Below are positions 1 through 64,000 of a stretch of 64,000 nucleotides of DNA, piece after piece. The DNA comes from a virus. The DNA lies in IMG/VR virus record IMGVR_UViG_3300045988_019421, positions 31,999 through 95,998 of that record. The stretch is one strand, 5' to 3'. Position numbers and translations under genes: made by a program. The notes beneath the pieces were generated by a model. That model worked only from the letters and a program-made list of their open reading frames with translations, searched no databases and was not told the origin of the DNA. Positions within the stretch are counted from its first letter, which is position 1; each line of letters opens with the position of its first letter.

Positions 1-315
1 GGCGGAGCGAAGCGACGCCTAGATAAAGAAGTATTAAGAATAGCCAATGCAAAATTAATACTTTCAGAAGAGTATAAAAGTCAATATGAATCCTACAAGA
101 AGTTATACGAACTAAAAATTAGAGATAGCTACTTGCAGGATTCTATTATATCTAAGCAACGTGAAGAAATAAAGAGGATAACAATACTAGGAAATCAAGC
201 TATTGTTAATCTTAATAAGGAATATAATAAGTCTAAAAGGTATAAGAAGCAACGTAATGGATTCATAGCTAGTACAAGTGTGCTAGCTATTCTTGTTGCT
301 ATACTATTAAAATAA
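1..315 (+). CDS. Partial CDS (5' end outside the window); coiled-coil protein with a C-terminal hydrophobic anchor, function unknown
   Basis: Frame 1 is open from nt 1 with no stop, so the TTG at 133 in the ORF track is probably internal. The sequence is Lys/Glu-rich and heptad-like, then ends in FIASTSVLAILVAILL. Nt 4-17 (GGAGCGAAGCGACG) is an exact copy of 46647-46660. Confidence 0.5.
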   Translation, partial: GGAKRRLDKEVLRIANAKLILSEEYKSQYESYKKLYELKIRDSYLQDSIISKQREEIKRITILGNQAIVNLNKEYNKSKRYKKQRNGFIASTSVLAILVAILLK

Positions 316-327
316 CTAATTATAAGT

Positions 328-2625
328 ATGGAACTTAGTGAATATCCCTTTTATCAATTCTATTATGAAGAAGATAAAGGAAATAAATATAAACACGCAA
401 GAGACTGTGGATATAAAGACCCATTCGACCATTTTTTAATAGGAGAAAGTGGAGGGTTCTTAATGAATATTGACCCACATAAGCGTTTTGTTAATACAGA
501 CCTTCTACGTCCTGCTGCTGTTACTTATGAGAAGGAAGGAGTTTATACTAAATTTGCAGTAGATAGTATGCCTCATATAAACTTTCGTAAACAGGAAACT
601 CTACGTAGACTTGTTGGTTTTAAAGCTCCTTGTCTTATGGATACTAGAACTGGCGAGATAGAAGATGTCTATATTACTGGTGAACATTATAATTTTATTA
701 ATTATGGTCGTATTCTTAAACTAGATACTAAAACACTTCGAGTAGAAGAAGGTAAAGTTACTGGTCGTAAGATAAGAGGATTTCCTAGATTTATTGATTG
801 CCAATGGTGGTACTTCTTAATTAAACAGTTTTGTCGGGAGAACGGTTTGTTCCTTATTAATGATAAGACAAGACGTGGTGGATTTAGTTATATGGAAGCT
901 ATTGGTTCTGCTAACTTTATTAATCTTACTCCTAACCGTGCTGTTATTCATGCTGCTAGTGATAATAAGTTCTTGGTTCAATCAGGTGGTTTATCTGACT
1001 TTATGAAGAAACAAATTATCTTCTATGAATCTAATACTCCTTTTGCTAGAGGTATAGCTAAGATTGATGCTAGTGATTTTATCTTAGGTTACAAAGACCC
1101 TAGTACAGCTATTATTGATGATAACAGTTGGAATAGTGCTTGTATATCTGTATCTACTAAGAATAATCCTTCTGCTGCTGTTGGTAAGGATGCCGGAGAA
1201 ATCAAATGTGAAGAGATGTCAGAGTTTGAGAACTTTGATGATTTTATGGATGTAACTGAACCTACTCTAAAGACTGGCTCTGTTACTACTGGTTTTCTTA
1301 ATGCTTGGGGTACTGCTGGTAAAGCTAACGCAGGTTGGGTAACATTTGAACAAAATTTCTATGACCCTAGAGGTAGAAACTTTATGGCATTTGAAAATGT
1401 ATGGGATAAAGATAGTAGACCGGAAGTATGTGGTTACTTTAAACCTTATTGTTGGGGACTTGAAGGTTATAAGATTGGCGATGATAATCAAATTGCTACT
1501 CTTACTTCTCTTGATGATGATGGTAATTCTGATATAGCTCTTGGTTTTCAGATAGCAGAAGAAGAACGTGCCGCTGAAAAAGCTAAGAGTAAATCATTTG
1601 CTAAGTTTATTAGTTATTGTGGACAATATGCTAATATGCCTAGTGAATCATTTAGTTCTGTAAGTGAGAATATATTTAGTAGTGAGATATTAGATGAATG
1701 GGAACAAGAACTAAAGATGTCTAATAAGTATAACTTCTATATAGATGGTAAGTTTGTAGAGTATGATTCAGATAATTTCGAGTTTATTCCTAATGAACGT
1801 ATTGCTGCTACTGGTGGTGTATTTAAGAAAGACTACTTTGATTATATTAAGAATGTTCCTCGTCACTCTAATGAAGACCCTGAAGGTTGTATTCGTAAAT
1901 GGTTTAATCCAATTAAAGTAGAATACATAGATAAAAAGACAGGTCAGCTAACTAAAGGTACTCCTCCGGGAATATATAGTATTAGTTATGACCCTGTTGG
2001 TATTGATAAAGATAAGAAAGAACTTACTAATAAACATTCACATAATAGTATTAAAGTTTGGATGAATCCTTGTATATATAATGGTTATCGTCCTAGATTA
2101 TGTGCTGTATATTATGGTCGTCCTGATGAACTAGAAAAAGCAGATAGAATCTGTTATTACTTTGCAGTTACTTATAATTGTCTTGGTACAACTAATGTCG
2201 AGATTAATCGTGGTGAAACAGTTAGTAATTTTAAGAAGTGGAAAGCTATTAGATACTTAGGTTATCATCCAGTTCATTTATGGGATACTAATATTAATAC
2301 TAAGAAGATTAATACTATTGGTTATGATATTAGTAGTGAAACAGTTAAACTTGATGGTCTTCGAATGTTAAAGGAAATGTTGTATTCCCCCATAGGGAAG
2401 TTCGAGGATGGTCGTGATATGCTTGTTCTTCATACTATATATGATTATCAGTCAATACTAGAGTTAAAGAAATGGTCTAATACTGGTAACTTTGACCGTG
2501 TATCTGAAATGATTGTTCGTGGTATTGAATGGGCTGCTAATGATAAGTTTGCTAAAAAGCAGCTTGAACATAGACAGAGAGTGCAAACAGAGAAAGAAAA
2601 CTTTTGGAATCGTAAACGTTATTAA
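328..2625 (+). CDS. terL: Terminase large subunit
   Basis: 765-aa ORF. It has a P-loop-like segment KTRRGGFSY and C-terminal RNaseH-like nuclease signatures (ISYDPVGID, AVTYNCLGTTNVEINRGE) typical of TerL. It sits just upstream of a small ORF and a portal-sized ORF, as in crAss-like phages. Confidence 0.8.
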   Translation: MELSEYPFYQFYYEEDKGNKYKHARDCGYKDPFDHFLIGESGGFLMNIDPHKRFVNTDLLRPAAVTYEKEGVYTKFAVDSMPHINFRKQETLRRLVGFKAPCLMDTRTGEIEDVYITGEHYNFINYGRILKLDTKTLRVEEGKVTGRKIRGFPRFIDCQWWYFLIKQFCRENGLFLINDKTRRGGFSYMEAIGSANFINLTPNRAVIHAASDNKFLVQSGGLSDFMKKQIIFYESNTPFARGIAKIDASDFILGYKDPSTAIIDDNSWNSACISVSTKNNPSAAVGKDAGEIKCEEMSEFENFDDFMDVTEPTLKTGSVTTGFLNAWGTAGKANAGWVTFEQNFYDPRGRNFMAFENVWDKDSRPEVCGYFKPYCWGLEGYKIGDDNQIATLTSLDDDGNSDIALGFQIAEEERAAEKAKSKSFAKFISYCGQYANMPSESFSSVSENIFSSEILDEWEQELKMSNKYNFYIDGKFVEYDSDNFEFIPNERIAATGGVFKKDYFDYIKNVPRHSNEDPEGCIRKWFNPIKVEYIDKKTGQLTKGTPPGIYSISYDPVGIDKDKKELTNKHSHNSIKVWMNPCIYNGYRPRLCAVYYGRPDELEKADRICYYFAVTYNCLGTTNVEINRGETVSNFKKWKAIRYLGYHPVHLWDTNINTKKINTIGYDISSETVKLDGLRMLKEMLYSPIGKFEDGRDMLVLHTIYDYQSILELKKWSNTGNFDRVSEMIVRGIEWAANDKFAKKQLEHRQRVQTEKENFWNRKRY

Positions 2626-2627
2626 TT

Positions 2628-2894
2628 ATGAGTTGGTTAACAGAAAGCAACAGGTTAAAACATTTCCTCTACGCAATCCCATGTGGATTACTAGGAATAA
2701 TGTTAGTAGTAGGCTTAGCCGTAGGCATGGAATTTAAAGATAAAATGTATGGCGGTAAGTTTGATTTCTTGGATATTTTAGCTACATTGCTTGGCGGAAT
2801 GATAGGATTCGTATTAATGCTAGTTATAGTAATAAGTACGGGTGCTATTAATTGGTACATTAATATACTTATTAAACTAAGCGAATTGTTATGA
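2628..2894 (+). CDS. Small membrane protein (2-3 predicted TM helices)
   Basis: 88-aa ORF packed tightly between TerL and portal, with an ATGA overlap at its 3' end. Hydrophobic stretches: LLGIMLVVGLAVG and LLGGMIGFVLMLVIVI. Confidence 0.6.
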   Translation: MSWLTESNRLKHFLYAIPCGLLGIMLVVGLAVGMEFKDKMYGGKFDFLDILATLLGGMIGFVLMLVIVISTGAINWYINILIKLSELL

Positions 2895-5323
2895 TTGATG
2901 CTAAGCTAAATGCTCGACTTGGGGACATGCCTAAACAGCGTGTCCCTAATTCTGAAAAGGATGAATATTGGGCTGGTAGAACAATAGATTATTGTATTGC
3001 TGCCGGACTAGCGTGTAATGATAGAACTAAGACAGAACAGCTTCTTGAAATACTTCATGGAGAAATGCCTGATGAGTTCTATCGTAAAACACTTAATCCT
3101 TATAATGCTACGAAGGAAAACTTTAAAAGATTTCCTGCTACTCTAAGGAATCTTGATATTATTAATGATGTAGTTCGTCGTTATTTATCAGAATATGTTA
3201 AATCTCAACATGAATTTATTGTTGGTGCTAATAATCCTGAAATCATTATGGCTCGTGATGCTGCTATTCGAGAAGATATAGTTAAGCGAGCTATGTTAGC
3301 GTTTCAACAAGAACTTCAAAGGAGAATACAGCAACAACAAGCTGAAAATGCTCAACTAGAAGCTCAAGGACAACCAATACAAGAGGTTGACCCTGAACAA
3401 TTAGCAGCTGATGCAGAAGAGTTTGAAAAGAACTTTATTGATAATTATATAGATGAAATAAGTGCACAAGCTCAACAACTATTAGAAATTATTGATGATG
3501 TTCTTAATAACGAGACAATAATTCCAGTCGAATACTTTAACTATATCGTTACAGGGGAAGTTTATAGTTTCCATACTGTTCGTGGTAAAAAACTAGTTAA
3601 AGAGTGGGTTCCAACTACTGATATGTTTCCTGTTCCTAATGGAGAACAAATGGTATCTAAGTATGATATTGTAGCTCGTAGAATGTTAATGAGTTACAAT
3701 CAGGTAATAGACCAATTCTCCGATGAATTATCAGATGAACAACTAGAGTTTATAACTAAATATTATAATCCTAGTACAGTTGGTGCTACTCGTACACTTA
3801 GTCTTAATGCTTATACTTATTATTTCCCTGAAAAGTGTAAAAGCTATGAGAACGATAATAGAGAGATATTCCCTTCTGATGGTTATGATTTAAGATTAAA
3901 GAACGGAGAACTACTTGAAGTATGGCATGTTAATTGGAAAGGTTATACACAAGTTAAGATACTAAAGTACATTAATGAGGTAGGATTAGCTGATGAGATG
4001 ATTGTTCCTGATGATTTTGAATTTAATCCTGAACTCGGACATATTGAGATAACTTCTGTATATAAACCACAAGTTTACGAAGGTTATCGTATAGGAGGTC
4101 AACGTTTTGGTATATATCCAGGTGGTGCTAAACCTATTCCTTTCCAATTAGACGACGATGTTAGATTGCAGTATTGTGGACTTCAAGAAGTACTTCCTCA
4201 AATGGGAAGATTCTCTATTGTAGAAATACTTACTCCATTTCAAATATTAATCAATATCTTCTCTTATCATAGAGAGATGATGATAGCTAAGAACAAGATG
4301 TTTATTCTTGTTGCAGCTAAATCTTTATTTGGAGAAGATGCAGAAGAAGCTATTTATAATATAGCAGCAGAGGGGATATTTCCTTATGATGATGCAGAAG
4401 ATATTAATAGTACTAAAGCACAATCTATTAAAATGCTTGATGCTAATATATCTGGTTATATTACTGAAATATCTAATCTTATTGAATCTATTAAAGCTAG
4501 TGCTCGTGAAATGGTAGATATGACACCACAACGTTATGGACAAATAGCAATTAGTGCTGGTAAAGGTACAACAGAAGAAGCTATTATTCGTGGTTCAATG
4601 GGTACAGTTATTATTAACTATATGTTCGATAAGTTCCGTGAGGACGAATATCTAATAGATTTAAATAATTCCAAGTTAGCTTGGATAGATGGATTAGATA
4701 CTTCTTACTATGATAAGTCAGATAGAAAGCAATATGTCTCTCTTAATGTAAATAATCATACTCTCGGACAATACGTAATCAAAGCTAAAAACTCTGATAG
4801 AGAAACAGAGAAGTTTGAACAACTTAAAGAGTGGGCTTTCAACGCTAGTCAAAATGGAGATTTAATGTCTGCTGTTGCTGCTATTACTTCCGGTAATATA
4901 TCCAGTCTTAAACTAGCTATTAATCGTTATCAAGAGATTCGTCAGAAGAATGAAGAATCGCTTAGACAATTAGACCAACAATTAGAAGAAGCTAAGAATA
5001 AAGCTGTTCTTGAACAGATAGCTGCTAAGGGGGAACAAGATGCTAGGCTAGCAGAAATCAAAGGTTATTATGATTTACTTGCTAAAGGAATGGATACAGA
5101 AGCTGCTATGGCTGCTTTAGCTAATCAACCTGTGCAAACTGCTTCACAAGATAATTCTGCTGAACTATCATTGAAACAAGCTGAACTAAATGAAAAGAAA
5201 CGAGCTAAGGATTTAGATATGATTAACTCTGCATTAGATAGAGATAATGAACTAAAGATAGCTAAAGAGAATAAGAATAAATATGATAGTCCTAAGTCTA
5301 AATCTAGTTCTACTAAGAAGTGA
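2891..5323 (+). CDS. Putative portal protein
   Basis: 810-aa ORF two genes downstream of TerL. It has a Gln/Glu-rich coiled-coil segment and a basic C-terminal tail. Size and synteny match crAss-like portals. No diagnostic motif was verified. Confidence 0.65.
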   Translation: MIDAKLNARLGDMPKQRVPNSEKDEYWAGRTIDYCIAAGLACNDRTKTEQLLEILHGEMPDEFYRKTLNPYNATKENFKRFPATLRNLDIINDVVRRYLSEYVKSQHEFIVGANNPEIIMARDAAIREDIVKRAMLAFQQELQRRIQQQQAENAQLEAQGQPIQEVDPEQLAADAEEFEKNFIDNYIDEISAQAQQLLEIIDDVLNNETIIPVEYFNYIVTGEVYSFHTVRGKKLVKEWVPTTDMFPVPNGEQMVSKYDIVARRMLMSYNQVIDQFSDELSDEQLEFITKYYNPSTVGATRTLSLNAYTYYFPEKCKSYENDNREIFPSDGYDLRLKNGELLEVWHVNWKGYTQVKILKYINEVGLADEMIVPDDFEFNPELGHIEITSVYKPQVYEGYRIGGQRFGIYPGGAKPIPFQLDDDVRLQYCGLQEVLPQMGRFSIVEILTPFQILINIFSYHREMMIAKNKMFILVAAKSLFGEDAEEAIYNIAAEGIFPYDDAEDINSTKAQSIKMLDANISGYITEISNLIESIKASAREMVDMTPQRYGQIAISAGKGTTEEAIIRGSMGTVIINYMFDKFREDEYLIDLNNSKLAWIDGLDTSYYDKSDRKQYVSLNVNNHTLGQYVIKAKNSDRETEKFEQLKEWAFNASQNGDLMSAVAAITSGNISSLKLAINRYQEIRQKNEESLRQLDQQLEEAKNKAVLEQIAAKGEQDARLAEIKGYYDLLAKGMDTEAAMAALANQPVQTASQDNSAELSLKQAELNEKKRAKDLDMINSALDRDNELKIAKENKNKYDSPKSKSSSTKK

Positions 5324-5371
5324 ACACTAAGTTATAATTAGCTATATACCATTCTCTATGATTCAGACGTG

Positions 5372-5397
5372 CCTACGGAACTTTCCGTAGGGTTTTT
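5372..5397 (+). terminator. Rho-independent terminator after the portal gene
   Basis: CCTACGGA (5372-5379), loop ACTT, TCCGTAGG (5384-5391), followed by GTTTTT. Confidence 0.65.
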
Positions 5398-5632
5398 CGT
5401 ACCCATAGAATCGACGTAGATAGCATTTCCTTCGCCTCTGTTGCATTTACCCTATAAAATGGATGAACTGTAAAGGAAAGCATTAAAATGCCGTGACGGG
5501 TCTTAAAATGGCTCATTCTTTTGCCCTGTATCGAACGCAAAATTTCTGCTAATAAGATTAACTCTAGTAATACTTAAATACGAATACGGGCAATTCTAAA
5601 CCTAATAATAAGGGTATTCAGACTAGTAAGAG

Positions 5633-5663
5633 TTTGCTTTCTCATATTATTAGATTACATTTG
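5633..5663 (+). promoter_or_regulatory. Bacteroides-type sigma-ABfr promoter (TTTG-N19-TACATTTG)
   Basis: TTTG at 5633-5636 and TACATTTG at 5656-5663 match the published -33 TTTG / -7 TAnnTTTG consensus with 19-nt spacing. The next ATG (5694) is 30 nt downstream. Confidence 0.55.
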
Positions 5664-5693
5664 AGTGAAAGTAATAATCAAAACATATTTATT

Positions 5694-7004
5694 ATGGGAA
5701 CTTTTAGTAGTAATAATGATTTAGATTTAAGTACTGGTAGTATTGATAATGGCGATACTACTAATACTGGAGGTCAAGGTACTGGCTCTGGTGCTAACGG
5801 CAATCCTGCCGGACAGGGACAACAAGGTGCTGGACAAGAAGGACAACAAGGACAAGGTGGAAGTGCTGATACTAGTACTGTTGATAATGGAGGTGAAAAC
5901 CAACAGGGACAACAGGGACAAGGAGAAGGACAGCAAGGAAGCTCCTCTACGGGGGAAGAAGTGGTATTATCAGAAGGTGATACTGTAAACGTTGATGGTG
6001 TAGATTATACTATTGATGCTAACGGTAATGCTCTTGCTGCTGATGGAACTGTGTTCCGTACTGCTGCTGAACTTGCTGAACTTATATCTCAAAATGGTTC
6101 TGAACCAAGTATTCTTGAACAATTACAAACTCGTTTCGGTTCTGATTTTAAAGATGAAAATGGTAATCCTATTGTATTTGATAATAATACAGAAGGTGTT
6201 GCTGCTTATGTTGATACAGTAATTCAGAATAGAATTGCAGAAGCTCAAACTGCTGCTCTTAATAATCTGTTTGAAACTTATCCACAAGTAGAACAAGTTA
6301 TCAATCATCTTAAACTTAACGGTACTCTTGAAGACTTCGTAGAAATTCCTGATAGAAGTCAAATTACTGTTAGTAAAGATAACGAAGAACAACAAGCTAC
6401 TTTCATTCGTGAAGAATGGAAACTTAGCGGTAAAAAAGGAGATGTAAATAAATTCATTGACTATTGTAAGAACGCTGGTATTCTTTATGATACTGCTGTT
6501 GAATCTAAAGAAGCTGTTGATAGCATTTATGAATCTCGACTTGCTGAACAGAAAGCACAAGTAGAAGCTAAAGAAGCTGCTGCTGCTGCCGAAGAGAAAG
6601 CATATTGGGATAATGTAGAAAAGACTATTAGTAAAGGCGAACTATTAGGTTATAGTATTCCTGAACAGATTCAATGTAACAAAGACGGAAAGAAAGTAAT
6701 GCTTAGTCGCAAAGACTTCTTGAAGTATGTGTCTACTCCTGTTGACAATGAAGGTAATACAGCTTATATGTTAGACGAAGCTAAAGTTGATTCTAATGCT
6801 CGTATGCAGGATGATTTACTTAAAGCATTTCTTAGGTTTACTGGTGGCGATTATGCTAGTCTTGTCGGTATGGCTGTTAACAAGCAGAAAGTTCTATCTA
6901 TTAGAACTACCGCAGCACAAACTACTGGTAAAAGGACTGTTATTATCAATAGTAAAGGTAATAATTCTAAGACAGTTGATAATGACCAACTAGTCTTGAA
7001 CTAA
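5694..7004 (+). CDS. Hypothetical structural protein, scaffold-like (Gly/Gln-rich N-terminus, coiled-coil C-terminal half)
   Basis: I prefer the ATG at 5694 over the ORF-track TTG at 5634 because of the promoter geometry. The gene lies between portal and the MCP-sized gene. It has a low-complexity GQQGQG region and Ala/Glu/Lys-rich helical segments. Confidence 0.5.
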   Translation: MGTFSSNNDLDLSTGSIDNGDTTNTGGQGTGSGANGNPAGQGQQGAGQEGQQGQGGSADTSTVDNGGENQQGQQGQGEGQQGSSSTGEEVVLSEGDTVNVDGVDYTIDANGNALAADGTVFRTAAELAELISQNGSEPSILEQLQTRFGSDFKDENGNPIVFDNNTEGVAAYVDTVIQNRIAEAQTAALNNLFETYPQVEQVINHLKLNGTLEDFVEIPDRSQITVSKDNEEQQATFIREEWKLSGKKGDVNKFIDYCKNAGILYDTAVESKEAVDSIYESRLAEQKAQVEAKEAAAAAEEKAYWDNVEKTISKGELLGYSIPEQIQCNKDGKKVMLSRKDFLKYVSTPVDNEGNTAYMLDEAKVDSNARMQDDLLKAFLRFTGGDYASLVGMAVNKQKVLSIRTTAAQTTGKRTVIINSKGNNSKTVDNDQLVLN

Positions 7005-7020
7005 CTAAATTAAAACGAAT

Positions 7021-8496
7021 ATGTACAAATTAAGAGAAGTCGAAAGAGGTAGATATGATGATAGAGGTTACTCTAATGAGCAATCTCTTGCTGCCTTAAT
7101 GATTCAAAAACCGGAAGAGATTAACAACTTCCTGACTTACACTTATGGTATGGAAGATGACCGATTCCCGCTAACTTTCCTTACAGAAGGACAAGGTGCT
7201 GCTGGTGTTCGTGATATTACTACTGTTGAGTGGACTTGGAAGACAATGGGTCGTCAGAGATTCAATGATTACATTGTTTGGGCTGATACTGGTGATACTA
7301 CTCCGGGTATTGGTGGTAAACCTATTAAGGTTGAGTTTGCTACTGGTCTTATTATTGAACAGTACGGTTTGCTTGCTCCTGATGGTAAGACTGCTGTTCG
7401 TGTAATGCGAGACCATGGTGCAGGTAGTCATGGTGGACATTTGTATTCTTTGCAGTTAAAGAATCCAGATAAGAGTGCTTATGTTGACCCTGCTAATCTT
7501 GAAAAAGGTAAGTATTGGTGTATGTTAGCTCCGTCTATTCCTGAATCTTATTCTAAGGGTAACAAGACTAATGTAATGGGTCCTGGAGTTATGAAATCCC
7601 AGCTAGGATTCAAGCGTTATAGCAAGGAAATTGCAGGTAACATTAGTAATGTTATTGTTAGTTATGCTTTCAAGACTAAAAGCGGTGGTACTGATACTCG
7701 TTGGATTAATGAAGAAATGCGCCAGTTCGATGTTCAGATGCGTATCTCTAACGAGATTGATTTATGGACATCTCGTTACAATCGTACTGTTAATGGTACT
7801 ATTGATATGAAGGATTGGGATAATGACCAACCAATTCCTGAAACTGCCGGTATGTTTGAAATCCTTGAAGAATCTAACTACGATACTTATGGTGAATACT
7901 TGCCGCTTAGCAAGCTAAAAAGAACTATTGGTGACGTAGTTGATAAAGATACCGATACTGGTTCTATGGAGATTACTCTGTATGCAGGTAAAGGTGGTAT
8001 CGAAGATTTCGATATGGCTATCCGTGAAGATGTTAAGTCCGAAGGATTCATTACTCCACTTGGAGAGAAAATGATTGGTGAAGAAGGCGGTGGTCTTACT
8101 TATGGTAAATACTTCCGTAAATATAAGACTATTGACGGACATACTGTTACTTGTATTCATCTTCCTTTCTTGGATAAATCTCCTATTGCTGAAACAGCAA
8201 AAGCTAATGGACTTATTCATCCTCGTACTGGTTTACCTATGACATCTCACAAACTGATGTTCATTGACAACTCTGTATATAATGGAAATCGTAATGTTCG
8301 TATGGTACGTATGAAAGGTCAGTCTTACCTTGTTGGTGTATTGAAAGGTCTTACTCCTATTCCACCGTCTTGGGGTTCTGTTCCTAGCAATTCTATATCT
8401 ACGGATATTGATAAATCTCAATATGAAGTTAAGATGTCTCGTGGTCTGCAAGTAGATAGACAAGAGAAGATGTTCATGTTGGAATGCGTACTCTAA
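7021..8496 (+). CDS. Putative major capsid protein
   Basis: 491-aa ORF directly after the scaffold-like gene. Its size and position fit crAss-like HK97-fold MCPs. Codon use (ggt/act/cgt-rich) suggests high expression. No motif-level proof. Confidence 0.6.
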   Translation: MYKLREVERGRYDDRGYSNEQSLAALMIQKPEEINNFLTYTYGMEDDRFPLTFLTEGQGAAGVRDITTVEWTWKTMGRQRFNDYIVWADTGDTTPGIGGKPIKVEFATGLIIEQYGLLAPDGKTAVRVMRDHGAGSHGGHLYSLQLKNPDKSAYVDPANLEKGKYWCMLAPSIPESYSKGNKTNVMGPGVMKSQLGFKRYSKEIAGNISNVIVSYAFKTKSGGTDTRWINEEMRQFDVQMRISNEIDLWTSRYNRTVNGTIDMKDWDNDQPIPETAGMFEILEESNYDTYGEYLPLSKLKRTIGDVVDKDTDTGSMEITLYAGKGGIEDFDMAIREDVKSEGFITPLGEKMIGEEGGGLTYGKYFRKYKTIDGHTVTCIHLPFLDKSPIAETAKANGLIHPRTGLPMTSHKLMFIDNSVYNGNRNVRMVRMKGQSYLVGVLKGLTPIPPSWGSVPSNSISTDIDKSQYEVKMSRGLQVDRQEKMFMLECVL

Positions 8497-8522
8497 GTTA
8501 AACAATTAAAATTGAAATTATA

Positions 8523-9704
8523 ATGGAAGGACAAGCACCAAAAGCCGGAACATTCGGCAGTAGTCTAAATAATCCAAATCCTATGCCTAGTGCTACTACA
8601 CAGGCTAAAACTCCTAGTGCTACTACACAGGCTAAAGCTCCGGAAACTCCTAGAGAAACCTATGAACAACTCCTTAAAAAAGGAGATGGTTTAGATAGAG
8701 ACTTCTTTGAAAAAAGATATATTACAATAGCTCTTGCTACTGATATTACTATTAACTCTGTTTATCGTCAAGTTAATGCTAGATATATCGTTGACCGTCA
8801 TGATAGCATTGGTGGTAGTATTAATTCAGCTAGAATCTTAACTAGCAACTATAAAGAAATGGAAGCATATATGCCTTCTCTTGTTGGTTGCTCCGTTAAC
8901 TCACAGGAATATATTACTCGTGTTCAACGTTGGTTCAATAGCATATCTATTCCTGTTGATGGTGAAGGAAAGAAACTTAATTGTTCTTTCCAATGGAATA
9001 AGAAAAGAGATTATCTGAACTATAAGATAGATGAAACAGAGATTATCGAAGAATATGATAATGCTGAAAAGTCTAATCCTAAACAGTTGAAAGATGCTAT
9101 TGCTAAATATGTAACTAAGATTAATGCTCTTGAAGCAACTCGTTATCAATACGGACATCCTATTAAAGTAGATGATTACTTAGCATATCGTCATTGTTTA
9201 CTTTATCCGATTGTAGCTAAAGACGTAGCTATTATTAGCTTCGACCCTCGTGTTAAATTCTATATTAAAGATGAACAACGAGAAAACAATCGTCTTAAAC
9301 GTAATCGTATTCAAGCCAACAAAGCAAGACGTAATTATCTTGATGCTATTGATAACGATGCTAAGTTCAAAGCTATTTTCGTATGTTATTCTGCTAGTAA
9401 CAAACAAGATGTATTATCTAACTTGTTACTCGATAGAATTATCCAAGAAAAGATGCTCGATGACTTTGCAATTAAAGAGCCGGAGAAATTCAACAAACTG
9501 TTTAACAATTCACAAATTGAGCTTCAAGCGTTCATTGAAGAAGCTATTGCCAAAGGTGAGCTAGTTCGTTCTGATGTTAATCAAACTGTTCTTACTCCCG
9601 AAGGTGGATTTATCGGAGCTAACATGAAAGAAGCGTTGGCTTATTTCAGTAATCCCGAAAATGCTGATTATAAAAGAGCACTTGAAACTAAACTAAAATT
9701 ATAA
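8523..9704 (+). CDS. Hypothetical virion protein with a duplicated PSATTQAK N-terminal segment
   Basis: 393-aa ORF in the head gene block. It contains a 27-nt tandem duplication at 8586-8639. Confidence 0.7.
   Translation: MEGQAPKAGTFGSSLNNPNPMPSATTQAKTPSATTQAKAPETPRETYEQLLKKGDGLDRDFFEKRYITIALATDITINSVYRQVNARYIVDRHDSIGGSINSARILTSNYKEMEAYMPSLVGCSVNSQEYITRVQRWFNSISIPVDGEGKKLNCSFQWNKKRDYLNYKIDETEIIEEYDNAEKSNPKQLKDAIAKYVTKINALEATRYQYGHPIKVDDYLAYRHCLLYPIVAKDVAIISFDPRVKFYIKDEQRENNRLKRNRIQANKARRNYLDAIDNDAKFKAIFVCYSASNKQDVLSNLLLDRIIQEKMLDDFAIKEPEKFNKLFNNSQIELQAFIEEAIAKGELVRSDVNQTVLTPEGGFIGANMKEALAYFSNPENADYKRALETKLKL
8586..8639 (+). repeat. 2 x 27-nt in-frame tandem duplication
   Basis: CCTAGTGCTACTACACAGGCTAAAACT (8586-8612) is repeated at 8613-8639 with one A>G difference. 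Confidence 0.9.
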
Positions 9705-9716
9705 TAACTATTTATT

Positions 9717-10370
9717 ATGAAAGTAGCAGAGATACATAACGAGTTCATGCTTCTAGCTCAACAAATGGGCATGAAAACTGTGCGAGCAATACTTCCCGAA
9801 CAGGTAGACGAAATAATCAATTTAGAGACTATCGAATATGTGAAAGATGTTTTCTCTCGTAAAGGTAATCGTGAACTCGATGGTATCTCTGATAACGTTA
9901 TAAGATTAACAGAACTTAGTCCTCTTCATACTAGTATTAAGATTGAAGCTAGACAAGAAGATATAATGTTTGGTACTGGTTATAAGATAGAGTTAAACGA
10001 CTGTCCAAAACCCATGTTCTATACATCTGTCTACTCCTTTAAGGGGAATAAGTCTTATCGTTGTAGATTAATAGACTTAGACTTAGTGAGTGAAACGATG
10101 AACGATTATCATTCAAAGTCTATTGTTATAAGTCCTATATGTTATAAGACTGAATCTAATATTGAAGTAATAGCGACATTTGAGATAGAGAAGTTCTTAG
10201 TTAATTATATTAAGTATCCTACTCTAATTAGTATTGCAACTGATACTACGAATGAATTATCAGATATTGCTATGCACGAAGTTATTAAGAGGGCTGTTAA
10301 TACCTTTAATGCTATCTCTAATAATAATAGTTATGAGAAAGTTTCAAACGAATTATCTAAATTAGAATAA
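9717..10370 (+). CDS. Hypothetical structural protein
   Basis: 217-aa ORF, tightly packed, in the head/neck gene block. Confidence 0.7.
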   Translation: MKVAEIHNEFMLLAQQMGMKTVRAILPEQVDEIINLETIEYVKDVFSRKGNRELDGISDNVIRLTELSPLHTSIKIEARQEDIMFGTGYKIELNDCPKPMFYTSVYSFKGNKSYRCRLIDLDLVSETMNDYHSKSIVISPICYKTESNIEVIATFEIEKFLVNYIKYPTLISIATDTTNELSDIAMHEVIKRAVNTFNAISNNNSYEKVSNELSKLE

Positions 10371-10371
10371 A

Positions 10372-11262
10372 ATGGAAAGACTGTTGTTTGCAGGTAATGT
10401 TGCATTAGCTACTACTCCCGCTACTCTAGCTGCTGTTAATGCAGCAGGTATTACAGAGGGTGCTGTTGCTCTTTACAACAATGAAGGTGCAATCATCTCG
10501 AAAGCTCTTACTAAGAACATTCCGATGTTTACCTTGTTTGTTGGTGGTGGAGCATTTGCTAATAAGAGCAAGTATACCAATATTGTATCTGATATTGATA
10601 CTAGACGTTTCTCTTATGTTAAGAGTGTCTATGCTGCCGGAACTAAATTTAGTGCGGAAATTACTGTTCCTACCCCCGTAGAAGGAAAGGATTATACGTT
10701 AACTATGGCTAAAGCTCATACTGTTCTTAATGAACGTTATAAGTGGTCAGCTAGTGAACGTGCTCGTGAAGGTGATACTGCTGCTATTATTGCTAAGAAG
10801 TTAAGTACTCAACTTAATTCTCTTGGTAAGAATGAAGGATTTACTGCTAGTGTTGCCGCTGCTAAAATTACCGTAACTGGTACTGATTATGAAGCATGGA
10901 ATCTGATTGCAGGAGATTCATTGTTTGGAGTAACTATTACTACTACAAAAGCTGTAAAACCAATTAATGATGATGCTGCTCTTAAAGAATTACAGATTCG
11001 CTGTATTGGTGCAGAAGGTATTAACTCTACTAGTAATGATGCTCGTAAGTTATATACTTTGCCGGAATTCTCTAATGCAGGTGGTTGGACAGTGTTTACA
11101 CTAACTTTCTATCCGCATCGTGACCTTCGTAGTGGTAGTACCGAAAATGTTAAAACTATTATTCATCTTGCTATTCCGACAGGAGCTGCTCAAATAGCTA
11201 CTCTTGAAACAATATTTGCATCTGTTAATACTCCGGCAGCAGCAGCAGCAGCAGGAGCTTAA
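10372..11262 (+). CDS. Hypothetical abundant structural protein (possibly capsid auxiliary/decoration), poly-Ala C-terminus
   Basis: 296-aa ORF, Ala/Thr/Gly-rich, with strongly biased codons. It ends in (GCA)6 at 11236-11253 and is followed by a strong stem-loop. Confidence 0.6.
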   Translation: MERLLFAGNVALATTPATLAAVNAAGITEGAVALYNNEGAIISKALTKNIPMFTLFVGGGAFANKSKYTNIVSDIDTRRFSYVKSVYAAGTKFSAEITVPTPVEGKDYTLTMAKAHTVLNERYKWSASERAREGDTAAIIAKKLSTQLNSLGKNEGFTASVAAAKITVTGTDYEAWNLIAGDSLFGVTITTTKAVKPINDDAALKELQIRCIGAEGINSTSNDARKLYTLPEFSNAGGWTVFTLTFYPHRDLRSGSTENVKTIIHLAIPTGAAQIATLETIFASVNTPAAAAAAGA

Positions 11263-11297
11263 AGAAGATATTGTAAATATAACTCGTAATAGTTTAA

Positions 11298-11341
11298 TAA
11301 AGGGGTTGCTATTAATGTTAAAATTAGTAGTAATCCCTTTA
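11298..11341 (+). other. 19-bp RNA stem-loop (3 G-U pairs, 6-nt loop) with no U-tract
   Basis: TAAAGGGGTTGCTATTAAT (11298-11316), loop GTTAAA, ATTAGTAGTAATCCCTTTA (11323-11341). Confidence 0.6.
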
Positions 11342-11354
11342 ATCATAAATAGGG

Positions 11355-11945
11355 ATGAAGGAAATTATCGAATTTGCTCTTAATCAAGGTTTGAGTTCCT
11401 TGATAACTATTTCTATTTTCCTACTACTATATAAGTGGTTGGACAATAAGAAAAAGACTGAAAGCGAAAAGTTTGTTAGTTCTATTAGCAATACTCTTGA
11501 TGAAGTATCTAAGTCATTACTACAAGTCTCAACGTTTATTACTGATATTACAAAGAATATCATAGATAAAGATAAGGACAAATGTAAGATTGCAATAGAA
11601 GATTCTATGCTCGCTTCGGCAATGAGATTGACAATGTTCGTTACTAATACTGTTATTAATAACCACATCCATACTAATAAAGATAATATACTTGCTAATA
11701 TCCATAATATAGTTAATGCAGAGTTTTACAGTGTATTCTCTAGCTTAGCTTTATATAAGATTAATGGAGTAAAAGCTAGCGATAATATGAAAAAAGATTG
11801 GATGCCGTCAGTGGAGAAGTCTATAATAGAGATAGTGTTTAATGACAATCTTAGTAAAGAAGATAAAATATCTAGTTTTAATAATAAAATAAACTTGAAG
11901 TTTCAGTCTTACATAACTTATATAACAAATAATACATTAAAGTAA
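11355..11945 (+). CDS. Hypothetical protein with an N-terminal TM helix
   Basis: 196-aa ORF with the hydrophobic stretch LSSLITISIFLLLYKWL near the N-terminus. Confidence 0.65.
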   Translation: MKEIIEFALNQGLSSLITISIFLLLYKWLDNKKKTESEKFVSSISNTLDEVSKSLLQVSTFITDITKNIIDKDKDKCKIAIEDSMLASAMRLTMFVTNTVINNHIHTNKDNILANIHNIVNAEFYSVFSSLALYKINGVKASDNMKKDWMPSVEKSIIEIVFNDNLSKEDKISSFNNKINLKFQSYITYITNNTLK

Positions 11946-12163
11946 TGGACATAAACTTCGATAATGTAAAAAGCAAATTGGTTGATAGAGGTGTACAAGT
12001 TGTACACCTCTCCAACATTGGATTCATTCTTACTAATGAAGCTATATGTAGATATAATGCTATGATTGTTCTTAGTAATATGTCTAATGTAGAATCTAAA
12101 CTTAGTGAAGAACAACAACAAAATCTAATTGCAATGTATAACGAATTAATAGTAATGCAATGA
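11945..12163 (+). CDS. Hypothetical small protein
   Basis: 72-aa ORF with a TAATG overlap upstream and an ATGA overlap downstream, suggesting translational coupling. Confidence 0.55.
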   Translation: MDINFDNVKSKLVDRGVQVVHLSNIGFILTNEAICRYNAMIVLSNMSNVESKLSEEQQQNLIAMYNELIVMQ

Positions 12164-13128
12164 GAAAGAACGAAGATGGAATGTATACTTATCTTGATGT
12201 TCCAAGTAAGTATAATTGTGTTTATAAAAAACTACTTATTAAGTTAAGTGATTTAGGAGTAGATATGATTAAAGATTGTACTTCTACTTGTAAAGGTATC
12301 AATCGTCAAGTAATTAACTGTTGGAATATGTTTCAATCTGCTTGTGCAGCTTATACTCTAGGGTATTGGAAGCAAGCAGATTTACTTATTAATTACATTA
12401 ATAGTTCTCTACAATTCGGTTGTGATGAATATACTACTGATGAGAAACCAGTATTTATGATATTTGAACTAAATATACCTATTACTATAACTGGTTCTCA
12501 AAAGATAAAATATAATGAAGCTAATTTTGTTATAGCTAATAGAGAATATGTAGTTGAAGATACTCTTACTATTTATCAAGTGATTAATGAAAGAGAAAAT
12601 ATAATAGCTTCGGGTTTATCTGTTAATAGTCCTGTTAAGTTCAATGAATTAGTCCTTAATGCAGAAGTAGGACAAGTTTATATATTTAGAGCTAGTGTAG
12701 AAGGACAAGACGGAGAGACTTATTATTCTAATGATTATATTGTAGAATGTGTTTCTGTTCCTGCTATGAACGTAATGTATTATGGACATACGGATATTGC
12801 TCCGCAAGTATTTGATAAAATGTCTATTAATGATATTATGGCTATTGAAGGTAACACTCCTAGAACTATTACGGGAAGTAATAATAATACTTTTATTATT
12901 AAACAGAAAAAGAAAATCCATTATTTATTGATACCTGATAAGTTAATGACTCTTGTTAAAGCTGAATATGGTACTATTCTTGTTACTACTCTTTGGGACG
13001 GAGAAGAAGGTGCTTATAAGACAAATAATCCAGGTGGAATTTATGATGGTATTTATTATAATGTATTCTTCTTATATTCTCCTTCTATATTCGATGATGA
13101 TATTCGTATAACTTGTAGAAATAAATAA
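12160..13128 (+). CDS. Hypothetical tail-associated protein
   Basis: 322-aa ORF directly upstream of the large tail genes. Confidence 0.65.
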   Translation: MRKNEDGMYTYLDVPSKYNCVYKKLLIKLSDLGVDMIKDCTSTCKGINRQVINCWNMFQSACAAYTLGYWKQADLLINYINSSLQFGCDEYTTDEKPVFMIFELNIPITITGSQKIKYNEANFVIANREYVVEDTLTIYQVINERENIIASGLSVNSPVKFNELVLNAEVGQVYIFRASVEGQDGETYYSNDYIVECVSVPAMNVMYYGHTDIAPQVFDKMSINDIMAIEGNTPRTITGSNNNTFIIKQKKKIHYLLIPDKLMTLVKAEYGTILVTTLWDGEEGAYKTNNPGGIYDGIYYNVFFLYSPSIFDDDIRITCRNK

Positions 13129-13129
13129 T

Positions 13130-16100
13130 ATGAGAAAAGGAATAAGTATAGGTCAGCCTCTTGTTAACAATAGTGTAGATGATAATTATAATCCTCTACC
13201 TGATGTTGATGCTAAGTATGGACCTTATAATAGTATTGCAGAAGCTCTGAAAGAATTGTCTCCTGAATTACGTTCGGTAGGTCTTACGGTAGGTATTAAA
13301 CAAAATAATATTATTAATGAGTATTGGTTTAATGGAGGTATTGAAAACAAGAATCTTGTAGTTAAGCAACAAGGTGGTGGAGATGAACCAGTTCAAACTG
13401 TTTATATACAAGACAATCCTCCTGCTAATACAAATTCTCTTTGGGTAGATACTTCTGGATTAGGGGCAGCTCTTGAAGAAGATGAAAAGCTAGCTCCTAT
13501 AATTCAATCTATTCAAGTGATACAAAAGTATCTTGATACTATTGTCCATCAAAGAGATTTAATTATAAATCCAGGTCATGTTAGTAATACTTTTACTAAG
13601 TCTGTATTAAAAGAATATACTCCTATTGACCCTAATACAGGACAATTAGCAATTAGAGTTGCTGCTGTTGGTGAAAGTCTTGAACCTGAAACAGAAGAAT
13701 ACGAACCTAATACTAAAGCGGTTCGTGGGCATTATGGTACTCTTAAAGAAATCCAAGATAACTTTAATAATTTTGTAGATTACGAACTTCTAATTGCTAC
13801 TGATGTAAAACGTTTATATACCAAGATTAATGGAGAACCTGTTAATCTTACTGGTACTAGTTCAGGCGGTGGCGGTAGTATTGATTATGAAGCATTGGAT
13901 AAATTAGATACTATTGGCTTCGTTGCTCCTAATGGACAAGTATATCGTGTTAAAGTTAATAACAACGGACAACTAGTAGTATATAAGAAAGAATTAGATA
14001 TACCACAAGCAGAACCTACTGGTGGACAAGAAGAACCTGGAACTGGTTGGGTATATGTAACTACTCTATATCTACAAAAGTTATATATTAACTCTTTGTA
14101 TTGTGGCGGTATTACTAGTGACGAATATAGTTATAATCCATGCTCTCATAACTTCGTTGAACTTAGTAATCTTACAGGTAAAGATGTATCTCTTAATGGA
14201 CTATCATTACAGTATGGTACAGAAGGTGGAAATTGGGAAGTACTCCCTTTATGGGGGAATATCAAAGCAGGTTCGACATTCTTAATTAGAGGTGCTCAAT
14301 GTTCAGTAATAAATACTAATACTACTCGTATTAAAGTTGAGACTTATGATATGGAATGGTATGCTAGTGATGGTAATCTTATTAAATTTGATAATAAGAA
14401 AGCTAAGTTTTTCTTGACTTGGGGAACGTCACCTAGTTCTGTTGCGAATCCTTATAATAACACGACTTCCCCTATAAAGGTATCTAAAGGTTATATTGAT
14501 TTAGTTGGACTTCAAATCTTAAATGCTGGTGATGCTGATAAAGTTGATGCTGCTGAAAATACTGCTTATGGTTATCTTACTAGTAAGTACTTATTTACTA
14601 AGTACTATACTATGGACAATGTTAAGCAAGCTACTAAAGCTCTTAGTGCTAGAAATAACGCTAATGATATGTACTTTGTTAATCTCGAAGCAAACATAAT
14701 ACCTAGAGTAGATTCTTATACTCCACGTGCTAGCTTTGAGAACAAGAATATATTCTTTAATAAGACTTTACTAGACCATACTAAACCTAATAAGGTTACT
14801 ATGACTTTAGGTAGAAAAGCTTGTTATACTCTTAATGAATCTAATGAACCTAATGATGATGCTAGTAGATGTTTCAATTGGGTGTCAGTAGGTTACTATG
14901 ATGAATATTTATGGTATCGTGCATATAGAAGTGACAATAGTTATACTAATTGGACTAAAGTAGAATCATTTAAAAATGAGACTGGTGTTCGTAAATATTA
15001 TAATCGTATTCGTGCAATAACTACTGATGGTACTCCTTTTACTACTCATAAAGTAATACTTACTCATTTAGGAGAACAATATGATACTCATACAAAGGAT
15101 AAGAATATTTATTATGAATATTATGTAGGTAGAGACGAAACTTATAAGAGCGATATTCGTAGATTTGTAGTTATGAGTGAAAATGCAGGGAGCGAAGTTC
15201 TTAACTTTGTTCAGACTTCCGACCAACAAGGCTTTAATTGGGATGAATATAATGTATGGAAAATAACTGCCGGTCAAATAAAGAAAGACTTTAATAGATA
15301 TGAAACCAGTAACATATCTGTGTGCTACTTTATGATTAATACTGGCGATATGACACAGAATGGTAATCGTATTAATGAATGGTTAGATTATGAAGCAGGA
15401 AGAGAACCACTATACGATATTGCTGAAATGGTAACTGTTGGTAACAATGACTTAACTCCGGCTAATGTATATGTTCTTGGTGATGGTGGTGATAACTCTA
15501 AGATTAATGCTACTAATATTAGATTCTTCTATTGTTACGAAATGGATGAAGATAATCCGCCAGTATTTACTGTTGAAGATAAAGAAATATTTGTCGAATC
15601 ATTATATTCTTTTGATGTTGGACATAATCATTTCTTATGTGTTAATAGTGAGATAAGTGCTAATACTGAAAGAGACGTTTACGGACTTACTACTACTGGT
15701 GTGATGTATGATTTGATAAGACAATGGTGTGAAAGAGATGATGCTAATGCAATTAATGCTAAAGCTAAGATAGCTTATTGCCATGAAATGCCTTTTACTA
15801 TTATTACTCAAAATCTTATTAATTCATTTTATTGGAATAATGAAGAAAACACTAGTGTTGAGAGAAGTGGTAGTAGATTGAATTTCAATACAACTAAAGC
15901 TAACGCTTATTGGTTCTCAAAATTCTTACAGACCCACAATTACCGTTTATGTCTTGGCGGACATAAACATACTTACAGTTGCAGTTATCCGATTTTAGAG
16001 AACGAAAACAGCTCTATGAAGCCTATCATACAGGTCACTGCGGACGTTTTAAAGAAGGATTTTAATTCTGATGAATTATATACGGAAACTGCCGAAGGTG

Positions 16101-16591
16101 CGTTAAAAGGGCAATCTTTCCCTAAATCTTGGGAAAATAATACTAACTTTGATATGTTGAAACACTTGTGTACATTTCAATTAGTAGAAGAAATAACTGC
16201 TCCTGTATATCTTATGTGTCAGGCTAGTGGATATAAACATACTAGTAATAAAGAACTTCCTAGTCCTAATATTCCGTGGTTAAGGTATTTCTTTCCTGCT
16301 AATATTACTATTAATAGTAGAGACGATGTTACGGCTAAAGTTAATGCAGGTCAACGTTATCCTTTCTATATTAAGTATTTCTTAAAGTCAGGTAAGGTAG
16401 ATGATTTACATTATTACCCTAATTTACAAGCTACTGTTAAAAAGCTATCTAATGTGTTTAATAATTCCGGTAACTATAATGTTAATCTTCAAGGATTAAA
16501 TCCAGCTTATGGAGTTATTGGTGGTAATGGAGAAACTAATAATGGTAATGATATAATTAACGTGAAATTTCCAACTTATAATATTAGTTGA
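13130..16591 (+). CDS. Tail protein with a lamin-tail-like (LTD) domain and a purple-acid-phosphatase-like metallophosphoesterase domain
   Basis: LTD-like pattern HNFVELSNLTGKDVSLNGLSLQYG...WEVLPLWGNIKAGSTFLIRG (about 14100-14290). Ordered metallophosphatase motifs: TSDQQG (15221), TGDMTQNG, VGNNDL, CHEMP, GGHKH (15956-15970). Confidence 0.65.
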   Translation: MRKGISIGQPLVNNSVDDNYNPLPDVDAKYGPYNSIAEALKELSPELRSVGLTVGIKQNNIINEYWFNGGIENKNLVVKQQGGGDEPVQTVYIQDNPPANTNSLWVDTSGLGAALEEDEKLAPIIQSIQVIQKYLDTIVHQRDLIINPGHVSNTFTKSVLKEYTPIDPNTGQLAIRVAAVGESLEPETEEYEPNTKAVRGHYGTLKEIQDNFNNFVDYELLIATDVKRLYTKINGEPVNLTGTSSGGGGSIDYEALDKLDTIGFVAPNGQVYRVKVNNNGQLVVYKKELDIPQAEPTGGQEEPGTGWVYVTTLYLQKLYINSLYCGGITSDEYSYNPCSHNFVELSNLTGKDVSLNGLSLQYGTEGGNWEVLPLWGNIKAGSTFLIRGAQCSVINTNTTRIKVETYDMEWYASDGNLIKFDNKKAKFFLTWGTSPSSVANPYNNTTSPIKVSKGYIDLVGLQILNAGDADKVDAAENTAYGYLTSKYLFTKYYTMDNVKQATKALSARNNANDMYFVNLEANIIPRVDSYTPRASFENKNIFFNKTLLDHTKPNKVTMTLGRKACYTLNESNEPNDDASRCFNWVSVGYYDEYLWYRAYRSDNSYTNWTKVESFKNETGVRKYYNRIRAITTDGTPFTTHKVILTHLGEQYDTHTKDKNIYYEYYVGRDETYKSDIRRFVVMSENAGSEVLNFVQTSDQQGFNWDEYNVWKITAGQIKKDFNRYETSNISVCYFMINTGDMTQNGNRINEWLDYEAGREPLYDIAEMVTVGNNDLTPANVYVLGDGGDNSKINATNIRFFYCYEMDEDNPPVFTVEDKEIFVESLYSFDVGHNHFLCVNSEISANTERDVYGLTTTGVMYDLIRQWCERDDANAINAKAKIAYCHEMPFTIITQNLINSFYWNNEENTSVERSGSRLNFNTTKANAYWFSKFLQTHNYRLCLGGHKHTYSCSYPILENENSSMKPIIQVTADVLKKDFNSDELYTETAEGALKGQSFPKSWENNTNFDMLKHLCTFQLVEEITAPVYLMCQASGYKHTSNKELPSPNIPWLRYFFPANITINSRDDVTAKVNAGQRYPFYIKYFLKSGKVDDLHYYPNLQATVKKLSNVFNNSGNYNVNLQGLNPAYGVIGGNGETNNGNDIINVKFPTYNIS

Positions 16592-16593
16592 TT

Positions 16594-19500
16594 ATGGCAG
16601 ATAATATTAAAAGGTATAATCCTAAAACTGGTAATTGGGATATAAGTTCTTCTGGAAAAGCTACTGGTATTGTTGTCGAAGACCCTCGTCTTATCGACCC
16701 TGAAGTAGCAGAAGAAGGTGTTACTGGTGAAAGTCTTAATGATGTTCTTGTTCGCCATGAAGAAGAATTAAAGAAGCATGGTGGATATATTGCTTGGCTT
16801 GCCGAACACGGTGGTGGCGGAAGTGGCGGCGGTGGCGGAGCTACTGGTGATAAGATTACTCTTACTAATGGTAATATAGTAAAAGAAGGTAATATTAATT
16901 ATCTTTATTCTACTGTAACTACTAATATTAAACTGGAATATCTTATTACTTCTTCTAAGAATAATAAGCGATATTTTATTACTGTTACTCTTGACGGTAA
17001 TAATATTATCGAAGGTAAAGAAGCATGGACTAATACTCCTGGAACTCTTAATATTCCACAACTAGATAAGTTCTCTGCTAATAGTAATCACTCTGTTGTA
17101 ATTACAGCTAGTGATACAGATGGATTCTCTGCTGAATCTTATCTACTTAATATAGTAGAAGCTAGTATTAAACTTACTAGTACTGTATCAGGTAATACTG
17201 CTACTGTTGGTCTCGACTACTTCTTTACTTATAGTATCATTAGTAAAATTATTGGTTCAGATGTTAACCTTGTTGTTACTAATGTAACTAATGGTGCTAC
17301 TAAAACTATTGAATTAGGTAAGACAACTTCTACTGCTCCTAAACAAGTTAATGTTAACTTGTGGGAACTAGGTAATATTATAGCAGGTAGTTCTTATACT
17401 ATACAAGCACAAGCATTTACTTCAATGAATGAAGCTACTGTTCAATCTGATAAAGTAACGAATCGTGTAGTTGTTGAAGATGGTATTAATCTTGTTGTTC
17501 TAGTAGAAGGTATTACTAGTAAAGCAGAAGTAGATGCCGGAGTTGAGAGAACTAAGTTCTCTCAAAGCAGTAATGTATCTTTTGCATTTACTCCATATCT
17601 TGCAGGAGTTAGTCTTATCTATTATGCAGTTAGAATCGAACATAATGGTATTACTAAAGATATAGGTTACTTCGATGAAGGAAACTATAACGATAATCAA
17701 TATGTTCAGCGTGGTAAACAACAGGTGTTTAGTTATGCTATTCCAACAGAAGGAGATGTTATTGGTAATTGGAATATTACACTTCGTTGTTGGTCTGAAA
17801 AAGGAAACCCTGTAACTGATACTGTTCTTGCTTGCGAAGTAGTATCTAGTTCACAAGCTCTTATTGCAGACCAAAATCCTAATAGCAGTAGATACGCTAG
17901 TTGGCACGTTCGTCAAGAAAGTTTTCCTCAAGTATCTACTACTAAAGTTTGGACTAGTAATGAACCAACATTTACTGCACCCGGTTCTATTACTCCTAGT
18001 GGTGCTATAACTAATCTTAATGTATATAATACAAACGGAGTACTATCAGGATTCTTAACAGAGAACGGACAATCTATGTTACGTATATCAGGAGAAGCCT
18101 ATGGTGTTATTGATGTACAGCCATTTAAAGATGATATAACAACTCTTAATAACTGGTCTAGACAAGGATTTGGATTATCATGTACGTTTAAATCAGATAT
18201 TCATCCGTTCTCAAAAAGAACAATATTCTTTATAGGGGATTACAATACTGACGAACAATTCTCTGAAGGTATTAAAGTAGGTCTTGAAGATATTATTTGG
18301 TCTTATACAGATGGTAATATTAAAGAAACTATTAGTTGTAAGATACAACAGAATGTTATTAATACTGTTGATTTTATAGTTAATAAGAATCAAGGAAAGA
18401 TGATTGTAGGTATCTTTATCAATGGTATACTTAATGCTGCTCGTGAAATAAAGACTGACTTTACTTGGAAGACTAATTCTAAGATATATCTTGGTTGCGA
18501 TATTAGTAATTCAGGACAGATTCAAAACTTTGCCGATGTTAATTTCTATGATATTAAATTGTTCCGTGTTCCTGCTAATGATAAAGAAATTGTTATTAAT
18601 GCAATGAACTCTAGAGCTAAAGCAACTCTTTTATCTGATGGTAGTGTAGACTTTACTGAATACAATAGAATGAAGTTAAAGAACTTCTTCTCTACTTCTG
18701 ATTCAGAACCCCATTCTATTCTATGGGACGATATTAACCAAACGTATGCTAGTGTCAATTTCAACAGTCTTATCTCTGATACTACTAGAGTATTACCAGT
18801 TGATATAATGTTGATTAATTGCGCTAATACTGGTTTTACTCGTGCTATATTTGAAGAAATTGGAGGTCAGAATAATAATTGGTATAGTGGTTGTACTATG
18901 AGTTACTTTAGTCCAACTTCGGGAAAGTCTAGCTCTGAATATACTACTGATGTTTCTGTTTCTAAGCAAGGTACTTCTACTTTGAACAATCTTATTAAGA
19001 ACTTAGAGATAAGATTCGATAAGATGCTTAAAGATGATGATGGTGGTAATCTTGATTACGAGTTATTCCAACCTAGAGAAACATGGTTTCCTGAAAGACA
19101 ATTTACGCTTAAAGCTGACGTTGTTGACAGTGCTCACGCTAATAATGCTTCTATTGGTAAATGGATTAATGATAACTCGGATTTCTTATTTGAGAAAACT
19201 CCGCCTATGGAGCAACTTGAATCTCATCGTCCAGTAGATACTCGCGATAGAACTGTAAAAGATAAAGTTACTATTAAACAAACTCTTGAAGGTTTTCCTA
19301 TAATACTTCTTATTCAGTTTGATGGAGAAGAAACTCAAACTATGCTTGGTATATACAGTTTTAACTTAGGTCGTGGAGCTTATTATAATATGGGATTCCG
19401 CTTCTTAAAAGATTTTACTACTAAGATAAAGAATACAGCAGGTGAGTATGTTGATAATAAACTTCCTGCTTTTGTTACTTCTTATCATACTTATGCTCAA

Positions 19501-22500
19501 GATGAACTATTTGGAAACATAGACCAAAGAAAAGTTCATTCTTATGAGTTTGGAGAAAATGCGAATGTTATCGTAGACGGAGAAAAGACATTACCATTAG
19601 CATTGTTTATGCAAGATGATTTATCTATTATTAAACATGTAGGTGAATTTAAGTATAACGGTGGTAATTGGTTAGAACCTAGTGCACCTGTTACTGACGA
19701 TAATGTTTGGAGAGCATTGCAAGAGCTATTCTCTATCTTTGCTCAAATGACTTCATCAACAGTTAAGAAATATATTTGGAATGAGGCTTCCGGTGGTTAT
19801 GAAGAAACTGCTGGTGAATATCCTGCACAATCTAGTTGGTCTACGCTTGCTGCTGAACTTGATACTAAGTTCTCAATTAAGAATGCTTACTCTTATTTAT
19901 TAGTCTGTGTAAAATATGGACTTGTCGATTCATTAGGTAAGAACTTAACTTTAGTTTGTTATGATGTTGGCGGAGTTAATAAGTGGTTTATCAGGTTCTA
20001 TGATATGGATACAGGTAATGGTCTTGATAACGTAGCTCTTGAATCTGTTGCTAAAACTGCTTGGTTAGATACATTTAGTAATAATGATAAGAATGATGTT
20101 AACTCATTAATTATTACTAAGAACGCTGCTGATGGTGGATATGATACTTATAGTTCTCGTATGTGGGACGTATTAAGAGATACTATCTTTGCTAATACTG
20201 GAATATTCGATAGTTCTCTTGAAACTCTTTGGGACTTATGGAGAAATAATGCTACTATCTGTAAAGATATTAATGATTATATAGATAATTATTTTGCAGC
20301 TCAAACTAAAGATTGTGGAGAGCTTCTATTTAATTATGACTATAATGTTAAGTATCTTACTGCTTATGTTGGTGAATCAGGTGGACAACCTTCTTATGCT
20401 AATATTGAGTTCCTACATGGTACTCGTGTTGAGTATGTTAGAGACTGGATGAAGAAGAGAGTTTGGTTCTTTGATGGAGTATTTAAATATAGTAATGCTG
20501 CTAATATTCAACCTTATAATAATAAGGGTACATTCTCCGCAGGTGGTGCAGAAGCTACTAATCCTAAACTTATTATTACATCTAATTGTCCTGCAATATT
20601 TGTGGTTAATATTGGTAATACTACTGATACTAGATATTTCTTAGAAGAAGGTAAACCTACTGAAATTAGATTATCTCCTATCAGTTCTTTCAATACACAA
20701 ATTACTATTAATAATACTCCTCAAATTAATGATATTGAAGGATTAGGCGGAATGAGATTCCAACGATTTATGTCTACTATGAAACTTCCTAGTTTCTCTA
20801 AGTTAGACTTGTCTTCTGTTGATACTCTTAGTGATTCTCCTATTCCATTTGAAACAGTATTCGTTAATGATGAAGGCTATTCTGACGTAAGACATATTGA
20901 TTTAAGTAATACTAAGTTTTGGAGCGGTAACATTGGACAAGGTACATTTACGGTTAATATAGAAAAGTATACCAAGTTGAAAGATTTGAATATATCTAGT
21001 TCTATTGTAACTTCTATATCTTTGCCTAATGCTTCTCTTGCATTACTGAATATTACTAATTCAGCTGTTGAAGGTATTAGTTTAGTTAATCAACCGTTCT
21101 TGGATAGATTAGATTTCTCTGGTTGTAAACGGTTAAAAACTGTTACTATCGATTCTTGTGATAAGATTACTGAATTAAACCTTAGTAATCTAAGAGACTT
21201 ACATACTATAAGAATTACTTCGTGTCCTAACTTAAAGTCTATAATTTGTACTAACAACATTAACTTAACTACATTTAATGTATCCAATTGTAATAATGTT
21301 GAAATCATTAATGTATCTCAATGTACTAATGAATCATTAACTGTTTATATAGTAGGTGTTCCTAATATTAAAGAATTAAATGTATCTAGTACTAATACAC
21401 CTAATGATATTCAAGTAGCTTCAAGTTTACCTAATCTTAGAACACTTAATATTTCTAATAGTCAGGTATCAGCAATCCAATATGGTAATGCTGCTATTCC
21501 TACTTATAAAGAAAATAAGATATTCGATATTAGTAAACTTAATCTTACTAGTCTATCAGTTCAAAATGCTAAAGGTGTACATTACTTTAAGTTTGATAAT
21601 AATAGAAATACTCCTTTCAATGTAGGTGGTAGTTTCTTTGTTGGTTGCTCTAATCTTAAAAGAGTATTTGGACATATTAAACTTAATGGTACTTCTATAT
21701 TTGCTCAATGTGGTAACTTCTATATTCACGAACCTAAAGAAAAAGTAAAAGGTATTACTCCTGATTATGGTGGAGAATGGTTTGGTTCAGATACTAGTAC
21801 AGAAGAAGGAAAGACTGCTTGGGATAATAATACTGATTTAGGAACTAATTTTACTATCGGTACTACTAATTGCACTAGTATGTTTAATGCTACTAATTGT
21901 AGTATATATGATGTTTATTATTTCTTATATAAATGTTATGATGTAACTACTCTTGATAGTTGTTTTGCTAGTGCTAAGAATATTAAGTGGGATTTGCTAG
22001 ATAGTCCTAGAAGAAATATGTTTAATCATTGTACTAAAGTAGTTACAATGAATTCATTATTTTGGGGATTACAAGAACAAGACTTTAAAATATTAACTAG
22101 TACTTATGATTTTGGTTCTACTGAACATAATGGATTATTTAGTCCTCTTGTTAGTTTACAAGCTATGGATTCTATATTTTATTTTAGTGGTACTAGATAT
22201 ACAAGCCCTGCTTTCTTAGCTAAATTTAAAGGAAATGTTCCTTCTAAACTTAAAAGATTAAGTATTTTTAGTACTGGAACTGTTAAGTTTGTAGATAATA
22301 TTAATAATTGTCCTAGTGATAGTACTATTGATGAGCATCTTGTTAATGCTGATTGTGGAACACTTCTTGCTAATCTTCCTGACTTAGAATATTTAAATAC
22401 TATGTTTAATGGTTCTAATATAGACTTTAATCAAATAACAGATGAAGATGTAGAAGATGAAGTAAAATATTGTCCTTTATTCTATAAGAATACTAAACTT

Positions 22501-24468
22501 AAATATATTCAAGATTCATTTAAAGGACTTGTTAATTCTACTGGTTCTTTATATAATATATTTGGTGGTACTGTTAAGAATAAGACACAGGTAAGATTCC
22601 CGACAGCTTTATATGGTATCTACAATTCATTTAGTTTAAGTTCAGGTTCTAATGTTACTTTCCCAATCCACAACTCAATGTTTAGTAGATTGAAGAACTC
22701 ATTAAAATATATAACTGGACAACAAGCTATTAATGAAAGTACTTTAGGAAGTTTTCAAGGATTCACTAAACAGTTCATTAAAGAAGGAGAAGAAACATTT
22801 CCTTATGATGTATTTACTGGTTGTAGTGCTATTGTTGAAATACCGGGATTCTTTGCTAATCTTGTTCTTCCTACAAATACTGTTGTTGAACTTCCTCTTG
22901 ATTCATTTAAGACTAATTACAATCTTACTAACATAGCAAACTTATACTTTGATATGAAGAATTGTAAGTATAGTCTTACTGGTAAAGGTTTCTCTAATTG
23001 TAAAATAGTTAATGCTTATAGATGTTTCTCTGAAACAGAGAATACTTACGTTAAGAAAGGTTCTGTTCCTTATGGACTATTCTATATGGAAGCTACTAAT
23101 AATTATAGTTGGAAAGGCTGGAATGAAACCGATGCTTCTACTAATAGTATAAATGAGAACTACGGTATTGATGAACATGGAGAATGGATTCCTGATGAAC
23201 AAGCACCAATGCCTACTGAAATCACTTATAATAAACAGAGAACTCTTCCTAGAAAGACAATAGTTAATATGTCTTATTGTTTAGAGAGATTCCAAAGTAC
23301 GGAAGCACAGGCTTATACTATGAATTATGGTAATCTTACTCCAAGTAATTATGGAGATATTATAGTACCTAATGAAAAGTATAATCCAGTTAAGTATATT
23401 CTTAATCCTAATTATGACCCTAGAGAATATCTTGATGAAGAGCAGACAATGATTAACTATAATAGAGATATTCATAGAGTAATCATAAATAAAGATTATG
23501 ATAAATATGAATATGCTTGGAATGAATATGTCTACGATGGACTTAGTGGACTTGAAGATATTATATTAAATAGTAGTCTTTATACAGCTGTTTCAAATGG
23601 AACAATAAATTGTTCTCCTACTATACCTGATGTATTTAAAGATACTGCTGCTTCAATTGCTCCACCTAGTTCTGTTCATGCTAATAGAAAAGTATTAAAT
23701 TACTTATGTTCGCCTGACTTATTCTATTATTGTACTAATGGGACTAATATGGTTATCAACGGTGTATTTAGTGGTAGCGGTAGACCTAATGGAAACCCAA
23801 CATACGATTACTTTAATTATGGTATTCGTGGTCGTATTCCAACTAACTTATTTAAACCGGTTAGTAATGTTACTAATTTATCAATGACATTCTATCGTTG
23901 TCCTTTAATTCTTCCATATAAATGGAATAATTCCACAGGGGATATTGGTGAAATGTTCTCTAAGGAAATGTTCGCAGGATTAACTAAATTAACTAATATA
24001 TCTTATATGTTCTATTTCTGTGTAATTCCTGCTGATGTTATTGTGCCTGTTGAATTTGTAATTGATTGTATTAACTTACAGGATATATCTTGTTTGTTCT
24101 TAGCAGCACAATTTGAATCAACTGCTAGTCAAGCACAACAAATAGACGATAATATATTCGCTAAGAATGTCAATCTAAAGAATATTAGTTATGCTTTTGC
24201 TAGTGGACAAAACCAAGGAGATTGGTCAGATAGAAGTCCTAAGAAGATTAGTTCTACATTGTTTAATGCTAATAAACATAAACAACTTACTAATGTTACT
24301 GGTGTATTCTATAATGCAACTTCTACTACTGGTAGTGTTCCTGAATTTTGGAATTGGCTAAATAGTCTATCCTCTGTTAATAGAGCGAATGTATTCTATG
24401 CTATGCGTAAAGCTAATCTTACTAATGGTAATAGTGTTCCTAGTGGATGGAATACAGGTATGGTATAA
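16594..24468 (+). CDS. Giant tail fibre/receptor-binding protein with LamG-like, CotH-like and LRR/BspA-like repeat regions
   Basis: Start at ATG 16594 (the ORF track uses TTG 16588). Gly linker GGGGSGGGGGATG. LamG-like region about 18150-18620 (FADVNFYDIKLFRVPANDKEIV). CotH-like region about 19100-20480 (LGIYSFNLGRG; VDSLGKNLTLVCYD..KWFIRFYDMDTGNGLDN). LRRs at 20950-21560 (CKRLKTVTIDSCDKITELNLSNLRDLHTIRITSCPNLKSI). Degenerate F..C..L repeats continue to the C-terminus. Confidence 0.65.
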   Translation: MADNIKRYNPKTGNWDISSSGKATGIVVEDPRLIDPEVAEEGVTGESLNDVLVRHEEELKKHGGYIAWLAEHGGGGSGGGGGATGDKITLTNGNIVKEGNINYLYSTVTTNIKLEYLITSSKNNKRYFITVTLDGNNIIEGKEAWTNTPGTLNIPQLDKFSANSNHSVVITASDTDGFSAESYLLNIVEASIKLTSTVSGNTATVGLDYFFTYSIISKIIGSDVNLVVTNVTNGATKTIELGKTTSTAPKQVNVNLWELGNIIAGSSYTIQAQAFTSMNEATVQSDKVTNRVVVEDGINLVVLVEGITSKAEVDAGVERTKFSQSSNVSFAFTPYLAGVSLIYYAVRIEHNGITKDIGYFDEGNYNDNQYVQRGKQQVFSYAIPTEGDVIGNWNITLRCWSEKGNPVTDTVLACEVVSSSQALIADQNPNSSRYASWHVRQESFPQVSTTKVWTSNEPTFTAPGSITPSGAITNLNVYNTNGVLSGFLTENGQSMLRISGEAYGVIDVQPFKDDITTLNNWSRQGFGLSCTFKSDIHPFSKRTIFFIGDYNTDEQFSEGIKVGLEDIIWSYTDGNIKETISCKIQQNVINTVDFIVNKNQGKMIVGIFINGILNAAREIKTDFTWKTNSKIYLGCDISNSGQIQNFADVNFYDIKLFRVPANDKEIVINAMNSRAKATLLSDGSVDFTEYNRMKLKNFFSTSDSEPHSILWDDINQTYASVNFNSLISDTTRVLPVDIMLINCANTGFTRAIFEEIGGQNNNWYSGCTMSYFSPTSGKSSSEYTTDVSVSKQGTSTLNNLIKNLEIRFDKMLKDDDGGNLDYELFQPRETWFPERQFTLKADVVDSAHANNASIGKWINDNSDFLFEKTPPMEQLESHRPVDTRDRTVKDKVTIKQTLEGFPIILLIQFDGEETQTMLGIYSFNLGRGAYYNMGFRFLKDFTTKIKNTAGEYVDNKLPAFVTSYHTYAQDELFGNIDQRKVHSYEFGENANVIVDGEKTLPLALFMQDDLSIIKHVGEFKYNGGNWLEPSAPVTDDNVWRALQELFSIFAQMTSSTVKKYIWNEASGGYEETAGEYPAQSSWSTLAAELDTKFSIKNAYSYLLVCVKYGLVDSLGKNLTLVCYDVGGVNKWFIRFYDMDTGNGLDNVALESVAKTAWLDTFSNNDKNDVNSLIITKNAADGGYDTYSSRMWDVLRDTIFANTGIFDSSLETLWDLWRNNATICKDINDYIDNYFAAQTKDCGELLFNYDYNVKYLTAYVGESGGQPSYANIEFLHGTRVEYVRDWMKKRVWFFDGVFKYSNAANIQPYNNKGTFSAGGAEATNPKLIITSNCPAIFVVNIGNTTDTRYFLEEGKPTEIRLSPISSFNTQITINNTPQINDIEGLGGMRFQRFMSTMKLPSFSKLDLSSVDTLSDSPIPFETVFVNDEGYSDVRHIDLSNTKFWSGNIGQGTFTVNIEKYTKLKDLNISSSIVTSISLPNASLALLNITNSAVEGISLVNQPFLDRLDFSGCKRLKTVTIDSCDKITELNLSNLRDLHTIRITSCPNLKSIICTNNINLTTFNVSNCNNVEIINVSQCTNESLTVYIVGVPNIKELNVSSTNTPNDIQVASSLPNLRTLNISNSQVSAIQYGNAAIPTYKENKIFDISKLNLTSLSVQNAKGVHYFKFDNNRNTPFNVGGSFFVGCSNLKRVFGHIKLNGTSIFAQCGNFYIHEPKEKVKGITPDYGGEWFGSDTSTEEGKTAWDNNTDLGTNFTIGTTNCTSMFNATNCSIYDVYYFLYKCYDVTTLDSCFASAKNIKWDLLDSPRRNMFNHCTKVVTMNSLFWGLQEQDFKILTSTYDFGSTEHNGLFSPLVSLQAMDSIFYFSGTRYTSPAFLAKFKGNVPSKLKRLSIFSTGTVKFVDNINNCPSDSTIDEHLVNADCGTLLANLPDLEYLNTMFNGSNIDFNQITDEDVEDEVKYCPLFYKNTKLKYIQDSFKGLVNSTGSLYNIFGGTVKNKTQVRFPTALYGIYNSFSLSSGSNVTFPIHNSMFSRLKNSLKYITGQQAINESTLGSFQGFTKQFIKEGEETFPYDVFTGCSAIVEIPGFFANLVLPTNTVVELPLDSFKTNYNLTNIANLYFDMKNCKYSLTGKGFSNCKIVNAYRCFSETENTYVKKGSVPYGLFYMEATNNYSWKGWNETDASTNSINENYGIDEHGEWIPDEQAPMPTEITYNKQRTLPRKTIVNMSYCLERFQSTEAQAYTMNYGNLTPSNYGDIIVPNEKYNPVKYILNPNYDPREYLDEEQTMINYNRDIHRVIINKDYDKYEYAWNEYVYDGLSGLEDIILNSSLYTAVSNGTINCSPTIPDVFKDTAASIAPPSSVHANRKVLNYLCSPDLFYYCTNGTNMVINGVFSGSGRPNGNPTYDYFNYGIRGRIPTNLFKPVSNVTNLSMTFYRCPLILPYKWNNSTGDIGEMFSKEMFAGLTKLTNISYMFYFCVIPADVIVPVEFVIDCINLQDISCLFLAAQFESTASQAQQIDDNIFAKNVNLKNISYAFASGQNQGDWSDRSPKKISSTLFNANKHKQLTNVTGVFYNATSTTGSVPEFWNWLNSLSSVNRANVFYAMRKANLTNGNSVPSGWNTGMV

Positions 24469-24522
24469 CAAAAAGTTGATAATAGTATTATGTAATTAAA
24501 CAAAATTTAGTTTCTTGTAGCG

Positions 24523-24574
24523 TCCCCCATAAAGGAGTGAGTATTAACAGTAATCACATCTCTTTAAGGGGGAA
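24523..24574. repeat. Intergenic imperfect inverted pair of the TCCCCCNTAAAG(G)AG motif
   Basis: TCCCCCATAAAGGAG (24523-24537) and CTCTTTAAGGGGGAA (24560-24574) are separated by 22 nt. Confidence 0.85.
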
Positions 24575-24894
24575 TGTTACAAAGACCAATTAATAATCAT
24601 TTAAAAGTAATTATCATGGATAGTCGTATTTATAACAGAGCTAATGCAGCTAATAGTTTACAGATTTCTATAATGGGTAAAGTTGATGCTGTTGCAGAGT
24701 TTTCTATTCCTAATGGAATGGGTGGTAAAGAACCTTTCTTATTAAAGAATATAACCGAAGACCCAATACAAGTAGAAGTAGTTCTTGCAGGTATGGAAGA
24801 ACCTATTACTACAACTATTTATTCCGGTTGGAATGTTGAGTTAGTTAAACAAGTTAATAACGCTGTTGCTGATACGTTACAATATGGGTACTAA
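24574..24894 (+). CDS. Hypothetical small protein (alternative start ATG 24616)
   Basis: 106-aa ORF. The first ATG overlaps the motif arm, and the in-frame ATG at 24616 (MDSRIY) is equally plausible. The 3' end overlaps the next gene's ATG (24884). Confidence 0.55.
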   Translation: MLQRPINNHLKVIIMDSRIYNRANAANSLQISIMGKVDAVAEFSIPNGMGGKEPFLLKNITEDPIQVEVVLAGMEEPITTTIYSGWNVELVKQVNNAVADTLQYGY

Positions 24895-27800
24895 TACTGG
24901 ACTTGGTATAGGTATCGGTATTCCTTTTAAGAACAATGCTCTTGGTGGAGATAAGCCTTATTTTCCACCAGAGCTTAAAGCTCGACTTATTGGAGTTTGG
25001 GATAATTACGGTAAAAAGAATACTGATGCTGATAGGAATATTATTAAGAATAAGATTCCTAATGCAGGAGGAGATTTAGAGATTCTAAATGCTGCATATA
25101 AGTTAAATAGTGGATTTGGTGAGTATAAAGAAGATTTTACTAGTTGGAGAATATATCCAAATATAGAAGTTACCGATAACGTAATTACTACTAATGGAAA
25201 TTTTAATTCTACTTGGTTTATATATAAGCACTCTAATGAGAATGAAATAAATGAAATAAATATAAAAGTTTCAGGTATTCCTGAAGGAGGAAAAATTTTA
25301 TATTTCTATATTCCTGATGAAACAGCTACTATGCCTGTTTCATATAATATATCAAAAGATGGCGTTTATCATTTACCCAAATCCAAACTAAGTAGTAATA
25401 GAGTTAGTGTAGGATTTACAGTAAGTAGTTCTTATGATTGGAATAATATAAGAATTGAACAACTGTCTGACTTCGGAGGAGCGTTTGTTACTGATGGAAT
25501 AAACGACATGATTATTAGTCAAAAGACTCTTCAAGAAATGGGAGTTACTAAAGAACTTACTATTGTTAGTATGATTCATCAAATATCTTGGAGAGGTTCT
25601 GCTTCTATTCCATTAACTAATTATATTAGAAATGGAGATACTTTTATAAGAAATTCTATTAGTAATATTGGTAAAACTGGAATATATGGTTATACATGTT
25701 TTAATATTAAAAATGTTAATTCTAGTGCTTCTAAAGTAATAAATAATATATTAGGAGATAAGAATGACTATATTGTAGAATATAGAGGAGATATATTATC
25801 GGAAAGATTTAGTGTACAAGGATATATAGACGGTAATGGTAATATACTTGAAACAAGTAGTGTTGCTCATTATTGGACTTTTGCTGTATTAGGTAAAGCT
25901 ACCGAAGATGAGATTAATCTTATCATTGGTAACTATAATCTTGACCGTAGTCTTAAACCTGATATATTATGTAATATAGGTAAGCAAGGTATTACTAATG
26001 ATAATCATGCTGACTTTAATAATAAACTTATTGATTATAGCGGTAATAACAGAGATATTCAAATGAATAATCTAGCTTGGAAAGGAGGTAGTGGTATTGC
26101 AGCTAAGAAATTTGAAACGATTAAAGATTATAGTATTATTCCTGATGAAGGACTACAAGAATTAACTATCTATAATGAATTTAGTTTTAAAATTAAATCT
26201 ATTAGATATGCAGATAGATATTGGGCTGTACAATCTTTAAATAAAACAAATATATCTTATCCAGTAACAATTATTACAGATAAAGATATTATTTGGAGAA
26301 ATGCTTTAAATTATACTGATGCAGATGGTGTAAAAGGTAGTGTAAGAAAAGAAACAAATGTTCCTGCTAATACTCCTACGCAAGTATTTATTTATGGATT
26401 CAATGACTTTGATATATCAGATGATTATACTAAAGTAAATTGTGTTGCTTATGCTGCTAGAAAAGATATAACCGAATTTACAGTTACTTTTATTCCTAGT
26501 TATAAAGGAGGATTATTACTTGATGGTATAACTGACTTCGGTAAGGTGACAGGGATGCCTGTTTACAAGGATTATACTTTCATTATAGATAGAAAGTTTT
26601 TAAATGAAACATTTGCTAATCAAGTATGCTTAGCAAGTAAATCTAAAGTGGCAGTAGAAGGAGAAAATGGTGGTGCTTTTACTGTTGATAATATTAGTGT
26701 TAATTCTATTATTAACCCTTATAGTTTTTATAAGACCACTAGTTTGCCAGGTTTAAATACTTTTGATAGACAGATAGTATTTCAAAGTAAATACAAATAT
26801 CTTGATAAAGATATTGCTGCTGGTACTGCTACTGATAGTGATACTTTATGGTTAGGAACATTTAGAGATAACGATAGTCGATTTGCTAATGTGGCTATCT
26901 ACTCTCTCATGTCCTTCCCATATAGTATGTCCGAGTTCTTGATAGAGCGCCAGTTGAAGAAGCATAAGCTGGGTACGCTGTATCCGGATATGGTTGAATT
27001 TAGACCTGTTATTAAAGCTAATGCTAATTATAAGATAACATATTATCAAATAGATAGTACTAATACTTGGAAGTCAATAAAGGTAGGTGATTACATTGTT
27101 ATCGGAGCAAAATTAGCTTTTCAAATTACTTTTGATAATGATGCTAGTGAACTTAAAGAAGTTGTAAGCCCTCAATTATCAGGTATAATTGTTGAGAAAA
27201 GACCGTCAAATCCGGGATATAATATATATAGTTATATAACTTCTAAATCCCCTCAAAAGATAAACATCACTATTGATGAGTACATTAGATACGAGGATAT
27301 TGTGCAGCCATATCCTGTAATATTCCAAATCACAGATAGAAATACCAATCAAAGATATAGTTGGGGAGACAAGATTAAAGTAGGAAGTTCTATACGGCTT
27401 AGTCAAAGTGAAAAACTAAATCTTCTTTCTGGATTATATAGTATTAAGAGTTACGAATACGAAGGAGAAACGTATAGTTATAATCAACTAACTAATCTTA
27501 ATATTATATTAACTAAGCAATCTATTTCATTATCTTGTAATAAGACTTGGCTTCTTGATGATAATGAACCTAAATGCATTCTTTCTCCTAGACTACTACG
27601 TATCCCAAACTCTAGCTATAAGATATTAGGTCATATCCCCGATATATCCGGTCATGGTAATCATGGTAAGATAAACAATTCTGCTTATGCAGAAGGAAGC
27701 GGAGTTAATGAAGATGGTTCATATCAATTTGATGGCGTAGACGACTTTGTTACTATCCCTACTGTTGCAGGTAAGCAAGTATTAATGAAACTTAATTGGC

Positions 27801-29224
27801 AAAATAAGGCACTAGGAAATCTAATATACGACCAAAGAGATAATGGTAGTACTACTAGTTTCGCCATTATGCCAGTAAATATTAATGATTCTACAAATAA
27901 CAAAATTGCTTATCAAGCACGAAATGCAAATGGGATTACTTATATTGATGGTATTAGAAATGAATATATAGAAAGTTATAGCCTTGAAAATATAATTCAT
28001 AATATTACTATTACAAATCCTGATGTTAGTAATAAAACAGTTGCTCTTGGAGCTAGTAATAAATCTACTGCTGATTGTTTTGCTAAAATGTCTCTCTACG
28101 ACTTTATGCTGTTTGACGAAATCTCAACGGACGATAAGATTAAAGAGCTGAACGAGTATGTAGGTATTGAAGCTAAGGTAGAATTACCACCTTATTACTG
28201 GGATACTTATGGTAAAACCAATCTCGATGCAGATAAAGCTACTATTCAACAAAGAGGTGTAGCCGTAGGTGATTATGATTTAACTAATTATAATCATGCT
28301 TACGAAGGTATGAGTGGATATAATGGTTATCCTGTTGTATTTGGTATTGGTAAAACTTATGGAGGAATGCCAAGTACTGATGATTTTGCATATACTGTTT
28401 CTCCAACTACTGTAAATGTTACCAAATTTAATATTACTCATGGTTTTATTTACAGTTATTTAAAGCATAATGGAGAATTAGAAACACAGAATTCAGATTA
28501 TCCTTCGTATAAGATAAAGGTTACTGGACTTGAAAAAGGTTTTGGATTACATTATTCTTATCTTAAGAATCCTTCTGATGCTAATCTTAGTGCATTTGGT
28601 ATAGGTACTGATGGTACTTATACTATTCCTAAATCTTTTGCAAGTGATGGAAGTTTGATAAATAACAATGTTTGGATAGGTTTTATATTTACTGGTACTG
28701 CACCTGAATCATGTAATGTTACTATCGAAGTTCTTCCTGAATATGAAAATGGTTTAGCTTATGATGGAATAGAAGATTTTAGTGATAATAAGAACATTCC
28801 TATATTTACAGATTTTACTGCTATTATAAAAAGAATTGATTTAGATGCTAAGAATAATAATTCTTCTGTAATGTTTAAAGGAAATAAAATCTATGAAAGT
28901 GGTATTGGAAATGGTTTTATTTTAGATTATCATTATGATAGTAAAAACTATGTTTATAGTTATGGTAAAGTAAATCGGATAGAACGAGATAATTCTAAGA
29001 TTATTTATTTAACTCCTGAAAGTTATAATGGTAATCCTATTATAAAAGGTGAAAATGGAGATAATCTAGGATTAATACTTGGTAAATATTGGAAAGGAAT
29101 AATCTATAAAACAATTCTATATTCTAAGACTATCTCGTTACTAGAAATTAATTTCCTAAAGAACCTGATGGAAAAGGATGAAATAATTGATTTAAATAAC
29201 CCAATATTTATAAAAAATGAATAA
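24884..29224 (+). CDS. Tail fibre/receptor-binding protein with four LamG/ConA-like modules
   Basis: I prefer ATG 24884 (the ORF track uses TTG 24866). Repeated module starts: GGAFVTDGINDM, GGLLLDGITDFG, YQFDGVDDFVTIP, NGLAYDGIEDFS. The clearest Laminin_G_3-like pattern is at about 27650-28165 (VALGAS...FAKMSLYDFMLFDEISTDDKIKEL). Confidence 0.65.
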   Translation: MGTNTGLGIGIGIPFKNNALGGDKPYFPPELKARLIGVWDNYGKKNTDADRNIIKNKIPNAGGDLEILNAAYKLNSGFGEYKEDFTSWRIYPNIEVTDNVITTNGNFNSTWFIYKHSNENEINEINIKVSGIPEGGKILYFYIPDETATMPVSYNISKDGVYHLPKSKLSSNRVSVGFTVSSSYDWNNIRIEQLSDFGGAFVTDGINDMIISQKTLQEMGVTKELTIVSMIHQISWRGSASIPLTNYIRNGDTFIRNSISNIGKTGIYGYTCFNIKNVNSSASKVINNILGDKNDYIVEYRGDILSERFSVQGYIDGNGNILETSSVAHYWTFAVLGKATEDEINLIIGNYNLDRSLKPDILCNIGKQGITNDNHADFNNKLIDYSGNNRDIQMNNLAWKGGSGIAAKKFETIKDYSIIPDEGLQELTIYNEFSFKIKSIRYADRYWAVQSLNKTNISYPVTIITDKDIIWRNALNYTDADGVKGSVRKETNVPANTPTQVFIYGFNDFDISDDYTKVNCVAYAARKDITEFTVTFIPSYKGGLLLDGITDFGKVTGMPVYKDYTFIIDRKFLNETFANQVCLASKSKVAVEGENGGAFTVDNISVNSIINPYSFYKTTSLPGLNTFDRQIVFQSKYKYLDKDIAAGTATDSDTLWLGTFRDNDSRFANVAIYSLMSFPYSMSEFLIERQLKKHKLGTLYPDMVEFRPVIKANANYKITYYQIDSTNTWKSIKVGDYIVIGAKLAFQITFDNDASELKEVVSPQLSGIIVEKRPSNPGYNIYSYITSKSPQKINITIDEYIRYEDIVQPYPVIFQITDRNTNQRYSWGDKIKVGSSIRLSQSEKLNLLSGLYSIKSYEYEGETYSYNQLTNLNIILTKQSISLSCNKTWLLDDNEPKCILSPRLLRIPNSSYKILGHIPDISGHGNHGKINNSAYAEGSGVNEDGSYQFDGVDDFVTIPTVAGKQVLMKLNWQNKALGNLIYDQRDNGSTTSFAIMPVNINDSTNNKIAYQARNANGITYIDGIRNEYIESYSLENIIHNITITNPDVSNKTVALGASNKSTADCFAKMSLYDFMLFDEISTDDKIKELNEYVGIEAKVELPPYYWDTYGKTNLDADKATIQQRGVAVGDYDLTNYNHAYEGMSGYNGYPVVFGIGKTYGGMPSTDDFAYTVSPTTVNVTKFNITHGFIYSYLKHNGELETQNSDYPSYKIKVTGLEKGFGLHYSYLKNPSDANLSAFGIGTDGTYTIPKSFASDGSLINNNVWIGFIFTGTAPESCNVTIEVLPEYENGLAYDGIEDFSDNKNIPIFTDFTAIIKRIDLDAKNNNSSVMFKGNKIYESGIGNGFILDYHYDSKNYVYSYGKVNRIERDNSKIIYLTPESYNGNPIIKGENGDNLGLILGKYWKGIIYKTILYSKTISLLEINFLKNLMEKDEIIDLNNPIFIKNE

Positions 29225-29323
29225 ATGAAAATAATGCCTTATAAACTACTTAAAGTAGTTTATATAATACTTGCTATAATTGCAGTAGTTATGTATACAT
29301 TAAGTTTAATATTTAATATTTAA
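29225..29323 (+). CDS. Possible 32-aa single-TM peptide (below the ORF-track size cutoff)
   Basis: The ATG follows the upstream TAA directly. Sequence MKIMPYKLLKVVYIILAIIAVVMYTLSLIFNI; stop at 29321-29323. Confidence 0.35.
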   Translation: MKIMPYKLLKVVYIILAIIAVVMYTLSLIFNI

Positions 29324-29328
29324 AGATT

Positions 29329-29637
29329 ATGATTGATTACATTGTATTTCCTGTTGCTGATATAGATGAAGAGAAGTCAGCAAAGATTGACGAACTTAAT
29401 TTAGTTCCTCGTAGTAATGTTAGTAAAGATAAAGTATTAATGAAGTGTCAACATTATGAAAAGGTGTTTCCTGAAAAAGTAACTAGAATAGTTACTACTG
29501 ATGAAGAAGGATTGGAAGTTATCAATATCGAATATCCTTATGAAACTTATTCTAATGAAGCACTTTCTACTTTATTGTCAAGTCCTGAATGGAATCCTAA
29601 AGAAGATGAGGTAATAGAAGATTCCCCCATAGAGTAG
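29329..29637 (+). CDS. Hypothetical acidic protein ending in ...DSPIE
   Basis: 102-aa ORF. Its last 15 nt, including the stop, are a copy of the motif (TCCCCCATAGAGTAG, 29623-29637). Confidence 0.6.
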   Translation: MIDYIVFPVADIDEEKSAKIDELNLVPRSNVSKDKVLMKCQHYEKVFPEKVTRIVTTDEEGLEVINIEYPYETYSNEALSTLLSSPEWNPKEDEVIEDSPIE

Positions 29638-29663
29638 TGACATTACTTTTATTGCTTAACTCT

Positions 29664-29698
29664 AAGCCCTGCTTATAACAAGTAGGGCTTTTATTTTG
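29664..29698 (+). terminator. Rho-independent terminator
   Basis: AAGCCCTGCTT (29664-29674), loop ATAAC, AAGTAGGGCTT (29680-29690, one G-U pair), then TTATTTTG. Confidence 0.7.
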
Positions 29699-29842
29699 TT
29701 CATACTATATCTAACTTTTAATAAAATTATTACTTATGGCTAAAATAGATTAATGGTCGAACTTCTTATATTATCTTTTGCTATGAGTGTATAGTAGCTA
29801 CTATAAGATATTCTTAATTTATTAATCTAAACCTTATTTATT

Positions 29843-30559
29843 ATGCAAGTAATTGAAAAAGTTAAAGTCGTTCCCGAAGGTTATAATGGCGCAGGGATGG
29901 ACGGTTATGGTCGCCGTGATGTTAACGGTAAAGCTAATGCAGGTCTTACGCTTGGTATTATCGGTACTGCTCTTGGAGCTTGGGCTTTATTTGGTAATCG
30001 TCGTTCTGCTGGTGTTCTCGGAACTGGTGCAGGTCTTATGGGAGACGGTTCTACAAACATTAATGTAGTTGGTGCAGGAATGGGAAGTGCTGGTGCTCCT
30101 ACTGCTTTCCAAGCATGGAGTAAATCTTGTGAGGATACTCTTGCTTTGCAGGGAGGTTTGTATCAGTGGGCTTTAACTCAACAGAGCCAACGCTTCCAAG
30201 ACCGTCAGGTAATAGACAGTGAAATGTTCGGTTTGTATAAGTCACAGATTGATGCAGACTTCTTGCTGTACAAGGGAAACCGTGATAACTATGATTCTCT
30301 TAAAGCAGAGATTAGCGAACTTAAAACGCAAGTTGCTGTTAGTGCTGCTATTCGTCCTTATCAGGATAAACTTATCCAGTGCGAAATCGAGAGAGCGTTC
30401 ACCGCAGGTATCAATTATGTCGATAAAAAGACTTGTAATGTTATCTATGGTGTTACTTGTCTACCTAATGAGCCTACTACAACAGGTCTTGTTGGTAGAA
30501 ATGCCAATGGTTGTCTACCGTGTGGATTTACTCAAACGGCTAGTACTCCTGCTACATAA
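29843..30559 (+). CDS. Hypothetical Gly-rich protein with one predicted TM segment
   Basis: 238-aa ORF with LTLGIIGTALGAWALFG, then a Gly/Ala-rich stretch and a helical C-terminal half. Confidence 0.65.
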   Translation: MQVIEKVKVVPEGYNGAGMDGYGRRDVNGKANAGLTLGIIGTALGAWALFGNRRSAGVLGTGAGLMGDGSTNINVVGAGMGSAGAPTAFQAWSKSCEDTLALQGGLYQWALTQQSQRFQDRQVIDSEMFGLYKSQIDADFLLYKGNRDNYDSLKAEISELKTQVAVSAAIRPYQDKLIQCEIERAFTAGINYVDKKTCNVIYGVTCLPNEPTTTGLVGRNANGCLPCGFTQTASTPAT

Positions 30560-30586
30560 TATTACTAATCAACTAAAGAATAAGTT

Positions 30587-31102
30587 ATGTTACCTATTAA
30601 TCAAGTTATACTGGGCGGAACAGACCCTTTGTTAAATACTGGAAGTCTTACCGACCAAATCCAATATTTAGAAGAACAAAAACGACTTATTGAAGCTAGA
30701 CAAAAACAGATTCAACAAGCTGCTAATGGACAACAAACTTTACAACAAGTTAGTCCTCAACAAACTGCTAAAGTAAGTGTTTGGGACTTGATTGATGCAG
30801 AGATTGAACCTCTTACTAATGAACAAAGAAATATGCTTGCTACTAATGAAGAATATGTAGCTAACTATAATAATCTTCAATCTATGGTTCAAGCAGAAGT
30901 TCTTAATTTAGTAAGAGCTAATATTGAGAATAGTCCGGAAGGCAAGGCTCTTTTAGATAATCAACTAAAGTTAGTTAAGAATCTAAAGACTAGTATAATC
31001 GAGATGTCACAAAGAGAGATGCAATTGTTCAATGCTTTTAAAGAAGCTAGTGCAAAGAATCCTTCTCTTACTTATGATGAATTTATTAAAACTATGAAGT
31101 AA
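30587..31102 (+). CDS. Hypothetical protein (Gln-rich, helical)
   Basis: 171-aa ORF in the same operon. Confidence 0.65.
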   Translation: MLPINQVILGGTDPLLNTGSLTDQIQYLEEQKRLIEARQKQIQQAANGQQTLQQVSPQQTAKVSVWDLIDAEIEPLTNEQRNMLATNEEYVANYNNLQSMVQAEVLNLVRANIENSPEGKALLDNQLKLVKNLKTSIIEMSQREMQLFNAFKEASAKNPSLTYDEFIKTMK

Positions 31103-31473
31103 TGATAGAAGTAAGTGTAGTAAAACAAAAGCTGCAAGATTACATTGTTAATCAGATAGATATTCTTGGCGAATCTAATCCAGCTATTAAGTTAGTTAAG
31201 CCTTTGGCTAAACGTGCAATTATTAATAACATTGATAGTTTTGATAAGTTTATCAATACTATTGCTAAAGACGGAAAGATTGATATTGAAGGTATAGTTG
31301 ATGAGGAGATTGAAATAATCAAATCTATTCCTAACTTTGATTTTAATATTCCAGTTCTAGGTAATGGTAACATCTCTAATGGTAACATAACTCTTTCTAT
31401 TCCTTTTATTAATAAAGGAATTATGTTTAACCAGTCTGATTTGGAAACATTCAGACAACTATTAACTAAGTAA
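31102..31473 (+). CDS. Hypothetical protein
   Basis: 123-aa ORF with a TAATG junction to the upstream gene. Confidence 0.6.
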   Translation: MIEVSVVKQKLQDYIVNQIDILGESNPAIKLVKPLAKRAIINNIDSFDKFINTIAKDGKIDIEGIVDEEIEIIKSIPNFDFNIPVLGNGNISNGNITLSIPFINKGIMFNQSDLETFRQLLTK

Positions 31474-31480
31474 TATTATT

Positions 31481-32137
31481 ATGAGAGAAGTACCATACGA
31501 GACAGACCAAGATGTTCGTGCTCGTTCTCGAAGAGAAGAAATGTACGAACGAATTAATGATTTCCTTGCTCGTGGCGGTCGCGGAAGAAGCGGTCGTAGC
31601 GGACGTGGAAGAGGAATGATGAATCGTATTGGATATAAGACTTACGACAACTACGACAGGGATGAACAAAGAGGTTACGGTGAACGTCATAGATATGATG
31701 AAAGTCGAGGTTATGATGGAAGTCACGGCTACGATGAAGAAGAACGTATGCTTCTTATGCAAATGCTTGGAGTAGATGGAAACGAACGTTATAATGATTA
31801 TGGTGATGAACATTTTAATAAACAGGAAGCTAAACGTACTGTTGATGAAATGTACCATGTCAAAGACGGTAAGAAATATATCGGTGAGAAATACGATATG
31901 CAGAAAGCTCACGAAGTTTGTAGTAAATTTAAAGATAAACTAGAAGATGAAGTAGAAGTTGCTGATGTTTATGTAGCTATTAATGCTCAATATCACGACT
32001 ACTGTGAACTGTTCGAGAAGTGGTTCGGAAAAGGAAACTTTGACGATATGATATTTGAGAGTGCTATCAGCTTTTGGTTCGATGATGTAGACTTCGGAGA
32101 AGATAAACTCTGGAAATACTTTAATGAATTAAAGTAA
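31481..32137 (+). CDS. Hypothetical protein with an Arg/Gly-rich (RGG/RGY) N-terminal half
   Basis: 218-aa ORF: RGGRGRSGRSGRGRG ... RGYGERHRYDESRGYDGSHGYDEEE, then an acidic/aromatic C-terminal half. Confidence 0.65.
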   Translation: MREVPYETDQDVRARSRREEMYERINDFLARGGRGRSGRSGRGRGMMNRIGYKTYDNYDRDEQRGYGERHRYDESRGYDGSHGYDEEERMLLMQMLGVDGNERYNDYGDEHFNKQEAKRTVDEMYHVKDGKKYIGEKYDMQKAHEVCSKFKDKLEDEVEVADVYVAINAQYHDYCELFEKWFGKGNFDDMIFESAISFWFDDVDFGEDKLWKYFNELK

Positions 32138-32158
32138 TACAAGTTCTGTTATATTCCT

Positions 32159-32200
32159 AAAGAGAGATTACTAAATAATAGTAGTCTCTCTTTTCTTTTT
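32159..32200 (+). terminator. Rho-independent terminator
   Basis: AGAGAGATTACT (32161-32172), loop AAATAAT, AGTAGTCTCTCT (32180-32191, one mismatch), then TTTCTTTTT. Confidence 0.7.
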
Positions 32201-32220
32201 AAAATAAAATCCTATATTTG
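32191..32220 (+). promoter_or_regulatory. Probable Bacteroides-type promoter (-7 box TATATTTG)
   Basis: TATATTTG at 32213-32220, 20 nt upstream of ATG 32241. The T-rich -33 region overlaps the terminator tail (TTTT, not a perfect TTTG). Confidence 0.45.
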
Positions 32221-32240
32221 CATCTGTAATATAAAACTTA

Positions 32241-32414
32241 ATGCTTATGGGAATATTTGTTAAAGTGTTGTTTGTAACTATAATAGCTATTACTATTATA
32301 GTATTCGCATGGAAAGAGATTACTACTATTCTTCCTGTGAAAGTTGTATCTTATGTAAAGATAGCAGGTGTGCTATTAAGTGTTATTCTAGGTACTCTAT
32401 TATTCTTATTGTAA
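32241..32414 (+). CDS. 57-aa two-TM membrane protein (holin/antiholin-like); not in the ORF track
   Basis: MLMGIFVKVLFVTIIAITIIVFAWKEITTILPVKVVSYVKIAGVLLSVILGTLLFLL. The stop is at 32412-32414 and the next gene's ATG is at 32416. It replaces the out-of-frame ORF-track entry 32309..32503. Confidence 0.45.
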   Translation: MLMGIFVKVLFVTIIAITIIVFAWKEITTILPVKVVSYVKIAGVLLSVILGTLLFLL

Positions 32415-32415
32415 T

Positions 32416-32772
32416 ATGGACTTCGGGAATATACTTAATGAAATTCTACGTACTACTGCTACTAGTTTCGATTTCGCATTTGTTATCTGTGTTAATGTAC
32501 TAGCATACCTAGTAATTAAACTAGTTGATAAACTTAATGGAGATAAAGTAGTAAGTACTTGGAATAAGAGAATGATAACTCTTGTATGTGCTGTATTAAT
32601 GGGAGTAATATACTTCTCGTTAAAGTTAGGTGATGTTAAAGTAGTACTTAATTCTATTATTCTTAGCTTCGTTTTTTGGTCATGGGTTATAAAACCTATA
32701 CTATCCTTCTTCAAGATAGACTATAAGAAGTTTATAATAGAAGATGATGAACCTAATCAATATCCAAAGTAA
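32416..32772 (+). CDS. 118-aa three-TM membrane protein with a charged C-terminus (holin-like)
   Basis: Three hydrophobic helices and a KIDYKKFIIEDDEPNQYPK tail. This is holin-like topology only; no homology was verified. Confidence 0.5.
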   Translation: MDFGNILNEILRTTATSFDFAFVICVNVLAYLVIKLVDKLNGDKVVSTWNKRMITLVCAVLMGVIYFSLKLGDVKVVLNSIILSFVFWSWVIKPILSFFKIDYKKFIIEDDEPNQYPK

Positions 32773-33005
32773 GTACTATTAGTTAGAGTAGTAAGTGAGG
32801 GTCGGCTAGCAATGGTCGGCTCTTACAGTATATACATCTCTTTATGGGGGAATAAAAACTACGTCCCACGCTCCTACGCTTTCACAGAAGCCCATCATTG
32901 CATTTTAGTGCCTAACCTTAACTTACTATTATCCGATAGACTTGCGTGCCTCTATGAGCCTTAAAATGCGTCATGTGTATAAAAATGTTTACAATGCGAA
33001 TAACT

Positions 33006-33029
33006 GTAAGCTAGATAGTAAGCTAGATA
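33006..33029. repeat. 2 x 12-nt tandem repeat GTAAGCTAGATA
   Basis: Exact tandem copies at 33006-33017 and 33018-33029 in the intergenic region. Confidence 0.85.
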
Positions 33030-33060
33030 ATAGTGCTGAATCAAAATTATTAATAAAAGT

Positions 33061-33091
33061 CTTGTTAGTACCAATATAATAACTATATTTG
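33061..33091 (+). promoter_or_regulatory. Bacteroides-type promoter (CTTG-N19-TATATTTG)
   Basis: TATATTTG at 33084-33091, 31 nt upstream of ATG 33122. A -33-like CTTG at 33061-33064 has 19-nt spacing. The geometry matches the promoter at 5633-5663. Confidence 0.5.
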
Positions 33092-33121
33092 TTATAATAC
33101 TAATTCAAAAACAAAAGTAAT

Positions 33122-33814
33122 ATGGCTTCATTAAATCAAATTGTATCTGAAATAGCTCATGCTATTCATCAGCCTAATAACTTTACTACGAGACAAACTA
33201 TTCGTAGTGCTGTTATTCATACATTCAATGAACAGATAAGACAGACTTATGAGCGTCATGCTAATGTCGATAAGATATTAATGCAGAGATATAGAGTAAG
33301 TCTTATTAGTGTTCCTGACGGAGATATATTTCAAAGTCTTGTAAGTACGAAGTATAAAGTTAAAAGAAGCAAGACTAGAATACCTAGACCAGTTCGTCTT
33401 GATAATAATCTTCCTTTTGTTAGTGTTCGTACTGTTGGTTATGATAATATGGCTATTCCTTTTATTAAAGAAGCAAATGCTCAATTTTATAAAGCATTGC
33501 CAGGAATGTGTACTAGTCTAAGTTATGATTATATCAATGGTTATCTATATGTTAATGGAAATGGTAATCCGTTGATTGAACCACTAGGACATATTGTTAT
33601 TGAATCACCATTTGAAATACCTACTGAAATTCCTATTGAAACAGAAGAAGGAGTTGAATCCAACTTCGATAATGATGATGAATTTATCATTCCCGAAGAT
33701 ATGGTAGAACGCATTAAAGAAGTAATCTATAAACGTAATCTACTTAATGTAGAGAGAGTAACTAATGAAGTCCCAGTTAAGGATGATATAAATAAACAAC
33801 AAATAGAAGTATAA
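33122..33814 (+). CDS. Hypothetical structural protein
   Basis: 230-aa ORF, first gene of the second structural operon. Confidence 0.65.
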   Translation: MASLNQIVSEIAHAIHQPNNFTTRQTIRSAVIHTFNEQIRQTYERHANVDKILMQRYRVSLISVPDGDIFQSLVSTKYKVKRSKTRIPRPVRLDNNLPFVSVRTVGYDNMAIPFIKEANAQFYKALPGMCTSLSYDYINGYLYVNGNGNPLIEPLGHIVIESPFEIPTEIPIETEEGVESNFDNDDEFIIPEDMVERIKEVIYKRNLLNVERVTNEVPVKDDINKQQIEV

Positions 33815-33816
33815 TT

Positions 33817-34788
33817 ATGGCTAGCGGTGAAAGATACGACCACAGAAATATGTATACTAGCTTTATAAAGACAGCCGAAGAGGATTATGTTCTCGTGTCT
33901 GAAAAGATAGCTAGATATAAATCTTTATTATATAAAATCAAATATTCTATTGAACAGAATAGAAATGCTATTGAAGCTATATTTGATGTATGTGTCTATA
34001 ACTATTGGGAATGGAATACTGATGAACTAGATGTTGATAGAAAGATGGAGAAAGCAATAGATGCTAAGTTCACTAAATTCGATTCTTCCAAACAATTAAG
34101 ATACGGTAACATATATCGTAACTTAAAACAATACTTTAGAGTACTTCGTAAAATAAAAGAATATGAGATAAGACAGCAGAGAATTAAGAACCGTAAGAGT
34201 ATTACTCGTCCTCAATATGAAGCCTATTGCAAGTTATTCTTTAGAGAAGTATCTAAAGAAGTTCTAAGAGGAAAAGTTTATAAGTTTGAAAAGAGATTAG
34301 GTTGTCTTATTATAGAAAGGGTTCTAGTTAGAGATAGTTTTACTACTGCTGATGGAAAAGTTGTTAAGTTCAAAAAAGTAATTGACTATTATAAAACAGA
34401 ACTAAACAAAAGAAATCTTCTTGCACAAGGACTTATTCCTTATAATAAGAAAGACCATGCGGCAGCATTACTAAGAGGTGAGAAATACGAAGGAATTAAA
34501 TATGTGGAGTATCTTGATAATCCTTATTATTGTAAGTTACTTATGATTGATGGTACAATTAAGAATAGACCATTATTTAAATTCTATGGAACAAACCTTC
34601 ACATGAAACGTAGTAATGATGATATACTATCTGAATGTAAGACTGTTGAAGATATTATTAATGTTGATACTGATATTAATAATCGTCTTTCTTTAATTAA
34701 TAAGTTTGACCCAAGTTACACTATAAAATATATTAGAAATAATGAACAAAGAGCTATCTTCCGTAGAAACTATTATCGCAAGACTTGA
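33817..34788 (+). CDS. Hypothetical basic protein
   Basis: 323-aa ORF, Lys/Arg/Tyr-rich. Confidence 0.65.
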   Translation: MASGERYDHRNMYTSFIKTAEEDYVLVSEKIARYKSLLYKIKYSIEQNRNAIEAIFDVCVYNYWEWNTDELDVDRKMEKAIDAKFTKFDSSKQLRYGNIYRNLKQYFRVLRKIKEYEIRQQRIKNRKSITRPQYEAYCKLFFREVSKEVLRGKVYKFEKRLGCLIIERVLVRDSFTTADGKVVKFKKVIDYYKTELNKRNLLAQGLIPYNKKDHAAALLRGEKYEGIKYVEYLDNPYYCKLLMIDGTIKNRPLFKFYGTNLHMKRSNDDILSECKTVEDIINVDTDINNRLSLINKFDPSYTIKYIRNNEQRAIFRRNYYRKT

Positions 34789-35473
34789 TAATGATTTCAA
34801 TATTATGAGTAGCGATTATATACCTAGAGTGGGTGCTTGGTGTATAGATGCTATGAATGAAATGGGTATTCTTCAATATGAAGAAAAAGAAACTACTATT
34901 GATGTTGTTGATAGAGTTGCTTATTTCCCATGCTGCATGAATGCTTTTAAAGTTTATGTTGAGGGTTGCGAGATTTCCCCCTTAAAGAAAAGTAAATGCT
35001 CTTGCTCTTCCGGTACTACCGAACATTTCGTTCAAGATAGAGAAAAAGCTAGAGAACGTGAAAGTAAGCATACTGTTGAGATTGACCCCGAAGGTTACGA
35101 AGGAAAGAATTATGTATATCTTCGAGATGCTAATGCAATTCAATTAAACTTTGATGCCGATATTGTTACCGTATCCTATCTTACAGTTAAGACTGTATAT
35201 AGTGATACGTTTCATTGTAATATACCTGTTATTCCTAATAACGGTAAACTTATTGAAGCACTTGAATGGTTCTGTATGTGGAAGCTACTAAGTAGAGGAC
35301 TTAAACATCAAGTCTATTCTCTACAAGGTGCTATGCCAGTCAATCCATATTTGTTATGGAGAGATTCTCGTGACAGAGCTAGAGCTTCTGTTATTAATGA
35401 AAACCAAGATGCTAACGCTTATAAAGGTTGGGCGTCATTCTTTTATAATTCAACATTTAGACCTAGAGACTAA
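34742..35473 (+). CDS. Hypothetical structural protein (alternative start ATG 34805)
   Basis: 243-aa ORF. The start at 34742 overlaps the upstream gene by 47 nt, while the in-frame ATG at 34805 avoids the overlap. Confidence 0.6.
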   Translation: MNKELSSVETIIARLDNDFNIMSSDYIPRVGAWCIDAMNEMGILQYEEKETTIDVVDRVAYFPCCMNAFKVYVEGCEISPLKKSKCSCSSGTTEHFVQDREKARERESKHTVEIDPEGYEGKNYVYLRDANAIQLNFDADIVTVSYLTVKTVYSDTFHCNIPVIPNNGKLIEALEWFCMWKLLSRGLKHQVYSLQGAMPVNPYLLWRDSRDRARASVINENQDANAYKGWASFFYNSTFRPRD

Positions 35474-38400
35474 TGGAAATAATTAAAGAACTTAATAAAG
35501 ATGATGGGTTAGAATTTATAAAGAATGGTTCTATTACTCATGCTGTAAATGTAATAGTTTCTAAAGATGGTAATTCTATTCAGAATGAAAAGTCTTTAGA
35601 GACTATTGTTACTTTAGATGAAGGAGAGAAAATAGTAGGTATAATTTCTTGTGCTAGAGAACTAGTAATATTTACTGCTAGTAATAAGATATATCGTTAT
35701 GATGAAAATACTAAAATTAATACTTTAGTTTCTTCATCATGGAAGTGGTATGGTGGAGAAGTATTTGGAACTTATACTTATAATGTTCGTGGAGATTTAA
35801 TAGTAGCTATTAGTGAACGTAATCCTAGAGAAGATGTTCCATTAAAAGTTATTAATATAAATAATGCTAATCTTGGTTCTGATAATATATTTACTTTAAA
35901 TCCTGATATTCCTCAAACTACTGTTGTTGATTACGGTCAAGAATATGGTGGTAGAATGAGAAATGGAACTTATTTATTATTTATAAGATTTGAAATTAGC
36001 GATAATGAATTTACTAGTTGGAAAGATTTAGGAGTAGTTATTTATCTATCTCCTAGTCTAACTAGTAATATAATATCTTCTGTAACTCTTCAAGGACCTA
36101 GTAATACTACTTCTACTTATGATATTAGAGACTATGCAAGAGAAGATATTGAATACAACGCTAATTCTATATTTGCTACTTTAAATATAGATAATAAAAG
36201 TGGAAATACTTTTAAGTCTTTCCAAATAGCTTATATATGTACTTATAAAGATGGAAAAGAAGCATTTAATTTAGGTTCTTATTCATTTAACGAATCAGGT
36301 ATTTATAGAATATCAGGAAATCGTAGTAGTAAAGAATCTATTTCAGTAGATGAAGTTTTAATATCCGCTAATAACTTCAATCTTTATAATGTAAAAACAA
36401 TGTGTAACTATAATAATAGATTATATGTTGCTAATTATAAAGAAGAAACTCGTAAGTTAGATATTTCCAATATTGATACTAGTAGTATTGCTGTTGGAGT
36501 ATGTATGGAAGAAGATTACTATAGAAATAGATTAAATGATGGATATGTTTTAAATGTAGGTAAACCAATAGAAGATGAAGTATACAGATTCTATATTCAT
36601 TATGTTCGTCCTGACGGTAGTTATACAGAAGGTATAGTAATTGAAAATAATAATTATCGTCATAAAAAAGATGATGGCACATGGGAAAAAATACCTGTTC
36701 AAATAGTTATAGGAAGATATTATAATACTTCAACAAATAAAGATGTTGATATTATGTTTGATTGCTATGATGATACTAAGGTATCTGATGTAAAAGCTGC
36801 AATCGAACAAGCTAAGATAGATTATCCCGGTTATTATTCTTCTACTATTAAGGATAAACTAGGACTTATAGATATGGCAGAAAAAGCTAAAATAGATTAT
36901 TATTGGTTTAATCTTGACCCAAGATTTACTAATGGTAATACTACTCACGCTAGTCCGTATTGGAATATGATATTCTGTTGTCCTTATACTAATAATAATG
37001 GAGATAGATTATTTAGAACTCCTCATAAGATTAAAGGAAACTTTACTTTTAGAGAAGTTCCTATGTATGAAGGTTTTGTAGGTTTCTTTATAAGTTATGA
37101 AGAAATACAAAGTATTCTTATATGTGATGGTATTGTTGACCAACATAGAGATATTGCAATAGGAACTGATACTAATAGTAAACTTCAAAGTAGTTTTAAT
37201 AGTGTTACTCCTTATGGATATAGTTATCAGTTTTATTCTGATGATATATATGTATTAAAGAAAAGTGCTACTCCTAATGTATTTGTTGATTTAGGAGTAT
37301 TTAGTTTTATGAATCGTGATGCTCAAAATACTAATAAAGGATGGGCTGCTAAATATATTGCTAAGGATTGTTTTCCGGGTTCTAATAGAATAGCTAATAT
37401 AGTAAATACAGACCCATATTATAATATAGAAAATACTTATAATATGGGAGTATCTGCAAGTATTATAAGTAATACAGGGGGACAATATTATAAACTTACT
37501 TTTCCTTCCGTTGGAAAAGCAACAACTCCTGTAACTGTTAATGTTATGGATGATGGGAGTGCTAGAAAATTAACTACTATTGGAAGATTGCTTTATGTAA
37601 GTCAAGAAATATATATTAAGAAAGAAGGAGTTAAATTAATTCGTTTAGGACAAACTAAATATATTAATGGAGAAATTACTCCTACTGGAAAGTATATGTA
37701 TGGAGATAATCTACAAAAACAAAATGTTACAGGATTTGTATCCCTACAATCAGTTATCATATTTGATAGTGGTGGTGTTAAGTTTGTTGGAGATTGGTGT
37801 CCTAGATTTGGGGATGATTCTTTACAAGATGAAAGATTTTATAGGAGATATATAGATAACTTAAATCCTTCTGCTGATACTCGTGATAATCTTCATATAA
37901 ATGCAGTAGAATTTTATAAACAAACTTCTTATCTTCCTTCTGCTAAGATAATGAAGAATAATATTCCTGAAGTTTATTTTACTTATACTAGTTCAGGTGT
38001 TATTAAAAATATTGGTAATAAGCAATTAACTGCTGCAACATTATTTGATTTATATGAAATAGCTTCTATGTATTACGATTATGCTAGACCTAACTTAAAC
38101 GCTTATAATCCAAATGCAGTTAGTAATCAGATAACTACTTATGGTAAATTTATTCGTAGAAGTAATGTTTTACAATCTGAATCAACTGCTAATGCTTGGA
38201 GACAATTTCCGGCTGATGAATATAAGGTAATAAGTGAAAATAAAGGAGATATAATTAATATATTAGGTATTGGTGTTTATCTTATTGCTCATTGTGAACA
38301 TTCAATGTTTATCTTTAATAGAGATAGTACTCTTTTTACTAAAGATAAAGACGTTCAAATGTATATGCCTGATGCTTTTGATACTGAATATCAAGAAGTA

Positions 38401-39336
38401 TTTACTAGTGAAAAAGGATATGGCGGTTTACAAGACTATAATGCCTTTACTTGTAATGAAACTGGTTATATATTCTTTGATAAAAGTAAACGAAGAATAT
38501 ATAGATTCGATGATAAACAACTTAATAATATTACTGATGGTGTTCAGAGTATTATAGATGATTATGTAACCGAAGATACTATTGTTGATATGGGAATGGA
38601 TAAAGAGAATAATAGACTAATCTGCTCCTTTACGGGGGAAAATCAGATTATAACATTATCTTATTCCTTTATTACAAGTAGTTGGATAAGTACTCATAAT
38701 TATTCAGGTAAATATTTTAATACTAAGACAGACTTATATTTAACTAACGATAATGCTCTTAACTATATATATAGATTAGGCAATATAAAAGTAAACACTT
38801 TCCTTGATTATGGAAATTGTACAATTCCTGAATCTAAGAATATATTTTATATAGGCGATAAGAATACTGGTTGTGCTGTAATAGATATAATATTTAACTT
38901 AGAGTTTGAAACAATTAAGTTACTTAATTATATTTGTTATGCTATAAAAAATTCTAGTAATATTAATTATAGTGGAGATAAAATTCTTATATTTACAAAC
39001 TCATGTATATCGTCTGAATGGGATATTAACAATGAAGAACGTAATGTTCCTAATTTTACTAAATCTTATTACGAACATGGTAAGTGGAACTTTAACTATT
39101 TCCGTAATCTAATTAATACAGTTGAACTGAAAGAACCTATAAATAGGTTAACTGGAAAATATAACTTTAGTATAATGGATGGAGAAGAAGATAGAATAAC
39201 GATAAGTAAGAACTATAAGGCTAGCGACAGTCTTATCAATGGTAAATATATCGGTATTCGTTTTATTATCCATGAAACTAATTCTAAAGTTAGTCTAAGT
39301 AATATTGAATGTTATGTTAATAAATACAGAGAATGA
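35473..39336 (+). CDS. Large tail/neck structural protein (1287 aa)
   Basis: Beta-rich, Asn/Tyr-rich sequence directly upstream of the cargo-like giant genes. Its position resembles the tail-barrel/muzzle proteins of crAss-like phages (inference only). Confidence 0.55.
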   Translation: MEIIKELNKDDGLEFIKNGSITHAVNVIVSKDGNSIQNEKSLETIVTLDEGEKIVGIISCARELVIFTASNKIYRYDENTKINTLVSSSWKWYGGEVFGTYTYNVRGDLIVAISERNPREDVPLKVININNANLGSDNIFTLNPDIPQTTVVDYGQEYGGRMRNGTYLLFIRFEISDNEFTSWKDLGVVIYLSPSLTSNIISSVTLQGPSNTTSTYDIRDYAREDIEYNANSIFATLNIDNKSGNTFKSFQIAYICTYKDGKEAFNLGSYSFNESGIYRISGNRSSKESISVDEVLISANNFNLYNVKTMCNYNNRLYVANYKEETRKLDISNIDTSSIAVGVCMEEDYYRNRLNDGYVLNVGKPIEDEVYRFYIHYVRPDGSYTEGIVIENNNYRHKKDDGTWEKIPVQIVIGRYYNTSTNKDVDIMFDCYDDTKVSDVKAAIEQAKIDYPGYYSSTIKDKLGLIDMAEKAKIDYYWFNLDPRFTNGNTTHASPYWNMIFCCPYTNNNGDRLFRTPHKIKGNFTFREVPMYEGFVGFFISYEEIQSILICDGIVDQHRDIAIGTDTNSKLQSSFNSVTPYGYSYQFYSDDIYVLKKSATPNVFVDLGVFSFMNRDAQNTNKGWAAKYIAKDCFPGSNRIANIVNTDPYYNIENTYNMGVSASIISNTGGQYYKLTFPSVGKATTPVTVNVMDDGSARKLTTIGRLLYVSQEIYIKKEGVKLIRLGQTKYINGEITPTGKYMYGDNLQKQNVTGFVSLQSVIIFDSGGVKFVGDWCPRFGDDSLQDERFYRRYIDNLNPSADTRDNLHINAVEFYKQTSYLPSAKIMKNNIPEVYFTYTSSGVIKNIGNKQLTAATLFDLYEIASMYYDYARPNLNAYNPNAVSNQITTYGKFIRRSNVLQSESTANAWRQFPADEYKVISENKGDIINILGIGVYLIAHCEHSMFIFNRDSTLFTKDKDVQMYMPDAFDTEYQEVFTSEKGYGGLQDYNAFTCNETGYIFFDKSKRRIYRFDDKQLNNITDGVQSIIDDYVTEDTIVDMGMDKENNRLICSFTGENQIITLSYSFITSSWISTHNYSGKYFNTKTDLYLTNDNALNYIYRLGNIKVNTFLDYGNCTIPESKNIFYIGDKNTGCAVIDIIFNLEFETIKLLNYICYAIKNSSNINYSGDKILIFTNSCISSEWDINNEERNVPNFTKSYYEHGKWNFNYFRNLINTVELKEPINRLTGKYNFSIMDGEEDRITISKNYKASDSLINGKYIGIRFIIHETNSKVSLSNIECYVNKYRE

Positions 39337-41009
39337 GAACAATTAATAATCAACGACCTAAAGCATTTATTGGTGCCGCTATATCTGTTGGTACTCAACT
39401 TATTGGCGGTATTATTGGAGGCGCTAAAAGGCGAAAAGCAGAAAAAGCTGCTAGACTAGAACAAGAACGCCAAGCAAAGTTACAAGCTGCTCAACAACAG
39501 GCTTCCTATATGACTGAAAATGCTGAAAATGATGCTAATGTTTATAAGAATATTAGAAATCAGTTAATGAGAAATGGTGGAAATATCCCCCGTAAAGGAG
39601 TTGCTCCTTTAATTGCCGAAGGTGGTACTGCTATTCCTATTAAGAAAGATTCGTTTCTACTTAAAGGACGTAAACATAATACTGGTGGTATTATAATTGG
39701 TAAAGGCAAGAATAGTATTGAAGCAGAAGGAGAAGAAGTAGTACAAATAACTCCTAAGCAACTTAAAGTGTTTAGTGCTCAACCTATACTTAATGGTAAT
39801 AGTCCTGCTGAATTAGTTCAGAAAGGTGTTGAACCTTCTAAAGTATTTAATGCACAAGAATCATTTAAAGATAGAAATGGTCTTAATGATGATGGTACTA
39901 AAAAGAAAAGAAATATGAGAACAATAACTGGTAAAAAGAAACTAGGTGGTTTGTCTCGTAAGAAAGATTACGGTTCAGATAAGAAACCTTATCCTAGTGT
40001 TAAGTCAAATGATTTTGCAGGTGGTGGACGTAGTTATCCTATTCCTACTAAGGCTGATGCTCGCGATGCTCTTAGATTAGCAGGCTTACATGGTCGTTCT
40101 GATGTAAAAGCCAAAGTATATAAGAAATATCCTGAATTAAAAAATAAGAAAGCTGTATTAGGAATTTTTGGAAGTTTAACTGGTGCTAATCGTAGACTAT
40201 TAGCTCTTAATCAAAATGTTCCTTCTGCCGGTATTACTGCTGGGGTAAAGATTACTAATCCTAGTGCTTCTAGTATTAAGCCGATGAATGTGTCCGCTAA
40301 TAGTGGAAGTAAAGGTTTTAACCTGTTTAAAGGAGTAGATAAAGGAGAAGCTATCAGTACAGGTATTGGAGCTGCTGGAACTTTAATTAGTGGACTACTT
40401 AATAAAGGTAGTATAAATAAAACTTCTGCTCCACAAGTTCCAACTCCTCAATTAGTTGCTCCTGCTAAACTTAAAACTAGTATTAATATAAATCCTCAAT
40501 TATCAGATGTAAGAGAATCTGAACTTAGGCAAAATAAACTAGTTGAAGGAAATACTGCTAGTTCAGTAGCTAGTGTTGCTAGACAACAAAGAATATCTAA
40601 TAATGCTTTAAGTCAAAGAAATAGATTAAGAGGTGAGAAAGAAAATCTTGAAACTCAATTGCAAAATCAAGATGCGATGAATCGTCAACAAGTAGCTTTT
40701 GCAAATGCTCAACAAGTAAATAAAGCTAATAGATTTAATGCTATTTTTAAAGTTCAAACTGCTAATGATAAAATTCAAGCTAACGCTAATAATCGTACTA
40801 ATATAATCGAAGGACTTACTAGTGGAGTTAGAGATTATCAATTAGGTGTAGATAAGAGACGTTCAGAAGAAAATGCTATTGCTGCTATGATGAGTGCTAA
40901 TCCTGAACAAATGGAATTGTTCTTAAAGCTAATGGAAAAGAATAAAGGTAGACTAGGTAATATACGAAGTACTTTATTCAGATGTGGTGGTAAGAAAAAG
41001 ATTGCTTAA
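39333..41009 (+). CDS. Basic, low-complexity protein (possible ejected/cargo protein)
   Basis: 558-aa ORF with an N-terminal hydrophobic/Gly segment, Lys/Arg/Gln-rich coiled coils, and an ATGA overlap with the upstream gene. Confidence 0.55.
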   Translation: MRTINNQRPKAFIGAAISVGTQLIGGIIGGAKRRKAEKAARLEQERQAKLQAAQQQASYMTENAENDANVYKNIRNQLMRNGGNIPRKGVAPLIAEGGTAIPIKKDSFLLKGRKHNTGGIIIGKGKNSIEAEGEEVVQITPKQLKVFSAQPILNGNSPAELVQKGVEPSKVFNAQESFKDRNGLNDDGTKKKRNMRTITGKKKLGGLSRKKDYGSDKKPYPSVKSNDFAGGGRSYPIPTKADARDALRLAGLHGRSDVKAKVYKKYPELKNKKAVLGIFGSLTGANRRLLALNQNVPSAGITAGVKITNPSASSIKPMNVSANSGSKGFNLFKGVDKGEAISTGIGAAGTLISGLLNKGSINKTSAPQVPTPQLVAPAKLKTSININPQLSDVRESELRQNKLVEGNTASSVASVARQQRISNNALSQRNRLRGEKENLETQLQNQDAMNRQQVAFANAQQVNKANRFNAIFKVQTANDKIQANANNRTNIIEGLTSGVRDYQLGVDKRRSEENAIAAMMSANPEQMELFLKLMEKNKGRLGNIRSTLFRCGGKKKIA

Positions 41010-41026
41010 TTATAAATACTATAACT

Positions 41027-43795
41027 ATGCCGATAGATATTAAAACAGCAGGTTATCAAAAGAGGGAGCGGGTTGCCGCTCCTTTAGATGTTTACAATAG
41101 TACGTTAAATACTCTTCAACAGAAACATGATACTGCTATTGAAACTAGTAATCAGATTAAAACATTTCTTGCTAATAAGCAATTAAATGAAGCTGAAAAT
41201 GAATGGCTCGATAACTATTCGAGAGATATTAATGCTCAAATAGAAGCTAGTGCACAAGACGGAAGTTATGCCACTGCTTTAACTGCTGCTAAAAGATTAG
41301 CAGGAGAAGTAGCTAGTAATCCCGGTCTTATTGGTCGTGAGCGTTATCAACAAGAATTTAAGAAGTTCCAAGACGAAGTTACTAATAGCAATGATTATGA
41401 TGGAGATGTTAAGGCTTATACATTGGAACAGAATAAATATAATTATAAAGACCAAGTAGATGAAACAGGTAAAGTAATAGGTGGCAATCAATTCCAACCT
41501 AATTATCGTCCTGTTGAACAAGTAGATTATAATGCTTTGTATCAAAAAGTATTATCTACTGTTGGTGTTGATTCTAGTTCTGGTGAACAACTAGTATGGG
41601 GAGATGCAGAAGGTAATCTTAAAGATGGTCAAGGTAATATTGTTGCTGGTGATGTTCCTTATCTTAAAACAGCTAGTGGTATTCAACAATTATCAGCAGA
41701 TAAGATTCGTGCTGCATTTGAATCTGCTTTGAATGAAACTCCGGGTGCTCGTGCTTCTCTTGAACAAGACTATAAAGTTAATGTTTGGAAAGCTAATAAG
41801 GGAAATAAGAACAATACTGTTACTAGACCTGATGGTACTATCATGTCACAGAAAGAGTTTGAAGAGAACTTATTTGCACCTAGATATGCTGCTTCTGCTT
41901 ATCGTAGAGTTGAAAGTAGAATTAATCCTGAATTAGGATTTAATATATTAGCTGCTGCTCGTAAAGCTGCTGCTAAACCTAAGACTGGTAAAGAACCTGA
42001 TTTACTTCCTTCTTTGGCTACAATTGGTGGTAAAGAAAAAGTAGAACCTGATACTCCTGCTAAAGTACAATCTCAATTAAATACTCTTAATGGACAATTA
42101 TCTAATATGTTTTCTTCTTATGGAATATCTAAATCTCTTCCTTTAGATGAAGCATATAGTAAACTACGTTCAGGTATTGCTAATAATATAACTTTATCTG
42201 ATACTGCTAAGAAACAATTATTGGATGAAGCTAATACCTATTATAGAGGTATAGCTAATGCTAATAATCGTTTAGATGCAATGAAAGGACATCTTACACA
42301 AGAAGAACAATATGCTTCGGAGTTCTTAGGTAAGAGACTAAGTAATGGAGATATGGCTGATACTAATAATCCTATGCAACTAGAATATGCTAATAGAATG
42401 AATAAGTTATTTACTGATTCTAAAGGCAATAGTTTTGATACAGTTCTAGTTAATCCTCTTAATGATAGTAGCAAGGCTGCTATTATATCTAAACTTAGAA
42501 CAGATATGGGATTGACTAATCAAGATGTGTCGTTTAGTAAAATAGGAGATAAAGAATATATTCGTATTAGTAAAGACGCTTATATTCGTTTAGCTCCTGA
42601 AATAGCAGATGTTCTTAAACTTAGTCCCGTAGGATTTACTACTGGTAATAATGCTCCTGAAAAATTTACTAGAAACGATGAAGTTTTCTATGGAAATAAA
42701 GTATATGGTAGTTTAACTACTATGGGTATTGCAGGTTTTAGAGCAATAGGACGAGGTGAAATAACTACTGCTAAGAGTACTAAAGATTCTCCTGCTTACG
42801 TATATGAAAAAGCTGCACAAATGTCTAATGCTGCAACTAAACGTATATCTAAATCATTACCACCTAGTTATGTTGATGTTAATGTATTTGACTTACCACC
42901 TCATGTAGTTGCTACTGGTCAAGGATTAGAAGATGACCAATTAAAGAACTACAATGAAAGAGTAATGAATATGATTAGTATTGCTAATCCTGGAAGTATT
43001 GTTATTAAGAAACGTAATGCCGAAGGAGTTCTTGAACCTGTTGAAGATAGTAGAGAACGTGATGCTATTATGCAAACTATTCAAGCACAAGTTAAGAAGA
43101 AAAACATTAATAATGGCTGGTGCTCATCATCTTCTACGGGGGAATATGGAGTATTCTTAAATATTCCTTATACTCCTAAGACTGGAAAGAATAGTGCTAA
43201 GAACCCTGATTCTGAAATGGAAGAGAGAATACAAAATGCAGTAGCTGGAGATTACATGATTACAGGTGCTATTCTTAATGATGAAATAGAAAGATTCAAA
43301 TCTCTACCTGCTGTTAAAGCAATGGACACTCTTAATTCTATTAAATATAATAATGCACTTAAAAGAAATTATCGTTTATCTGATGCTGAATTTGGAGATG
43401 GAACATGTTCTGCTGTTACTGATGGCGGTAGTTTCTATCAGATATTAGACGCTAATGATGAACCGGTAATTAAGATTACAGAAGGTGAGTTATTTCAACG
43501 TATGTTTCAGAATAATCAAGCTAATGCTATTCTTGCACCTGTTAAAGAGGATATAAATCTTATTAGTACAAGAAACGGTTCTATTGCAAATTCCCCCATA
43601 GAGGAGCAGCAAGTTATTGCTCGTCCTCTCATGCAGAAAGCTATGATTATGGCAGGTGCTACTGGTAATCTTAGAGAACTAGATATTGATACTAAGAGAC
43701 AAGTATTCCAGTTCTTTAATAGAATGTATTCAGGACTTACTGGTGAATCCCCTAGTCAAGTGATACTTAATCAAATGAACGATTTAATGAACTAA
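41027..43795 (+). CDS. 922-aa hypothetical virion protein (possible cargo protein)
   Basis: Large ORF upstream of the two giant ORFs. It contains both an SSSTGE site (43131) and an SPIEEQQV site (43592). Confidence 0.6.
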   Translation: MPIDIKTAGYQKRERVAAPLDVYNSTLNTLQQKHDTAIETSNQIKTFLANKQLNEAENEWLDNYSRDINAQIEASAQDGSYATALTAAKRLAGEVASNPGLIGRERYQQEFKKFQDEVTNSNDYDGDVKAYTLEQNKYNYKDQVDETGKVIGGNQFQPNYRPVEQVDYNALYQKVLSTVGVDSSSGEQLVWGDAEGNLKDGQGNIVAGDVPYLKTASGIQQLSADKIRAAFESALNETPGARASLEQDYKVNVWKANKGNKNNTVTRPDGTIMSQKEFEENLFAPRYAASAYRRVESRINPELGFNILAAARKAAAKPKTGKEPDLLPSLATIGGKEKVEPDTPAKVQSQLNTLNGQLSNMFSSYGISKSLPLDEAYSKLRSGIANNITLSDTAKKQLLDEANTYYRGIANANNRLDAMKGHLTQEEQYASEFLGKRLSNGDMADTNNPMQLEYANRMNKLFTDSKGNSFDTVLVNPLNDSSKAAIISKLRTDMGLTNQDVSFSKIGDKEYIRISKDAYIRLAPEIADVLKLSPVGFTTGNNAPEKFTRNDEVFYGNKVYGSLTTMGIAGFRAIGRGEITTAKSTKDSPAYVYEKAAQMSNAATKRISKSLPPSYVDVNVFDLPPHVVATGQGLEDDQLKNYNERVMNMISIANPGSIVIKKRNAEGVLEPVEDSRERDAIMQTIQAQVKKKNINNGWCSSSSTGEYGVFLNIPYTPKTGKNSAKNPDSEMEERIQNAVAGDYMITGAILNDEIERFKSLPAVKAMDTLNSIKYNNALKRNYRLSDAEFGDGTCSAVTDGGSFYQILDANDEPVIKITEGELFQRMFQNNQANAILAPVKEDINLISTRNGSIANSPIEEQQVIARPLMQKAMIMAGATGNLRELDIDTKRQVFQFFNRMYSGLTGESPSQVILNQMNDLMN

Positions 43796-43798
43796 GTT

Positions 43799-46700
43799 AT
43801 GCCAAATATATTTGATGATATATCAGTAGAAAAAGCTCCACTAACTAGTGGGGCTAATTCTGTTAATATGGCTAATGATGTTCCTACTGTTACTAAATAT
43901 AAACCTGATGTTGCTGCACAGGGCGACTTTATGTTTCGTAATCTTACAGGTAAAGAAGTGTTTACTGGTACAGAGGAAGATTATCATTCATTAGCTAAGT
44001 ATGGTGCTGAACCTAATAGATATCAAAGTAGAGAAGAATTAGAAACTCTACGTGCTAAGAATCAATCAGCTTGGAAACAGGCAGGTAATGCTTTAGGACA
44101 AACTATTGGTACTGTTATTGGTGATACTGTTGGAGGTATGGGTATGCTAATAGATTTAGCTACTGCCGGATTATGGGATGATAAACCTTTTAGTAATCCT
44201 ATTACAAGAGCTGGTGATACTATATCTGATTATGTTCGTGACGATTTATTTCCTATATATCGTGAGAACCCTGATAAAGCATTTGATATGAATGACTTTT
44301 CAGGTTGGTTTTTTAGTCAAGTTCCTAGTATTGCTAGTTCTCTGTCTTTAATGATTCCTGGCACTCTTCTAACTAAAGGAGTTGGAGCTGTTGGTAAAGG
44401 AGTTGCAGCATTAGGACGTAGTAGTTCTAAAGTAAGTCGTGCAATGAATTGGGCAAAAAAGGCTACTAAATTAGATAATGTATATCGTGCTAATAGATTA
44501 AAGATATTAGCTAATGACGGTATTACAGCTATTGGTATGCGTTTAGGTGAGAATTATCAAGAAGCTCGTGGTGTTGCAGAACAGATAGAAGGTGAAGCAT
44601 TGTCTCTATTTACTGGAATGTCTGACGAAGAGTTTCAGAATTGGTTAGATAATAATCCCGATATTGCAAATGAGACTAAAGGTAGAACTAAAGAAGAAGC
44701 CGCTCTTATAGTTGCAGATAAGGCAGCTATGCGTAACTTTGGTTATAACGCAGGTAACGTATTCTTTGATTTCATGCAGTTACGTGCTGTTAATAAAGCA
44801 ATAGGACAAGTCAATCGTGCTATTACTCCACGTATTCGTTATTCACAGAATCAAGCTCTTGATAGAATAGCTTCTACTGGAATTGAATCTACTAGTCAAA
44901 CACTTGGACAGGCAGCTAAAGGAACTATTAAAGATTTCGCAGGAAAGATAAATAGACTTATTAATTCTAGTGAGAATCTTTTGTTATCTGAATTATCAGA
45001 AGGTATTGAAGAAGCAATAAACTACGTAGGTCAAGAAGAAGGTATTTTATACGGTCGTTATTTATTAGGTCAAGCTGGACAATATAATGGCGCTGTTTCT
45101 ATGGATAGAATAGAGAAGTACTTACAGAATCCTCAATTATATAATGCTGCACTTTGGGGAGTTATTGGCGGTATTACTTTTGGCGGTACTATGTCAGCCA
45201 TTAATAATCGTAAAGGTGGTAATGTAGAAGAGAAACAACGTATTGCTGAAATAAATGGTCGTGAACAGGTATTCAATGAGTATGCTCGTCAAATGCAGAT
45301 TATTGATAATGGTGAAAATCCATATCAAATAGAACGTGATGCTAATGGTAATCCTATTACTTATTTAGATGACGGTACTGTTAGTCAAGACCCAACAGTT
45401 GGTACTACTCGTTATGCTAAGATTAGTCCCGAAGAACAAGAAGATTTACGTGCTGCTGCTAAAGAGAAGTTTACTACTACTCTTACTTTAAATGCTATTC
45501 GTTCAGGTAATTATGAACTACTTGAAGATTATATTGAAGACCCTAGACTAAAGAAGAAACTAGTTGATTCAGGTCTTGTAGATGATGCTGAATACGATAG
45601 AGATACGCAAGAATTAAAGAAAACTATGCGTACTGTTCTTGATAGATACGTTAATTATTCTACTGCATTACGAAGTGCTAATATTGATGATGCTTTACTA
45701 GATGTTGCTATATCAGAGAATATAGTTAATGCACAAGAAGCGGACTTATTAAATAAACGAGTAGAAAGACTTAATACTATTCAATCTCAATTAGAGAATA
45801 GCATACCGGCTATTAATGAAGTTCTTGACCCAATGGCTAAGAATCGTATGCAATTAGGTATATTAGAACAGTATCGTAGAGAAGTAATGTCTACTTATAA
45901 TAGTTTAAAGAATAGTAAAAATCCTTTAGATAGAGCACAAGCTAGTCAATATCTTGATTTATCACGAGTAATCGAATCTAAGGTTACAGACTTACGAAGA
46001 GGTTTAAGTCCTATGGAAAGTTTGTTCCTAGATAATGTTCGTAGTGTAGAGAATATTGCATTAGGAATAGAAGGTAGCGAAGAACAGAATAACTTAATCA
46101 AGAAACAAATAGAAGAACTTGATGAAAATGATGTGGCTCTGTTTAAACAGGCAGGTAAAGACTTTAGTCTCGGTACTCTTGCTAAACAAGTTCGTAATAT
46201 TAATTCAGAGTATATGGATAATATGGGACAGATACTTCTTGATGAAATTCGTAGAGATAATTATCGTTCTCGTATTATTACTACTAATGAACAAGCTAAG
46301 GAATTTGAAGATACTCGTAAGAAAGAATTAGAAGATGCAGCTAAGAATCTAGTTAAGTCAGCAAAGAAGAATCTTAATGACTTTGTTAATATGGCTAATG
46401 AAGAAGAGCTTGGTAATCTTGAGAAAGCACTAGATAATGCGTTTACTGATGAAGAAAGTCAGAATACTAGCAATAAGAGTTTATCTAATGCTGTTAGTAT
46501 TTTAACTAATTCAGAGAATGGTAAGAAAGATATAGCGTCTTTAAGAGAAGCTATTACTAAGAGAAGAAATAGTCTTGCTGCACAAAGTCAGGCACAGCAA
46601 CAGAATGGGAATAATCAGCGACAAGACTCCTCTACGGGGGAAGCGAGGAGCGAAGCGACGAGGCAAGAAGAACCAGAGGTTAAGCCTATTCCAAAACCTA

Positions 46701-49700
46701 AACCAAAGACTGCTAAAGAGAAGAAGTTAAAAGAGACATTAGATAAAGTAGTATCTAAAGCTAATTCAGGTGTTGTAAATAAAGCTAATATTAATAACTT
46801 AGAATTTACAATAGTAAAACCTTTTGCTAGTTTAGGAGATGTTAGTAGAAAACCAGTTAAAGTAAGTGCAATAGATGTACGTGTTAGTAAATTTGGCAAT
46901 GTTAGTATTGATGGAATGGATACCAAAGGTAATATCATTGCTGATGTTACTATTGATGAACTAAATGCCGCTATTGCTATCGGAGATATTACTTATGTAG
47001 ATACTAGTAAATCTGATGAATCTGCTCCTGCCGATACTAACGTTCTTGAATCATCTATATCTGATAATGACTTAGAAGGTCAACGCCAACGTATAGAAGA
47101 AATAAATCTAATTATAGATTTATATAATCAGATACAAGGTAATCAGATAGAAGGTAAGACATTTACTAGTCTTAATGATATGATGGTTTATTTACAACAG
47201 TTGAATCCTAAAGCTGTTAATTTGTATAATGATATTAAGATTCTAGCTAATCGTCAAATAGTAGATGGTAAGATAGTTAATGTTGATGAAGAGATTAAAA
47301 CTCCTTCTGATATTATACAAGAAGCAAGTAAGACTTTAGATAAAGCTATTGCAGAGAATAAACAGAATACTAAAGATAATGGTTACTTCTTTAATTTAGT
47401 TAATTTAAATGATAGTAAGGTTTACTCTCGTATCGGTCAGTTAAAGACTAATAATACAGTAAATGTAGAACTAGATGAAAATGGTAATCTTATTGTTAAG
47501 TCTCGTGGAATTAAGATAGGTGAGTTCCCTAAGATTGGTTATAATAATGGTAATGTTGAAGTTATGAATCAAGGTTGGAGATATACTGTTAAGAACGATA
47601 GTATAGATTTCATAACTCAACTTCAATCTATTATTGCTAGCGAAGAACCTGCTGCTAAAGAATTTGTACAACTACTTAATAATATACGTCGTCTATATCG
47701 TGTTCGTAATAATCCCGAAGTTGAGGGAACATTTGGACATCAGCTTAATGCTTTACAAGAGAATGTTTATTGGAAGAATCTAACTAGTTTGTTTGGTGAT
47801 ACTCAAACTAATCTATTAGATAGGATTAAACATCTTAATAATATTATATTCTTTAATAATGCTCTTAATGTTAATCAGTCTAACTTTAGTACCATTGTTA
47901 ATGAATCGTTGACTAATTGGATGAATAAACTCAAGAAGTCTTATATTGACATTAATAACTTAAAGTCCTCTATTAGTAATACTAAATCTAAAAAGAAACG
48001 TTTAGTTGTTGGTCGTACAAGTTCAGGTAGTGTTATTTATGCTAGAGATAAACAAGGTAATCCTATATATCGTAAGTTCGGAGATGTAGCTACTAGTGAA
48101 GCTACTGACGGTTATCGTCTAATAGTAGGAGTTGATGGAGGAGTTGCTGATATTAAATCTAATAGTATTATTGCCGCTAGTCGTATTCCTAGAGGTGTGG
48201 TTGGTATGACTATTAAAGATTCAGAAGGTAGACTTATCGCTGTTACTAGTCGTGAGAATACTATGAGTAATAGTGAAACAGAAGCTACTGAATACACTAA
48301 GAGGTTTAATGAAGGATTAGATAAGTTATTCCATTCATTAGTAGATGCTACTCTGCAAGGAAATACTGACTTACATCAACAACTATTAGATGAAATATCT
48401 AAGTATGTAGGTAAACAAAAAGCTCTTTATGGTTATGAAGTTGTAGGTCGTGCATTTCGTCCTCTTAATAAGATTGGAGCTACTATTTACTTTAACGTTG
48501 CTGATAGAAATGTAGCATTTGCTATACCTGGTGAAACTAAACCTAGAAGACTTATGGCTCGTATGCCTAATGGTTTTGTTCCTACTAATAATCATGGTAA
48601 CTTTAGCACTATGATGGAAGGAGTATATGCTACACTAACTCGTAATGTTATTAATTCAGCTATTCGTGGTGAATCTAATTTATTTAGAATAGTAGACGGT
48701 AAACTACAAGCTAAGATACCTAATATACTTCAAGATGAATGGATGGACACAGGTTACAGTAGTTATGAAGAGTTCGTAGCTAAAGACGGAGTATTAGTTA
48801 CAGACTTAGGTAATGTTACTGACAGTAAAGGCAATATTATTAGTAACTTTAATTATGTAGGAGATGTATATAATCGTAATATTACTCTTATGAATCCTAG
48901 TCGTAGTGCTGGTCGTACTAACGCGGCTGACGCCGCTGTTTCCCCCATAGAGGAGCAACAAGTTGTATCTCCTGTTGCTACTCCTGACCCACTTGCTAGT
49001 CAAGATAGTGCTCCTCAAGTAGGTACTCTTATGGAAGTTGCGCAAGCTAATACTAGTAATCCTAATCTATTATCTGTTATTTCGGCATTAGAATCTGCTG
49101 GCATTGCTCTTAATCCTGATATTGAAATAGTAGGTGAAAAAGGTAGATTTGCAGGAATAGTTGCTGGTGGTAATACTATTACTCTTACTAATAGATTCGA
49201 TACTCTTGAACCTGAACGTAAAGTACTTACTCTTATACATGAAGGTGTTCACTATCTACTTAATGATGAACGTGCTAATATAGAGCAATCATTTGGTGAC
49301 CTATATGATAAGTTTAGTAGTTTTATTAATCAGGATTCTGCTTTAGTAGAAGAATACGGAAGATTCTTAAATAGTGATAAACCTAGAAGCGTAGCTATTG
49401 AGGAATTTGTAGTTGAAGCTATTACTAATCGTACATTTGCTAGATTACTTGCTAGGATTAAATATGATTCTAAAACTAATACTGAATCTAATAATCTATT
49501 TACTAAGATTGTTGATGCTCTAGTAGAGATTATAGGTAAAGTTGGTAATATAGATAATACATTACTTGGTGAAGTTCGTAATCGTTTATCTACTATTGGA
49601 TTAGAAACATCTGATACAGCTAGCACTACAAGTACTGTTCACGACGATGTATTTGATAGAGCAGAAGAAGATACAGGAGTTCCTACTAATGATGTTTTTG

Positions 49701-49858
49701 ATATTCCTGATATAGACCTAGACTTAGATAGTGCTATAAGTGATAACTATCGACAAGTCGATAACTTCGATAGTTTAGTGAAAGGTTTGAATAACCGTCA
49801 GAAGGCTATTGTGAGCCATTTGTTTGACACTGGTGAGCTTAGTTTTGTATGTAGCTAA
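43799..49858 (+). CDS. 2019-aa giant virion protein with a C-terminal HExxH (zincin-like) motif
   Basis: In-frame CAT GAA GGT GTT CAC (HEGVH) at 49238-49252 within VLTLIHEGVHYLLNDE. Long coiled-coil middle region and N-terminal hydrophobic segments. Confidence 0.6.
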   Translation: MPNIFDDISVEKAPLTSGANSVNMANDVPTVTKYKPDVAAQGDFMFRNLTGKEVFTGTEEDYHSLAKYGAEPNRYQSREELETLRAKNQSAWKQAGNALGQTIGTVIGDTVGGMGMLIDLATAGLWDDKPFSNPITRAGDTISDYVRDDLFPIYRENPDKAFDMNDFSGWFFSQVPSIASSLSLMIPGTLLTKGVGAVGKGVAALGRSSSKVSRAMNWAKKATKLDNVYRANRLKILANDGITAIGMRLGENYQEARGVAEQIEGEALSLFTGMSDEEFQNWLDNNPDIANETKGRTKEEAALIVADKAAMRNFGYNAGNVFFDFMQLRAVNKAIGQVNRAITPRIRYSQNQALDRIASTGIESTSQTLGQAAKGTIKDFAGKINRLINSSENLLLSELSEGIEEAINYVGQEEGILYGRYLLGQAGQYNGAVSMDRIEKYLQNPQLYNAALWGVIGGITFGGTMSAINNRKGGNVEEKQRIAEINGREQVFNEYARQMQIIDNGENPYQIERDANGNPITYLDDGTVSQDPTVGTTRYAKISPEEQEDLRAAAKEKFTTTLTLNAIRSGNYELLEDYIEDPRLKKKLVDSGLVDDAEYDRDTQELKKTMRTVLDRYVNYSTALRSANIDDALLDVAISENIVNAQEADLLNKRVERLNTIQSQLENSIPAINEVLDPMAKNRMQLGILEQYRREVMSTYNSLKNSKNPLDRAQASQYLDLSRVIESKVTDLRRGLSPMESLFLDNVRSVENIALGIEGSEEQNNLIKKQIEELDENDVALFKQAGKDFSLGTLAKQVRNINSEYMDNMGQILLDEIRRDNYRSRIITTNEQAKEFEDTRKKELEDAAKNLVKSAKKNLNDFVNMANEEELGNLEKALDNAFTDEESQNTSNKSLSNAVSILTNSENGKKDIASLREAITKRRNSLAAQSQAQQQNGNNQRQDSSTGEARSEATRQEEPEVKPIPKPKPKTAKEKKLKETLDKVVSKANSGVVNKANINNLEFTIVKPFASLGDVSRKPVKVSAIDVRVSKFGNVSIDGMDTKGNIIADVTIDELNAAIAIGDITYVDTSKSDESAPADTNVLESSISDNDLEGQRQRIEEINLIIDLYNQIQGNQIEGKTFTSLNDMMVYLQQLNPKAVNLYNDIKILANRQIVDGKIVNVDEEIKTPSDIIQEASKTLDKAIAENKQNTKDNGYFFNLVNLNDSKVYSRIGQLKTNNTVNVELDENGNLIVKSRGIKIGEFPKIGYNNGNVEVMNQGWRYTVKNDSIDFITQLQSIIASEEPAAKEFVQLLNNIRRLYRVRNNPEVEGTFGHQLNALQENVYWKNLTSLFGDTQTNLLDRIKHLNNIIFFNNALNVNQSNFSTIVNESLTNWMNKLKKSYIDINNLKSSISNTKSKKKRLVVGRTSSGSVIYARDKQGNPIYRKFGDVATSEATDGYRLIVGVDGGVADIKSNSIIAASRIPRGVVGMTIKDSEGRLIAVTSRENTMSNSETEATEYTKRFNEGLDKLFHSLVDATLQGNTDLHQQLLDEISKYVGKQKALYGYEVVGRAFRPLNKIGATIYFNVADRNVAFAIPGETKPRRLMARMPNGFVPTNNHGNFSTMMEGVYATLTRNVINSAIRGESNLFRIVDGKLQAKIPNILQDEWMDTGYSSYEEFVAKDGVLVTDLGNVTDSKGNIISNFNYVGDVYNRNITLMNPSRSAGRTNAADAAVSPIEEQQVVSPVATPDPLASQDSAPQVGTLMEVAQANTSNPNLLSVISALESAGIALNPDIEIVGEKGRFAGIVAGGNTITLTNRFDTLEPERKVLTLIHEGVHYLLNDERANIEQSFGDLYDKFSSFINQDSALVEEYGRFLNSDKPRSVAIEEFVVEAITNRTFARLLARIKYDSKTNTESNNLFTKIVDALVEIIGKVGNIDNTLLGEVRNRLSTIGLETSDTASTTSTVHDDVFDRAEEDTGVPTNDVFDIPDIDLDLDSAISDNYRQVDNFDSLVKGLNNRQKAIVSHLFDTGELSFVCS

Positions 49859-49878
49859 TTAAGATAAGCCTAGAGACG

Positions 49879-49940
49879 AAAGTCCCGTAGAAAGCCTAAG
49901 AATGAGCCATTCTAAAGCCGCCTACGGGACTTTTCTGTTT
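49879..49940 (+). terminator. Long stem-loop plus U-tract (probable terminator/structured RNA)
   Basis: AAAGTCCCGTAG (49879-49890) pairs with CTACGGGACTTT (49922-49933). The 31-nt loop carries an inner hairpin GAATG-AGC-CATTC. It is followed by TCTGTTTT. Confidence 0.55.
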
Positions 49941-50027
49941 TCCCTATCTTACTATCGAGACGCTATATAAAATGCGAATTTCGGCAGAATTTTGCGGTCT
50001 ACGGGCGTCCGTCAGCCTTCGGAACGT

Positions 50028-53000
50028 ATGGTTTCGGACTATTCGATAAATATATTTGATAGTGTTGATAATAATGCTATCTTTGATACTGTTAGTAATT
50101 ACTTAATTAATAATATAAAGTATATGAGTTGTACTCCTAGTAATCCTAAATTAGATAAGCTATTAGAGCTTACTAATAATGATGTTAGAAAGTCTACCGA
50201 ATATCTTGCTACTATCGAAGATACTAGTTTTCGTGAGTGGTATCAAGAAAAGACCGGTAGAGATTTCAATGAAGAGAGTATTGATGCAAACACTGTTAAT
50301 GCTGTTATAGCATATAATAACAGAGAGACGATTAATACTCAAGATTATGTTCAGAATGTTCGTACTTCACGAACCGGTGTATTTGGTAATGATATAGCAA
50401 AGGAAGACCATGCTATTAATATTCTTAGTACTATTTATCTAAAGAGCCAAGGAAGTATTCGTAAAGCTCTTGCTAATAGAAAACGTAAAGGTGAGAAAGA
50501 AGTTCTAAAGGATAAAGCCGGTAACGAGTTAAGTCCTCAAGCTGCTGTAAAGTTAACTATGATTACTTATCTTAATCGACATCTTAAAGAAAATGATAAG
50601 AAACTTACGCAAGAACAAAAGGCTTATATCGGTACTATTATTCGTAATCTTTATGATGGTGGTAATTATAACCGTAATGAGTTATTTGATATTGTTATTA
50701 ATTCACCCGAAGTTATTAGTCTTAGCAAAGAGTTTGGTATAGATACTAACGAGGATTATGAAACTAATGACGATGCTAAAGAAGGAAGTGAACAAGATAG
50801 TCGCCAAGAAGACCCTGAAACTATTGCCTCTTTACGTGCTGATTGGTCTGAATTAGCCGACCAACGTAAAGACATTGATAAGAATGTTAGTAAAGAAGTA
50901 AAAGAATGGTTTGCTCGTTTGCCTAAAACTAATAGTAATTCTTTTATTAATGAAAAACCTGATACAGCTAGTGATACTTATTCAGGTATAGCTGAAAGTG
51001 TTGGATTCTCTAGTTCTTTTAAAGCATTGAATAATTATGGTAACTTCTCTAGTGTTGAAGCTATGGTAGAAAGTTTCCATACTATTGCTGAAAGATTTAA
51101 AGAAGTATCTCATTTAGAATATGCTGCTCGTCTACTAGAAGATGAAGCTAATGTTCAGATAAGAAATAAGATATTTACTCAACTAAAACAATCTATTTGG
51201 GAACGTAATGAAGTAATTCAAAGTGCAGATGGTTCTAATGTAGTGACTAAAAATCGTAATACTTTCCCTAAACTTAATCTGCAAAATAAGATACTTAATA
51301 GTTTTGATTCTCTTGTTCATAATCCTTCTATTATGAATGGAGATGTTGCAGTATTAGAAGAACTTAAAAATAGATTATCCACATTAAACAATTCAGATAC
51401 AAATGAAATACAAGAAATCTCGGAAGAGCTTGCGGCAATCTTTAATAAATATAACTTCGGCATCAATAGGCAGGGTGTTATTAACTACATTCGTAGCTTC
51501 GGTGATAGTCAACTTTCTAATATCACTAGTCTTGTCAACGATTTGCTAGAATTTAATAAAGTTGTAGCTAATGCGTCTAATATATTAAAGATAGATAATG
51601 AAGCACAACGTATATATTATGCAGGTGAATATAGTAAAGCTAAGAACGATGAAGAATATACAGTAGTTCCATTTGATAAATCTCAACTACAATATAAAGG
51701 TGGTTATGCTAATAATATAGCTAATCGTATATCTGATAGATTTAAAGACTATCAAATAGTAGATTCTGAATTTAATAGTATTAATGCAGAGAACAATCTA
51801 GTTAGTGATATTCTAAAGAATAACTATATTAGTAAATTCTTTGAAAGAATTAACGATAATCGTTATAATGATAATCCTACTTCTAACGTTGAACTTCGTG
51901 ACTATCTAGTAAAGTTTACTAATATTCCTCAATATCAATATAGTAATATACTTATTGAGAAAACTCTATCTAATGGTAAAGTAATTCCCGGTCTACTCCG
52001 TCTCACCGACACTGGTTACGAACTTACTGAATATTATCGTGAGTTTGGTGCACAGTTGTATAATGGTGTTAGTAATGAAGTTACAGGAAAGGCTAAATCT
52101 TATAAAGATATTAATGCTCTTGAATGGGATATTATTACTCTGAATGAATACGCTAATAATGGAGATAACTACGAAATGGCTAAAGGAGTTAAGAAATCTA
52201 AGTTCTTTACCCAAACTCCTTCTGACGCTCCAAAGACTTTCGTATTCAATAGCTACAAGTTAGATATTAATGATTTATTTATTAGACAAACAACAGGTAG
52301 TGAAATAATATTTGAACAATCTTCGTCTGAAAACTACAATGAAAGAACCAATATTAATGCAAACGCAGATGTAACAATAGCGTTTGCTATGGACTTTACG
52401 ACTGCTGGCGAAAAGGTTACAAAGAAGTATGTAGAAAACAATAATAAATTGTATATCCCGATTGATATGAAAAATCTGAAAGGGGTAACAATAGAAGAGA
52501 TAGCAGATAAGATTATAGATAATATAAATAAAAAATATAGTAGTTTATTTCAAAGAGATATAAGTATAAATATTGCAGGTAATGGTATATATACTTTTGA
52601 AAGATATAATATAAACCAAAATAGGATAGATTCATTTATTTATAATGTTCTAAGAAATGTTATAAATAGTCCTAAATTAAATGTTAAAGTAAATCTAATA
52701 AGAAGTGGAGGACAAACAGGTGCAGATGAATCAGGTGCTAAAGCAGGTAAACAGTTAGGAATAAAAACTATTGTATTAGCTCCAAAAGGCTATCGTTTTA
52801 GAAGAAGCGATAATAGAGATATATTTTCAGAAAGTGAATTTAAATCAAGATTTGGAAAATTTAATTCAAGTTCTGTTACATCTATAAATCATAATCATCC
52901 TATATATATTGCTTATGCTAACATCTATGCTAAAGAACTAGCAGAAATGGCACAAGCTATTAACTTCTTATTCGAAACTACTGTTGAGAATGGAGTAGTA

Positions 53001-56000
53001 ACTATTGTGTCTGACGAAAATGGTAAACCTAAGATAAAAGAAGAGTTTAAAGATTTACGTAAATCAGAAGCTAGACTTAATTATCATTATCGTAAAAGTA
53101 TTCTCGATAGTAATGGCAATCCTACTGGTAATGTATTTAAATTTAGAAGTTTACTTATTGATAAAGTCAATAAGATTGACAACTATAAATATAGTAGTAG
53201 TGAGATAGCCAAAAGAGTAGATATGAACTGGTTATTCGAGGAAGGAAGCGTATTCTCGCTTCTTTACGGGGGAAAGAATAGTGAAATATCGCTAATACAA
53301 GATGAGAACGGAGAATATAATATTAGACTTACTGGAGGACTTCGTAATTCTGTATATAACTATATAGATAACTACATTAATTATAGAATACAAGAAGCTA
53401 TTACTAAATACAGTTCTGATAAAGAGTTTGTAGATAAGTATAAAAATGCTAGTCAAGAATCATTCAATGCTTTCATTTCTGAAATGGTTCTTAATTATGA
53501 GATTCAATATAATAATCTAAATGATATATTCTTCGGAGATGAAGCATATTATAAAGATTCTCGTGATACTATTAAACGTAATAAAGAATACCAAGCCGGA
53601 GGATTAGCTTATGCAGGATATGATTTGTATAATGTACAGAAGCATTTGGGAGATATAACAGTAGCTCCTAATAAAACTATTAGTGTAGATAGTAGTTTCA
53701 AATATATTACTCTTGAAGATGTTCAAAGTAGTGGTAAAGTTCTTGATGATTTAAAGAAGCAATTAGATATAGCTAATGTATCTAAAGAAACTAGAGCTTT
53801 TATACTTAAACAGTTCTCTAAAGATAAGTCAGAAGTAACAGATGCTCAATCATTTATTACTCTTGATGAATTTGTTCGTAGAATGTATCTACGTGGAGAA
53901 TATGATAGTTATAAAGATTTAATCGAAGCTCTTTATGACGAAACTAAGCCTATTGATAATGTTAAATTAGGAGAATTATCTAAGAAGATACAAGTTCAGA
54001 AGAACTTCTATTATGACTTAGAAATAGACAATGATGCTAAGTTAGCTAATCCTATTCAGATTAAAAATGCAGAATTTGTACTAATACCTAGATTCTTAGG
54101 TAATAGTGAACTTGGTGCTTTAGCTAAATATATGACTGATAATAATATTGGTCAGGTTAACTTTACTACTACTGAAAAAGCTACTACTAATAGAGTACTA
54201 GAGTTTTGGGATTCTCATGGGAAATTCCCCTCTAAAGAGAAGTTGAAACGGTTTAACTTGGATATCCAAACTAAGTATAAAACTGGTTGGTATTCTAATC
54301 TTTATACCCAACAAGACATTCCTCAACACATGGATGGTGAGAATAAGGCTGGATTGCAGATTGTTAAGAAGCTAATAGATAATATTGGTAATACTCCCGA
54401 AGGTCAATCTCTTATTAAAGATTTCTTTGATAACTTTACTGCTAATATTCAAGATAGTTTTAAAGATGCTGCTTCTCGTATTGGTGTAGAGATTGATGCT
54501 AAAGGTAATGTAGTATACGAAGGTAATCAAGTTAAGATTGATAATAATAAGTTCATATCTCTTATTAAAGACGAGTTAACTCGTAGAGGATTAGATAGTA
54601 ATTATCGTAAGTATGCTGAAATAAATCCTGAAACTGGATTGCCTTATATGCCTACTTGGACTAATCTAGTTCGTAGCAAGATAGAAAATATTGTAAATAG
54701 TATATTTACTAATCGTGTTACTCGACAAGTACTTCCAGGATTTCATGCTAGTCAAGTTTCAGATATTGGTATGACTGAACTATCAGGTCGTAGTGATTTA
54801 AGAGATTTGATGCAATCAAGAGTAGAAGAGAAGCATGGTTATTCTCTTGGTCGTAAACTAACATATCATAAAGACGGTAGTCAGATAGTAGAAATACTGT
54901 TACCTAAATGGATGGTAAAGGCTTATAATACTTATGATTCAGAAGGTAATCTAGTTAATGAAGTTACTCTTGAAGATTTACAATCTGCTGGACTTGATAC
55001 TATGATTGGTTATCGTATTCCAACAGAAGGTAAACAATCAGTAGCAGTAATGAAAGTTGTAGGTTTATTAGATGAATCTCAAGGTTCTACTATTGTTGTT
55101 CCTGATGAATGGGTATTACAAACTGGTGCTGACTTTGATATTGACAGTATCTATGGTATTTATCATACTGCTACATTCGATAAGAATGGTAAACCACAGA
55201 AAGTTGAATATATAGAAGGAGAAGATGATGCAGCAGTAAATAGAAGATATAATAACTATCTGTTTAATAATCTAAGTAAAGAGAATATTCAAGATGCTAG
55301 AGATATTGCAATAGATTTAAGTCAAGAAGGACTAAGCTATGCAGAAGCTTATGAATCAGCTATTACTAAATATGCTGAACAAGGAGGACTTTATTCTAAA
55401 GAAGAATTTAGTAAGCTAACAGTAGCTCAACAGAATACTCGTGATGCTCGTAACAATAAGATAGTAGATACATTTATTAAGATAATGAATCTACCAGTAT
55501 CTATTGGTGAAAACTTATCTTCTAGTAACTTTGAAGATATTAAAGCTGCAAAAGCTAATATCTTTGAAGGTTTATCAGAGACTTATCGTAATATTAATTC
55601 AGTAATTGCTCAAAATTGGTATCGTGATGCTAATATGTCCGGTGCGCGTCTTAAAGCTATTTCTGTTAATCGTGACAACTTCGCCTCTATTAGTAACAAA
55701 GCTAAAACTATTGTTGACGGTGCACACGGTGGTTTTAGGTTTACTTATACATATAGCACAGAGAAAGAAGCAAAAGACGCACAAAGTAAACTAAGAAAAC
55801 GTTTTAGAGATGTAACTAGAAAAGGTAAAGAAGTAACAGTAGACCATAATCAGTTGGGTTGGAGTTACGATAATCTTAATATAGATAATCGTTTGATTAC
55901 TCCTTATTCTTCTGAAACTACTGCTCTTATTCTTGATGGTGTAAAAGAAGGTGGTGTTCCTAATGTAGATTTGTATACTTTTGATGTATATAAATCTATT

Positions 56001-59000
56001 GTAGATTGTGGTGCTAATTATGAAACATCTATTCTATTTATTAATCAACCAGTAATAACTGAACTTATTGCTAGACAAAATGCTAACGATAATGTATTCG
56101 GAGAGACTGGATTTAATCCTCTTATTGGATTAAGACGAGACATGTATGTAAGATTAGCTAAAGCTGTTGGTATTCCTACTAATAGTATTACTAAAAAGAC
56201 TCGTCTTAAAGATGTTAAGAAAATGCTTGAGAGTAGAGGAATAGAGATTAACGAAGATGAACTTCTTGAAGAAGGAATAAAAGTAACTGAACTAAGAGAA
56301 CATCTTAAAGATGATGTAGAGAATGTTAGTTCTACTAATACAGATAATCTCATATATCAAATTAAAGCGTTAAGAGCATTTGAATATTTTAAAGAGATAG
56401 GCGACCAAATCAATTCCAATATGATGGTTATCACTAGTGATAAGTTTGGTGCTGGTAAATCTGCTAATGAAATAGATAATGTTATTAATCGTATTAATGA
56501 TATTAAGGAGAATAATGTTGGTCGTATAAAAAAAGGTCAACCTGTTCTTAAAGCAGTTACAGAAGAAGGTAACAAGTATCTAATAGATGCTATTTATCCT
56601 AAGACTAATTTCAATACTATTAATGATATTAATAAGGATGAACTAGAATCTGCATATCCTTCTTTATATTATCAGTTAAAGTATAGTTGTATAGCTACTG
56701 AAAAGATTATTCGTGATAGTGAGATATTCAAAACTCAAACACCGCAATTCCGTGAATTAGTTAGTAAGTTTGGTATTCGTAATCTTCAAACTATTCAGCA
56801 GTTAGAGAGTTTCATTATTAATATGAGCCAAGCACAGTCTAACTTTGTTAATACTAATAGATTCATAACTAAAAGTGATAATGAGTTTATACCTAGCTAT
56901 AATATAAATCTTATTAGTAGCCAACAAGATACTCGTGCTAGATTATATGGATATACTGATATAGTAGGTAGTTTCGATATGTCTGATATGTCTGAAAAGA
57001 ACGTAGAAGCATTTATGAAATTATCTCCTGCCAATAAAGTAGCATTGATTCAAAGATATACTTCTGATAATAATCTATTTAAGAATTTAAATGTTGAGTA
57101 TAAAGGTCGTCGTAATAGTTATAATAGAATAACTATTGTTGATAGTACTATATCTACTGAATCTCAATATCAAATGTTCCGTAATGCTTGGCATAATAAT
57201 AATCCATTTATTAAACTTGCTACTATGGATTTGATAAGATATTCTATGGTAGTAGAAGGTTATAAATTTAAAGGTGGTACAGTTAGTAAAATTATTCCTG
57301 TTGAATTATTATATGGACAAGATACTGGTATTGATTCTGATAATGGAGTTTCTTCAGCTACTAATATTATTAATGATTCAGATAGAGCTATTAATAGCAT
57401 GATTCAATATGGTAGTGAGACAGGAACTTATGAAAGAGCTAGCAATGATGCGGCAACTATTGAAAAGTTACGTGACTTATTCTTTAGAACTAATCCTAAT
57501 AATCCTGATGTATTAGTATTTGAGAATAAGAAGTATAAAGAATCCAATAAGATAACATTTAATAGATTAGATGTTGGAAGACTTAGCTTTAAAGAAGCTC
57601 AAGAACGCGGAATGATTACTGGTAGTGAGAATAATCGTAGGTATCGTTATTATGCTAAGACTAATGATAACAATAAAACTCTGCGATTATATAAACTAGT
57701 ATATTATAACGATACTGTTTATATGTTACCTACTAATCCATTAGAACAGAATGAAATTGGAGAAGTAAGTGTTAATCCTGATAATAATAGAATGTTTCTT
57801 CCATTAGATATATTAGAAGATGTTTCTATTAATCAATATGATGCTGCTTTTATTAGTTCTGTAAATATCGGTATTACTTCTGATACTCGTAAGTTTATGG
57901 TTCTTCCTACTGTATTTGAAAGAGGAGCTGATACATTAATCGAAGAAGTATTTCCTAATAGTATTGTCTTGACTTCCCCCATAAAGGAGCAGCAAATTGA
58001 TACTTCTCGTAAGTACATTGTGGCTATTACCGATAATAATACTCTATTAGAAACTATTGAATCTCTTGATGCAGCTGGTGTTCATGATTATGTAGTTGCT
58101 GCTCCTAATATGAATTATAATAATATTCGTAGGATTATTAATGAACGTAATAATGCAGATATTGCAGCTAAGAGATTACAAGCAGCTATGACTAAGCTAG
58201 ATGCTAATGAAGTTCAACTTAGAAAGAAGAAATCAGATAATTCTGAATCTCCTTATTATGCTCAACTTAAAGCTAGCATTAATCAAACTATTAATGATGT
58301 AAATGTTAATGGTATTGGATTTGTTCCTGTTTTACAAACAGTGATAGACAATACTGGTTTTAGACCCAATGGATATTTCAGATATGAAAAAGAAGGTAAT
58401 GTTTATATCGTTACTAACTTAGGACGTATAACTACTAAATCGGTTAGTCTTACTCCTGATTATTCATATAGTAGAAAAACTATTATTAATAGTGTGTCTC
58501 AACTAGAATTTCCTAGACGCAATGCTTTAACTCAAGTAGTTAAAGAAAATGCTAGATTAGATAAATTCGCTAACAATAATATTATTAGAGTTCAGACAGA
58601 AGAGAACTTTATTAATGAAGATGTACTTGAATCAGCATTAGTAGATAATGATAGAGAAATTAACGAATATATTTCTCGTGTAATTGAAAGTGTTGAGAGA
58701 AGTAATGCTAATGTTGAAGAAGCAGCTCTTAATGATGCTTTCCGTTCATTCGCCTCTATTGACTTACGTTCTAATACAGCTACTAAGTTAAATGATAACT
58801 TACGTGAGCAAGCACTGAAAATCATTAACGGTTATACTAATAGACGTATTGATGATTTCTTATTTGATATTCATAATTTCTATACTACTTATGTTACTAA
58901 TCCTGATGGTACTTATAAACTAGACGAAAATGGTAATAAGATAGTAATGGAGAAATGGGGTATAACTAATAAGAAGTTATTCGACCGTATGTTAGAAGAT

Positions 59001-62000
59001 GAAACATTACGTACTCGTTATGAAATGTTCCTAGATGACATTAATAGATTTGTAGAAGATTATTCTATTATTGAAGCTATTCAACCTTACGATATTGATG
59101 AAGCTCATAGTGTAAGTGAGACAGAAGAAGAAATAGAAGGTTTACGTAGAACTAATGATATGCTTAAACAAATCAAAGATAAGTTCAAACGTATTAAAGA
59201 CTTAGATAATGTAGTTAAGCGTAGTACTAAGATGTACTTCGATAGTTATATTACTAGTCTTTCTAGTGACCCTCGTGTTCAATCTAATATGCTTAGTATT
59301 ACAGAAGCATTTGAAGATGAGAACTTCTTCCAGTTTTGGTTAGCTGATAGTCAAGAGACACATATTCCAATAGTTCAGATAGTTCTAAAACAAATGATGA
59401 ACCAATTAAGAGCTAGTGAGATTAATGCTCGTGATAGAAAGATAACCTTTACTTCCGCTATTTCAGCGATTATCGAGGACGCAAAAAGCAACGGTGTAAA
59501 CGTGTCTCTGAACGATATTTTGGACGAAAATGGCAATCTTTTGCTGCTGTATAATGAATCGTTCACTGATAAATTAAGGTCGTTAAAAGAGGCTGTAAAG
59601 CTGGCTCAAATCGACGACCCGAATGGTCGGGACGGTCTTATATATAAGAAAGCTAAGGATGAACTAGAGAAGTTCTTAATAGATAATGTAGAAAGAGAGA
59701 ATGTAAAAGAGTTTTATCAAGACTACTATGATATGAATCAAATACTTAATAAATATCCTCAAACTTATGTTAAGTTAATGAAGATATTACATGAGGAAGG
59801 AGATATATTAAGTACAATGATTGATAATGATTATAGTACTCTTACTGTTCAGAATGCAAGAAGGCTTGAAGAGCTTAGAAATGAGTTAGCAGAAATGCGA
59901 GCTACTATTGATATGGATGGTAATTATAAAGAGAATTATCAAGAAGCTAATGCTGTTAATAATTACTTGTCACGTAGACGTCAGTTAAATAATAAGTATA
60001 AAGAGAGTAAACCTAAAGATGCTTTTACTATTCGTTATAAACAAGCTATTGAAGGTTTACAATATCCTGAAACTTCTGAAACTTATAGAGAATCAGTAGA
60101 ATGGTTAAAAGCTAATACTGATTATAAGTTAAAAGGAGAGTTCTTAGAAGAACTAAAGAAGGCTTATATGGATACTCGTTTAGGTAATCCTTTCGATAGT
60201 TTCGTTCGTACTATGGCTTATGGTAAGTATGATTCAGAAGGTGTTATTGATGGTACTAAGTTTACCGATGTTCAAATAGCTAATCTAAAGAAACATCAGG
60301 AGCAAATGTTTGCCGCTGCTGTTGGTCGCGTTAAGCCAAATGAACAGAAAGCTCAAGAATGGTTAGATAATCATGTTAGTTATATCAATACTGTTTACTA
60401 TGAAGCTATGTATGTAGCTATGAACAAAATGGGTAAAGTAGTATTTGATAAATGGTATAACGAGAATCATGTACTTAATCCTATTACTAAAGAATACGAA
60501 CCATTAGCTATTTGGAAACAAATGGTAGTTAAGGACGAAGCTAATAATATGGAATATAGTCCTAAATATAAATGGTTAGAAACTAAAGTTAAAGACCAAT
60601 ATAAGAATCCTAACTATGATGAAGTTAAGCTACAACCTTCTACTAATAAATATCGTAACGATAAGTATTATGGAATGAATAATTATCAGCAACAATTATA
60701 TAATGAAGTAGATTCTCTTCTTAACGAACTTGTTAAAGATAAACGTAGTCGCGCTTATATTAATCGTGGTTATTTACCTAATCAAGCTATTGAACAGCCA
60801 AGTCAAGGTTTTGCTGACTATTGGCAAGACTTTAAACGTAGTCATGGTTGGTATGATACTCCTAATAAATCTGATATAGAACTTAATCTATATAAGAGGT
60901 TTAGTAATGCTCCTATGCTTCATAGTTTATCGGAAGTTAAGTTACTTCCTATTCGTGAACAACAAGAAGGAGAAACTAAAGAAGAATATCTAACTTATGT
61001 TCGTGAAACTCAAGCTAAGAATAATGAATTACGTAAACAAAGAGCACAGGAAAATGCAGAACGTAATAATCCAAATGTTCTTGAAAGACTTAATTCATTT
61101 ATAGATAGTATGTATAACTTTAATACTCGTAATGATATAGCTAGATTAGCTAAGATTACTAGTAATCAATTACGTAATATGGATATTATTAAGAGAAATC
61201 CTAATGATAAACTTATGGATAATAGATTACTTAGTAGAATTACTGGTAAACAAGAAATACGTACTACTAAGAGTGATGATTCGAATATAGTTAAACACTT
61301 CGAGAATCAAGTTCGTAAGTTAGTATTTAATGAATTTGAAATGGATGAAGGTACTCGTTCTAAAGTATCTCGTGTTATGCGTAATATGGTATCTAGTAAG
61401 TTTATGATGTTAAACATTACTGGTGGTATTGCTAACGTTCTATACGGTAAGACACAGATACAAATGGAAATGGCTGCCGGACAATTCTTTAAATACAAAG
61501 ACTTCCGTAAAGGTGAGAACGAATGGATGCAGAATATAGGTAGTTATTTAGCAGATGCTTATAATGAAACTACTAATAATGAAACTAATGCCGTTATTAG
61601 ATTATTTAATGTTATTGAATCTGATATGGTAACAGAACGTTATGGTAAAGGTAGTAATCCAATGGGTAAATTAGAGAACCTATTGTTTATCCAACAGACA
61701 GCAGGTGAACATTATATGCAGAACGCTACATTGTTAGCTATGCTTCATTCTCATAGAGTTGTTGCTGTTAATGGTAAGAATAAAGTAATGTCATTTGAAC
61801 AGTTTGCTATGAGACTTAGAGAAGAAGCATTACTTAAAGTTCTTCGTAAGAATAATCCTGAATTAGTTACTAAATATGAAACATTCAGAGATAAAGTGCT
61901 TGAATCATATATTGAGAAAGAACGTTATGTTAAGTTTAAAGCTGATATAATAACTGACTTCTTACGCTCTGTTCCTAAAGAGATAAGAGAAGAGTTTAAA

Positions 62001-63008
62001 GCTACCTATAAAGAAGATACTAAAGAAGAAAGAACTAAGTTCGAGAATCATCCTTCTTTTAGAGAAAGTCTTATCTTGAAGAATGGTGTTGCTACTCTTA
62101 AACCTGACAGTGGTCTTACTAATGATGATATTGCAGCTTTCCGTAATAAGGTTATATCAGTTAATCATCAAATACATGGTATCTATGATAAGATTGGTGC
62201 TAATCAATTACAACAATCTTGGTGGGGAGCTTTACTAATGCAGTTCCATAAACACTTAGTTCCTGGATTCCAAAAACGTTTTGGTTATCGTTTAGGTCAT
62301 TTTGACGGTATATATAACGAAACTAGAGAATCTATTAGTAAAGGAACTTATGTTAGTTTAGGTGAGTTTATAGCAATGCCATTTAAGAAATACTACGAAC
62401 TTAATGATAGTAACGAACTTCAAGCTGTTCGTACTCTTCAAGGTATTGCTAAAGGTTATGCAGATTTTGTAGCTAATCTTACTACTTATTATAATATTCT
62501 TCCTGAATATGATAAAGCTAATATTCGTAGATGTTTAGGTGAATGGATAGGTATTGTTAAAACAGTTGCATTATTTGTAGCAGGTAAGTTGATGCTTGAT
62601 GATGATGACGATTCTACACAAGTAGCAGATTATATTCTATATAGTGCTGACCGTCTAATGTCTGAAACTATTCAGTATACTCCATGGGGTATGATTAATG
62701 AAGGACAGAAACTATATAGTCAACCTGTTGCAGCATTTAGTATTGCACAGGACACTCTTAGATTATTAGGAGCTTGTTGTAGTTATATAATTACTGGTAA
62801 CTCTGATGATTTATATTATAGTTCAGGTAGTTACTCTGGTGAAAATAAACTTGCAGTAAACTTCTTTAAACAAGTACCATTAGTTAATCAAATTAGAAAA
62901 CATGAAAGACTTGGTGCTAATAATAGTTACTATAAAGTTCGTAGTAGTCCGTTTAGTGGTTTAGGTCAAGTTATTGCTAATATGATTACTGGTGAAGATG
63001 AAGAATAA
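50028..63008 (+). CDS. Giant virion-packaged RNA polymerase-like protein (crAss-type, DxDxD), with an embedded YpsA/SLOG-like domain
   Basis: About 4326 aa from ATG 50028 (the ORF track uses TTG 49992; an alternative ATG is at 50124). In-frame GAC TTT GAT ATT GAC (DFDID) at 55131-55145 within VVPDEWVLQTGADFDIDSIYG. SGGQTGADESGAKAG at 52704 onward. Confidence 0.7.
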   Translation: MVSDYSINIFDSVDNNAIFDTVSNYLINNIKYMSCTPSNPKLDKLLELTNNDVRKSTEYLATIEDTSFREWYQEKTGRDFNEESIDANTVNAVIAYNNRETINTQDYVQNVRTSRTGVFGNDIAKEDHAINILSTIYLKSQGSIRKALANRKRKGEKEVLKDKAGNELSPQAAVKLTMITYLNRHLKENDKKLTQEQKAYIGTIIRNLYDGGNYNRNELFDIVINSPEVISLSKEFGIDTNEDYETNDDAKEGSEQDSRQEDPETIASLRADWSELADQRKDIDKNVSKEVKEWFARLPKTNSNSFINEKPDTASDTYSGIAESVGFSSSFKALNNYGNFSSVEAMVESFHTIAERFKEVSHLEYAARLLEDEANVQIRNKIFTQLKQSIWERNEVIQSADGSNVVTKNRNTFPKLNLQNKILNSFDSLVHNPSIMNGDVAVLEELKNRLSTLNNSDTNEIQEISEELAAIFNKYNFGINRQGVINYIRSFGDSQLSNITSLVNDLLEFNKVVANASNILKIDNEAQRIYYAGEYSKAKNDEEYTVVPFDKSQLQYKGGYANNIANRISDRFKDYQIVDSEFNSINAENNLVSDILKNNYISKFFERINDNRYNDNPTSNVELRDYLVKFTNIPQYQYSNILIEKTLSNGKVIPGLLRLTDTGYELTEYYREFGAQLYNGVSNEVTGKAKSYKDINALEWDIITLNEYANNGDNYEMAKGVKKSKFFTQTPSDAPKTFVFNSYKLDINDLFIRQTTGSEIIFEQSSSENYNERTNINANADVTIAFAMDFTTAGEKVTKKYVENNNKLYIPIDMKNLKGVTIEEIADKIIDNINKKYSSLFQRDISINIAGNGIYTFERYNINQNRIDSFIYNVLRNVINSPKLNVKVNLIRSGGQTGADESGAKAGKQLGIKTIVLAPKGYRFRRSDNRDIFSESEFKSRFGKFNSSSVTSINHNHPIYIAYANIYAKELAEMAQAINFLFETTVENGVVTIVSDENGKPKIKEEFKDLRKSEARLNYHYRKSILDSNGNPTGNVFKFRSLLIDKVNKIDNYKYSSSEIAKRVDMNWLFEEGSVFSLLYGGKNSEISLIQDENGEYNIRLTGGLRNSVYNYIDNYINYRIQEAITKYSSDKEFVDKYKNASQESFNAFISEMVLNYEIQYNNLNDIFFGDEAYYKDSRDTIKRNKEYQAGGLAYAGYDLYNVQKHLGDITVAPNKTISVDSSFKYITLEDVQSSGKVLDDLKKQLDIANVSKETRAFILKQFSKDKSEVTDAQSFITLDEFVRRMYLRGEYDSYKDLIEALYDETKPIDNVKLGELSKKIQVQKNFYYDLEIDNDAKLANPIQIKNAEFVLIPRFLGNSELGALAKYMTDNNIGQVNFTTTEKATTNRVLEFWDSHGKFPSKEKLKRFNLDIQTKYKTGWYSNLYTQQDIPQHMDGENKAGLQIVKKLIDNIGNTPEGQSLIKDFFDNFTANIQDSFKDAASRIGVEIDAKGNVVYEGNQVKIDNNKFISLIKDELTRRGLDSNYRKYAEINPETGLPYMPTWTNLVRSKIENIVNSIFTNRVTRQVLPGFHASQVSDIGMTELSGRSDLRDLMQSRVEEKHGYSLGRKLTYHKDGSQIVEILLPKWMVKAYNTYDSEGNLVNEVTLEDLQSAGLDTMIGYRIPTEGKQSVAVMKVVGLLDESQGSTIVVPDEWVLQTGADFDIDSIYGIYHTATFDKNGKPQKVEYIEGEDDAAVNRRYNNYLFNNLSKENIQDARDIAIDLSQEGLSYAEAYESAITKYAEQGGLYSKEEFSKLTVAQQNTRDARNNKIVDTFIKIMNLPVSIGENLSSSNFEDIKAAKANIFEGLSETYRNINSVIAQNWYRDANMSGARLKAISVNRDNFASISNKAKTIVDGAHGGFRFTYTYSTEKEAKDAQSKLRKRFRDVTRKGKEVTVDHNQLGWSYDNLNIDNRLITPYSSETTALILDGVKEGGVPNVDLYTFDVYKSIVDCGANYETSILFINQPVITELIARQNANDNVFGETGFNPLIGLRRDMYVRLAKAVGIPTNSITKKTRLKDVKKMLESRGIEINEDELLEEGIKVTELREHLKDDVENVSSTNTDNLIYQIKALRAFEYFKEIGDQINSNMMVITSDKFGAGKSANEIDNVINRINDIKENNVGRIKKGQPVLKAVTEEGNKYLIDAIYPKTNFNTINDINKDELESAYPSLYYQLKYSCIATEKIIRDSEIFKTQTPQFRELVSKFGIRNLQTIQQLESFIINMSQAQSNFVNTNRFITKSDNEFIPSYNINLISSQQDTRARLYGYTDIVGSFDMSDMSEKNVEAFMKLSPANKVALIQRYTSDNNLFKNLNVEYKGRRNSYNRITIVDSTISTESQYQMFRNAWHNNNPFIKLATMDLIRYSMVVEGYKFKGGTVSKIIPVELLYGQDTGIDSDNGVSSATNIINDSDRAINSMIQYGSETGTYERASNDAATIEKLRDLFFRTNPNNPDVLVFENKKYKESNKITFNRLDVGRLSFKEAQERGMITGSENNRRYRYYAKTNDNNKTLRLYKLVYYNDTVYMLPTNPLEQNEIGEVSVNPDNNRMFLPLDILEDVSINQYDAAFISSVNIGITSDTRKFMVLPTVFERGADTLIEEVFPNSIVLTSPIKEQQIDTSRKYIVAITDNNTLLETIESLDAAGVHDYVVAAPNMNYNNIRRIINERNNADIAAKRLQAAMTKLDANEVQLRKKKSDNSESPYYAQLKASINQTINDVNVNGIGFVPVLQTVIDNTGFRPNGYFRYEKEGNVYIVTNLGRITTKSVSLTPDYSYSRKTIINSVSQLEFPRRNALTQVVKENARLDKFANNNIIRVQTEENFINEDVLESALVDNDREINEYISRVIESVERSNANVEEAALNDAFRSFASIDLRSNTATKLNDNLREQALKIINGYTNRRIDDFLFDIHNFYTTYVTNPDGTYKLDENGNKIVMEKWGITNKKLFDRMLEDETLRTRYEMFLDDINRFVEDYSIIEAIQPYDIDEAHSVSETEEEIEGLRRTNDMLKQIKDKFKRIKDLDNVVKRSTKMYFDSYITSLSSDPRVQSNMLSITEAFEDENFFQFWLADSQETHIPIVQIVLKQMMNQLRASEINARDRKITFTSAISAIIEDAKSNGVNVSLNDILDENGNLLLLYNESFTDKLRSLKEAVKLAQIDDPNGRDGLIYKKAKDELEKFLIDNVERENVKEFYQDYYDMNQILNKYPQTYVKLMKILHEEGDILSTMIDNDYSTLTVQNARRLEELRNELAEMRATIDMDGNYKENYQEANAVNNYLSRRRQLNNKYKESKPKDAFTIRYKQAIEGLQYPETSETYRESVEWLKANTDYKLKGEFLEELKKAYMDTRLGNPFDSFVRTMAYGKYDSEGVIDGTKFTDVQIANLKKHQEQMFAAAVGRVKPNEQKAQEWLDNHVSYINTVYYEAMYVAMNKMGKVVFDKWYNENHVLNPITKEYEPLAIWKQMVVKDEANNMEYSPKYKWLETKVKDQYKNPNYDEVKLQPSTNKYRNDKYYGMNNYQQQLYNEVDSLLNELVKDKRSRAYINRGYLPNQAIEQPSQGFADYWQDFKRSHGWYDTPNKSDIELNLYKRFSNAPMLHSLSEVKLLPIREQQEGETKEEYLTYVRETQAKNNELRKQRAQENAERNNPNVLERLNSFIDSMYNFNTRNDIARLAKITSNQLRNMDIIKRNPNDKLMDNRLLSRITGKQEIRTTKSDDSNIVKHFENQVRKLVFNEFEMDEGTRSKVSRVMRNMVSSKFMMLNITGGIANVLYGKTQIQMEMAAGQFFKYKDFRKGENEWMQNIGSYLADAYNETTNNETNAVIRLFNVIESDMVTERYGKGSNPMGKLENLLFIQQTAGEHYMQNATLLAMLHSHRVVAVNGKNKVMSFEQFAMRLREEALLKVLRKNNPELVTKYETFRDKVLESYIEKERYVKFKADIITDFLRSVPKEIREEFKATYKEDTKEERTKFENHPSFRESLILKNGVATLKPDSGLTNDDIAAFRNKVISVNHQIHGIYDKIGANQLQQSWWGALLMQFHKHLVPGFQKRFGYRLGHFDGIYNETRESISKGTYVSLGEFIAMPFKKYYELNDSNELQAVRTLQGIAKGYADFVANLTTYYNILPEYDKANIRRCLGEWIGIVKTVALFVAGKLMLDDDDDSTQVADYILYSADRLMSETIQYTPWGMINEGQKLYSQPVAAFSIAQDTLRLLGACCSYIITGNSDDLYYSSGSYSGENKLAVNFFKQVPLVNQIRKHERLGANNSYYKVRSSPFSGLGQVIANMITGEDEE

Positions 63009-63036
63009 CTAACTTAAATATTACAACTCATAGGAA

Positions 63037-63075
63037 AGCCCGAACTGCTCGTGAGAGTAATTCGGGCTAATTTTT
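63037..63075. terminator. Bidirectional terminator between convergent genes
   Basis: AGCCCGAA (63037-63044) pairs with TTCGGGCT (63061-63068). It is followed by AATTTTTATATTT on the + strand and preceded by an A-rich tract that serves the minus strand. Confidence 0.55.
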
Positions 63076-63102
63076 ATATTTAAAAAAGTTTGTAATTTCT
63101 AG

Positions 63103-63594
63103 CTATCCATTAGAATATAGTTTAATATATTCAGATATAAACTTATTTCTATCTCCCATGAACATCATATTGTGATTAATGATATAAATATTATTTTTAT
63201 CATTAACAGCTTTAGCAATAAAATTAGCATTTATAAGTTGTTGAATACCATCATTTATTCTAGGTTGACTAACAGATAGTTCTTTTGAAATCTTAGTCTG
63301 ATTCAATACTATCCAATTAGAATTAAATTTAATATTTCTATAAATGTAATTCAGCATAGACAAACCATGAGTCTTTAAGTATCTTAGATTAGACATTCCA
63401 TCAAAATATAATTGCATAAAACTACCAGTATATCTTACCTTTTCATCTTTGATTAGAACAATATCTACTCCATATTTATTAGCTATCTGTTGAAGCTCAT
63501 CAAAAGCATTATTACTATAATCTTTTGGATTAATATTGAAAGGAAATATAGTAGGTTTAATAAGACTACTATCAACATTGACATTAGTTCCCAT
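63103..63594 (-). CDS. wHTH DNA-binding protein, RepL-like replication/regulatory protein (first gene of the opposite-strand module)
   Basis: 163-aa ORF. Its HTH-like segment LNQTKISKELSVSQPRINDGIQQLINANFI resembles the RepL/wHTH pattern. Iteron-like repeats lie immediately upstream. Confidence 0.45.
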   Translation of the reverse strand: MGTNVNVDSSLIKPTIFPFNINPKDYSNNAFDELQQIANKYGVDIVLIKDEKVRYTGSFMQLYFDGMSNLRYLKTHGLSMLNYIYRNIKFNSNWIVLNQTKISKELSVSQPRINDGIQQLINANFIAKAVNDKNNIYIINHNMMFMGDRNKFISEYIKLYSNG

Positions 63595-63623
63595 ATATGT
63601 ATGTTAATTAATTGTTAATACCG

Positions 63624-63655
63624 CCAAATTTATACAGTTTTGCGTATAAAATCAA
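63624..63655 (-). promoter_or_regulatory. Probable Bacteroides-type promoter for the minus-strand gene
   Basis: The + strand CAAATTTA at 63624-63631 is TAAATTTG (TAnnTTTG) on the minus strand, 30 nt upstream of the ATG at 63594. The -33 region is T-rich (GATTTTAT) and overlaps repeat 1. Confidence 0.45.
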
Positions 63656-63692
63656 GCAATTTCACTATTATTTTATACAGTTTTGCGTATAA
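63629..63692. repeat. Two exact 21-nt direct repeats TTTATACAGTTTTGCGTATAA (iteron/operator-like)
   Basis: Copies at 63629-63649 and 63672-63692, 43 nt apart start to start. Each contains the inverted half-sites TATAC-N8-GTATA. Confidence 0.85.
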
Positions 63693-63840
63693 TTTAAATC
63701 ATCTAACTAACTGATAATCAATGAATTAACATAAAATTAACACTATAATAAGATAAAGACTTCTTATATAATATAGATTTATCATTTAGATATGCAAATA
63801 TACTATTAAATTTTTAATTAACTTAGCTTTACTATATCCC

Positions 63841-63940
63841 GCTCGCCTATCGGCTCGCTTTCTTCCCCCATAAAGGAGTAGGTTTACCGATAATTCCACT
63901 CCTTTATGGGGGATTTAGCGAGCTTGCGAGCGTAGGCAAG
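63841..63940. repeat. About 100-nt imperfect palindrome built on a perfect inverted pair of the TCCCCCATAAAGGAG motif
   Basis: TCCCCCATAAAGGAG (63864-63878) and CTCCTTTATGGGGGA (63899-63913) are separated by a 20-nt spacer. The outer arms are GCTCGCCTATCGGCTCGCT and AGCGAGCTTGCGAGCGTAGGC. Confidence 0.9.
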
Positions 63941-64000
63941 TCCAGCAATACAACTATCTTTAATACGTTGGTTTTATCCAAGTACAGTTTAAAAAAAAAG

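Follow-up and report, generated by a model that had tools for sequence, protein, structure and literature searches.

A short C-rich word recurs on both strands of this phage DNA, between genes and inside essential ones, which raises the question of what it does and at what level it is maintained. The window, the whole stretch of 64,000 nucleotides that was analyzed, is 95.6% identical to Bacteroides phage crAss002 and has a GC content of 32.1%. By machine count it contains 21 runs of five or more C or G. Nineteen of these are embedded in TCCCCCNTA or its complement, compared with a mean of 0.62 and a maximum of 3 in dinucleotide shuffles, and the other two are one-base variants of this word. 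The C run at 10673-10677 forms ACCCCCGTAGAAGGA, which differs from the TCCCCCNTA core by one base, and the G run at 37477-37481 reads TCCCCC-TG-TA on the minus strand, with one extra base. The link between C5/G5 runs and the motif, made in a preliminary description of this DNA, is upheld and proves stronger than described there; such runs are not common outside the motif context. The 19 runs that it had placed in context, out of about 20, were assigned correctly, but the C run above had been overlooked, and the run singled out as an exception does carry an extra base but had been placed at 37483. The plus and minus start coordinates listed in that description all agree to within 1-2 nt. Its degenerate copies at 10034, 14467/8 and 18225/6 were confirmed; the one at 54226 is present but falls below the matrix threshold.

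When up to three mismatches are allowed, the 15-mer has 22 matches in the window where 2.8 are expected. A weight matrix likewise finds 22 copies of TTCCCCCNTARAGGAG, compared with 0.1-0.3 in shuffles, and the enrichment over shuffles is roughly 70-200-fold (Table 1). The core, CCCC-(N)-RTA-R-AGGA(G), is asymmetric, and the motif is a linear word of 16-25 nt, with the similarity between copies stopping at its edge. Non-coding copies carry lineage-specific extensions and follow a longer multipartite consensus with repeated TGTAA-like elements. Full genomes contain 31-33 copies each, and the window contains 11 plus and 11 minus copies. Between 70% and 80% of copies are coding, many in the middle of giant genes, and 18%-28% are intergenic; copies are 3-5-fold enriched in non-coding DNA. 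The ORF-borne copies in the window are distributed over 12 ORFs, in agreement with the earlier figure of at least 11, with both orientations and each of the three frame registers represented, and the two inverted pairs noticed earlier are confirmed at 24522-24574 and 63863-63914.

Table 1. Copies of the motif, and the palindromes built from them, in window coordinates
Feature	Position	Strand	Context
Motif copy TTCCCCCATAGGGAAG	2385..2400	+	Within large terminase (TerL) gene, sense, peptide SPIGK; matrix score 19.0
Half copy, TCCCCCTTA only	5026..5034	-	Portal gene
Motif copy TTCCCCCGTAGAGGAG	5942..5957	-	ORF 5634-7004, antisense, peptide SSTGE; syntenic copy in jaberico
Degenerate copy ATTCCCCTTAAAGGAG	10034..10049	-	crAss002 counterpart is a full C5 copy
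Variant copy TACCCCCGTAGAAGGA	10671..10686	+	Absent from earlier list; syntenic copy in jaberico
Motif copy TTCCCCCATAAAGGGA	14244..14259	-	ORF 13130-16591
Degenerate copy TTCCCCTATAAAGGTA	14467..14482	+	No call in crAss002
Degenerate copy ATCCCCTATAAAGAAT	18225..18240	-	2626-aa ORF
Intergenic copy GTCCCCCATAAAGGAG	24522..24537	+	Palindrome, left arm
Intergenic copy TTCCCCCTTAAAGAGA	24559..24574	-	Palindrome, right arm
Imperfect palindrome from copies 24522 and 24559	24515..24582	.	Directly past stop of 2626-aa gene; ssDNA fold -14.2 kcal/mol, z -4.3
Copy TTCCCCCATAGAGTAG	29622..29637	+	Overlaps stop codon of ORF 29329-29637
Intergenic copy TTCCCCCATAAAGAGA, then TATACTGTAAG (extended non-coding form)	32837..32852	-	Upstream of tail ring-protein gene
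Copy TTCCCCCTTAAAGAAA	34975..34990	+	ORF 34742-35473
TCCCCCTGTA, core one base longer, resembles jaberico dialect, without AGGAG part	37477..37486	-	
Copy TTCCCCCGTAAAGGAG	38625..38640	-	ORF 35473-39336
Copy ATCCCCCGTAAAGGAG	39585..39600	+	ORF 39333-41009
Copy TTCCCCCGTAGAAGAT	43129..43144	-	ORF 41027-43795
Copy TTCCCCCATAGAGGAG	43591..43606	+	ORF 41027-43795, peptide SPIEEQQV
Copy TTCCCCCGTAGAGGAG	46627..46642	-	ORF 43799-49858
Copy TTCCCCCATAGAGGAG	48940..48955	+	ORF 43799-49858, peptide SPIEEQQV; syntenic copy in jaberico
Copy TTCCCCCGTAAAGAAG	53259..53274	-	Giant virion RNA polymerase gene (LYGG); syntenic in jaberico and prototype crAssphage
Weak copy TTCCCCTCTAAAGAGA (TTCCCCTCTAAAGAGAAG)	54226..54241	+	Under matrix threshold
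Copy TTCCCCCATAAAGGAG	57974..57989	+	Virion RNA polymerase gene, peptide SPIKEQQI
Intergenic copy TTCCCCCATAAAGGAG	63863..63878	+	Long palindrome, left arm
Intergenic copy ATCCCCCATAAAGGAG	63899..63914	-	Long palindrome, right arm
Long palindrome, arms reach beyond motif (GCTCGC.../...GCGAGC)	63840..63932	.	ssDNA fold -32.7 kcal/mol, z -8.3

Within coding sequence, 14 copies of the core were observed, compared with about 0.3 after synonymous-codon shuffles or within-ORF codon permutations. Because codon-preserving shuffles leave so few, the constraint acts on DNA rather than on peptide. The DNA-level constraint proposed earlier thus withstands this null model, and the two orientations, the three frames and islands of nucleotide conservation at syntenic sites all speak for it. 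Indeed, core identity at syntenic sites is 79%, compared with 43% in the flanks, in genes with 27%-62% amino-acid identity. Position and orientation of the sites are conserved across subfamilies, and the word itself changes in concert. Homologues that lack a site align without indels or target duplications, which indicates that sites arise by substitution. The motif is a genome-wide set kept by selection on the DNA itself. There is a negligible chance that the word lacks a function of its own and is a peptide motif, an artefact of codon usage or a selfish mini-repeat that spread through insertion or gene conversion. Three sense copies in consecutive giant genes do have 9 additional bases in common, along with the peptide SPI[EK]EQQ[VI], but codon-preserving nulls do not reproduce the counts, copies also occur in non-coding DNA, and the indel-free homologues, the syntenic conservation and the ordered spacing (see below) effectively refute such an origin. 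Spread by gene conversion, as once suggested, is contradicted by the end of similarity at the motif, by substitution without indels and by the conserved positions. A mobile repeat of the REP/BIME or MITE type was also rejected; most copies are coding and non-palindromic, similarity does not extend past the motif, and no indels are seen relative to empty homologues.

Motif dialects at about 30 copies per genome were found in other Intestiviridae, namely, CCCCTGTARAGGAG in jaberico and GACCCCCCGTRGAGGATGGA in prototype crAssphage and cr110_1, and the sites are partly syntenic between genomes. Related genomes therefore show both enrichment and positional conservation. In crAss001, from another family, a different motif, CTCCAGAAG, shows the same spacing pattern. 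No comparable word was found in cr116_1 (Steigviridae), and cr127_1 (Crevaviridae) has a different repeat, mostly intergenic; not all Crassvirales, therefore, possess the feature. Among viral sequences, many contigs of 90-97 kb have several motif matches each. Cellular genomes gave single scattered matches in unrelated taxa, none in Bacteroides, among the at least 120 loci listed. As judged from sequence, that is, from the dialects, the crAss001 word and the scan of cellular genomes, the motif is probably specified by the phage rather than by the host. A host DNA-binding protein, one of the readers considered in the preliminary description, is unlikely, since the word varies among phage lineages though their hosts are closely related and the cellular matches listed are single ones. 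No earlier description of such a motif was found in the literature. Some 30 copies per genome, roughly 5-6 kb apart on each strand, point to an undescribed genome-wide DNA signal that probably serves replication.

The most informative features are the alternation of orientation, the even spacing within each orientation and the family-wide dialects, all absent from the preliminary description. The two orientations are nearly equal in number and alternate along the whole genome, with no skew. Orientation switches in 19 of 21 steps in the window (p=3e-4), 28 of 32 in crAss002 (p=1e-5), 22 of 30 in jaberico (p=0.013) and 21 of 31 in prototype crAssphage (p=0.04); the alternation is weak in cr110_1 (15 of 25). 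Gaps between copies of the same orientation are over-dispersed, with a CV of 0.3-0.55 compared with 0.9 under the null. The shortest such gaps measure 1.9-3.8 kb (P 0.016 in one of eight site sets and 1e-4 to 6e-4 in the other seven), no same-orientation pair in the four site sets tested is closer than 1.9 kb, and the longest gaps stay below the mean of the null in each set (P from <1e-4 to 0.11). Each strand has one site about every 4-6 kb, whatever the gene direction, reading frame or coding status; spacers host the sites where available, and otherwise the sites sit in giant essential genes. Copies of opposite orientation can be as little as 44-60 bp apart. A model of two independent regular lattices yields most of the observed alternation.

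Since plus and minus copies are reverse complements and alternate, neighboring copies could pair in mRNA or single-stranded DNA and close kilobase loops, with consequences for processing, stability or replication intermediates. The alternation would fit such pairing, as would the very stable hairpins from close pairs and the distance from a plus copy to the next minus copy in the crAss002 lineage, which falls within 3460-3904 bp in 7 of 14 cases. We nevertheless consider it very improbable: partners show by inspection no covariation at the two variable positions, the ∼3.6-kb spacing is not present in jaberico or prototype crAssphage, and the two lattices largely explain the alternation. A transcription signal for the virion or host polymerase, whether promoter, pause site or terminator, and including N4-style hairpin or T7-like linear promoters, is decidedly unlikely. 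The word length and the purine with its purine-rich tract (CCCCC/RTARAGGAG) loosely resemble the -1/+1 region of T7-type promoters, and palindromic pairs lie directly past gene ends. However, the orientation of genic copies is independent of transcription direction (sense:antisense 12:15, 11:12 and 12:11), with half of the copies antisense inside a 63-kb block of genes all in one direction. Sense copies do not accumulate ahead of gene starts in either jaberico or prototype crAssphage, and a terminator role is impossible for those located midway through essential giant ORFs. Single copies with 12-nt flanks fold no better than 3′-flank swaps between sites, indicating no site-specific stem, and the palindromic pairs have no T-runs. 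The hairpin promoter or terminator for the virion polymerase proposed earlier is not sustained by these observations. In a study of phi14:2, no common motif was found for the virion polymerase, and the middle promoters were sigma70-like.

Close opposite pairs, located where modules join or next to RepL genes, are extended into long palindromes. The palindrome at 63840..63932 is located upstream of the RepL gene, where two gene modules meet. In prototype crAssphage, one close opposite pair lies in the gap immediately upstream of repL gp88; an origin has been predicted directly upstream of this gene, and a phage-plasmid lifestyle has been reported for this phage (PMC10983915). The phages encode a RecT recombinase, a PD-(D/E)XK exonuclease, an SF1 helicase, a Gam-like nuclease inhibitor and a DNA ligase.

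We tentatively favor the interpretation that the motif copies are strand-polar sites recognized by a DNA-metabolism factor of the phage that co-evolves with them, with strand-specific initiation of replication, by priming or nicking, as their most likely role. A putative phage-encoded factor would read the sites and evolve together with them, in a process that would need both strands covered everywhere, as when replication forks cross the genome in both directions. DNA synthesis may begin strand-specifically through primer synthesis, primosome or helicase loading, or nick-priming, with the sites as fixed points from which discontinuous or second-strand synthesis would start. Several points count against replication initiation sites. 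Known primases read about 3 nt or structured single-strand initiation signals, and we know of no primase that reads linear words of 16-25 nt. The orientation switch at origin and terminus that simple bidirectional replication from a single origin predicts is not seen, and therefore the model would need two-way forks, whether from several origins, from rolling circles or from recombination-dependent replication. A scan of crAss002 replication proteins turned up neither a dedicated nickase nor an HUH enzyme; three HNH endonucleases are annotated in addition to the proteins scanned. The lack of a comparable word in cr116_1, the different repeat of cr127_1 and the weak alternation in cr110_1 also count against it. 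A purine occupies the variable position after the C run and is followed by a conserved purine-rich tract, which is compatible with an initiation point and no proof of one.

Alternatively, the copies may be asymmetric operator or roadblock sites for a putative genome-wide phage repressor or nucleoid-organizing protein that acts in plasmid-like or carrier persistence, a possibility to which we give modest weight. By analogy, monomers might occupy single half-sites and dimers the palindromic pairs at regulatory junctions. An asymmetric word of 16-25 bp at about 30 per genome, its enrichment in non-coding DNA, the longer multipartite form with TGTAA-like repeats found there, the palindromic pairs within a divergent promoter or RepL region and the phage-plasmid lifestyle of prototype crAssphage (PMC10983915) would all suit such a protein. 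However, most copies lie in ORFs, many mid-giant-gene, their orientation, unlike that of stoperators, is independent of transcription, and simple binding predicts no even per-orientation spacing with adjacent opposite copies. It is doubtful that the motif is a Chi-like polar signal of “self,” a correctly oriented copy of which would attenuate or switch a directional helicase-nuclease or translocase, either encoded by the phage or hijacked, and would protect phage DNA or stimulate recombination from any double-strand end. A polar signal needed everywhere in both orientations would agree with the even coverage by each orientation, with a density of about one per 5 kb per orientation, as for Chi in E. 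coli, and with the recombinase, exonuclease, helicase and nuclease inhibitor of these phages. Yet this inhibitor makes a protective Chi less necessary, and known Chi sequences have 5-8 nt, are specified by the host and show a skew that follows replication direction, whereas the present word is longer, varies among phages of closely related Bacteroides hosts, has single cellular matches among those listed and shows no skew. Site-specific single-strand nicks or base modification in virion DNA, serving packaging, ejection or anti-defense rather than priming, appear unlikely. Word length and copy number are within the range of known nick motifs, which likewise occur inside and outside genes, and the phages encode a ligase; but strands alternate here and not in Rembedalsseter or T5, neither torsion relief nor packaging predicts even per-strand spacing, and the scan of crAss002 replication proteins described above showed no nickase.

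Extended to the group as a whole, initiation at fixed sites would mean that Crassvirales possess hard-wired, sequence-defined, strand-specific initiation or loading points every 4-6 kb per strand, specified by a long asymmetric word and a co-evolving phage factor, even within essential genes. This we regard as speculative. If true, a group that includes the most abundant human gut virus would start Okazaki fragments or second strands at fixed sites, or load a directional DNA machine there. To our knowledge, no genome is currently known with such a mode of replication or genome maintenance.

The motif can be compared with several known systems. Like N4, these phages have a short conserved word and come from a group whose virions package an RNA polymerase. 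The three N4 promoters, however, lie upstream of early genes and form a 5-7-bp stem with a 3-nt loop, whereas the crAss motif has about 30 genome-wide copies, mostly in late genes and half of them antisense, and forms no specific hairpin of its own. Primase sites and ssi/sso signals are strand-specific, set the start of the complementary strand and are needed on whichever strand becomes single-stranded; the even coverage by each orientation would fit such signals. The former are about 3 nt and very frequent, and the latter are structured hairpins of 70-200 nt, few per replicon, in contrast to the linear, hairpin-free word described here; we know of no precedent for a fixed linear word of 16-25 nt every 5 kb per strand. 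The nick motifs of T5, phiKMV (about 20 nt) and tf/Rembedalsseter are phage-specific asymmetric words of 9-20 nt, in about 4-14 copies inside and outside genes, and are conserved group-wide. In T5, nicks are confined to one strand. Rembedalsseter has 13 copies of its nick motif, WACTRTGAC, and copies and coverage drops are all on one strand (PMC11780129). The crAss copies are 2-3 times more numerous and alternate between strands, 11 plus and 11 minus in the window. Chi (RecBCD/AddAB) is likewise a polar word with an orientation-dependent effect, dispersed through genes, and in E. coli occurs about once per 5 kb; but it is short, host-specified, abundant in the host chromosome and skewed, whereas the crAss word is phage-lineage-specific and unskewed.

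Analogous to the stoperators of mycobacteriophage L5 (roughly 30) and the dispersed 17-bp C1 operators of phage P1, which are asymmetric words of 13-17 bp or more in ∼20-30 copies genome-wide, with some inverted pairs and variation among related phages, the crAss word is asymmetric and dispersed in tens of copies, 22 in the window and 31-33 per full genome. The L5 and P1 sites lie mainly in short intergenic spaces or promoters, and those of L5 are co-oriented with transcription; the crAss sites are mostly in ORFs, with 18%-28% intergenic, are evenly spaced per orientation, balanced between sense and antisense irrespective of transcription, and show no upstream excess. Thousands of USS/DUS per chromosome function in DNA uptake by competent Pasteurellaceae and Neisseriaceae, unlike the roughly 30 copies, regular per orientation, of these lytic or plasmid-like phages, in which a packaging or uptake analogue would be speculative. 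USS/DUS are nevertheless over-represented words of 9-12 nt or more that occur in both orientations and, in tolerated frames, in coding DNA, with reported even spacing, intergenic inverted pairs and lineage dialects, and the crAss motif shares with them equal orientations, coding-embedded copies and inverted pairs in spacers.

The window matches Bacteroides phage crAss002 (Jahgtovirus secundus, Intestiviridae) at 95.6% identity, corresponding to approximately 4.2–64.9 kb of that genome, and its genes for the large terminase (TerL), portal, capsid, tail and giant virion RNA polymerase all lie on the + strand. Counted by machine, runs of five or more C or G number 21, and 19 of them lie within TCCCCCNTA, where dinucleotide shuffles expect 0.62. 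The tally of 19 runs in one context in the preliminary description is thereby borne out, but a run at 10673 had been overlooked. Up to three mismatches allowed, the 15-mer matched 22 times against 2.8 expected, and a weight-matrix scan of the window returned 22 sites compared with 0.1–0.3 in shuffles. As had been noticed by eye, the copies are widely spread: they occupy 12 ORFs, all three frame registers and both orientations, and five are non-coding. Intergenic copies make up 5/22, although non-coding DNA accounts for just 4.3% of the window (P = 0.002).

Sense copies mostly encode the peptide S-P-I-(E/K)-E, and antisense copies S-S-T-G-E or L-Y-G-G. Synonymous-codon shuffles that keep the protein, and codon permutations within ORFs, rule out a peptide or codon explanation. 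Because these codon-preserving nulls leave ∼0.3 coding core copies against the 14 observed, the word is selected as DNA, and the DNA-level constraint proposed earlier is upheld. Outside the motif context, one or two C5/G5 runs were seen in coding DNA against ∼5 in codon-preserving shuffles, a deficit that is not significant. Three sense copies in consecutive giant virion genes (43591–43620, 48940–48969 and 57974–58003) have nine further bases in common (GGAG-CAGCAA-RTT) and a common peptide, SPI[EK]EQQ[VI], a similarity that may stem from gene conversion among the sites or from a signal in the peptide.

Lineage-specific forms of the motif (dialects) are present in other Intestiviridae. The complete crAss002 genome carries 33 copies, some in the opposite-strand replication module. 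In Rudgehvirus jaberico, T..TGTAAnCTCCCCTGTARAGGAG occurs 31 times; prototype crAssphage (Carjivirus communis) has 32 copies of GG.TAGAC(C/T)CCCCGTRGAGGATGGA, and cr110_1 26 of CCCCGTAGAGG. The dialects have the core CCCC-(N)-RTA-R-AGGA in common. Nine syntenic site pairs, six with jaberico and three with prototype crAssphage, keep their gene-relative position and orientation within genes of 27%–62% amino-acid identity, including those for the virion RNA polymerase, primase, helicase and gp32. Identity there is 79% over the 14-nt core, compared with 43% in the ±46-nt flanks. With 26–33 copies per relative and these syntenic pairs, the enrichment and positional conservation named beforehand as a check are both present in related genomes. 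Other sites are shifted by 50–100 nt, flipped or lost between homologues, and homologues without a site align without indels. Judged from these alignments, the pattern is as expected for sites under selection with turnover, unlike mobile insertions.

Within a given phage lineage, copies of the word change together. Scanning viral contigs found many of 90–97 kb with several matches apiece. Among the matches listed from at least 120 cellular loci, only single ones in unrelated taxa were seen, which speaks against a host origin of the word. Outside the Intestiviridae, crAss001 (Steigviridae) is without the C-run word and carries CTCCAGAAG 27 times against 1.7 expected; this word behaves as the C-run word does elsewhere, its + copies being evenly spaced (CV 0.46, P = 7e-4) and its orientation alternation the highest possible (P = 0.004). 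In cr116_1, also of the Steigviridae, no comparable word was found, and cr127_1 (Crevaviridae) has a different ∼30-nt repeat, TAATGGCCACAAGGGCGAGAGGTGTTCCG, in ten mostly intergenic copies of both orientations with three close pairs, apparently a regulatory repeat of another sort. Universality across Crassvirales is therefore not supported. Both Steigviridae genomes also have an excess of a palindrome, TTAGCTAA (30 copies, ∼5 expected).

Motif orientation is unrelated to transcription; sense and antisense copies within genes number 12:15, 11:12 and 12:11. Along the DNA, orientation switches at 19/21 steps in the window (permutation p = 3e-4), 28/32 in crAss002 (p = 1e-5), 22/30 in jaberico (p = 0.013) and 21/31 in prototype crAssphage (p = 0.04). 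The property underlying this alternation is over-dispersion of same-orientation copies. Same-orientation gaps in the window have a CV of 0.34 (+) and 0.37 (−) against 0.88 for the null (P = 4.5e-4 and 0.002), and same-strand neighbours are at least 3796 and 3498 bp apart (P ∼ 1e-4). Across the three complete genomes the CV is 0.31–0.55 and the smallest gaps are 1.9–2.9 kb; the largest gaps fall below the null mean in every set, not always significantly. Copies of opposite orientation may sit 44–60 bp apart. Two independent regular lattices give an expected alternation of 0.70–0.81, most of that observed. Strict periodicity was not detected, a Rayleigh scan over 1.5–12 kb yielding nothing significant. 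Genome-wide in crAss002, 7/14 distances from a + copy to the next − copy lie within 3460–3904 bp, a clustering absent in jaberico and prototype crAssphage save for one syntenic pair. Each orientation is needed every few kilobases throughout the genome, regardless of the genes there.

Swapping 3′ flanks of single copies between sites leaves the folding energy unchanged, which rules out a local hairpin, and energies below those of random windows arise from the GC-rich core alone. An apparent compensatory stem in the crAss001 copies failed the same flank-swap test. Close opposite pairs form long palindromes whose arms reach past the motif; they are located next to RepL genes and where gene modules of opposite direction meet. 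In prototype crAssphage, one such pair sits in the spacer immediately upstream of repL gp88, and a predicted origin has been placed directly upstream of this gene (PMC10983915). Non-coding copies in crAss002 are preceded by an additional conserved GC-rich element, CGCT/GCTCGC, and followed by GGAGTG-N3-TTACTGTAA; those in jaberico carry an extra conserved TGTAA upstream. Because of these additional conserved parts, the coding copies resemble pared-down forms of a larger putative protein-binding site. An AT-rich unwinding element was sought beside the sites and none was found, only a weak pyrimidine-rich patch 15–35 nt downstream. This patch, at +15 to +35 nt past the core in crAss002, jaberico and prototype crAssphage, has a C fraction of 0.22–0.26 against a background of 0.15, for which close pairs explain only part.

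Motif copies, palindromic pairs and related features
Feature	Genome	Position	Strand	Remarks
Variant C-run copy	Window	10673		Reads ACCCCCGTAGAAGGA
Odd run	Window	37477		TCCCCC-TG-TA, core plus one base
Palindromic pair	Window	24505-24590		Fold -14.2 kcal/mol
Palindromic pair	Window	63835-63945		Fold -32.7 kcal/mol, z -8.3
Palindromic pair	Prototype crAssphage	28058-28202		Fold -36.9 kcal/mol
RepL gene	Window	63103-63594	-	Right end; RepL-type plasmid replication initiator, Pfam PF05732, E=9e-6
TAATGGCCACAAGGGCGAGAGGTGTTCCG copies	cr127_1 (Crevaviridae)	1777, 11356, 11920, 19707, 28706, 28871, 42048, 42232, 59325, 82342

The AT-rich region upstream of the window's RepL ORF (63595–63860) contains two direct repeats of TTATACAGTTTTGCGTATAA, at ∼63631 and ∼63672, and beyond them comes the long palindrome built on the motif; in crAss002, unrelated sequence takes the place of this 0.7-kb segment. 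Homology breakpoints between the two phages are not tied to sites, so mosaic or recombination boundaries were rejected as a role. Relative to crAss002, the window has a 2.26-kb insertion (29704–31962) with four ORFs (29843–32137), one with a DUF7841 domain; it sits between a + and a − copy, flush with neither. The giant virion RNA polymerase gene contains, again relative to crAss002, an insertion of ∼600 bp (52281–52881) and a second variable patch (55228–55401). The part of the window most divergent from crAss002, 25148–29168 (68%–84% identity or no match), falls in a 1452-aa ORF (24866–29224), the counterpart of crAss002 gp22, as might be expected for a host-range or tail-fibre protein.

The reader of the motif, we infer, is a phage-encoded factor, and the process it serves would handle the two strands or directions separately. 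Such a process would most naturally be replication forks traversing the genome both ways; the reading tentatively favoured is therefore that the sites start DNA synthesis strand-specifically, through priming, nick-priming, or the loading of a primosome or helicase. In the replication module of crAss002, no nickase, HUH enzyme or evident candidate for the reader came to light; the yield was limited to DUF932, a primase without a Pfam match and an SF1 helicase. A genome-wide set of asymmetric operators or roadblocks, like the P1 C1 operators or L5 stoperators, does not predict the orientation rule and is rather unlikely. A Chi-like polar self signal would be oriented, but the word is too long and phage-specific, making this reading somewhat less probable again. 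Nicks or modification of virion DNA are improbable; against them, the nick motifs of T5 are found on one strand only. Those of Rembedalsseter are likewise confined to one strand (PMC11780129).

Transcription signals are quite improbable. Sense copies in jaberico and prototype crAssphage are no nearer the next start codon than random positions, which speaks against a promoter for downstream genes; the pairs are without T-runs, and there are sense copies within giant ORFs that are essential, which excludes an intrinsic terminator. The hairpin promoter or terminator raised as a possibility in the preliminary description is not supported, given no site-specific stem, no regard for transcription direction and no proximity to starts. 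A study of phi14:2, from another subfamily, described only sigma70-like middle promoters and no common virion-polymerase motif. The motif matched no Rfam family or tRNA. Long-range pairing is very unlikely, and a lack of any function is scarcely credible beside the selection at the DNA level.

crAss-like phages are the dominant human gut viruses, and their replication, persistence and DNA organisation are little understood. The motif family provides a strongly selected, easily scored cis-element; its presence in prototype crAssphage and the cultured relatives crAss002 and jaberico makes it testable at the bench, as a handle for finding the reader protein and for mapping replication starts or nicks in long-read data. 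It may account for part of the sequence conservation inside giant virion genes, and the dialects could act as lineage markers in viromes. Fixed strand-specific initiation points, if that is what the sites are, would represent a new way to organise DNA synthesis; repressor sites would be of direct relevance to the debate over plasmid-like persistence in crAssphage. The literature searched yielded no paper with these strings or such a motif in crAss phages. That the feature marks a new mechanism is doubtful. Broadly classed, the motif is a dispersed oriented genome word, and it departs in at least one defining test from every named family with which it was compared.

Follow-up and report, generated by a model that had tools for sequence, protein, structure and literature searches.

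The three nearly identical 24-nt elements that encode the peptide SPI(E/K)EQQ(V/I) in three consecutive giant genes of this crAss-like phage are very probably sense copies of a dispersed DNA motif, on which selection acts at the level of the DNA and for which the peptide is incidental. As originally predicted, the elements share a single register and lie on the + strand of the window (the whole 64,000-nt stretch of viral DNA that was analysed) at 43592-43615, 48941-48964 and 57975-57998. They are all read as TCC CCC ATA GAG/AAG GAG CAR CAA RTT. Copy 1, in the 922-aa gene, consists of the core TCCCCCATAGAGGAG and the tail CAGCAAGTT and encodes SPIEEQQV, copy 2 encodes the same peptide in the 2019-aa zincin/RNAP-associated gene, and copy 3 encodes SPIKEQQI in the 4338-aa RNAP gene. 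Relative to copy 1 they carry 0, 1 and 2 mismatches, respectively, and the number of 24-mer matches expected from shuffles is 0. Copy 2 falls at residue 1715, in a variable and poorly conserved linker, 99 aa before the HEGVH sequence (1814-1818) that constitutes the HExxH motif of the protein, in agreement with the distance of about 100 aa noticed before.

The motif to which these copies belong has the form T-CCCCC-N-TA-R-AG(GAG); it is strand-asymmetric, and GAG usually follows the core. The window contains about 20 copies on both strands, located within genes (in sense and antisense orientation) and between genes. A search with CCCCCATAGAGG allowing up to two mismatches yields 17 matches on both strands, against 0.95 expected (0.2 by shuffle), and in this 32% GC window N-TA-R-AG is found after nearly every C5 run. 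The peptide S-P-(I/V)-(E/K)-E is the core spelt in one of its two open registers, the third one containing TAG/TAA. Each giant gene bears one antisense copy besides the sense one and, with approximately one site per 3.3 kb, a single sense copy per giant gene is close to expectation.

Codon usage and conservation both point to selection on nucleotides. TCC and CCC, which account for only 3.7% of Ser and 5.1% of Pro codons, are the rarest codons of the genome and yet are used for the SPI(E/K)E peptide, together with GAG (18.7% of Glu); given SPIEE, these codons have a probability of 2e-5 per site. For the remaining SPI/SPV tripeptides of the window, TCT or AGT is used together with CCT. In 51 related genomes, positions -2 to +9 are conserved to nearly 100% at sense, antisense and intergenic sites alike, the exceptions being the N position (0.67) and the R position, while the flanks and the tail show the background conservation of 0.8-0.9. 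Synonymous positions of the core, including those of TCC and CCC, are invariant in these genomes, while the QQV tail codons vary synonymously. Rare codons that are frozen in this way point to selection on the nucleotides, and changes at the R position lead to the I/V and E/K changes in the peptide. This is the synonymous-site test proposed with the original prediction, and its outcome favours the alternative offered there, a primary DNA motif with an incidental peptide.

The lead hypothesis of that prediction was that SPI(E/K)EQQ(V/I) is a shared maturation-cleavage or capsid-targeting signal, in which a prohead-type protease or the zincin domain of the 2019-aa protein would cut at I-x-E. The three proteins are homologous to packaged virion cargo and RNAP-associated proteins (found by mass spectrometry in crAss001 virions), the three copies are read in one register, the E after I-x is mostly retained, and I-(E/K)-E fits the L/I-x-E consensus of T4 gp21 sites. 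Moreover, site 1 keeps its QQV residues through synonymous changes, although this is as expected for any coding sequence. Nevertheless, every test run gave no support and this explanation is highly unlikely. Besides the degenerate form in TerL, the peptide occurs in the replication module of crAss002, which is not known to be packaged, in a Gam-like protein (SSPIEEQES), gp55 (PSPIKERKS) and a helicase (HSPIKEYQK), and is thus not confined to packaged or processed virion proteins. The same DNA is equally conserved in antisense and intergenic copies, and in the 51 genomes the conservation of the peptide is not independent of codon choice. In cr107_1, at 96% nucleotide identity, the three sites read SPIEELQV, SPIEGQQV and SPIKGQQI, with E replaced by G and Q by L. 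Site 1 is missing from the Rudgehvirus orthologue, and site 3 is kept in position in clades at 55-58% identity with differing tails. The position of site 2 is kept in all relatives examined, down to 26% amino acid identity (42688- in p-crAssphage), and its peptides follow the motif version of each genome (TTPVKESSP, NSPVEEQQVN, TSPVKEQET, TTPVEEVIS, NSPVEESIA, SSPVEGSLH, PPVEDG), only P-(I/V)-(E/K)-(E/G/D) persisting across orthologues. Outside the genus, therefore, orthologues retain only the residues that the DNA core dictates. A prohead protease is not annotated in the four relatives examined, including crAss002, Rudgehvirus and p-crAssphage, although the 2019-aa protein does bear an HExxH motif. 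Cargo-protein cleavage is not mentioned in the structural atlas of crAss001, the crAss002 paper contains no proteomics, and Pfam and PHROGs, queried with the three giant proteins and with ORFs of the head region, yielded no informative match and no protease. The defining features of a peptide signal that were tested are absent from SPI(E/K)EQQ, and because the signal does not hold, no hunt for cleavage sites is warranted from it. Antisense copies generate a mirror peptide (SSSTGE, DSSTGE or CSFTGE) in four proteins. As a caution for annotation, short peptides that recur in a phage proteome can be the imprint of a DNA motif. Given that 8 of the 10 sense copies of crAss002 are in the S-P-I register, the peptide could conceivably have a secondary, co-opted role. 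Its QQ(V/I) tail is genus-specific and marks one of several sub-families of copies with common extended flanks, which also exist among intergenic and antisense copies (three genomes) and most plausibly stem from short-patch gene conversion between copies.

Shorter SPI forms reported earlier were found again: YSPIGK in TerL, where a degenerate sense copy (TCCCCCATAGGGAAG; SPIGKF) occupies 2386-2401 (+), TSPIKV (14468), and DSPIE-stop, with which the 102-aa ORF ends and which is encoded by a copy at 29623-29638 (+). Further sense copies are located in the tail-tubular gene (34976-34991, +; SPLKKS), in the 558-aa gene (39586-39601, +), where the other open register is used and gives IPRKGV, and at 10672-10687 (+), a weaker copy (ACCCCCGTAGAAGG) read as TPVEGK. 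A recombination breakpoint considered at 39588 was discarded, since the apparent edge of homology sits inside a segment that is 71% identical to cr107_1. The antisense copy of the 922-aa gene (43128-43143, -) is a weaker one (...GTAGAAGATG); it is read as SSSTGE on the gene strand and is missing in about 20 of 52 relatives. That of the 2019-aa gene (46626-46641, -; DSSTGE) is a long form with a GC-rich (GCTNC)n head, its p-crAssphage orthologue being 44953+, and that of the RNAP gene lies at 53258-53273 (-). The antisense copy of the 1287-aa gene (38624-38639, -; CSFTGE) has a head and a GGAGCAG tail in common with focal copy 3 (37 nt, 76%), and is kept even though the segment around it is only 71% identical to cr107_1. 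Other antisense copies are found in the 1153-aa gene (14243-14258, -), the 217-aa gene (10033-10048, -; with a C4 run) and the gene77-like gene (5941-5956, -; SSSTGE), and an intergenic copy upstream of the IHF-like gene (32836-32851, -) is antisense to its flanking genes. Scans of the window with Rfam (gathering threshold) and for tRNAs gave no match.

Related phages are similarly endowed. The closest relatives, crAss002 and cr107_1 (complete genomes), have 28 sites each, those of crAss002 being intergenic in 7 cases and genic in the others (10 sense and 11 antisense). With their own motif versions, Rudgehvirus has 25 sites, the prototypical p-crAssphage 32, and cr8_1 and cr110_1 26 each; in every Intestiviridae genome examined, C4-(C/T)-G-T-R-R-A-G-G-A is present in a version particular to that genome and in about 25-32 copies. 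Steigviridae/crAss001-type phages have a different motif, CTCCAGAAG, which occurs 27 times in crAss001. In the crAssphage family, whose members are the most abundant viruses found in the human gut, purifying selection on the motif is strong; the motif limits the coding sequences that essential genes can adopt, and its versions represent lineage-specific sequence tags. A full-text search of about 8.3 million papers with six 11-mer motif strings returned no relevant paper, and the motif was not found in the literature on crAss promoters, crAss002, virion RNAP promoters, gp66 or crAssphage methylation motifs.

The motif tracks the phage lineage and not the host: two phages of a single host species, Bacteroides cellulosilyticus, have different motifs (25 vs 1 and 2 vs 23 copies). 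The reader of the motif is therefore probably phage-encoded, and it is extremely improbable that the motif is targeted by a host factor, be it as a host Chi sequence or by a regulator, a restriction system or another defence of the host. Its polarity and its density of about 1 per 3.3 kb are reminiscent of Chi, and these phages encode Gam-like nuclease inhibitors. However, the host specificity and the enrichment in the host genome that recognition by RecBCD/AddAB would entail were not found; among the matches listed from a scan of 185,579 species genomes there are scattered single hits in unrelated taxa and no enrichment in Bacteroides.

An additional level of organisation is seen in the strand arrangement of the copies. 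On a given strand, the smallest gap between copies measures 1.4 kb or more in each of the 14 strand sets, and typical gaps are of about 3-10 kb. Neighbouring copies are inverted in 21 of 21 cases at less than 500 bp, in 24 of 27 at 0.5-2 kb, in 34 of 45 at 2-4 kb and in 30 of 67 beyond 4 kb, and there are 12 tight opposite-strand pairs (10 of them convergent) where 3.4 are expected. Strand alternation along the genome reaches only modest significance when genomes are taken singly (P 0.003-0.05) and is not seen in cr110_1 (P 0.69), and the spacing of copies is even (CV 0.62-0.68 vs 0.95). Two convergent inverted pairs lie in the window. The first (24523-24573, formed by 24523-24538 + and 24558-24573 -), between the 2626-aa gene and the next one, can form an imperfect hairpin (DNA fold -13.9 kcal/mol, z -5.6); the second (63864-63913, formed by 63864-63879 + and 63898-63913 -) is a long-form pair flanked by GCTCGC repeats and gives a near-perfect hairpin (-21.6 kcal/mol, z -8.6). 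The latter is located about 270 nt upstream of an ORF for a RepL-family replication initiator (63103-63594, -; Pfam PF05732, 25.8 bits with a cut-off of 20.3), which belongs to the context of the motif and not to the motif itself. Convergent pairs 263-535 nt upstream of RepL genes occur once in the window and twice in p-crAssphage. RepL was rejected as a universal reader, the junction ORFs of crAss002, Rudgehvirus, cr8_1, cr110_1 and crAss001 not being RepL, and its lack at the junction in the first four of these phages makes the link to origins a partial one. Four-gamete incompatibility across sites is 0.56 vs 0.33 (P 0.024), a value based on 6 sites that homoplasy or conversion may inflate. 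It was also considered that two copies bound the ~2-kb terminal repeat of p-crAssphage, but the repeat is reported as 1853 bp (NC_024711) and the pair 93667+/95745+ spans 2078 bp; no other site pair compared by hand fits 1853 bp. For crAss002, the paper on this phage lists no coordinate of a pac site.

From this arrangement we infer that the motif is quite possibly a polar cis-acting signal, read on DNA by a phage-encoded enzyme of replication or recombination that moves along one strand. It could serve as a strong priming or initiation site, or as a site that modulates a nuclease or recombination and labels phage DNA as self. Each strand would require a copy every few kilobases, which would account for the spread of same-strand copies, and the tight convergent pairs at module junctions beside RepL would be two-sided, origin-like elements. 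If the motif is indeed such a replication, recombination or initiation signal, it offers a handle on how crAss-like DNA is copied or protected, a subject almost unexplored. A broader proposal, rather less likely than not, is that Crassvirales possess an as yet undescribed self-marking system of about 25-32 copies of a lineage-specific polar word, kept apart on each strand, paired convergently at origin-like junctions and read by a phage-encoded machinery of replication, recombination or nuclease action. Such a word would be a phage-borne counterpart of Chi or USS, or else a defined code for priming or initiation, and would represent a new class of cis-acting genome signal in crAss phages.

Several known systems resemble the motif in part. 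The uptake sequences of Pasteurellaceae (USS) and Neisseriaceae (DUS) are asymmetric, with 9-12 nt cores and weaker flanks, occur on both strands in lineage-specific versions and with a spacing more even than random, form hairpins as intergenic inverted pairs and, within genes, occupy tolerant regions in preferred registers, which produces recurrent by-product peptides. The phage motif matches them in its core, versions, hairpin pairs, spacing and by-product peptides: it is an asymmetric oligomer strongly over-represented on both strands (25-32 sites in each of 6 genomes), its versions follow the phylogeny, and its inverted pairs are intergenic hairpins (-13.9 to -21.6 kcal/mol). In contrast to USS/DUS, it belongs to a lytic phage and not to a competent bacterium, its density is ~1 per 3.3 kb instead of ~1 per kb, and no uptake machinery or reader is known for it; to our knowledge, same-strand repulsion and inverted neighbours have no counterpart in USS/DUS. 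Chi is likewise a polar over-represented oligomer of similar density, read on one strand by a translocating enzyme, and recombination is possibly raised at the phage sites. However, the phage motif follows the phage lineage, is not oriented with the direction of replication, and forms tight convergent pairs for which no equivalent is known among Chi sites. Primase sites, such as 5'-GGGTC of T7 gp4 and 5'-CCC of Aquifex DnaG, are strand-specific, are needed at intervals on each strand and combine a homopolymer run with an adjacent recognised 3' element, possibly uncopied. The homopolymer run of the motif fits this logic, and a DnaG-family primase is encoded, but known primase sites are far more frequent, and priming at the phage motif is conjecture. 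Against a polar reader in general stands the length of the core, whose ~12 nt exceed the known sites of primases (3-5 nt) and Chi (5-8 nt).

The spread of same-strand copies could also be produced without a polar reader, by selection against deletion-prone direct repeats. In this alternative, the genome would be organised by an architectural or packaging protein that binds the motif in either orientation, the copies being spread along each strand only because close direct repeats are prone to deletion in a phage with RecT and an exonuclease. The even spacing, an orientation unlinked to the direction of transcription, a rule of inverted neighbours that fades with distance as deletion avoidance predicts, and the presence of RecT and PD-(D/E)XK exonuclease genes are consistent with this explanation. 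Nevertheless, it is distinctly improbable. Repeats of 12 nt anneal poorly across kilobases, and direct repeats that lie 2-4 kb from each other should therefore be selected against only very weakly. The excess of tight pairs, with its 10:2 bias in favour of convergent ones, is left to some other explanation. Moreover, there are putative IHF-like annotations but no known binding protein for the motif.

A last alternative is that the motif is a promoter or initiation site of a phage RNA polymerase, e.g., the virion two-barrel RNAP, which would drive sense and antisense transcripts from it, including late-block antisense RNAs or primer RNAs. The layout is that of single-subunit phage promoters (T7, T3, SP6), with a C-rich binding part, TA-R-AG and a purine-rich start, and the T3 promoter CCCTCACTAAAGGGAGA resembles the motif core. 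As in these promoters, specificity shifts with the lineage, the motif being asymmetric, 12-26 bp long and lineage-specific. Moreover, some copies are 50-200 nt 5' of gene starts, pairs in divergent junctions face both operons, copies in the late structural block are nearly all antisense (5/5, 4/4, 6/6 and 7/9), and the crAss virion RNAP has no known promoter motif. The inverted pairs could also extrude hairpins, as N4 early promoters do. However, the hairpin promoters of N4 number 3 and are grouped at one end of its genome, and here about 30 half-sites are dispersed. Copies of the motif are not placed upstream of genes and co-oriented with them: most (~75%) are intragenic, about half are antisense, and 9 of the 11 single intergenic copies are directed against the flanking genes. 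A T7-like gene for a cognate single-subunit RNAP is not annotated in crAss002, cr107_1, Rudgehvirus or p-crAssphage, where only the giant two-barrel RNAP is present. In phi14:2, no common motif is reported for the early transcripts that the virion RNAP synthesises, and the middle and late genes depend on the host RNAP. At the places where such elements are expected, there are a -7 box of the host type (TAtaTTTG) and a hairpin resembling a terminator. Altogether, a promoter function is rather unlikely. As for termination, intrinsic terminators were not found at the motif, single copies having no partner arm and the pairs no T-run after them. A terminator-like hairpin followed by a T-run can be read by eye 3' of the RNAP gene, at 63037-63075; the terminator scan missed it because its loop limit was 8 nt.

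The window comes from a Bacteroides phage of the crAss-like group, genus Jahgtovirus in the Intestiviridae, and has a GC content of 32%. A 9-kb test segment (41000-50000) matches uncultured phage cr107_1 at 95.8% identity and Bacteroides phage crAss002 at 93.8%. The genes point rightward, with TerL first, then the structural genes and then three giant ones. The first giant gene encodes 922 aa (41027-43795); the second, of 2019 aa (43799-49858), is described in relatives as an RNAP-associated protein with a fused zincin protease, and the third, of 4338 aa (49992-63008), as the RNAP. Each giant gene contains one copy of a 24-mer on the + strand (43592-43615, 48941-48964 and 57975-57998, here sites 1, 2 and 3). 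Relative to the first copy, mismatches number 0, 1 and 2, and shuffles predict 0 matches. As originally predicted, the three share a single reading register (SPIEEQQV, SPIEEQQV and SPIKEQQI), and the shorter SPI versions at 2386, 14468 and 29623 are real; site 2 lies within a variable linker, 99 aa before HEGVH. Motif counts on both strands identify these 24-mers as sense copies of a wider, dispersed DNA motif. With up to two mismatches, CCCCCATAGAGG has 17 matches over both strands of the window versus 0.95 expected; the pattern CCCC-N-TA-R-AG has 17 window sites versus 0.2 in shuffles, and nearly all C5 runs on either strand are followed by N-TA-R-AG. This pattern occurs at 28 sites in crAss002 and 28 in cr107_1. 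Seven of the 28 crAss002 sites are intergenic, and the genic ones (10 sense and 11 antisense) are found in structural and replication modules alike. An antisense copy is also present within each of the three giant genes.

The original prediction put forward, as one hypothesis, that the peptide is a maturation-cleavage or capsid-targeting signal, the alternative being that the DNA motif is primary and the peptide incidental. Six tests (codons, population footprint, R toggling, proteins not known to be packaged, mirror peptide and register) all indicate DNA, which supports the alternative and leaves the peptide signal unsupported and very improbable. Only 3.7% of Ser codons are TCC and 5.1% of Pro codons CCC, and GAG accounts for 18.7% of Glu codons; the probability that SPIEE is written TCC CCC ATA GAG GAG is 2e-5 per site. 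The remaining SPI/SPV tripeptides of the window use TCT or AGT with CCT. Among 51 IMG/VR relatives (86-99% aa identity), positions -2 to +9 of the motif (T, C5, N, TA, R, AG) are ~100% conserved, except at the N (0.67) and R positions, and sense, antisense and intergenic copies are equal in this respect. The GAG and QQV tail is at the regional background of ~0.9, and its third codon positions vary. The core also persists within a segment only 71% identical to cr107_1. This DNA-level signal is under strong purifying selection. The R positions vary freely, which swaps I with V and E with K; cr107_1 reads SPIEELQV, SPIEGQQV and SPIKGQQI. The peptide also occurs in crAss002 proteins not known to be packaged, namely a Gam-like protein (SSPIEEQES), gp55 (PSPIKERKS) and a helicase (HSPIKEYQK). 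Antisense copies encode a mirror peptide, (S/D/C)S(S/F)TGE, that recurs in four proteins: SSSTGE in the gene77-like protein (5941-5956, -) and the 922-aa protein (43128-43143, -), DSSTGE in the 2019-aa protein (46626-46641, -) and CSFTGE in the 1287-aa protein (38624-38639, -). Because CCC CCA TAG/TAA holds a stop, only two registers are open; the sense copies of crAss002 use the S-P-I register in 8/10 cases and P-R-K-G in 2/10.

Rudgehvirus jaberico, with 41% identity in the giant proteins, carries a version of its own, TTGnTGTAAnnnCCCCTGTARAGGAG, in 25 copies. One of them lies in its 2019-aa orthologue at the same offset as site 2 (5141 versus 5144 nt) and aligns as TTPVEE within an otherwise unalignable linker. 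The site-2 copy is kept in all divergent IMG/VR loci, from 58% down to 26% identity, and its peptides track the motif version of each genome (TTPVKESSP, NSPVEEQQVN, TSPVKEQET, NSPVEESIA and SSPVEGSLH); the p-crAssphage orthologue reads PPVEDG. Sites 1 and 3 persist only as far out as the clades with 55-58% identity; the Rudgehvirus orthologue lacks site 1. In the orthologues compared, no residues are conserved outside those fixed by the DNA core.

The QQ(V/I) tail is genus-specific, and at one divergent locus (L085) sites 2 and 3 have another tail in common, GGAATCTTC (ESS). Sub-families with common extended 3' tails occur in every genome tested, as in crAss002 (71228+, 89658- and 33099+), Rudgehvirus (86025- and 90268-, 13/14 positions) and p-crAssphage (44953+ and 95745+, 13/14 positions), and the antisense copy at 38624-38639 matches site 3 over 37 nt at 76%. 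Since these sub-families include intergenic and antisense copies, the 24-nt triple is one DNA-level sub-family. Short-patch gene conversion between copies is the most plausible origin of such sub-families.

The motif system extends across the family, and other crAss-like phages have versions of their own: GGTTWGACYCCCCGTRGAGGATGGA in p-crAssphage (Carjivirus communis; 32 sites), CTCTAGC(C/G)CCCCCGTAAAAGGTATGTA in cr8_1 (26 sites) and GAGACCCCCCGTAGAGGAT in cr110_1 (26 sites). The Steigviridae have a different dispersed motif, CTCCAGAAG, on both strands, with 27 sites in crAss001 and 23 in Kehishuvirus tikkala versus 0.36 expected. In crAss001, the strand switches between copies in 20/27 cases (P 0.003), and 11/14 sense copies have an x-P-E reading. 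Tikkala and Rudgehvirus both infect Bacteroides cellulosilyticus and have different motifs (23 versus 1 and 2 versus 25 sites), so that the motif follows the phage lineage. A site for a host factor is a hardly credible reading. The signal is specific to phage lineages. When 185,579 species genomes were scanned for it, the matches listed were scattered single hits only. A full-text literature search with the motif strings returned no relevant paper among those covered; the motif system appears to be undescribed so far and deserves experimental follow-up.

Placement of the copies obeys strand-aware rules. They are spaced more evenly than expected at random (CV 0.62-0.68 versus 0.95, P 0.006-0.03), and in six pooled genomes adjacent copies have opposite orientations in 21/21 cases at <500 bp (P 5e-7), 24/27 at 0.5-2 kb (P 2.5e-5), 34/45 at 2-4 kb (P 4e-4) and 30/67 at >4 kb (P 0.84). 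The minimum gap between same-strand copies is at least 1.4 kb in 14/14 strand sets, and opposite-strand pairs within 130 bp are in excess (12 versus 3.4 expected, P 2e-4), 10 of the 12 being convergent. It is improbable that the motif is an architectural site working in either orientation, with direct repeats being avoided. Tentatively, and at somewhat less than even chances, we prefer to see the motif as a polar signal acting in cis, to be recognised by a phage-encoded enzyme as it moves along one strand in replication or recombination. A strong site for priming or initiation is one possibility, a self signal of the Chi or USS kind another. On this reading, copies would be required every few kilobases on each strand, and the convergent pairs at module junctions would work as two-sided, origin-like elements. 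Four-gamete incompatibility of SNP pairs is higher for motif-flanking than for random positions (0.56 versus 0.33, P 0.024), which is only suggestive. In the late structural block, from TerL to the tail fibres, copies are nearly all antisense (crAss002 5/5, Rudgehvirus 4/4, cr110_1 6/6 and p-crAssphage 7/9); outside it, orientations are mixed in these four phages.

Two convergent pairs of the window can form hairpins, one at 24523-24573 (-13.9 kcal/mol) and one at 63864-63913 (-21.6 kcal/mol, with GCTCGC repeats). The latter lies ~270 nt upstream of an ORF for a 163-aa RepL-family replication initiator (63103-63594, -; PF05732, 25.8 bits). In p-crAssphage, each of both RepL genes has a convergent pair 263-535 nt upstream, and one of these pairs falls in the region of an origin predicted by others. 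RepL was not found at the equivalent junction of crAss002, Rudgehvirus, cr8_1, cr110_1 and crAss001, which rules it out as the general protein acting on the motif. In crAss002, only a 71-aa ORF occupies the place of the 163-aa RepL, marking the junction as a variable accessory region. Two direct repeats of ~22 nt, TTATACAGTTTTGCGTATAA, were read by eye at 63629-63650 and 63672-63694, in the AT-rich stretch between the RepL start and the motif pair, and look like iterons or operators. Several motif copies have GC-rich heads directly 5' of the core, made of pentamer repeats (GCTNC)n or CGCTTCGCTCC (window 46642-46670 and 63830-63863; p-crAssphage L118:44919-44952). One of these long-form copies is orthologous across genera, p-crAssphage 44953+ corresponding to the antisense site at 46626-46641 (-) in Jahgtovirus.

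The motif might instead be a promoter for the phage RNAP. This is unlikely, as copies are placed within genes and antisense, a host-type -7 box precedes the IHF-like gene, a hairpin resembling a terminator lies behind the RNAP gene, and the early transcripts of phi14:2 have no motif in common. The box, TAtaTTTG of the Bacteroidetes type (33083-33090, found by eye), lies ~30 nt ahead of the start of the IHF-like gene (33122) and suggests transcription of this block by the host RNAP. The GC-rich hairpin, GCCCGAA...TTCGGGC with a T-run (63037-63075), sits right behind the stop codon of the RNAP gene and looks like an intrinsic terminator; a simple terminator scan missed it because its loop exceeds 8 nt.

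Elsewhere in the window, the segment 35871-40343, which holds the tail and cargo genes of 1287 and 558 aa, differs strongly from cr107_1 (71% identity, in the alignable part only), where the matching genes are much longer; as its flanks are 83-93% identical, the module has been replaced. The longest inverted repeat of the window (5475-5520/49898-49943; 46 nt, 74% complementary) connects two intergenic regions rich in GC and in hairpins, portal/gene77 and 2019-aa/RNAP, and may be a regulatory or RNA element that both regions have, in opposite orientations.

Follow-up and report, generated by a model that had tools for sequence, protein, structure and literature searches.

Introduction

Viral YpsA-like SLOGs were surveyed in 2022 by Iyer, Burroughs, Anantharaman and Aravind (PMC9503650). 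They are encoded by phages and either co-occur with Macro, NADAR, Nudix and DUF4326 or are fused to them. The prediction is that, early in infection, they detect or break down immune signals resembling cADPR, acting together with Macro and NADAR; genes for Macro, NADAR and Nudix occur among virion morphogenesis genes (PMC9503650). According to these authors, the processing of ADPr derivatives by SLOGs is experimentally uncharacterized. An activity has been demonstrated for a phage NADAR: T4 gp30.3 (AdfN), a free expressed protein, overcomes DarTG1 (PMC11825919). Within the YpsA-like clade of the SLOG superfamily, cpYpsA (PF12694, formerly 'putative molybdenum carrier') is represented by the crystal structure 3IMK. 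To our knowledge, there is no known biochemical activity for any cpYpsA-like protein.

Virion-packaged accessory and anti-defence proteins include DarA/B of P1 and IPI* of T4, and variable domains on head-packaged proteins are found in the polymorphic toxins fused to MuF. In all of these the capsid is pre-loaded with a host-manipulating activity that acts before phage expression. crAss-like phages are the most abundant human gut viruses, and their handling of Bacteroides immunity is little understood. In crAss001, gp47, gp49 and gp50 were identified as virion cargo by mass spectrometry and an ejection model was proposed (PMC10172136); gp66 of phi14:2 is treated in reviews, including PMC7886860, as a crAss-type virion RNA polymerase (RNAP).

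Here, we describe a SLOG domain within a giant RNAP protein encoded on a 64,000-nucleotide stretch of viral DNA (the window; IMG/VR record IMGVR_UViG_3300045988_019421, positions 31,999 to 95,998). A first-pass annotation had placed a YpsA/cpYpsA-like domain of permuted or two-part arrangement at 52338-52900, had regarded it as a separately acquired insertion, and had named profile searches, structure prediction, ortholog comparison and windowed composition as checks. In the literature consulted, we found no published description of a SLOG payload in a crAss RNAP; the terms 'crAss' and 'virion RNA polymerase' are absent from the text of PMC9503650. The SLOGs of Iyer et al. are typically standalone, whereas the one described here is an in-frame cassette in a polymorphic slot inside a virion RNAP.

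Results

The gene of the giant RNAP protein was taken from the ORF list (49992..63008; this and all features below are on the plus strand). It is a homolog of crAss002 gp33, annotated as 'putative RNAP catalytic subunit', with 95.5% nucleotide identity, and encodes 4338 aa if counted from a mechanically assigned TTG start; the crAss002 annotation begins 12 codons further in. About 750 aa downstream of the SLOG insert, DFDID at 55131..55145 (aa 1714-1718, context TGADFDIDS) is the DxDxD catalytic motif of crAss-type RNAPs, whose significance is described in PMC7886860. The segment around it is the most conserved stretch of the protein across crAss genera and is homologous to 47 other giants. 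The motif in its conserved context and the homology to annotated crAss RNAPs identify the host protein as a crAss-type RNAP, and the source phage is a crAss002-like (Jahgtovirus) gut crAss-like phage. A comparison of the whole protein with PDB sequences gave 0 matches, which indicates that phi14:2 gp66 is too divergent, and none of the remaining 1000-aa slices was matched credibly by a Pfam or PHROG family. A second variable region of the protein, 55229-55400, is a charged helical linker whose length varies; as such it was rejected as a second payload.

The core of the SLOG domain (52302..52853, aa 771-954) is colinear with full-length standalone phage proteins of ~180 aa, for example P0001. 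Pfam cpYpsA (PF12694) matched with E=4.8e-7 and 30.1 bits, summed over two stretches, against a gathering score of 26.2; relatives reached 35-60 bits. PHROG 10774 matched the segment with E=1.4e-29, and a profile of the SLOG family matched the 3IMK sequence with E=2.4e-12 in an alignment that stops at LNIAG. Judged by these profiles, the family match is far above chance level. YpsA proper (PF06908), LOG (PF03641) and DprA (PF02481) did not match the window domain at E<=1-10, none of the NCBIfam profiles matched the segment and none of the PADLOC defence-system models matched the domain meaningfully. A faint DNA_processg_A trace (E=0.058) was seen in the relative P0065 only.

AF2 modelled the domain with a pLDDT of 95.2, a pTM of 0.91 and regular alternation of strands and helices. 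With this model, Foldseek returned 3IMK as the sole specific PDB match (prob 1.0, rmsd 2.8 A, 117 columns); the alignment is sequential, so that 3IMK was recovered in part only. Matches to SRP-GTPase and dehydrogenases (rmsd >10 A) were set aside as generic Rossmann noise. The predicted fold is that of the SLOG superfamily, which belongs to the Rossmannoid TIR-DrHyd-SLOG class: a three-layer alpha/beta arrangement of alternating strand-helix units with a central parallel sheet. A Gly-rich loop follows a core strand (IRSGGQTGAD, aa 903-912); SGGQTGAD itself lies at 52704-52727 (aa 905-912) where the first-pass annotation had read it, and both peptides quoted there are present in the ORF. G138, Q140 and D144 are invariant across 92 SLOG family members, as are N860, A862, G863 and N864 in the ISINIAGNG region, and the window domain keeps 19/19 family-invariant residues. 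The GxD/E signature of the YpsA clade is retained as G910-A-D912, an equivalence taken from motif alignment, not from structural superposition. In B. subtilis YpsA, this signature (G53/E55) is predicted to bind substrate (PMC6459960). As judged by the PF12694 score, the 3IMK profile match and the AF2 model, 52281-52880 of the window encodes a complete SLOG domain of the YpsA/cpYpsA clade, and the original assignment was correct.

The order of its parts differs from that of cpYpsA, as had also been noticed. The two PF12694 stretches are swapped: aa ~784-832 match profile positions 55-104 and aa 903-935 match positions 1-33, and a single continuous match (profile 1-104) was obtained only with a sequence re-ordered in silico. 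The first block (52338..52487; RT..N...ADVTIAFA..TAGEK.T...YIPID) is the middle part of cpYpsA. The strand ISINIAGNG (52560..52586) is the equivalent of the C-terminal LNIAG strand of cpYpsA/3IMK and lies mid-domain here, and the last block (52698..52796; strand, Gly-rich loop, helix, PKG strand) is the cpYpsA N-terminus. The colinear order, with the SGGQTG block first and the LNIAG strand last, is thus not found. Both proteins share the SGGQTGxD loop with GxD/E, the RT..N / ..GG..T / LNIAG blocks and a Rossmannoid fold, but the first ~45 residues of cpYpsA are C-terminal in the window domain, which has, in addition, a conserved C-terminal hairpin and helix with an invariant R-F at the end. 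A search with the core gave 361 homologs with up to 53% identity and 92% coverage, and the swapped order is common to hundreds of standalone ~180-aa phage proteins. An origin by tandem duplication and end loss within the giant protein was rejected because these standalone relatives share the order. The permutation proposed earlier is therefore real, but it is not peculiar to the window protein. Since the stretches are swapped and give one match only after re-ordering, the domain is, at the level of sequence, closest to cpYpsA but a further circular permutation, a sister permuted form and not a typical member.

Alignments with crAss002 and cr107_1 and the shift in composition delimit an inserted cassette at 52281..52880 (aa 764-963). 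The insert is slightly wider than the 52338-52900 of the first-pass annotation. It is fully accounted for by the complete SLOG module with a linker on either side, IRQTTG[S] of 6-7 aa before it and GKFNSSSVT of 9 aa after it; crAss002 and cr107_1 have 4 aa, NANG, at this site instead (blastn and protein alignments). As a component of the RNAP fold, the segment is therefore clearly not conserved throughout. The AT-rich and ATA/AGA-rich character perceived by eye is borne out by counting. GC content is 0.275 in the 600-nt insert, the minimum over 374 comparable windows, whereas the remainder of the ORF has 0.311. In the insert, 67% of Ile codons are ATA (elsewhere 31%, p=6e-4) and 83% of Arg codons are AGA (elsewhere 40%, p=5e-3). 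The codon-usage distance (0.147 versus 0.088 +/- 0.014) is unmatched by any other window. The SLOG segment is a true in-frame insertion of an entire small phage gene (~185 aa) into a surface linker. A deletion in crAss002 is disfavoured because the codon usage of the insert is foreign to the gene, because unrelated inserts occupy the same codon elsewhere and because the insert is a whole gene plus linkers.

The site was compared in 46 related contigs: the slot is empty in 33, and holds SLOG in 6, a macro-like module (A1S_2505) in 5 and an ASCH-like module in 2. The macro assignment has moderate fold scores only (E ~1e-3, TM 0.5-0.67) and the ASCH-like assignment is one source annotation. A profile-profile comparison of the SLOG and macro-like families gave a probability of 0.4%; they are unrelated, which rules out that the two payloads diverged from a single domain. 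Flank trees are incongruent and show the alleles interspersed, so that SLOG as the marker of a single clade was rejected. The insert site is a polymorphic, recombining cassette slot in the linker of crAss002-like RNAPs, and the separate acquisition proposed before was an insertion but not a one-off event. A parallel slot in gp50 of Kehishuvirus (the crAss001 group) is empty or carries SLOG, an A1S_2505-like or another insert; the A1S_2505-like allele, cr112_1, was judged by eye. PhiCrAssBcn1 has SLOG, crAss001 and PhiCrAssBcn13 are empty and PhiCrAssBcn4 has another insert. In cr10_1, the DFDID protein bears SLOG at its C-terminal tail.

The insert is under purifying selection, with an omega (dN/dS) of 0.07-0.08 and 42 synonymous versus 15-18 non-synonymous changes; dS is ~0.5, equal to that of the flanks. 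A selfish or neutral passenger in a permissive linker, or a mere spacer or structural part in packaging or ejection, would account for a slot that accepts unrelated inserts and is so often empty, and for foreign codon usage that is still present. Selection of this strength and the retention of every family-invariant residue make such a passenger very improbable, as does the repeated capture of the same module by very divergent RNAPs. Nor were intein or homing-endonuclease (HNH/LAGLIDADG) Pfam domains detected in or near the insert (52200-53000).

In an exhaustive search, 64/132 newly found proteins among the best 150 matches were larger than 2000 aa, and 35/64 of these carry G.DFD.D. Among SLOG-bearing proteins >1000 aa, 47/73 align to the catalytic core of gp33. 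Most SLOG-bearing giants found are crAss-type RNAPs. SLOG is N-terminal, internal or C-terminal in them; it adjoins a macro-like module in 6 giants and NADAR/T4-gp30.3-like and AlkB-like domains in others, the partners reported by Iyer et al. being seen here as well.

The covalent bond to a polymerase would suit a ligand sensor for a host alarm or metabolite that tunes the virion RNAP allosterically, for example towards faster or delayed early transcription. Sensing was proposed for SLOGs fused to helicase, HNH and exonuclease (PMC9503650), and ThsA-type SLOGs are reported to sense 3'cADPR. The variable placement in the giants is hard to square with specific allosteric coupling, and the same module is standalone in hundreds of phages; moreover, it swaps with macro-like modules and stands in tandem with NADAR, both of which are erasers, and most close relatives lack it. 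We therefore consider a sensor unlikely.

Genes next to standalone SLOG homologs encode RNA ligase, PNK-like, 2H/Acb1-like, DUF4326 and Nudix proteins, but also thymidylate synthase and nucleoside deoxyribosyltransferase, and in P0093, P0108, P0115 and P0116 SLOG is fused C-terminally to an NT5C 5'-deoxynucleotidase. The latter observations would be expected of a nucleotide-pool enzyme, a LOG-like N-glycosidase or nucleotide binder that acts on ordinary or modified (d)NMPs in salvage or precursor supply; early delivery would then merely prime replication. LOG-clade SLOGs are indeed nucleotide N-glycosidases (PMC9503650). However, the Pfam LOG and deoxyribosyltransferase families did not match the domain, a metabolic enzyme would gain little from the few, stoichiometric copies per virion, and within giants the domain is accompanied by NADAR, macro-like and ASCH-like modules. 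Presence/absence and cassette swapping in near-identical phages are the signature of a conflict gene, not of core metabolism, and a role in nucleotide supply seems quite unlikely.

Discussion

We regard it as somewhat better than an even chance that the SLOG insert is a virion-delivered counter-defence payload which would bind or cleave NAD- or ADP-ribose-derived molecules; ligand, chemistry and role are inferred. By analogy with the RNAP-associated proteins of crAss001, gp33 of crAss002-like phages is believed to be packed in the capsid and ejected with the DNA, so that a payload would reach the host cytoplasm ahead of any phage gene expression. The putative pocket would consist of the SGGQTGxD loop together with invariant R, T, N, E and Q residues. 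An NAD+/ADP-ribose-derived molecule would be bound there and probably cleaved at an N-glycosidic bond. One candidate ligand is a freely diffusing cADPR-type immune signal, another is ADP-ribose on a base of incoming DNA or early RNA; in the latter case the polymerase tether would position an eraser on the template. Action on signalling nucleotides, already suggested by the first-pass annotation, is, we infer, strengthened by the macro-like, NADAR and ASCH-like partners. On the other side, the NT5C fusions and the thymidylate synthase and deoxyribosyltransferase neighbours would fit ordinary nucleotide metabolism, the domain would need to regain its fold after passage through a channel of <50 A, and most relatives do without the insert.

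A NADAR resembling gp30.3, the ADP-ribose eraser that counters DarTG1, directly adjoins SLOG in giant crAss-type RNAPs, and the alternative slot payload has a macro-like fold as do DarG and TARG1. AdfN acts as a free protein, whereas SLOG would act, on a predicted substrate, as part of a virion protein. Compared with DarA/B, IPI* and the MuF toxins, the chassis here is the virion RNA polymerase itself, and the cassette is internal, in frame and swapped by recombination among near-identical genomes.

It is tempting to speculate further, although we hold this to be rather less than probable, that crassvirus virion RNAPs are modular delivery chassis with hot-swappable linker slots, which would take whole small genes in frame: SLOG, macro-like, NADAR, ASCH-like and AlkB-like. 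ADP-ribose or other base modifications would then be erased by payloads tethered to the first polymerase molecules on the incoming DNA; alternatively, these payloads would degrade alarm signals of the ADPr type. The set of payloads would mirror the defences that the local Bacteroides population carries.

For annotation, these data advise caution, as a region of a crAss RNAP gene that looks 'hypervariable' can be a discrete cassette. If the SLOG insert is indeed a counter-defence payload, natural near-isogenic variants (empty, SLOG, macro-like and ASCH-like) would be available for its study, and the close relative crAss002 is in culture. It would provide a concrete, testable biological setting for cpYpsA-like SLOGs, a family of thousands of clusters, and would mean that the very polymerase which crAss-like phages inject embodies a strategy of counter-defence.

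Results

The window is 95.5% identical at the nucleotide level to Bacteroides phage crAss002 (Jahgtovirus, Intestiviridae), and its giant ORF (49992..63008, + strand, 4338 aa) corresponds there to gp33, annotated as 'putative RNAP catalytic subunit'. This identity and the motif TGADFDIDS (aa 1714-1718) identify the product as the DxDxD-bearing RNAP protein of crAss phages that Yutin et al. described (PMC7886860). The mechanical start is a TTG (window 49992-50027), and the crAss002 annotation begins 12 codons downstream, at the ATG of MVSDYS. The TTG is thus likely 12 codons too early; the true length is probably 4326 aa and residue numbers given here are perhaps 12 too high. Directly after the DFDID motif, at window 55229-55400 (aa ~1745-1800), is a second length-variable segment, in which crAss002 and cr107_1 have ~119 additional residues, charged and helical-looking; it looks like a variable linker, not a discrete domain.

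crAss002 and cr107_1 align with the giant protein on either flank of window 52281-52880 (aa 764-963), which is represented there by four codons (NANG). A broad search gave 361 SLOG relatives of this insert, mostly standalone proteins of 173-190 aa. Identity to the standalone relatives reaches 53%, with 92% of the insert colinear with them, so that the insert is a complete small gene between linkers of 6-7 and 9 residues; the start of P0001, a standalone phage homolog, MIVFQEDTS, aligns with EIIFEQSSS of the insert. The composition is foreign to the giant gene: GC is 0.275 versus 0.311, the minimum among 374 windows; 67% of the Ile codons are ATA versus 31% (p=6e-4) and 83% of the Arg codons are AGA versus 40% (p=5e-3); and the codon-usage distance is ~4 SD out. 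The first-pass annotation had, by eye, described the stretch as AT-rich and ATA/AGA-rich and proposed a separately acquired insertion; the composition and the NANG alone at the site in crAss002 and cr107_1 bear out both.

This domain had been assigned to the YpsA/cpYpsA clade of SLOG domains, with its conserved blocks in an order opposite to that of cpYpsA. Both peptides quoted at that time were located in the giant ORF, SGGQTGAD at nt 52704-52727 (aa 905-912), and the assignment and the order were confirmed. Pfam cpYpsA (PF12694) matched with E=4.8e-7 and 30.1 bits (gathering score 26.2), PHROG 10774, which has no function annotated, with E=1.4e-29. The PF12694 match falls into two parts in swapped order, aa ~784-832 corresponding to profile 55-104 and aa 903-935 to profile 1-33, and re-ordering the segment in silico gave a single unbroken match to profile 1-104. 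A profile of 92 relatives matched the sequence of 3IMK, a crystal structure of cpYpsA (E=2.4e-12), again in two swapped parts, the first of which stops exactly at the LNIAG strand. The AlphaFold2 model computed from the same alignment (pLDDT 95.2, pTM 0.91) has alternating strands and helices. Its sole specific match in the PDB was 3IMK (prob 1.0, rmsd 2.8 A, 117 columns), a partial match, such as a sequential aligner would be expected to give for a permuted domain. On these grounds the segment is almost certainly a SLOG domain of the YpsA clade, nearest to cpYpsA and a further circular permutation of it, in which the first ~45 residues of cpYpsA stand at the C-terminal end. Since all relatives tested have the swapped order, the permutation is a property of the family and not of this protein alone. 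A local hmmsearch with the family profile gave a second, short sub-match at aa ~3768-3826 (window ~61275-61450), which is probably spurious.

Six related contigs in IMG/VR have the same SLOG insert with 90-96% aa identity. Between the two sub-lineages its dN is ~0.035-0.04 and its dS ~0.5, equal to that of the flanks, giving an omega of 0.07-0.08, and 19 of 19 family-invariant residues are intact, including the GxD signature (G910, D912). The insert is maintained by selection; a neutral passenger is ruled out by the omega of ~0.07. Among 46 related contigs the same codon is empty in 33 and carries SLOG in 6, a ~151-aa module in 5 and a ~122-aa module in 2; these two modules, each a complete small gene, are unrelated to SLOG and stand in near-identical RNAP genes (loci L021-L026 and L041). 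For the 151-aa module, matches came from PHROG 2072 and from NCBIfam NF049995 ('A1S_2505 family phage non-structural protein'; 56 bits, cut-off 45); it has 212 standalone relatives (top identity 74%) and is another complete small phage gene. Nearly all matches of a confident model of its closest relative (pLDDT 93) were macro domains (CHIKV and VEEV nsP3, TARG1, DarG, MacroD2; prob 0.95-1.0, TM 0.5-0.67, E only ~1e-3), and the module is likely macro-like. The 122-aa module has few relatives, one of which is named ASCH in a source annotation. Trees built from the 2.4-kb flanks show all four types of allele intermixed, and the topologies of the upstream and downstream sides conflict; recombination therefore moves the cassettes between backgrounds. 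Very probably, the SLOG insert is a cassette that was acquired, is kept by selection and occupies a polymorphic slot.

A slot is also found after residue ~60 of crAss001 gp50 homologs in Kehishuvirus (Steigviridae). gp50 is a virion cargo protein according to mass spectrometry (PMC10172136). crAss001 and many others have no insert at this slot, PhiCrAssBcn1/2/3/20/25 have SLOG, cr112_1 has a module that is A1S_2505-like by eye (VIFVFGSNPEGRHGAGAA...), and PhiCrAssBcn4-12 have an unrelated helical insert of ~115 aa (loci L003 5793-7292 (PhiCrAssBcn1 gp13), L055, L056 and L057 (crAss001 gp50)). In PhiCrAssBcn1 the linker motif ALDKALSPxFEAP is repeated in part on either side of the insert. In cr10_1 (Suoliviridae), the DFDID protein has SLOG on its C-terminal tail. 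When 1.84 billion representatives were searched exhaustively with a profile, 4738 clusters matched at E<=1e-3. Among the 150 best matches, 64 of 132 newly retrieved proteins exceed 2000 aa; 35 of these 64 have G.DFD.D; in 37 SLOG falls within the final 10% of the length, and in the others its position is scattered. Around the catalytic core, 47 of 73 SLOG-bearing proteins >1000 aa align with gp33, at merely 22-27% identity. Many SLOG giants (P0255, P0272, P0308, P0309, P0250, P0286, P0317) and some shorter relatives (P0016, P0020) end in a short tail that has a single Cys a few residues before the C-terminus (..PFCLK, ..PPCK, ..NKNC, ..LKLC, ..ILECL, ..FLKCN, ..IKNCV, ..TKCRED, ..KTCKGK); the window's giant protein has no such tail.

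SLOG and a macro-like module are adjacent in six giants. In others the neighbour of SLOG is a NADAR domain, which matches T4 gp30.3 as well (PF08719, 48.6 bits vs 35.1); in two giants ASCH-like modules flank SLOG (by eye); and in one shorter protein AlkB-like, NADAR and SLOG domains follow one another. The standalone P0017 and P0006 (345 aa) have a ~160-aa domain (..NIYSNASTPLARALSNPTHY..VEEAYFKLR..) between two SLOG halves, which in the giant P0317 follows SLOG; it had no match in Pfam and is faintly NADAR-like by eye.

Discussion

SLOG/cpYpsA proteins in phages and the PF12694 tag on these proteins in databases are already known. In the crAss genomics, review and structure papers and the NAD-ADPr survey we found no mention of crAss RNAP proteins that contain SLOG, macro-like or NADAR modules, of a polymorphic in-frame slot or of this third permutation, an absence that is not proof.

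What does the SLOG domain do? A non-catalytic sensor that regulates the RNAP is disfavoured, since the position of the module varies among proteins and the module swaps with erasers. Standalone relatives have early, RNA-repair and nucleotide genes as neighbours (RNA ligase, PNK-like AAA_33, 2H/Acb1-like, DUF4326, Nudix, helicase). NT5C fusions and thymidylate-synthase neighbours would fit a nucleotide-pool enzyme, against which the population pattern speaks. According to a prediction by Iyer et al. (2022), YpsA-like SLOGs of viruses act, together with Macro, NADAR and Nudix, on ADP-ribose derivatives that host immunity produces (PMC9503650); NADAR erases ADP-ribose from guanine, and DarTG1 is defeated by T4 gp30.3/AdfN (PMC11825919). 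crAss RNAP-associated proteins are capsid cargo, and the proposed model is that they are ejected before the DNA or together with it, then refold in the cytoplasm (PMC10172136). From these neighbours, activities and mode of delivery we infer that, on balance, the SLOG serves in counter-defence on ADPr-type molecules: delivered into the host at time zero with the RNAP protein, the payload would bind or cleave a molecule derived from NAD or ADP-ribose. Its target may be a diffusible signal or base-linked ADP-ribose on the template, the latter being attractive because of the company of AlkB, NADAR, macro and ASCH and the tether to the polymerase. The 2019-aa ORF upstream of the giant gene (window 43799-49858) is annotated as 'putative RNAP catalytic subunit' in crAss002 and as 'peptidase' in cr107_1. 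Should its product be a protease, one would have to consider that the giant protein is processed and that the payload is perhaps released.

Follow-up and report, generated by a model that had tools for sequence, protein, structure and literature searches.

The GC-rich palindrome at positions 63840-63932 of the window (the whole 64,000-nt stretch of viral DNA analysed here) is built from two copies, in opposite orientation, of a 16-base motif that is dispersed over the genome and is a signature of the Intestiviridae. The window comes from a close relative of crAss002 in the genus Jahgtovirus (Crassvirales, Intestiviridae). No phages are more abundant in the human gut than the Crassvirales. To our knowledge, their replication origins, the promoters of their injected RNA polymerase (RNAP) and the means of their long-term persistence are still unknown. 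The preliminary description of the palindrome had proposed a classical replication origin, or equally a pac/terminase site or a hairpin promoter for the injected RNAP.

Results

Sequence of the palindrome

The core of the palindrome is a perfect 16-nt inverted repeat. The inner left arm, TCCCCCATAAAGGAGT on the plus strand (63864-63879), and its reverse complement (63898-63913), which is a perfect motif copy on the minus strand, are separated by an 18-nt spacer, AGGTTTACCGATAATTCC (63880-63897). The repeat had been noticed before as 15 nt with a 20-nt spacer; its perfection stood, and its size and spacing were revised. When mismatches were allowed, the arms extended to 23 nt at 87% identity with a 4-nt gap. 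The GC-rich outer arms of GCTCGC/GCGAGC units, also described previously, were read directly in the sequence: GCTCGC at 63841-63846 and 63853-63858 opposes GCGAGC at 63918-63923 and 63926-63931. These units make up a left clamp of two GCTCGC (63840-63859) and a right clamp, GCGAGC-TT-GCGAGCG (63917-63932). Among relatives, the left clamp occurred either in the GCTCGC form or as GCTAGC..GCTAGC, the right clamp was invariant, and the spacer, which can add 2-5 stem pairs, was moderately variable. A half element of motif plus clamp, as on the right side of the palindrome, was found again at 89.6 kb of crAss002. The whole structure is a cruciform-capable hairpin of more than 30 pairs (z about -8), with a DNA fold of -32.7 kcal/mol (z = -8.5). 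The GC content was 52% at 63841-63940, compared with 20.3% at 63595-63840 and 32% over the window, so the surroundings are as AT-rich as had been claimed.

The motif is dispersed over the window on both strands

The window contained 17 matches to the motif with at most three mismatches, against 0.18 expected. The sequence TCCCCCRTARAGGAGY was the most over-represented 12-16-mer of the genome and the top over-represented 12-mer in both the window and crAss002. The copies were found on either strand and in each of the three reading frames, most of them within genes, which indicates a DNA-level signal and not a peptide; a peptide repeat was rejected on these grounds. On the plus strand, they were located at 2386-2401 (degenerate, in the terminase gene), 29623-29638 (at the end of the ORF 29329-29637), 39586-39601, 43592-43607 and 48941-48956 (all coding), and 57975-57990 (in the virion RNAP gene). 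The minus-strand copies were at 5941-5956 (in a gene, at a position conserved in Rudgehvirus and p-crAssphage), 10033-10048 (coding, two mismatches), 38624-38639 (coding), 46626-46641 (coding, flanked on its C-rich side by GC-rich CGCTTCGCTCC) and 53258-53273 (in the virion RNAP gene, with one mismatch to TCCCCCRTARAGGAGY and three to the exact 16-mer). In addition, a second inverted pair, TCCCCCATAAAGGAGT ... CTCTTTAAGGGGGA, occupied 24523-24573, and its right arm abuts an ATG at 24574.

Genera of the family carry their own dialects of the motif

The core CCC[CT][AG]T[AG][AG]AGGA was present in 10 copies in the window, 21 in crAss002, 22 in Rudgehvirus, 31 in p-crAssphage and 29 in cr11_1, with about 0 expected; crAss001 had 0 copies of this core. 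Four dialects were distinguished: TCCCCCRTARAGGAGY in Jahgtovirus, TGNTGYAANNNCCCCTGTARAGGAG in Rudgehvirus, GKGTWGACYCCCCGTRGAGGATGGA in Carjivirus and GASACCCCCCGTAGAGGAW in Delmidovirus. Over the genomes compared, 71 copies were coding and 32 intergenic, and sense and antisense copies were about equal in number. The motif thus shows what is expected of a dispersed recognition sequence: it is far more frequent than composition predicts, it occurs on both strands and in coding as well as non-coding DNA, and it has lineage dialects whose copies change in concert. About 40% of the copies in alignable genes held their position between genera while their sequence followed the dialect of the genus. 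This concerted change of dialect points to a trans factor that co-evolves with the motif. As candidate readers, IHF-like, DUF932, zinc-ribbon and HNH proteins are leads only. No motif dialects were described in the literature that we searched, which included the crAss002, crAss001, p-crAssphage and phi14:2 papers.

Coding copies aligned without indels to orthologues that lack the motif, indicating that they arise in place. None of 185,579 bacterial and archaeal genomes contained the composite element. A mobile insertion of the MITE or RPE type was rejected on the basis of these two results. In Jahgtovirus, the flanks beyond the 16 nt carried no information. Within the genus, the motif was not measurably more conserved than its flanks (divergence of 5.4% vs. 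6.1%, p = 0.48), in a small sample in which two degenerate sites carry most of the weight and which is biased by the way in which loci were fetched. Homology breakpoints relative to crAss002 were near a copy (within 75 nt) in only two of five cases, both in spacers, and a role of the motif as a boundary for module shuffling was therefore unsupported.

All 12 close pairs (copies at most 200 nt apart) were inverted and none was direct; the genomes other than the window had 2-6 such pairs each. The spacing between paired copies ranged from 26 to 167 nt, which fits poorly with a dimer site of fixed geometry. Around single copies, the DNA showed only a small excess of folding, of about -1 to -2 kcal/mol (p between 0.0003 and 0.1 in the different genomes), which is not decisive. 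Neighbouring copies tended to alternate in strand in crAss002, Rudgehvirus, p-crAssphage and crAss001 (p = 0.07 to 0.005), and 16/28 alternated in cr11_1 by hand count. We regard this alternation as suggestive only.

Neighbours of the palindrome

A RepL-like winged-helix ORF of 163 aa, the gene of a variable cassette, lies at 63103-63594 on the minus strand. It passed the Pfam RepL gathering score (25.8 bits vs. 20.3, E = 8.8e-6) and was homologous to RepL gp43 of p-crAssphage by tblastn (29% identity, E = 9e-9), so the gene had been correctly recognised as wHTH/RepL-like. Its protein had no significant relatives in PDB or NCBIfam. The 21-nt direct repeats reported earlier were likewise recovered, with TTTATACAGTTTTGCGTATAA at 63629-63649 and, 43 nt away, at 63672-63692; they can be extended to 30 nt at 87% identity. 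The distances from the palindrome given for the start of the gene (about 250 nt) and for the repeats (about 150-210 nt) were also correct. Only these two copies of the repeat were found in the window, and the first overlaps a -7-like box, TAAATTTG (63625-63632, minus strand), 31 nt before the ATG of the RepL-like gene. On the far side of this gene, a terminator-like hairpin with the conserved loop TGCTCGTGAGAGTA (63037-63068, plus strand) separates it from the convergent virion RNAP gene.

Between the repeats and the palindrome is an AT-rich spacer with about 20% GC (63703-63839) that was nearly invariant in three relatives with the same cassette. It contains a putative Bacteroides-type -7 box, TATATTTG (63795-63802), which follows the palindrome by about 40 nt on the minus strand and fits TAnnTTTG, reportedly the -7 promoter consensus of Bacteroides. 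Homology to crAss002 stops just past this box, at 63791. On the other side of the palindrome, the intrinsic terminator of the upstream minus-strand gene starts at 63971-64000. An A9 run at 63991-63999 provides its T-run on the minus strand, and its hairpin, which is complete in relatives, is beyond the end of the window.

The locus is conserved and the cassettes beside it are exchanged

An inverted motif pair occupied the same syntenic spacer in Jahgtovirus, Rudgehvirus, Carjivirus and Delmidovirus. In all four genera, an intrinsic terminator lies on one side of it and, on the other, the putative promoter from which the last unit of the replication module starts. The question of whether relatives keep the palindrome, raised in the preliminary description, was answered positively: it was conserved in 11 distinct relatives. 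The palindrome was present without an adjacent initiator in crAss002, cr107_1, cr11_1, Rudgehvirus and 20 distinct IMG/VR loci. It was almost unchanged in crAss002, cr107_1 and at least 18 further contigs lacking an initiator gene there; the arms matched 16/16 in these two phages and in many contigs. The pairs of cr11_1 and Rudgehvirus adjoin unrelated small genes and are without clamps of the GCGAGC type.

Several types of cassette were observed beside the palindrome. In the window, the cassette is the RepL-like gene with two direct repeats. Other Jahgtovirus relatives carried wHTH-182, a protein with a weak match to the N-terminal domain of phage O, with three tandem 16-nt iterons that abut the palindrome. 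A third type was a 375-nt non-coding element with or without gp34, and some loci had nothing beside the palindrome. Pfam did not detect RepL among the junction genes of crAss002. In p-crAssphage, a paralogous motif-pair palindrome lies upstream of each of two RepL genes; one of these pairs is followed by AT-rich DNA and two 27-nt repeats directly before the RepL ATG. Motif pairs of p-crAssphage are located at 28.08-28.19 kb and 95.75-95.88 kb of BK010471. Perfectly pairing GCTCGC arms were found in 9/9 distinct initiator-bearing loci, whereas the initiator-less loci comprised 5 with GCTCGC and 15 with GCTAGC. This association may reflect plain linkage or shared descent, since GCTAGC could be a single mutational event.

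Discussion

Our tentative preference, held with somewhat less than even confidence, is that the palindrome is a double recognition site of the family-wide motif: an initiator-independent cis element beside plug-in replicon cassettes. In this model, two inverted 16-bp copies are locked between GC clamps in easily melted DNA of 20% GC. Read on the minus strand, the palindrome comes directly after the intrinsic terminator that closes the preceding early gene, and it precedes, by about 40 nt, a putative Bacteroides-type promoter that may drive the last, swappable cassette of the replication module. A putative phage-encoded, sequence-specific factor would read the motif on DNA throughout the genome, and the inverted pair at this locus would serve as a high-occupancy site or as a site that extrudes a cruciform. 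The pair could thus be a constant landing or organising site for the phage machinery of replication or DNA handling, beside which alternative cassettes of initiator plus iterons plug in. The RepL-like protein would then act on its own 21-nt direct repeats overlapping its promoter and not on the palindrome.

A bolder proposal, which we consider possible but rather unlikely, extends this model to the family. The Intestiviridae, including the prototypical crAssphage, would keep a previously undescribed genome-wide recognition system of 20-31 copies of a genus-specific sequence of 16-25 bp with a putative phage reader, and the GC-clamped pairs at two module junctions would be its master sites. The palindrome would then be a site of nucleation or entry. 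The copies might act as priming or initiation signals for the virion RNAP or the replisome, or as a phage counterpart of the 'self' tags used in uptake or packaging. If true, such a system could explain the Hi-C stripe reported for crAssphage, in which one segment contacts all loci.

Among the alternatives to a double recognition site, the one that survives best, although we judge it unlikely, is a genome-wide 'self' tag of which only the density would matter, for instance in packaging, nicking, recombination or protection. The palindrome would have no locus-specific role, and inverted pairs would simply be placed in spacers. The second pair of the window, the exclusively inverted close pairs of the other genomes, the appearance and turnover of copies in place and the unconstrained spacer lengths are all consistent with this explanation. 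It does not account for the same spacer holding the pair in four genera, nor for GC clamps whose only other occurrence is in the element at the second module junction, nor for the recurrence of initiator cassettes beside the pair.

A self-contained, RepL-dependent origin is a weaker candidate, and we consider it distinctly unlikely. The initiator would bind the 21-nt repeats, the AT-rich DNA would melt, and the cruciform palindrome would be part of the origin. The layout of a classical origin that had been claimed was confirmed and recurs in p-crAssphage and Jahgtovirus, and an initiator of a known family is adjacent. The same layout precedes RepL gp88 of p-crAssphage, where Ori-Finder and nanopore coverage reportedly placed an origin (PMC10983915). 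Furthermore, a second type of initiator, with tandem iterons, abuts the palindrome, and initiator cassettes always occurred with perfectly pairing arms. However, the cis element does not depend on the initiator. Since the palindrome is kept with 16/16 arms at loci without an initiator gene, it is not the origin sequence of RepL itself, and that part of the claim failed. The unrelated genes beside the pairs of cr11_1 and Rudgehvirus argue in the same direction, as does the identity of the arms, which are the dispersed motif and are not specific to RepL. The GC skew also disagrees with an origin. Its cumulative maximum was at 63092 in the window and at 64305 in crAss002, and the minimum was at the opposite, divergent junction. 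The palindrome is 0.4-0.8 kb from the maximum, which coincides with the convergent gene junction. The skew plot suggested in the preliminary description therefore placed the palindrome at a maximum, with the polarity of a terminus, and not at an origin-type minimum; this polarity is confounded because the skew follows gene orientation.

We think it improbable that the palindrome works as a hairpin at the transcript level, whether by insulating or terminating transcription, by offering a site for RNase processing or by forming a stabilising stem-loop, between the early operon and the cassette promoter. The predicted RNA fold was very stable on both strands, at -57.7 kcal/mol (z = -7.8) on the plus strand and -61.9 kcal/mol (z = -8.6) on the minus strand, and 0/200 shuffles were as good. 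The position between a terminator and a putative promoter, and the second pair that ends exactly at a start codon, would also suit such a role. On the other hand, neither strand had a T-run or U-tract 3' of the palindrome, and a terminator scan returned 0 terminator-like sites in 62900-64000; an intrinsic terminator was rejected for these reasons. A canonical hairpin with a T8-9 terminator is, moreover, already present 60 nt upstream. The 11 variants were nearly invariant, with four one-sided changes and 0 compensatory changes, so the palindrome appears to be conserved as sequence. The variation among these 11 variants was too small to judge structure. Single copies within genes on both strands are also difficult to reconcile with a transcript hairpin. 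Finally, no Rfam 15 family reached its gathering score in the window, and crAss002 gave a single chance match to mir-968 (31 bits vs. a threshold of 88). Identity as a tRNA, tmRNA or known RNA family was rejected, as none was found.

Still less probable is a nick or cleavage signal, in which a phage nickase would cut one strand per copy and the inverted pair would yield staggered nicks, a break of the cos or pac type or a start of recombination-dependent replication. T5, phiKMV and tf have localized nicks at consensus sites. By analogy, the length of the motif (16-25 bp), its copy number, its presence on both strands and in genes, and its genus-specific consensus could resemble such sites. HNH genes are present in crAss002, and this phage reportedly packages by a pac headful mechanism at an unspecified site (PMC8042965). 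However, no HNH gene is annotated in cr11_1 despite its 29 copies. The terminal repeats of p-crAssphage (PMC6712665) are about 30 kb from the homologous palindrome, and the length of its 1853-bp terminal repeat matched none of the inter-motif distances near the junction. A pac/terminase site in the form first proposed was not supported by this comparison with p-crAssphage.

The virion RNAP of the crAss-type phage phi14:2 accepts only single-stranded or denatured DNA as a template, and no motif is known for its early promoters (bioRxiv 10.1101/2020.03.07.982082). A role of the palindrome as an N4-like hairpin promoter, or as a priming signal, for the injected virion RNAP on single-stranded DNA would agree with this dependence, with the presumed early module in which the element lies and with the short CTCC/GGGG stem that the bottom strand of every dialect can form, but it is very improbable and unsupported as first suggested: the copies run on both strands throughout the late genes, about equally sense and antisense, which fits poorly with a set of early promoters, no motif shared by the early promoters emerged from the phi14:2 study, the hairpin, with an inner stem of at least 16 bp and an 18-nt spacer, is far larger than the 5-7-bp stems of N4, and the stems of single copies are only 4 bp including a G-T pair.

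These results describe a candidate family-wide cis-acting DNA code with defined sequences and coordinates in four genera; the prototypical crAssphage alone has 31 copies. RepL-type cassettes that come and go beside a conserved double site bear on the proposed phage-plasmid lifestyle. The element is present in isolates that can be grown, crAss002 and Rudgehvirus jaberico. A reader protein, if found, would represent a new phage DNA-recognition system and could provide tools for tracking and engineering, such as motif-based detection and origin cloning.

Comparison with known systems

The N4 promoters share with the present system a giant, virion-packaged RNAP that needs single-stranded template features and hairpin-forming DNA in the early region. 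They are three small hairpins (5-7-bp stem, 3-nt loop) co-oriented with the early genes, whereas the window phage has a 90-nt palindrome and 20-30 copies in both orientations across the late genes. The nick sites of T5, phiKMV-like and tf/LUZ24-like phages are 9-19-nt consensus sequences at fixed places, including genes, and are conserved among relatives, as is the motif. The copy number of the crassvirus motif is higher, and no conserved nickase gene was identified. We know of no nicks reported for crassviruses.

The stoperators of L5 and the C1 operators of P1 are closer in architecture, with tens of asymmetric 13-17-bp sites over a phage genome and some inverted pairs. They are read by one phage protein, whereas the reader of the present motif is only putative. 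Stoperators are mostly intergenic and co-oriented with transcription; in contrast, about 70% of the motif copies are in genes, with no orientation bias, and the window phage has no repressor or lysogeny module.

Iteron/RepL-type replicons of plasmids and phage-plasmids (repL-oriL of P1 and the predicted RepL-proximal origins of p-crAssphage, PMC10983915) resemble the locus in that a RepL-family gene is preceded by a large inverted repeat, by AT-rich DNA and by direct repeats overlapping the promoter of the gene, and in the exchange of initiator and repeats together as a cassette. Unlike in these replicons, the palindrome of the window is kept without an initiator, its arms are a genome-wide motif, and it lies at a skew maximum. 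The window also has two repeats and no iteron array, and the oriL of P1 is inside repL.

The uptake sequences of Neisseria (DUS) and Pasteurellaceae (USS) differ in that the phage is not a competent bacterium and has no uptake process, and the motif, at 16-25 bp, exceeds them in length and, with 1 copy per 3-4 kb, is less dense. They are nevertheless similar in being short asymmetric sequences of high density that occur on both strands, in any frame of genes and in spacers. Their intergenic inverted pairs form hairpins, and those of Neisseria are placed in terminators, compared with spacers for the pairs of the phage motif. As in the four genera described here, their lineage 'dialects' imply a co-evolving reader.

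Structure and setting of the palindrome

Direct reading of positions 62800-64000 located a perfect inverted repeat whose left arm, TCCCCCATAAAGGAGT, covers 63864-63879 and whose complementary right arm covers 63898-63913; these two copies (the pair) belong to a dispersed 16-nt Intestiviridae sequence (the motif). The preliminary description had given the repeat 15-nt arms and a 20-nt spacer; the repeat exists, but its arms measure 16 nt and its spacer 18 nt. The GC-rich outer arms proposed there are present on both sides: GCTCGC occurs twice to the left (63841-63846 and 63853-63858) and GCGAGC twice to the right (63918-63923 and 63926-63931). GC content was 52% in the palindrome, 32% in the whole window and 20.3% in the surrounding spacer, confirming the AT-rich non-coding surroundings.

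The window shares ~87-97% identity with Bacteroides phage crAss002 and with cr107_1 (Crassvirales, Intestiviridae, Jahgtovirus), and both retain the palindrome. The + strand genes make up the structural module, whose last member encodes the giant virion RNA polymerase (49992-63008), and the replication module comprises - strand genes starting past the window end. The palindrome is therefore found close to the point where the two modules converge, within the spacer preceding the last - strand gene. In Jahgtovirus relatives, the - strand order is upstream small genes, a hairpin with a T8-9 terminator, ~60 nt, the palindrome, ~40 nt, TATATTTG and the cassette, an exchangeable gene or element. The box TATATTTG fits the Bacteroides -7 consensus and is a putative promoter element. 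Homology between the window and crAss002 ends at 63791, just beyond it.

Compared with crAss002, the window also has 2.26 kb of inserted DNA containing five small ORFs (29704-31962, after the terminator following the motif at 29623) and a ~600-nt additional segment within the polymerase gene (52282-52880). The central part of a 1452-aa ORF (25149-29167) is largely replaced, which is probably linked to host range.

Next to the junction, a terminator-like hairpin (63037-63068, +) has the fixed loop TTGCT[CT]GTGA[AG]AGTA. It occurs once in the window and recurs in the relative loci L001 (~4541-4572), L002 (same position), L122 (5356-5385) and L128 (~27165-27195, -). The outer stems are wholly different between genera, and the inner stem shows a compensatory change from CTC-GTGA-GAG to CTT-GTGA-AAG around a GNRA-type tetraloop. 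In Rudgehvirus and cr11_1 (Delmidovirus), this hairpin separates the motif pair from the following gene.

A dispersed motif with genus-specific dialects

The window contains 17 matches to the 16-mer at ≤3 mismatches (0.18 expected), and crAss002 (93 kb) has 25 copies at ≤2 mismatches. The genus-specific versions, or dialects, are TCCCCCRTARAGGAGY in Jahgtovirus (the top over-represented 12-mer in both the window and crAss002), TGNTGYAANNNCCCCTGTARAGGAG in Rudgehvirus jaberico, GKGTWGACYCCCCGTRGAGGATGGA in p-crAssphage (Carjivirus communis, BK010471) and GASACCCCCCGTAGAGGAW in Delmidovirus cr11_1; each ranks first among over-represented 12-mers in its own genus's genome. Copies of the common core number 21-31 in each complete genome and 10 in the 64-kb window (~0 expected), and crAss001 (Steigviridae) has none. 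Information in the Jahgtovirus motif is limited to ~17 positions. Since copies occupy both strands and all three reading frames, mostly within genes (~70% coding, sense and antisense about equal), the constraint is on DNA, and a peptide repeat was ruled out as the cause. Copies originate in place, without indels, and ~40% of those in alignable genes keep their position between genera while matching the local dialect.

Close motif pairs (≤200 nt apart) were inverted in 12 of 12 cases. At the end of the replication module, each of the four genera has an inverted pair within the last spacers, at 63864/63898 in the window, 55426/55522 in Rudgehvirus, 28077/28172 in p-crAssphage and 77222/77254 in cr11_1. 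That the pair has no locus-specific role among these many copies is unlikely, though it deserves consideration.

Several further motif arrangements were observed. The polymerase is a single fused 4338-aa ORF preceded by a 2019-aa ORF, and each holds several copies in both orientations. A second inverted pair (24523-24573) separates a 2626-aa ORF from the ORF at 24574-24894; its right arm, CTCTTTAAGGGGGA, abuts the ATG exactly, the purine-rich arm taking the ribosome-binding position. Among the 31 p-crAssphage copies, GAC is followed by C in 12/16 and TAC/AAC by T in 12/15, which suggests two recognition variants or copy-to-copy conversion. A half element in crAss002 (L004 39640-39690; 89.64-89.69 kb) joins one motif copy to GCGAGC-TTT-GCGAGCG and is nearly identical to the palindrome's right half; it lies where genes are sparse, next to the divergent junction of the modules and ~3.5 kb ahead of the skew minimum (position 81, the start of the record). 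Each of the IMG/VR relatives has 2-3 such motif-plus-clamp loci. crAss001 has its own dispersed element, NCTCCAGAAGNGN, whose core occurs 27 times over the two strands; stems of 3-6 bp with covarying flanking bases form at many copies, and neighbours alternate in strand (p = 0.0045).

Replicon cassettes beside the palindrome

The 163-aa ORF at 63103-63594 (-) scored above the Pfam RepL threshold and is homologous to RepL gp43 of p-crAssphage. The RepL-like gene reported beside the palindrome is thus upheld, and both 21-nt direct repeats were located (63629-63649 and 63672-63692). Four cassette versions were found left of the palindrome position. The first comprises the RepL-like gene and the two 21-nt repeats, which overlap a second -7-like box (window, L117 and L047). 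The second has a different winged-helix protein of 182 aa (30% identical, E = 9e-7), with a weak phage O N-terminal match, and three 16-nt repeats in tandem that directly adjoin the palindrome. The third, seen in crAss002 and cr107_1 among others, carries a 71-aa ORF, a nearly invariant non-coding element of 375 nt, or both. In the fourth, unrelated genes take this place (Rudgehvirus and cr11_1).

There are signs that the palindrome locus is coupled to replicon cassettes. Among 29 distinct Jahgtovirus loci, perfectly pairing GCTCGC arms occurred in 9/9 bearing an initiator, and those lacking one had GCTCGC in 5 and GCTAGC in 15 (hypergeometric probability ~2e-4, shared descent ignored). The GCTAGC arms reflect a double change, which gives rise to a hairpin locally and disrupts two long-range pairs. 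In p-crAssphage, a paralogous motif-pair element lies upstream of both RepL genes; after one of these pairs come a GC-rich arm, AT-rich DNA and, directly before the RepL ATG, two 27-nt repeats.

The palindrome had been proposed, among other readings, as part of a classical replication origin with the RepL-like gene. No RepL was detected near either crAss002 junction; since the palindrome is present there, it is independent of RepL, and its retention in Jahgtovirus relatives without RepL argues against that proposal. The cumulative GC skew reached its maximum at position 63092 of the window and position 64305 of crAss002, with the minimum at the opposite junction. The anticipated skew switch is real, but it has terminus polarity and tracks gene orientation. 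Both observations make a classical RepL origin improbable.

The 375-nt element (L001 4593-4968; crAss002 64.06-64.44 kb; 21 further loci) is GC-richer and stands where the window has its RepL-like cassette (63087-63790). Across 22 distinct variants the central ~200 nt do not differ at all, although the neighbouring genes are 5-8% divergent; one hairpin shows a UA-to-CG compensatory change in seven sequences. It had no Rfam match and could represent either a structured RNA or a further cis element.

RNA, cleavage, packaging and promoter readings

RNA folding of 63840-63932 gave -57.7 kcal/mol on the + strand (z = -7.8) and -61.9 kcal/mol on the - strand (z = -8.6), and DNA folding gave -32.7 kcal/mol (z = -8.5); none of the shuffled versions folded equally well. 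Base pairs were compared across 11 palindrome variants. The 32 pairs showed four one-sided and no compensatory changes, indicating that conservation of the palindrome is at the sequence level. An intrinsic terminator was rejected for want of a U-tract. The same feature, the absence of any known RNA family or tRNA or tmRNA gene and the lack of compensatory changes leave a hairpin acting at the RNA level with little likelihood. We give still less weight to a staggered nick or cleavage site at the pair.

crAss002 is reported to be a pac headful packager with an unspecified site (PMC8042965), and p-crAssphage has a 1853-bp terminal repeat (PMC6712665). This repeat lies ~30 kb from the homologous pair, an observation that bears on the suggested pac/terminase site. 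The virion RNA polymerase of phi14:2 requires a single-stranded template, and its early promoters share no common motif (bioRxiv 10.1101/2020.03.07.982082); the even spread of the motif across late genes in both orientations argues against an early-promoter set, making a hairpin promoter or primer signal for the injected polymerase, as earlier envisaged, very improbable.

Interpretation and comparison with known systems

We tentatively favor, with somewhat less than even confidence, a reading in which a putative co-evolving phage factor would recognize the motif genome-wide and the palindrome would be its double site. At its conserved spot, the palindrome would serve as an initiator-independent cis element alongside which replicon cassettes are inserted, and the RepL-like protein would have its own direct repeats as target.

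We found no description of the motif set in the papers searched, nor of its dialects in the literature searched. Dispersed recognition sequences are already known as DUS/USS, stoperators, P1 operators and nick consensus sites. The crAss motif differs from these four systems in its carrier, the dominant gut phage family, in its length and mostly coding location, and in its dialects and GC-clamped master pairs.
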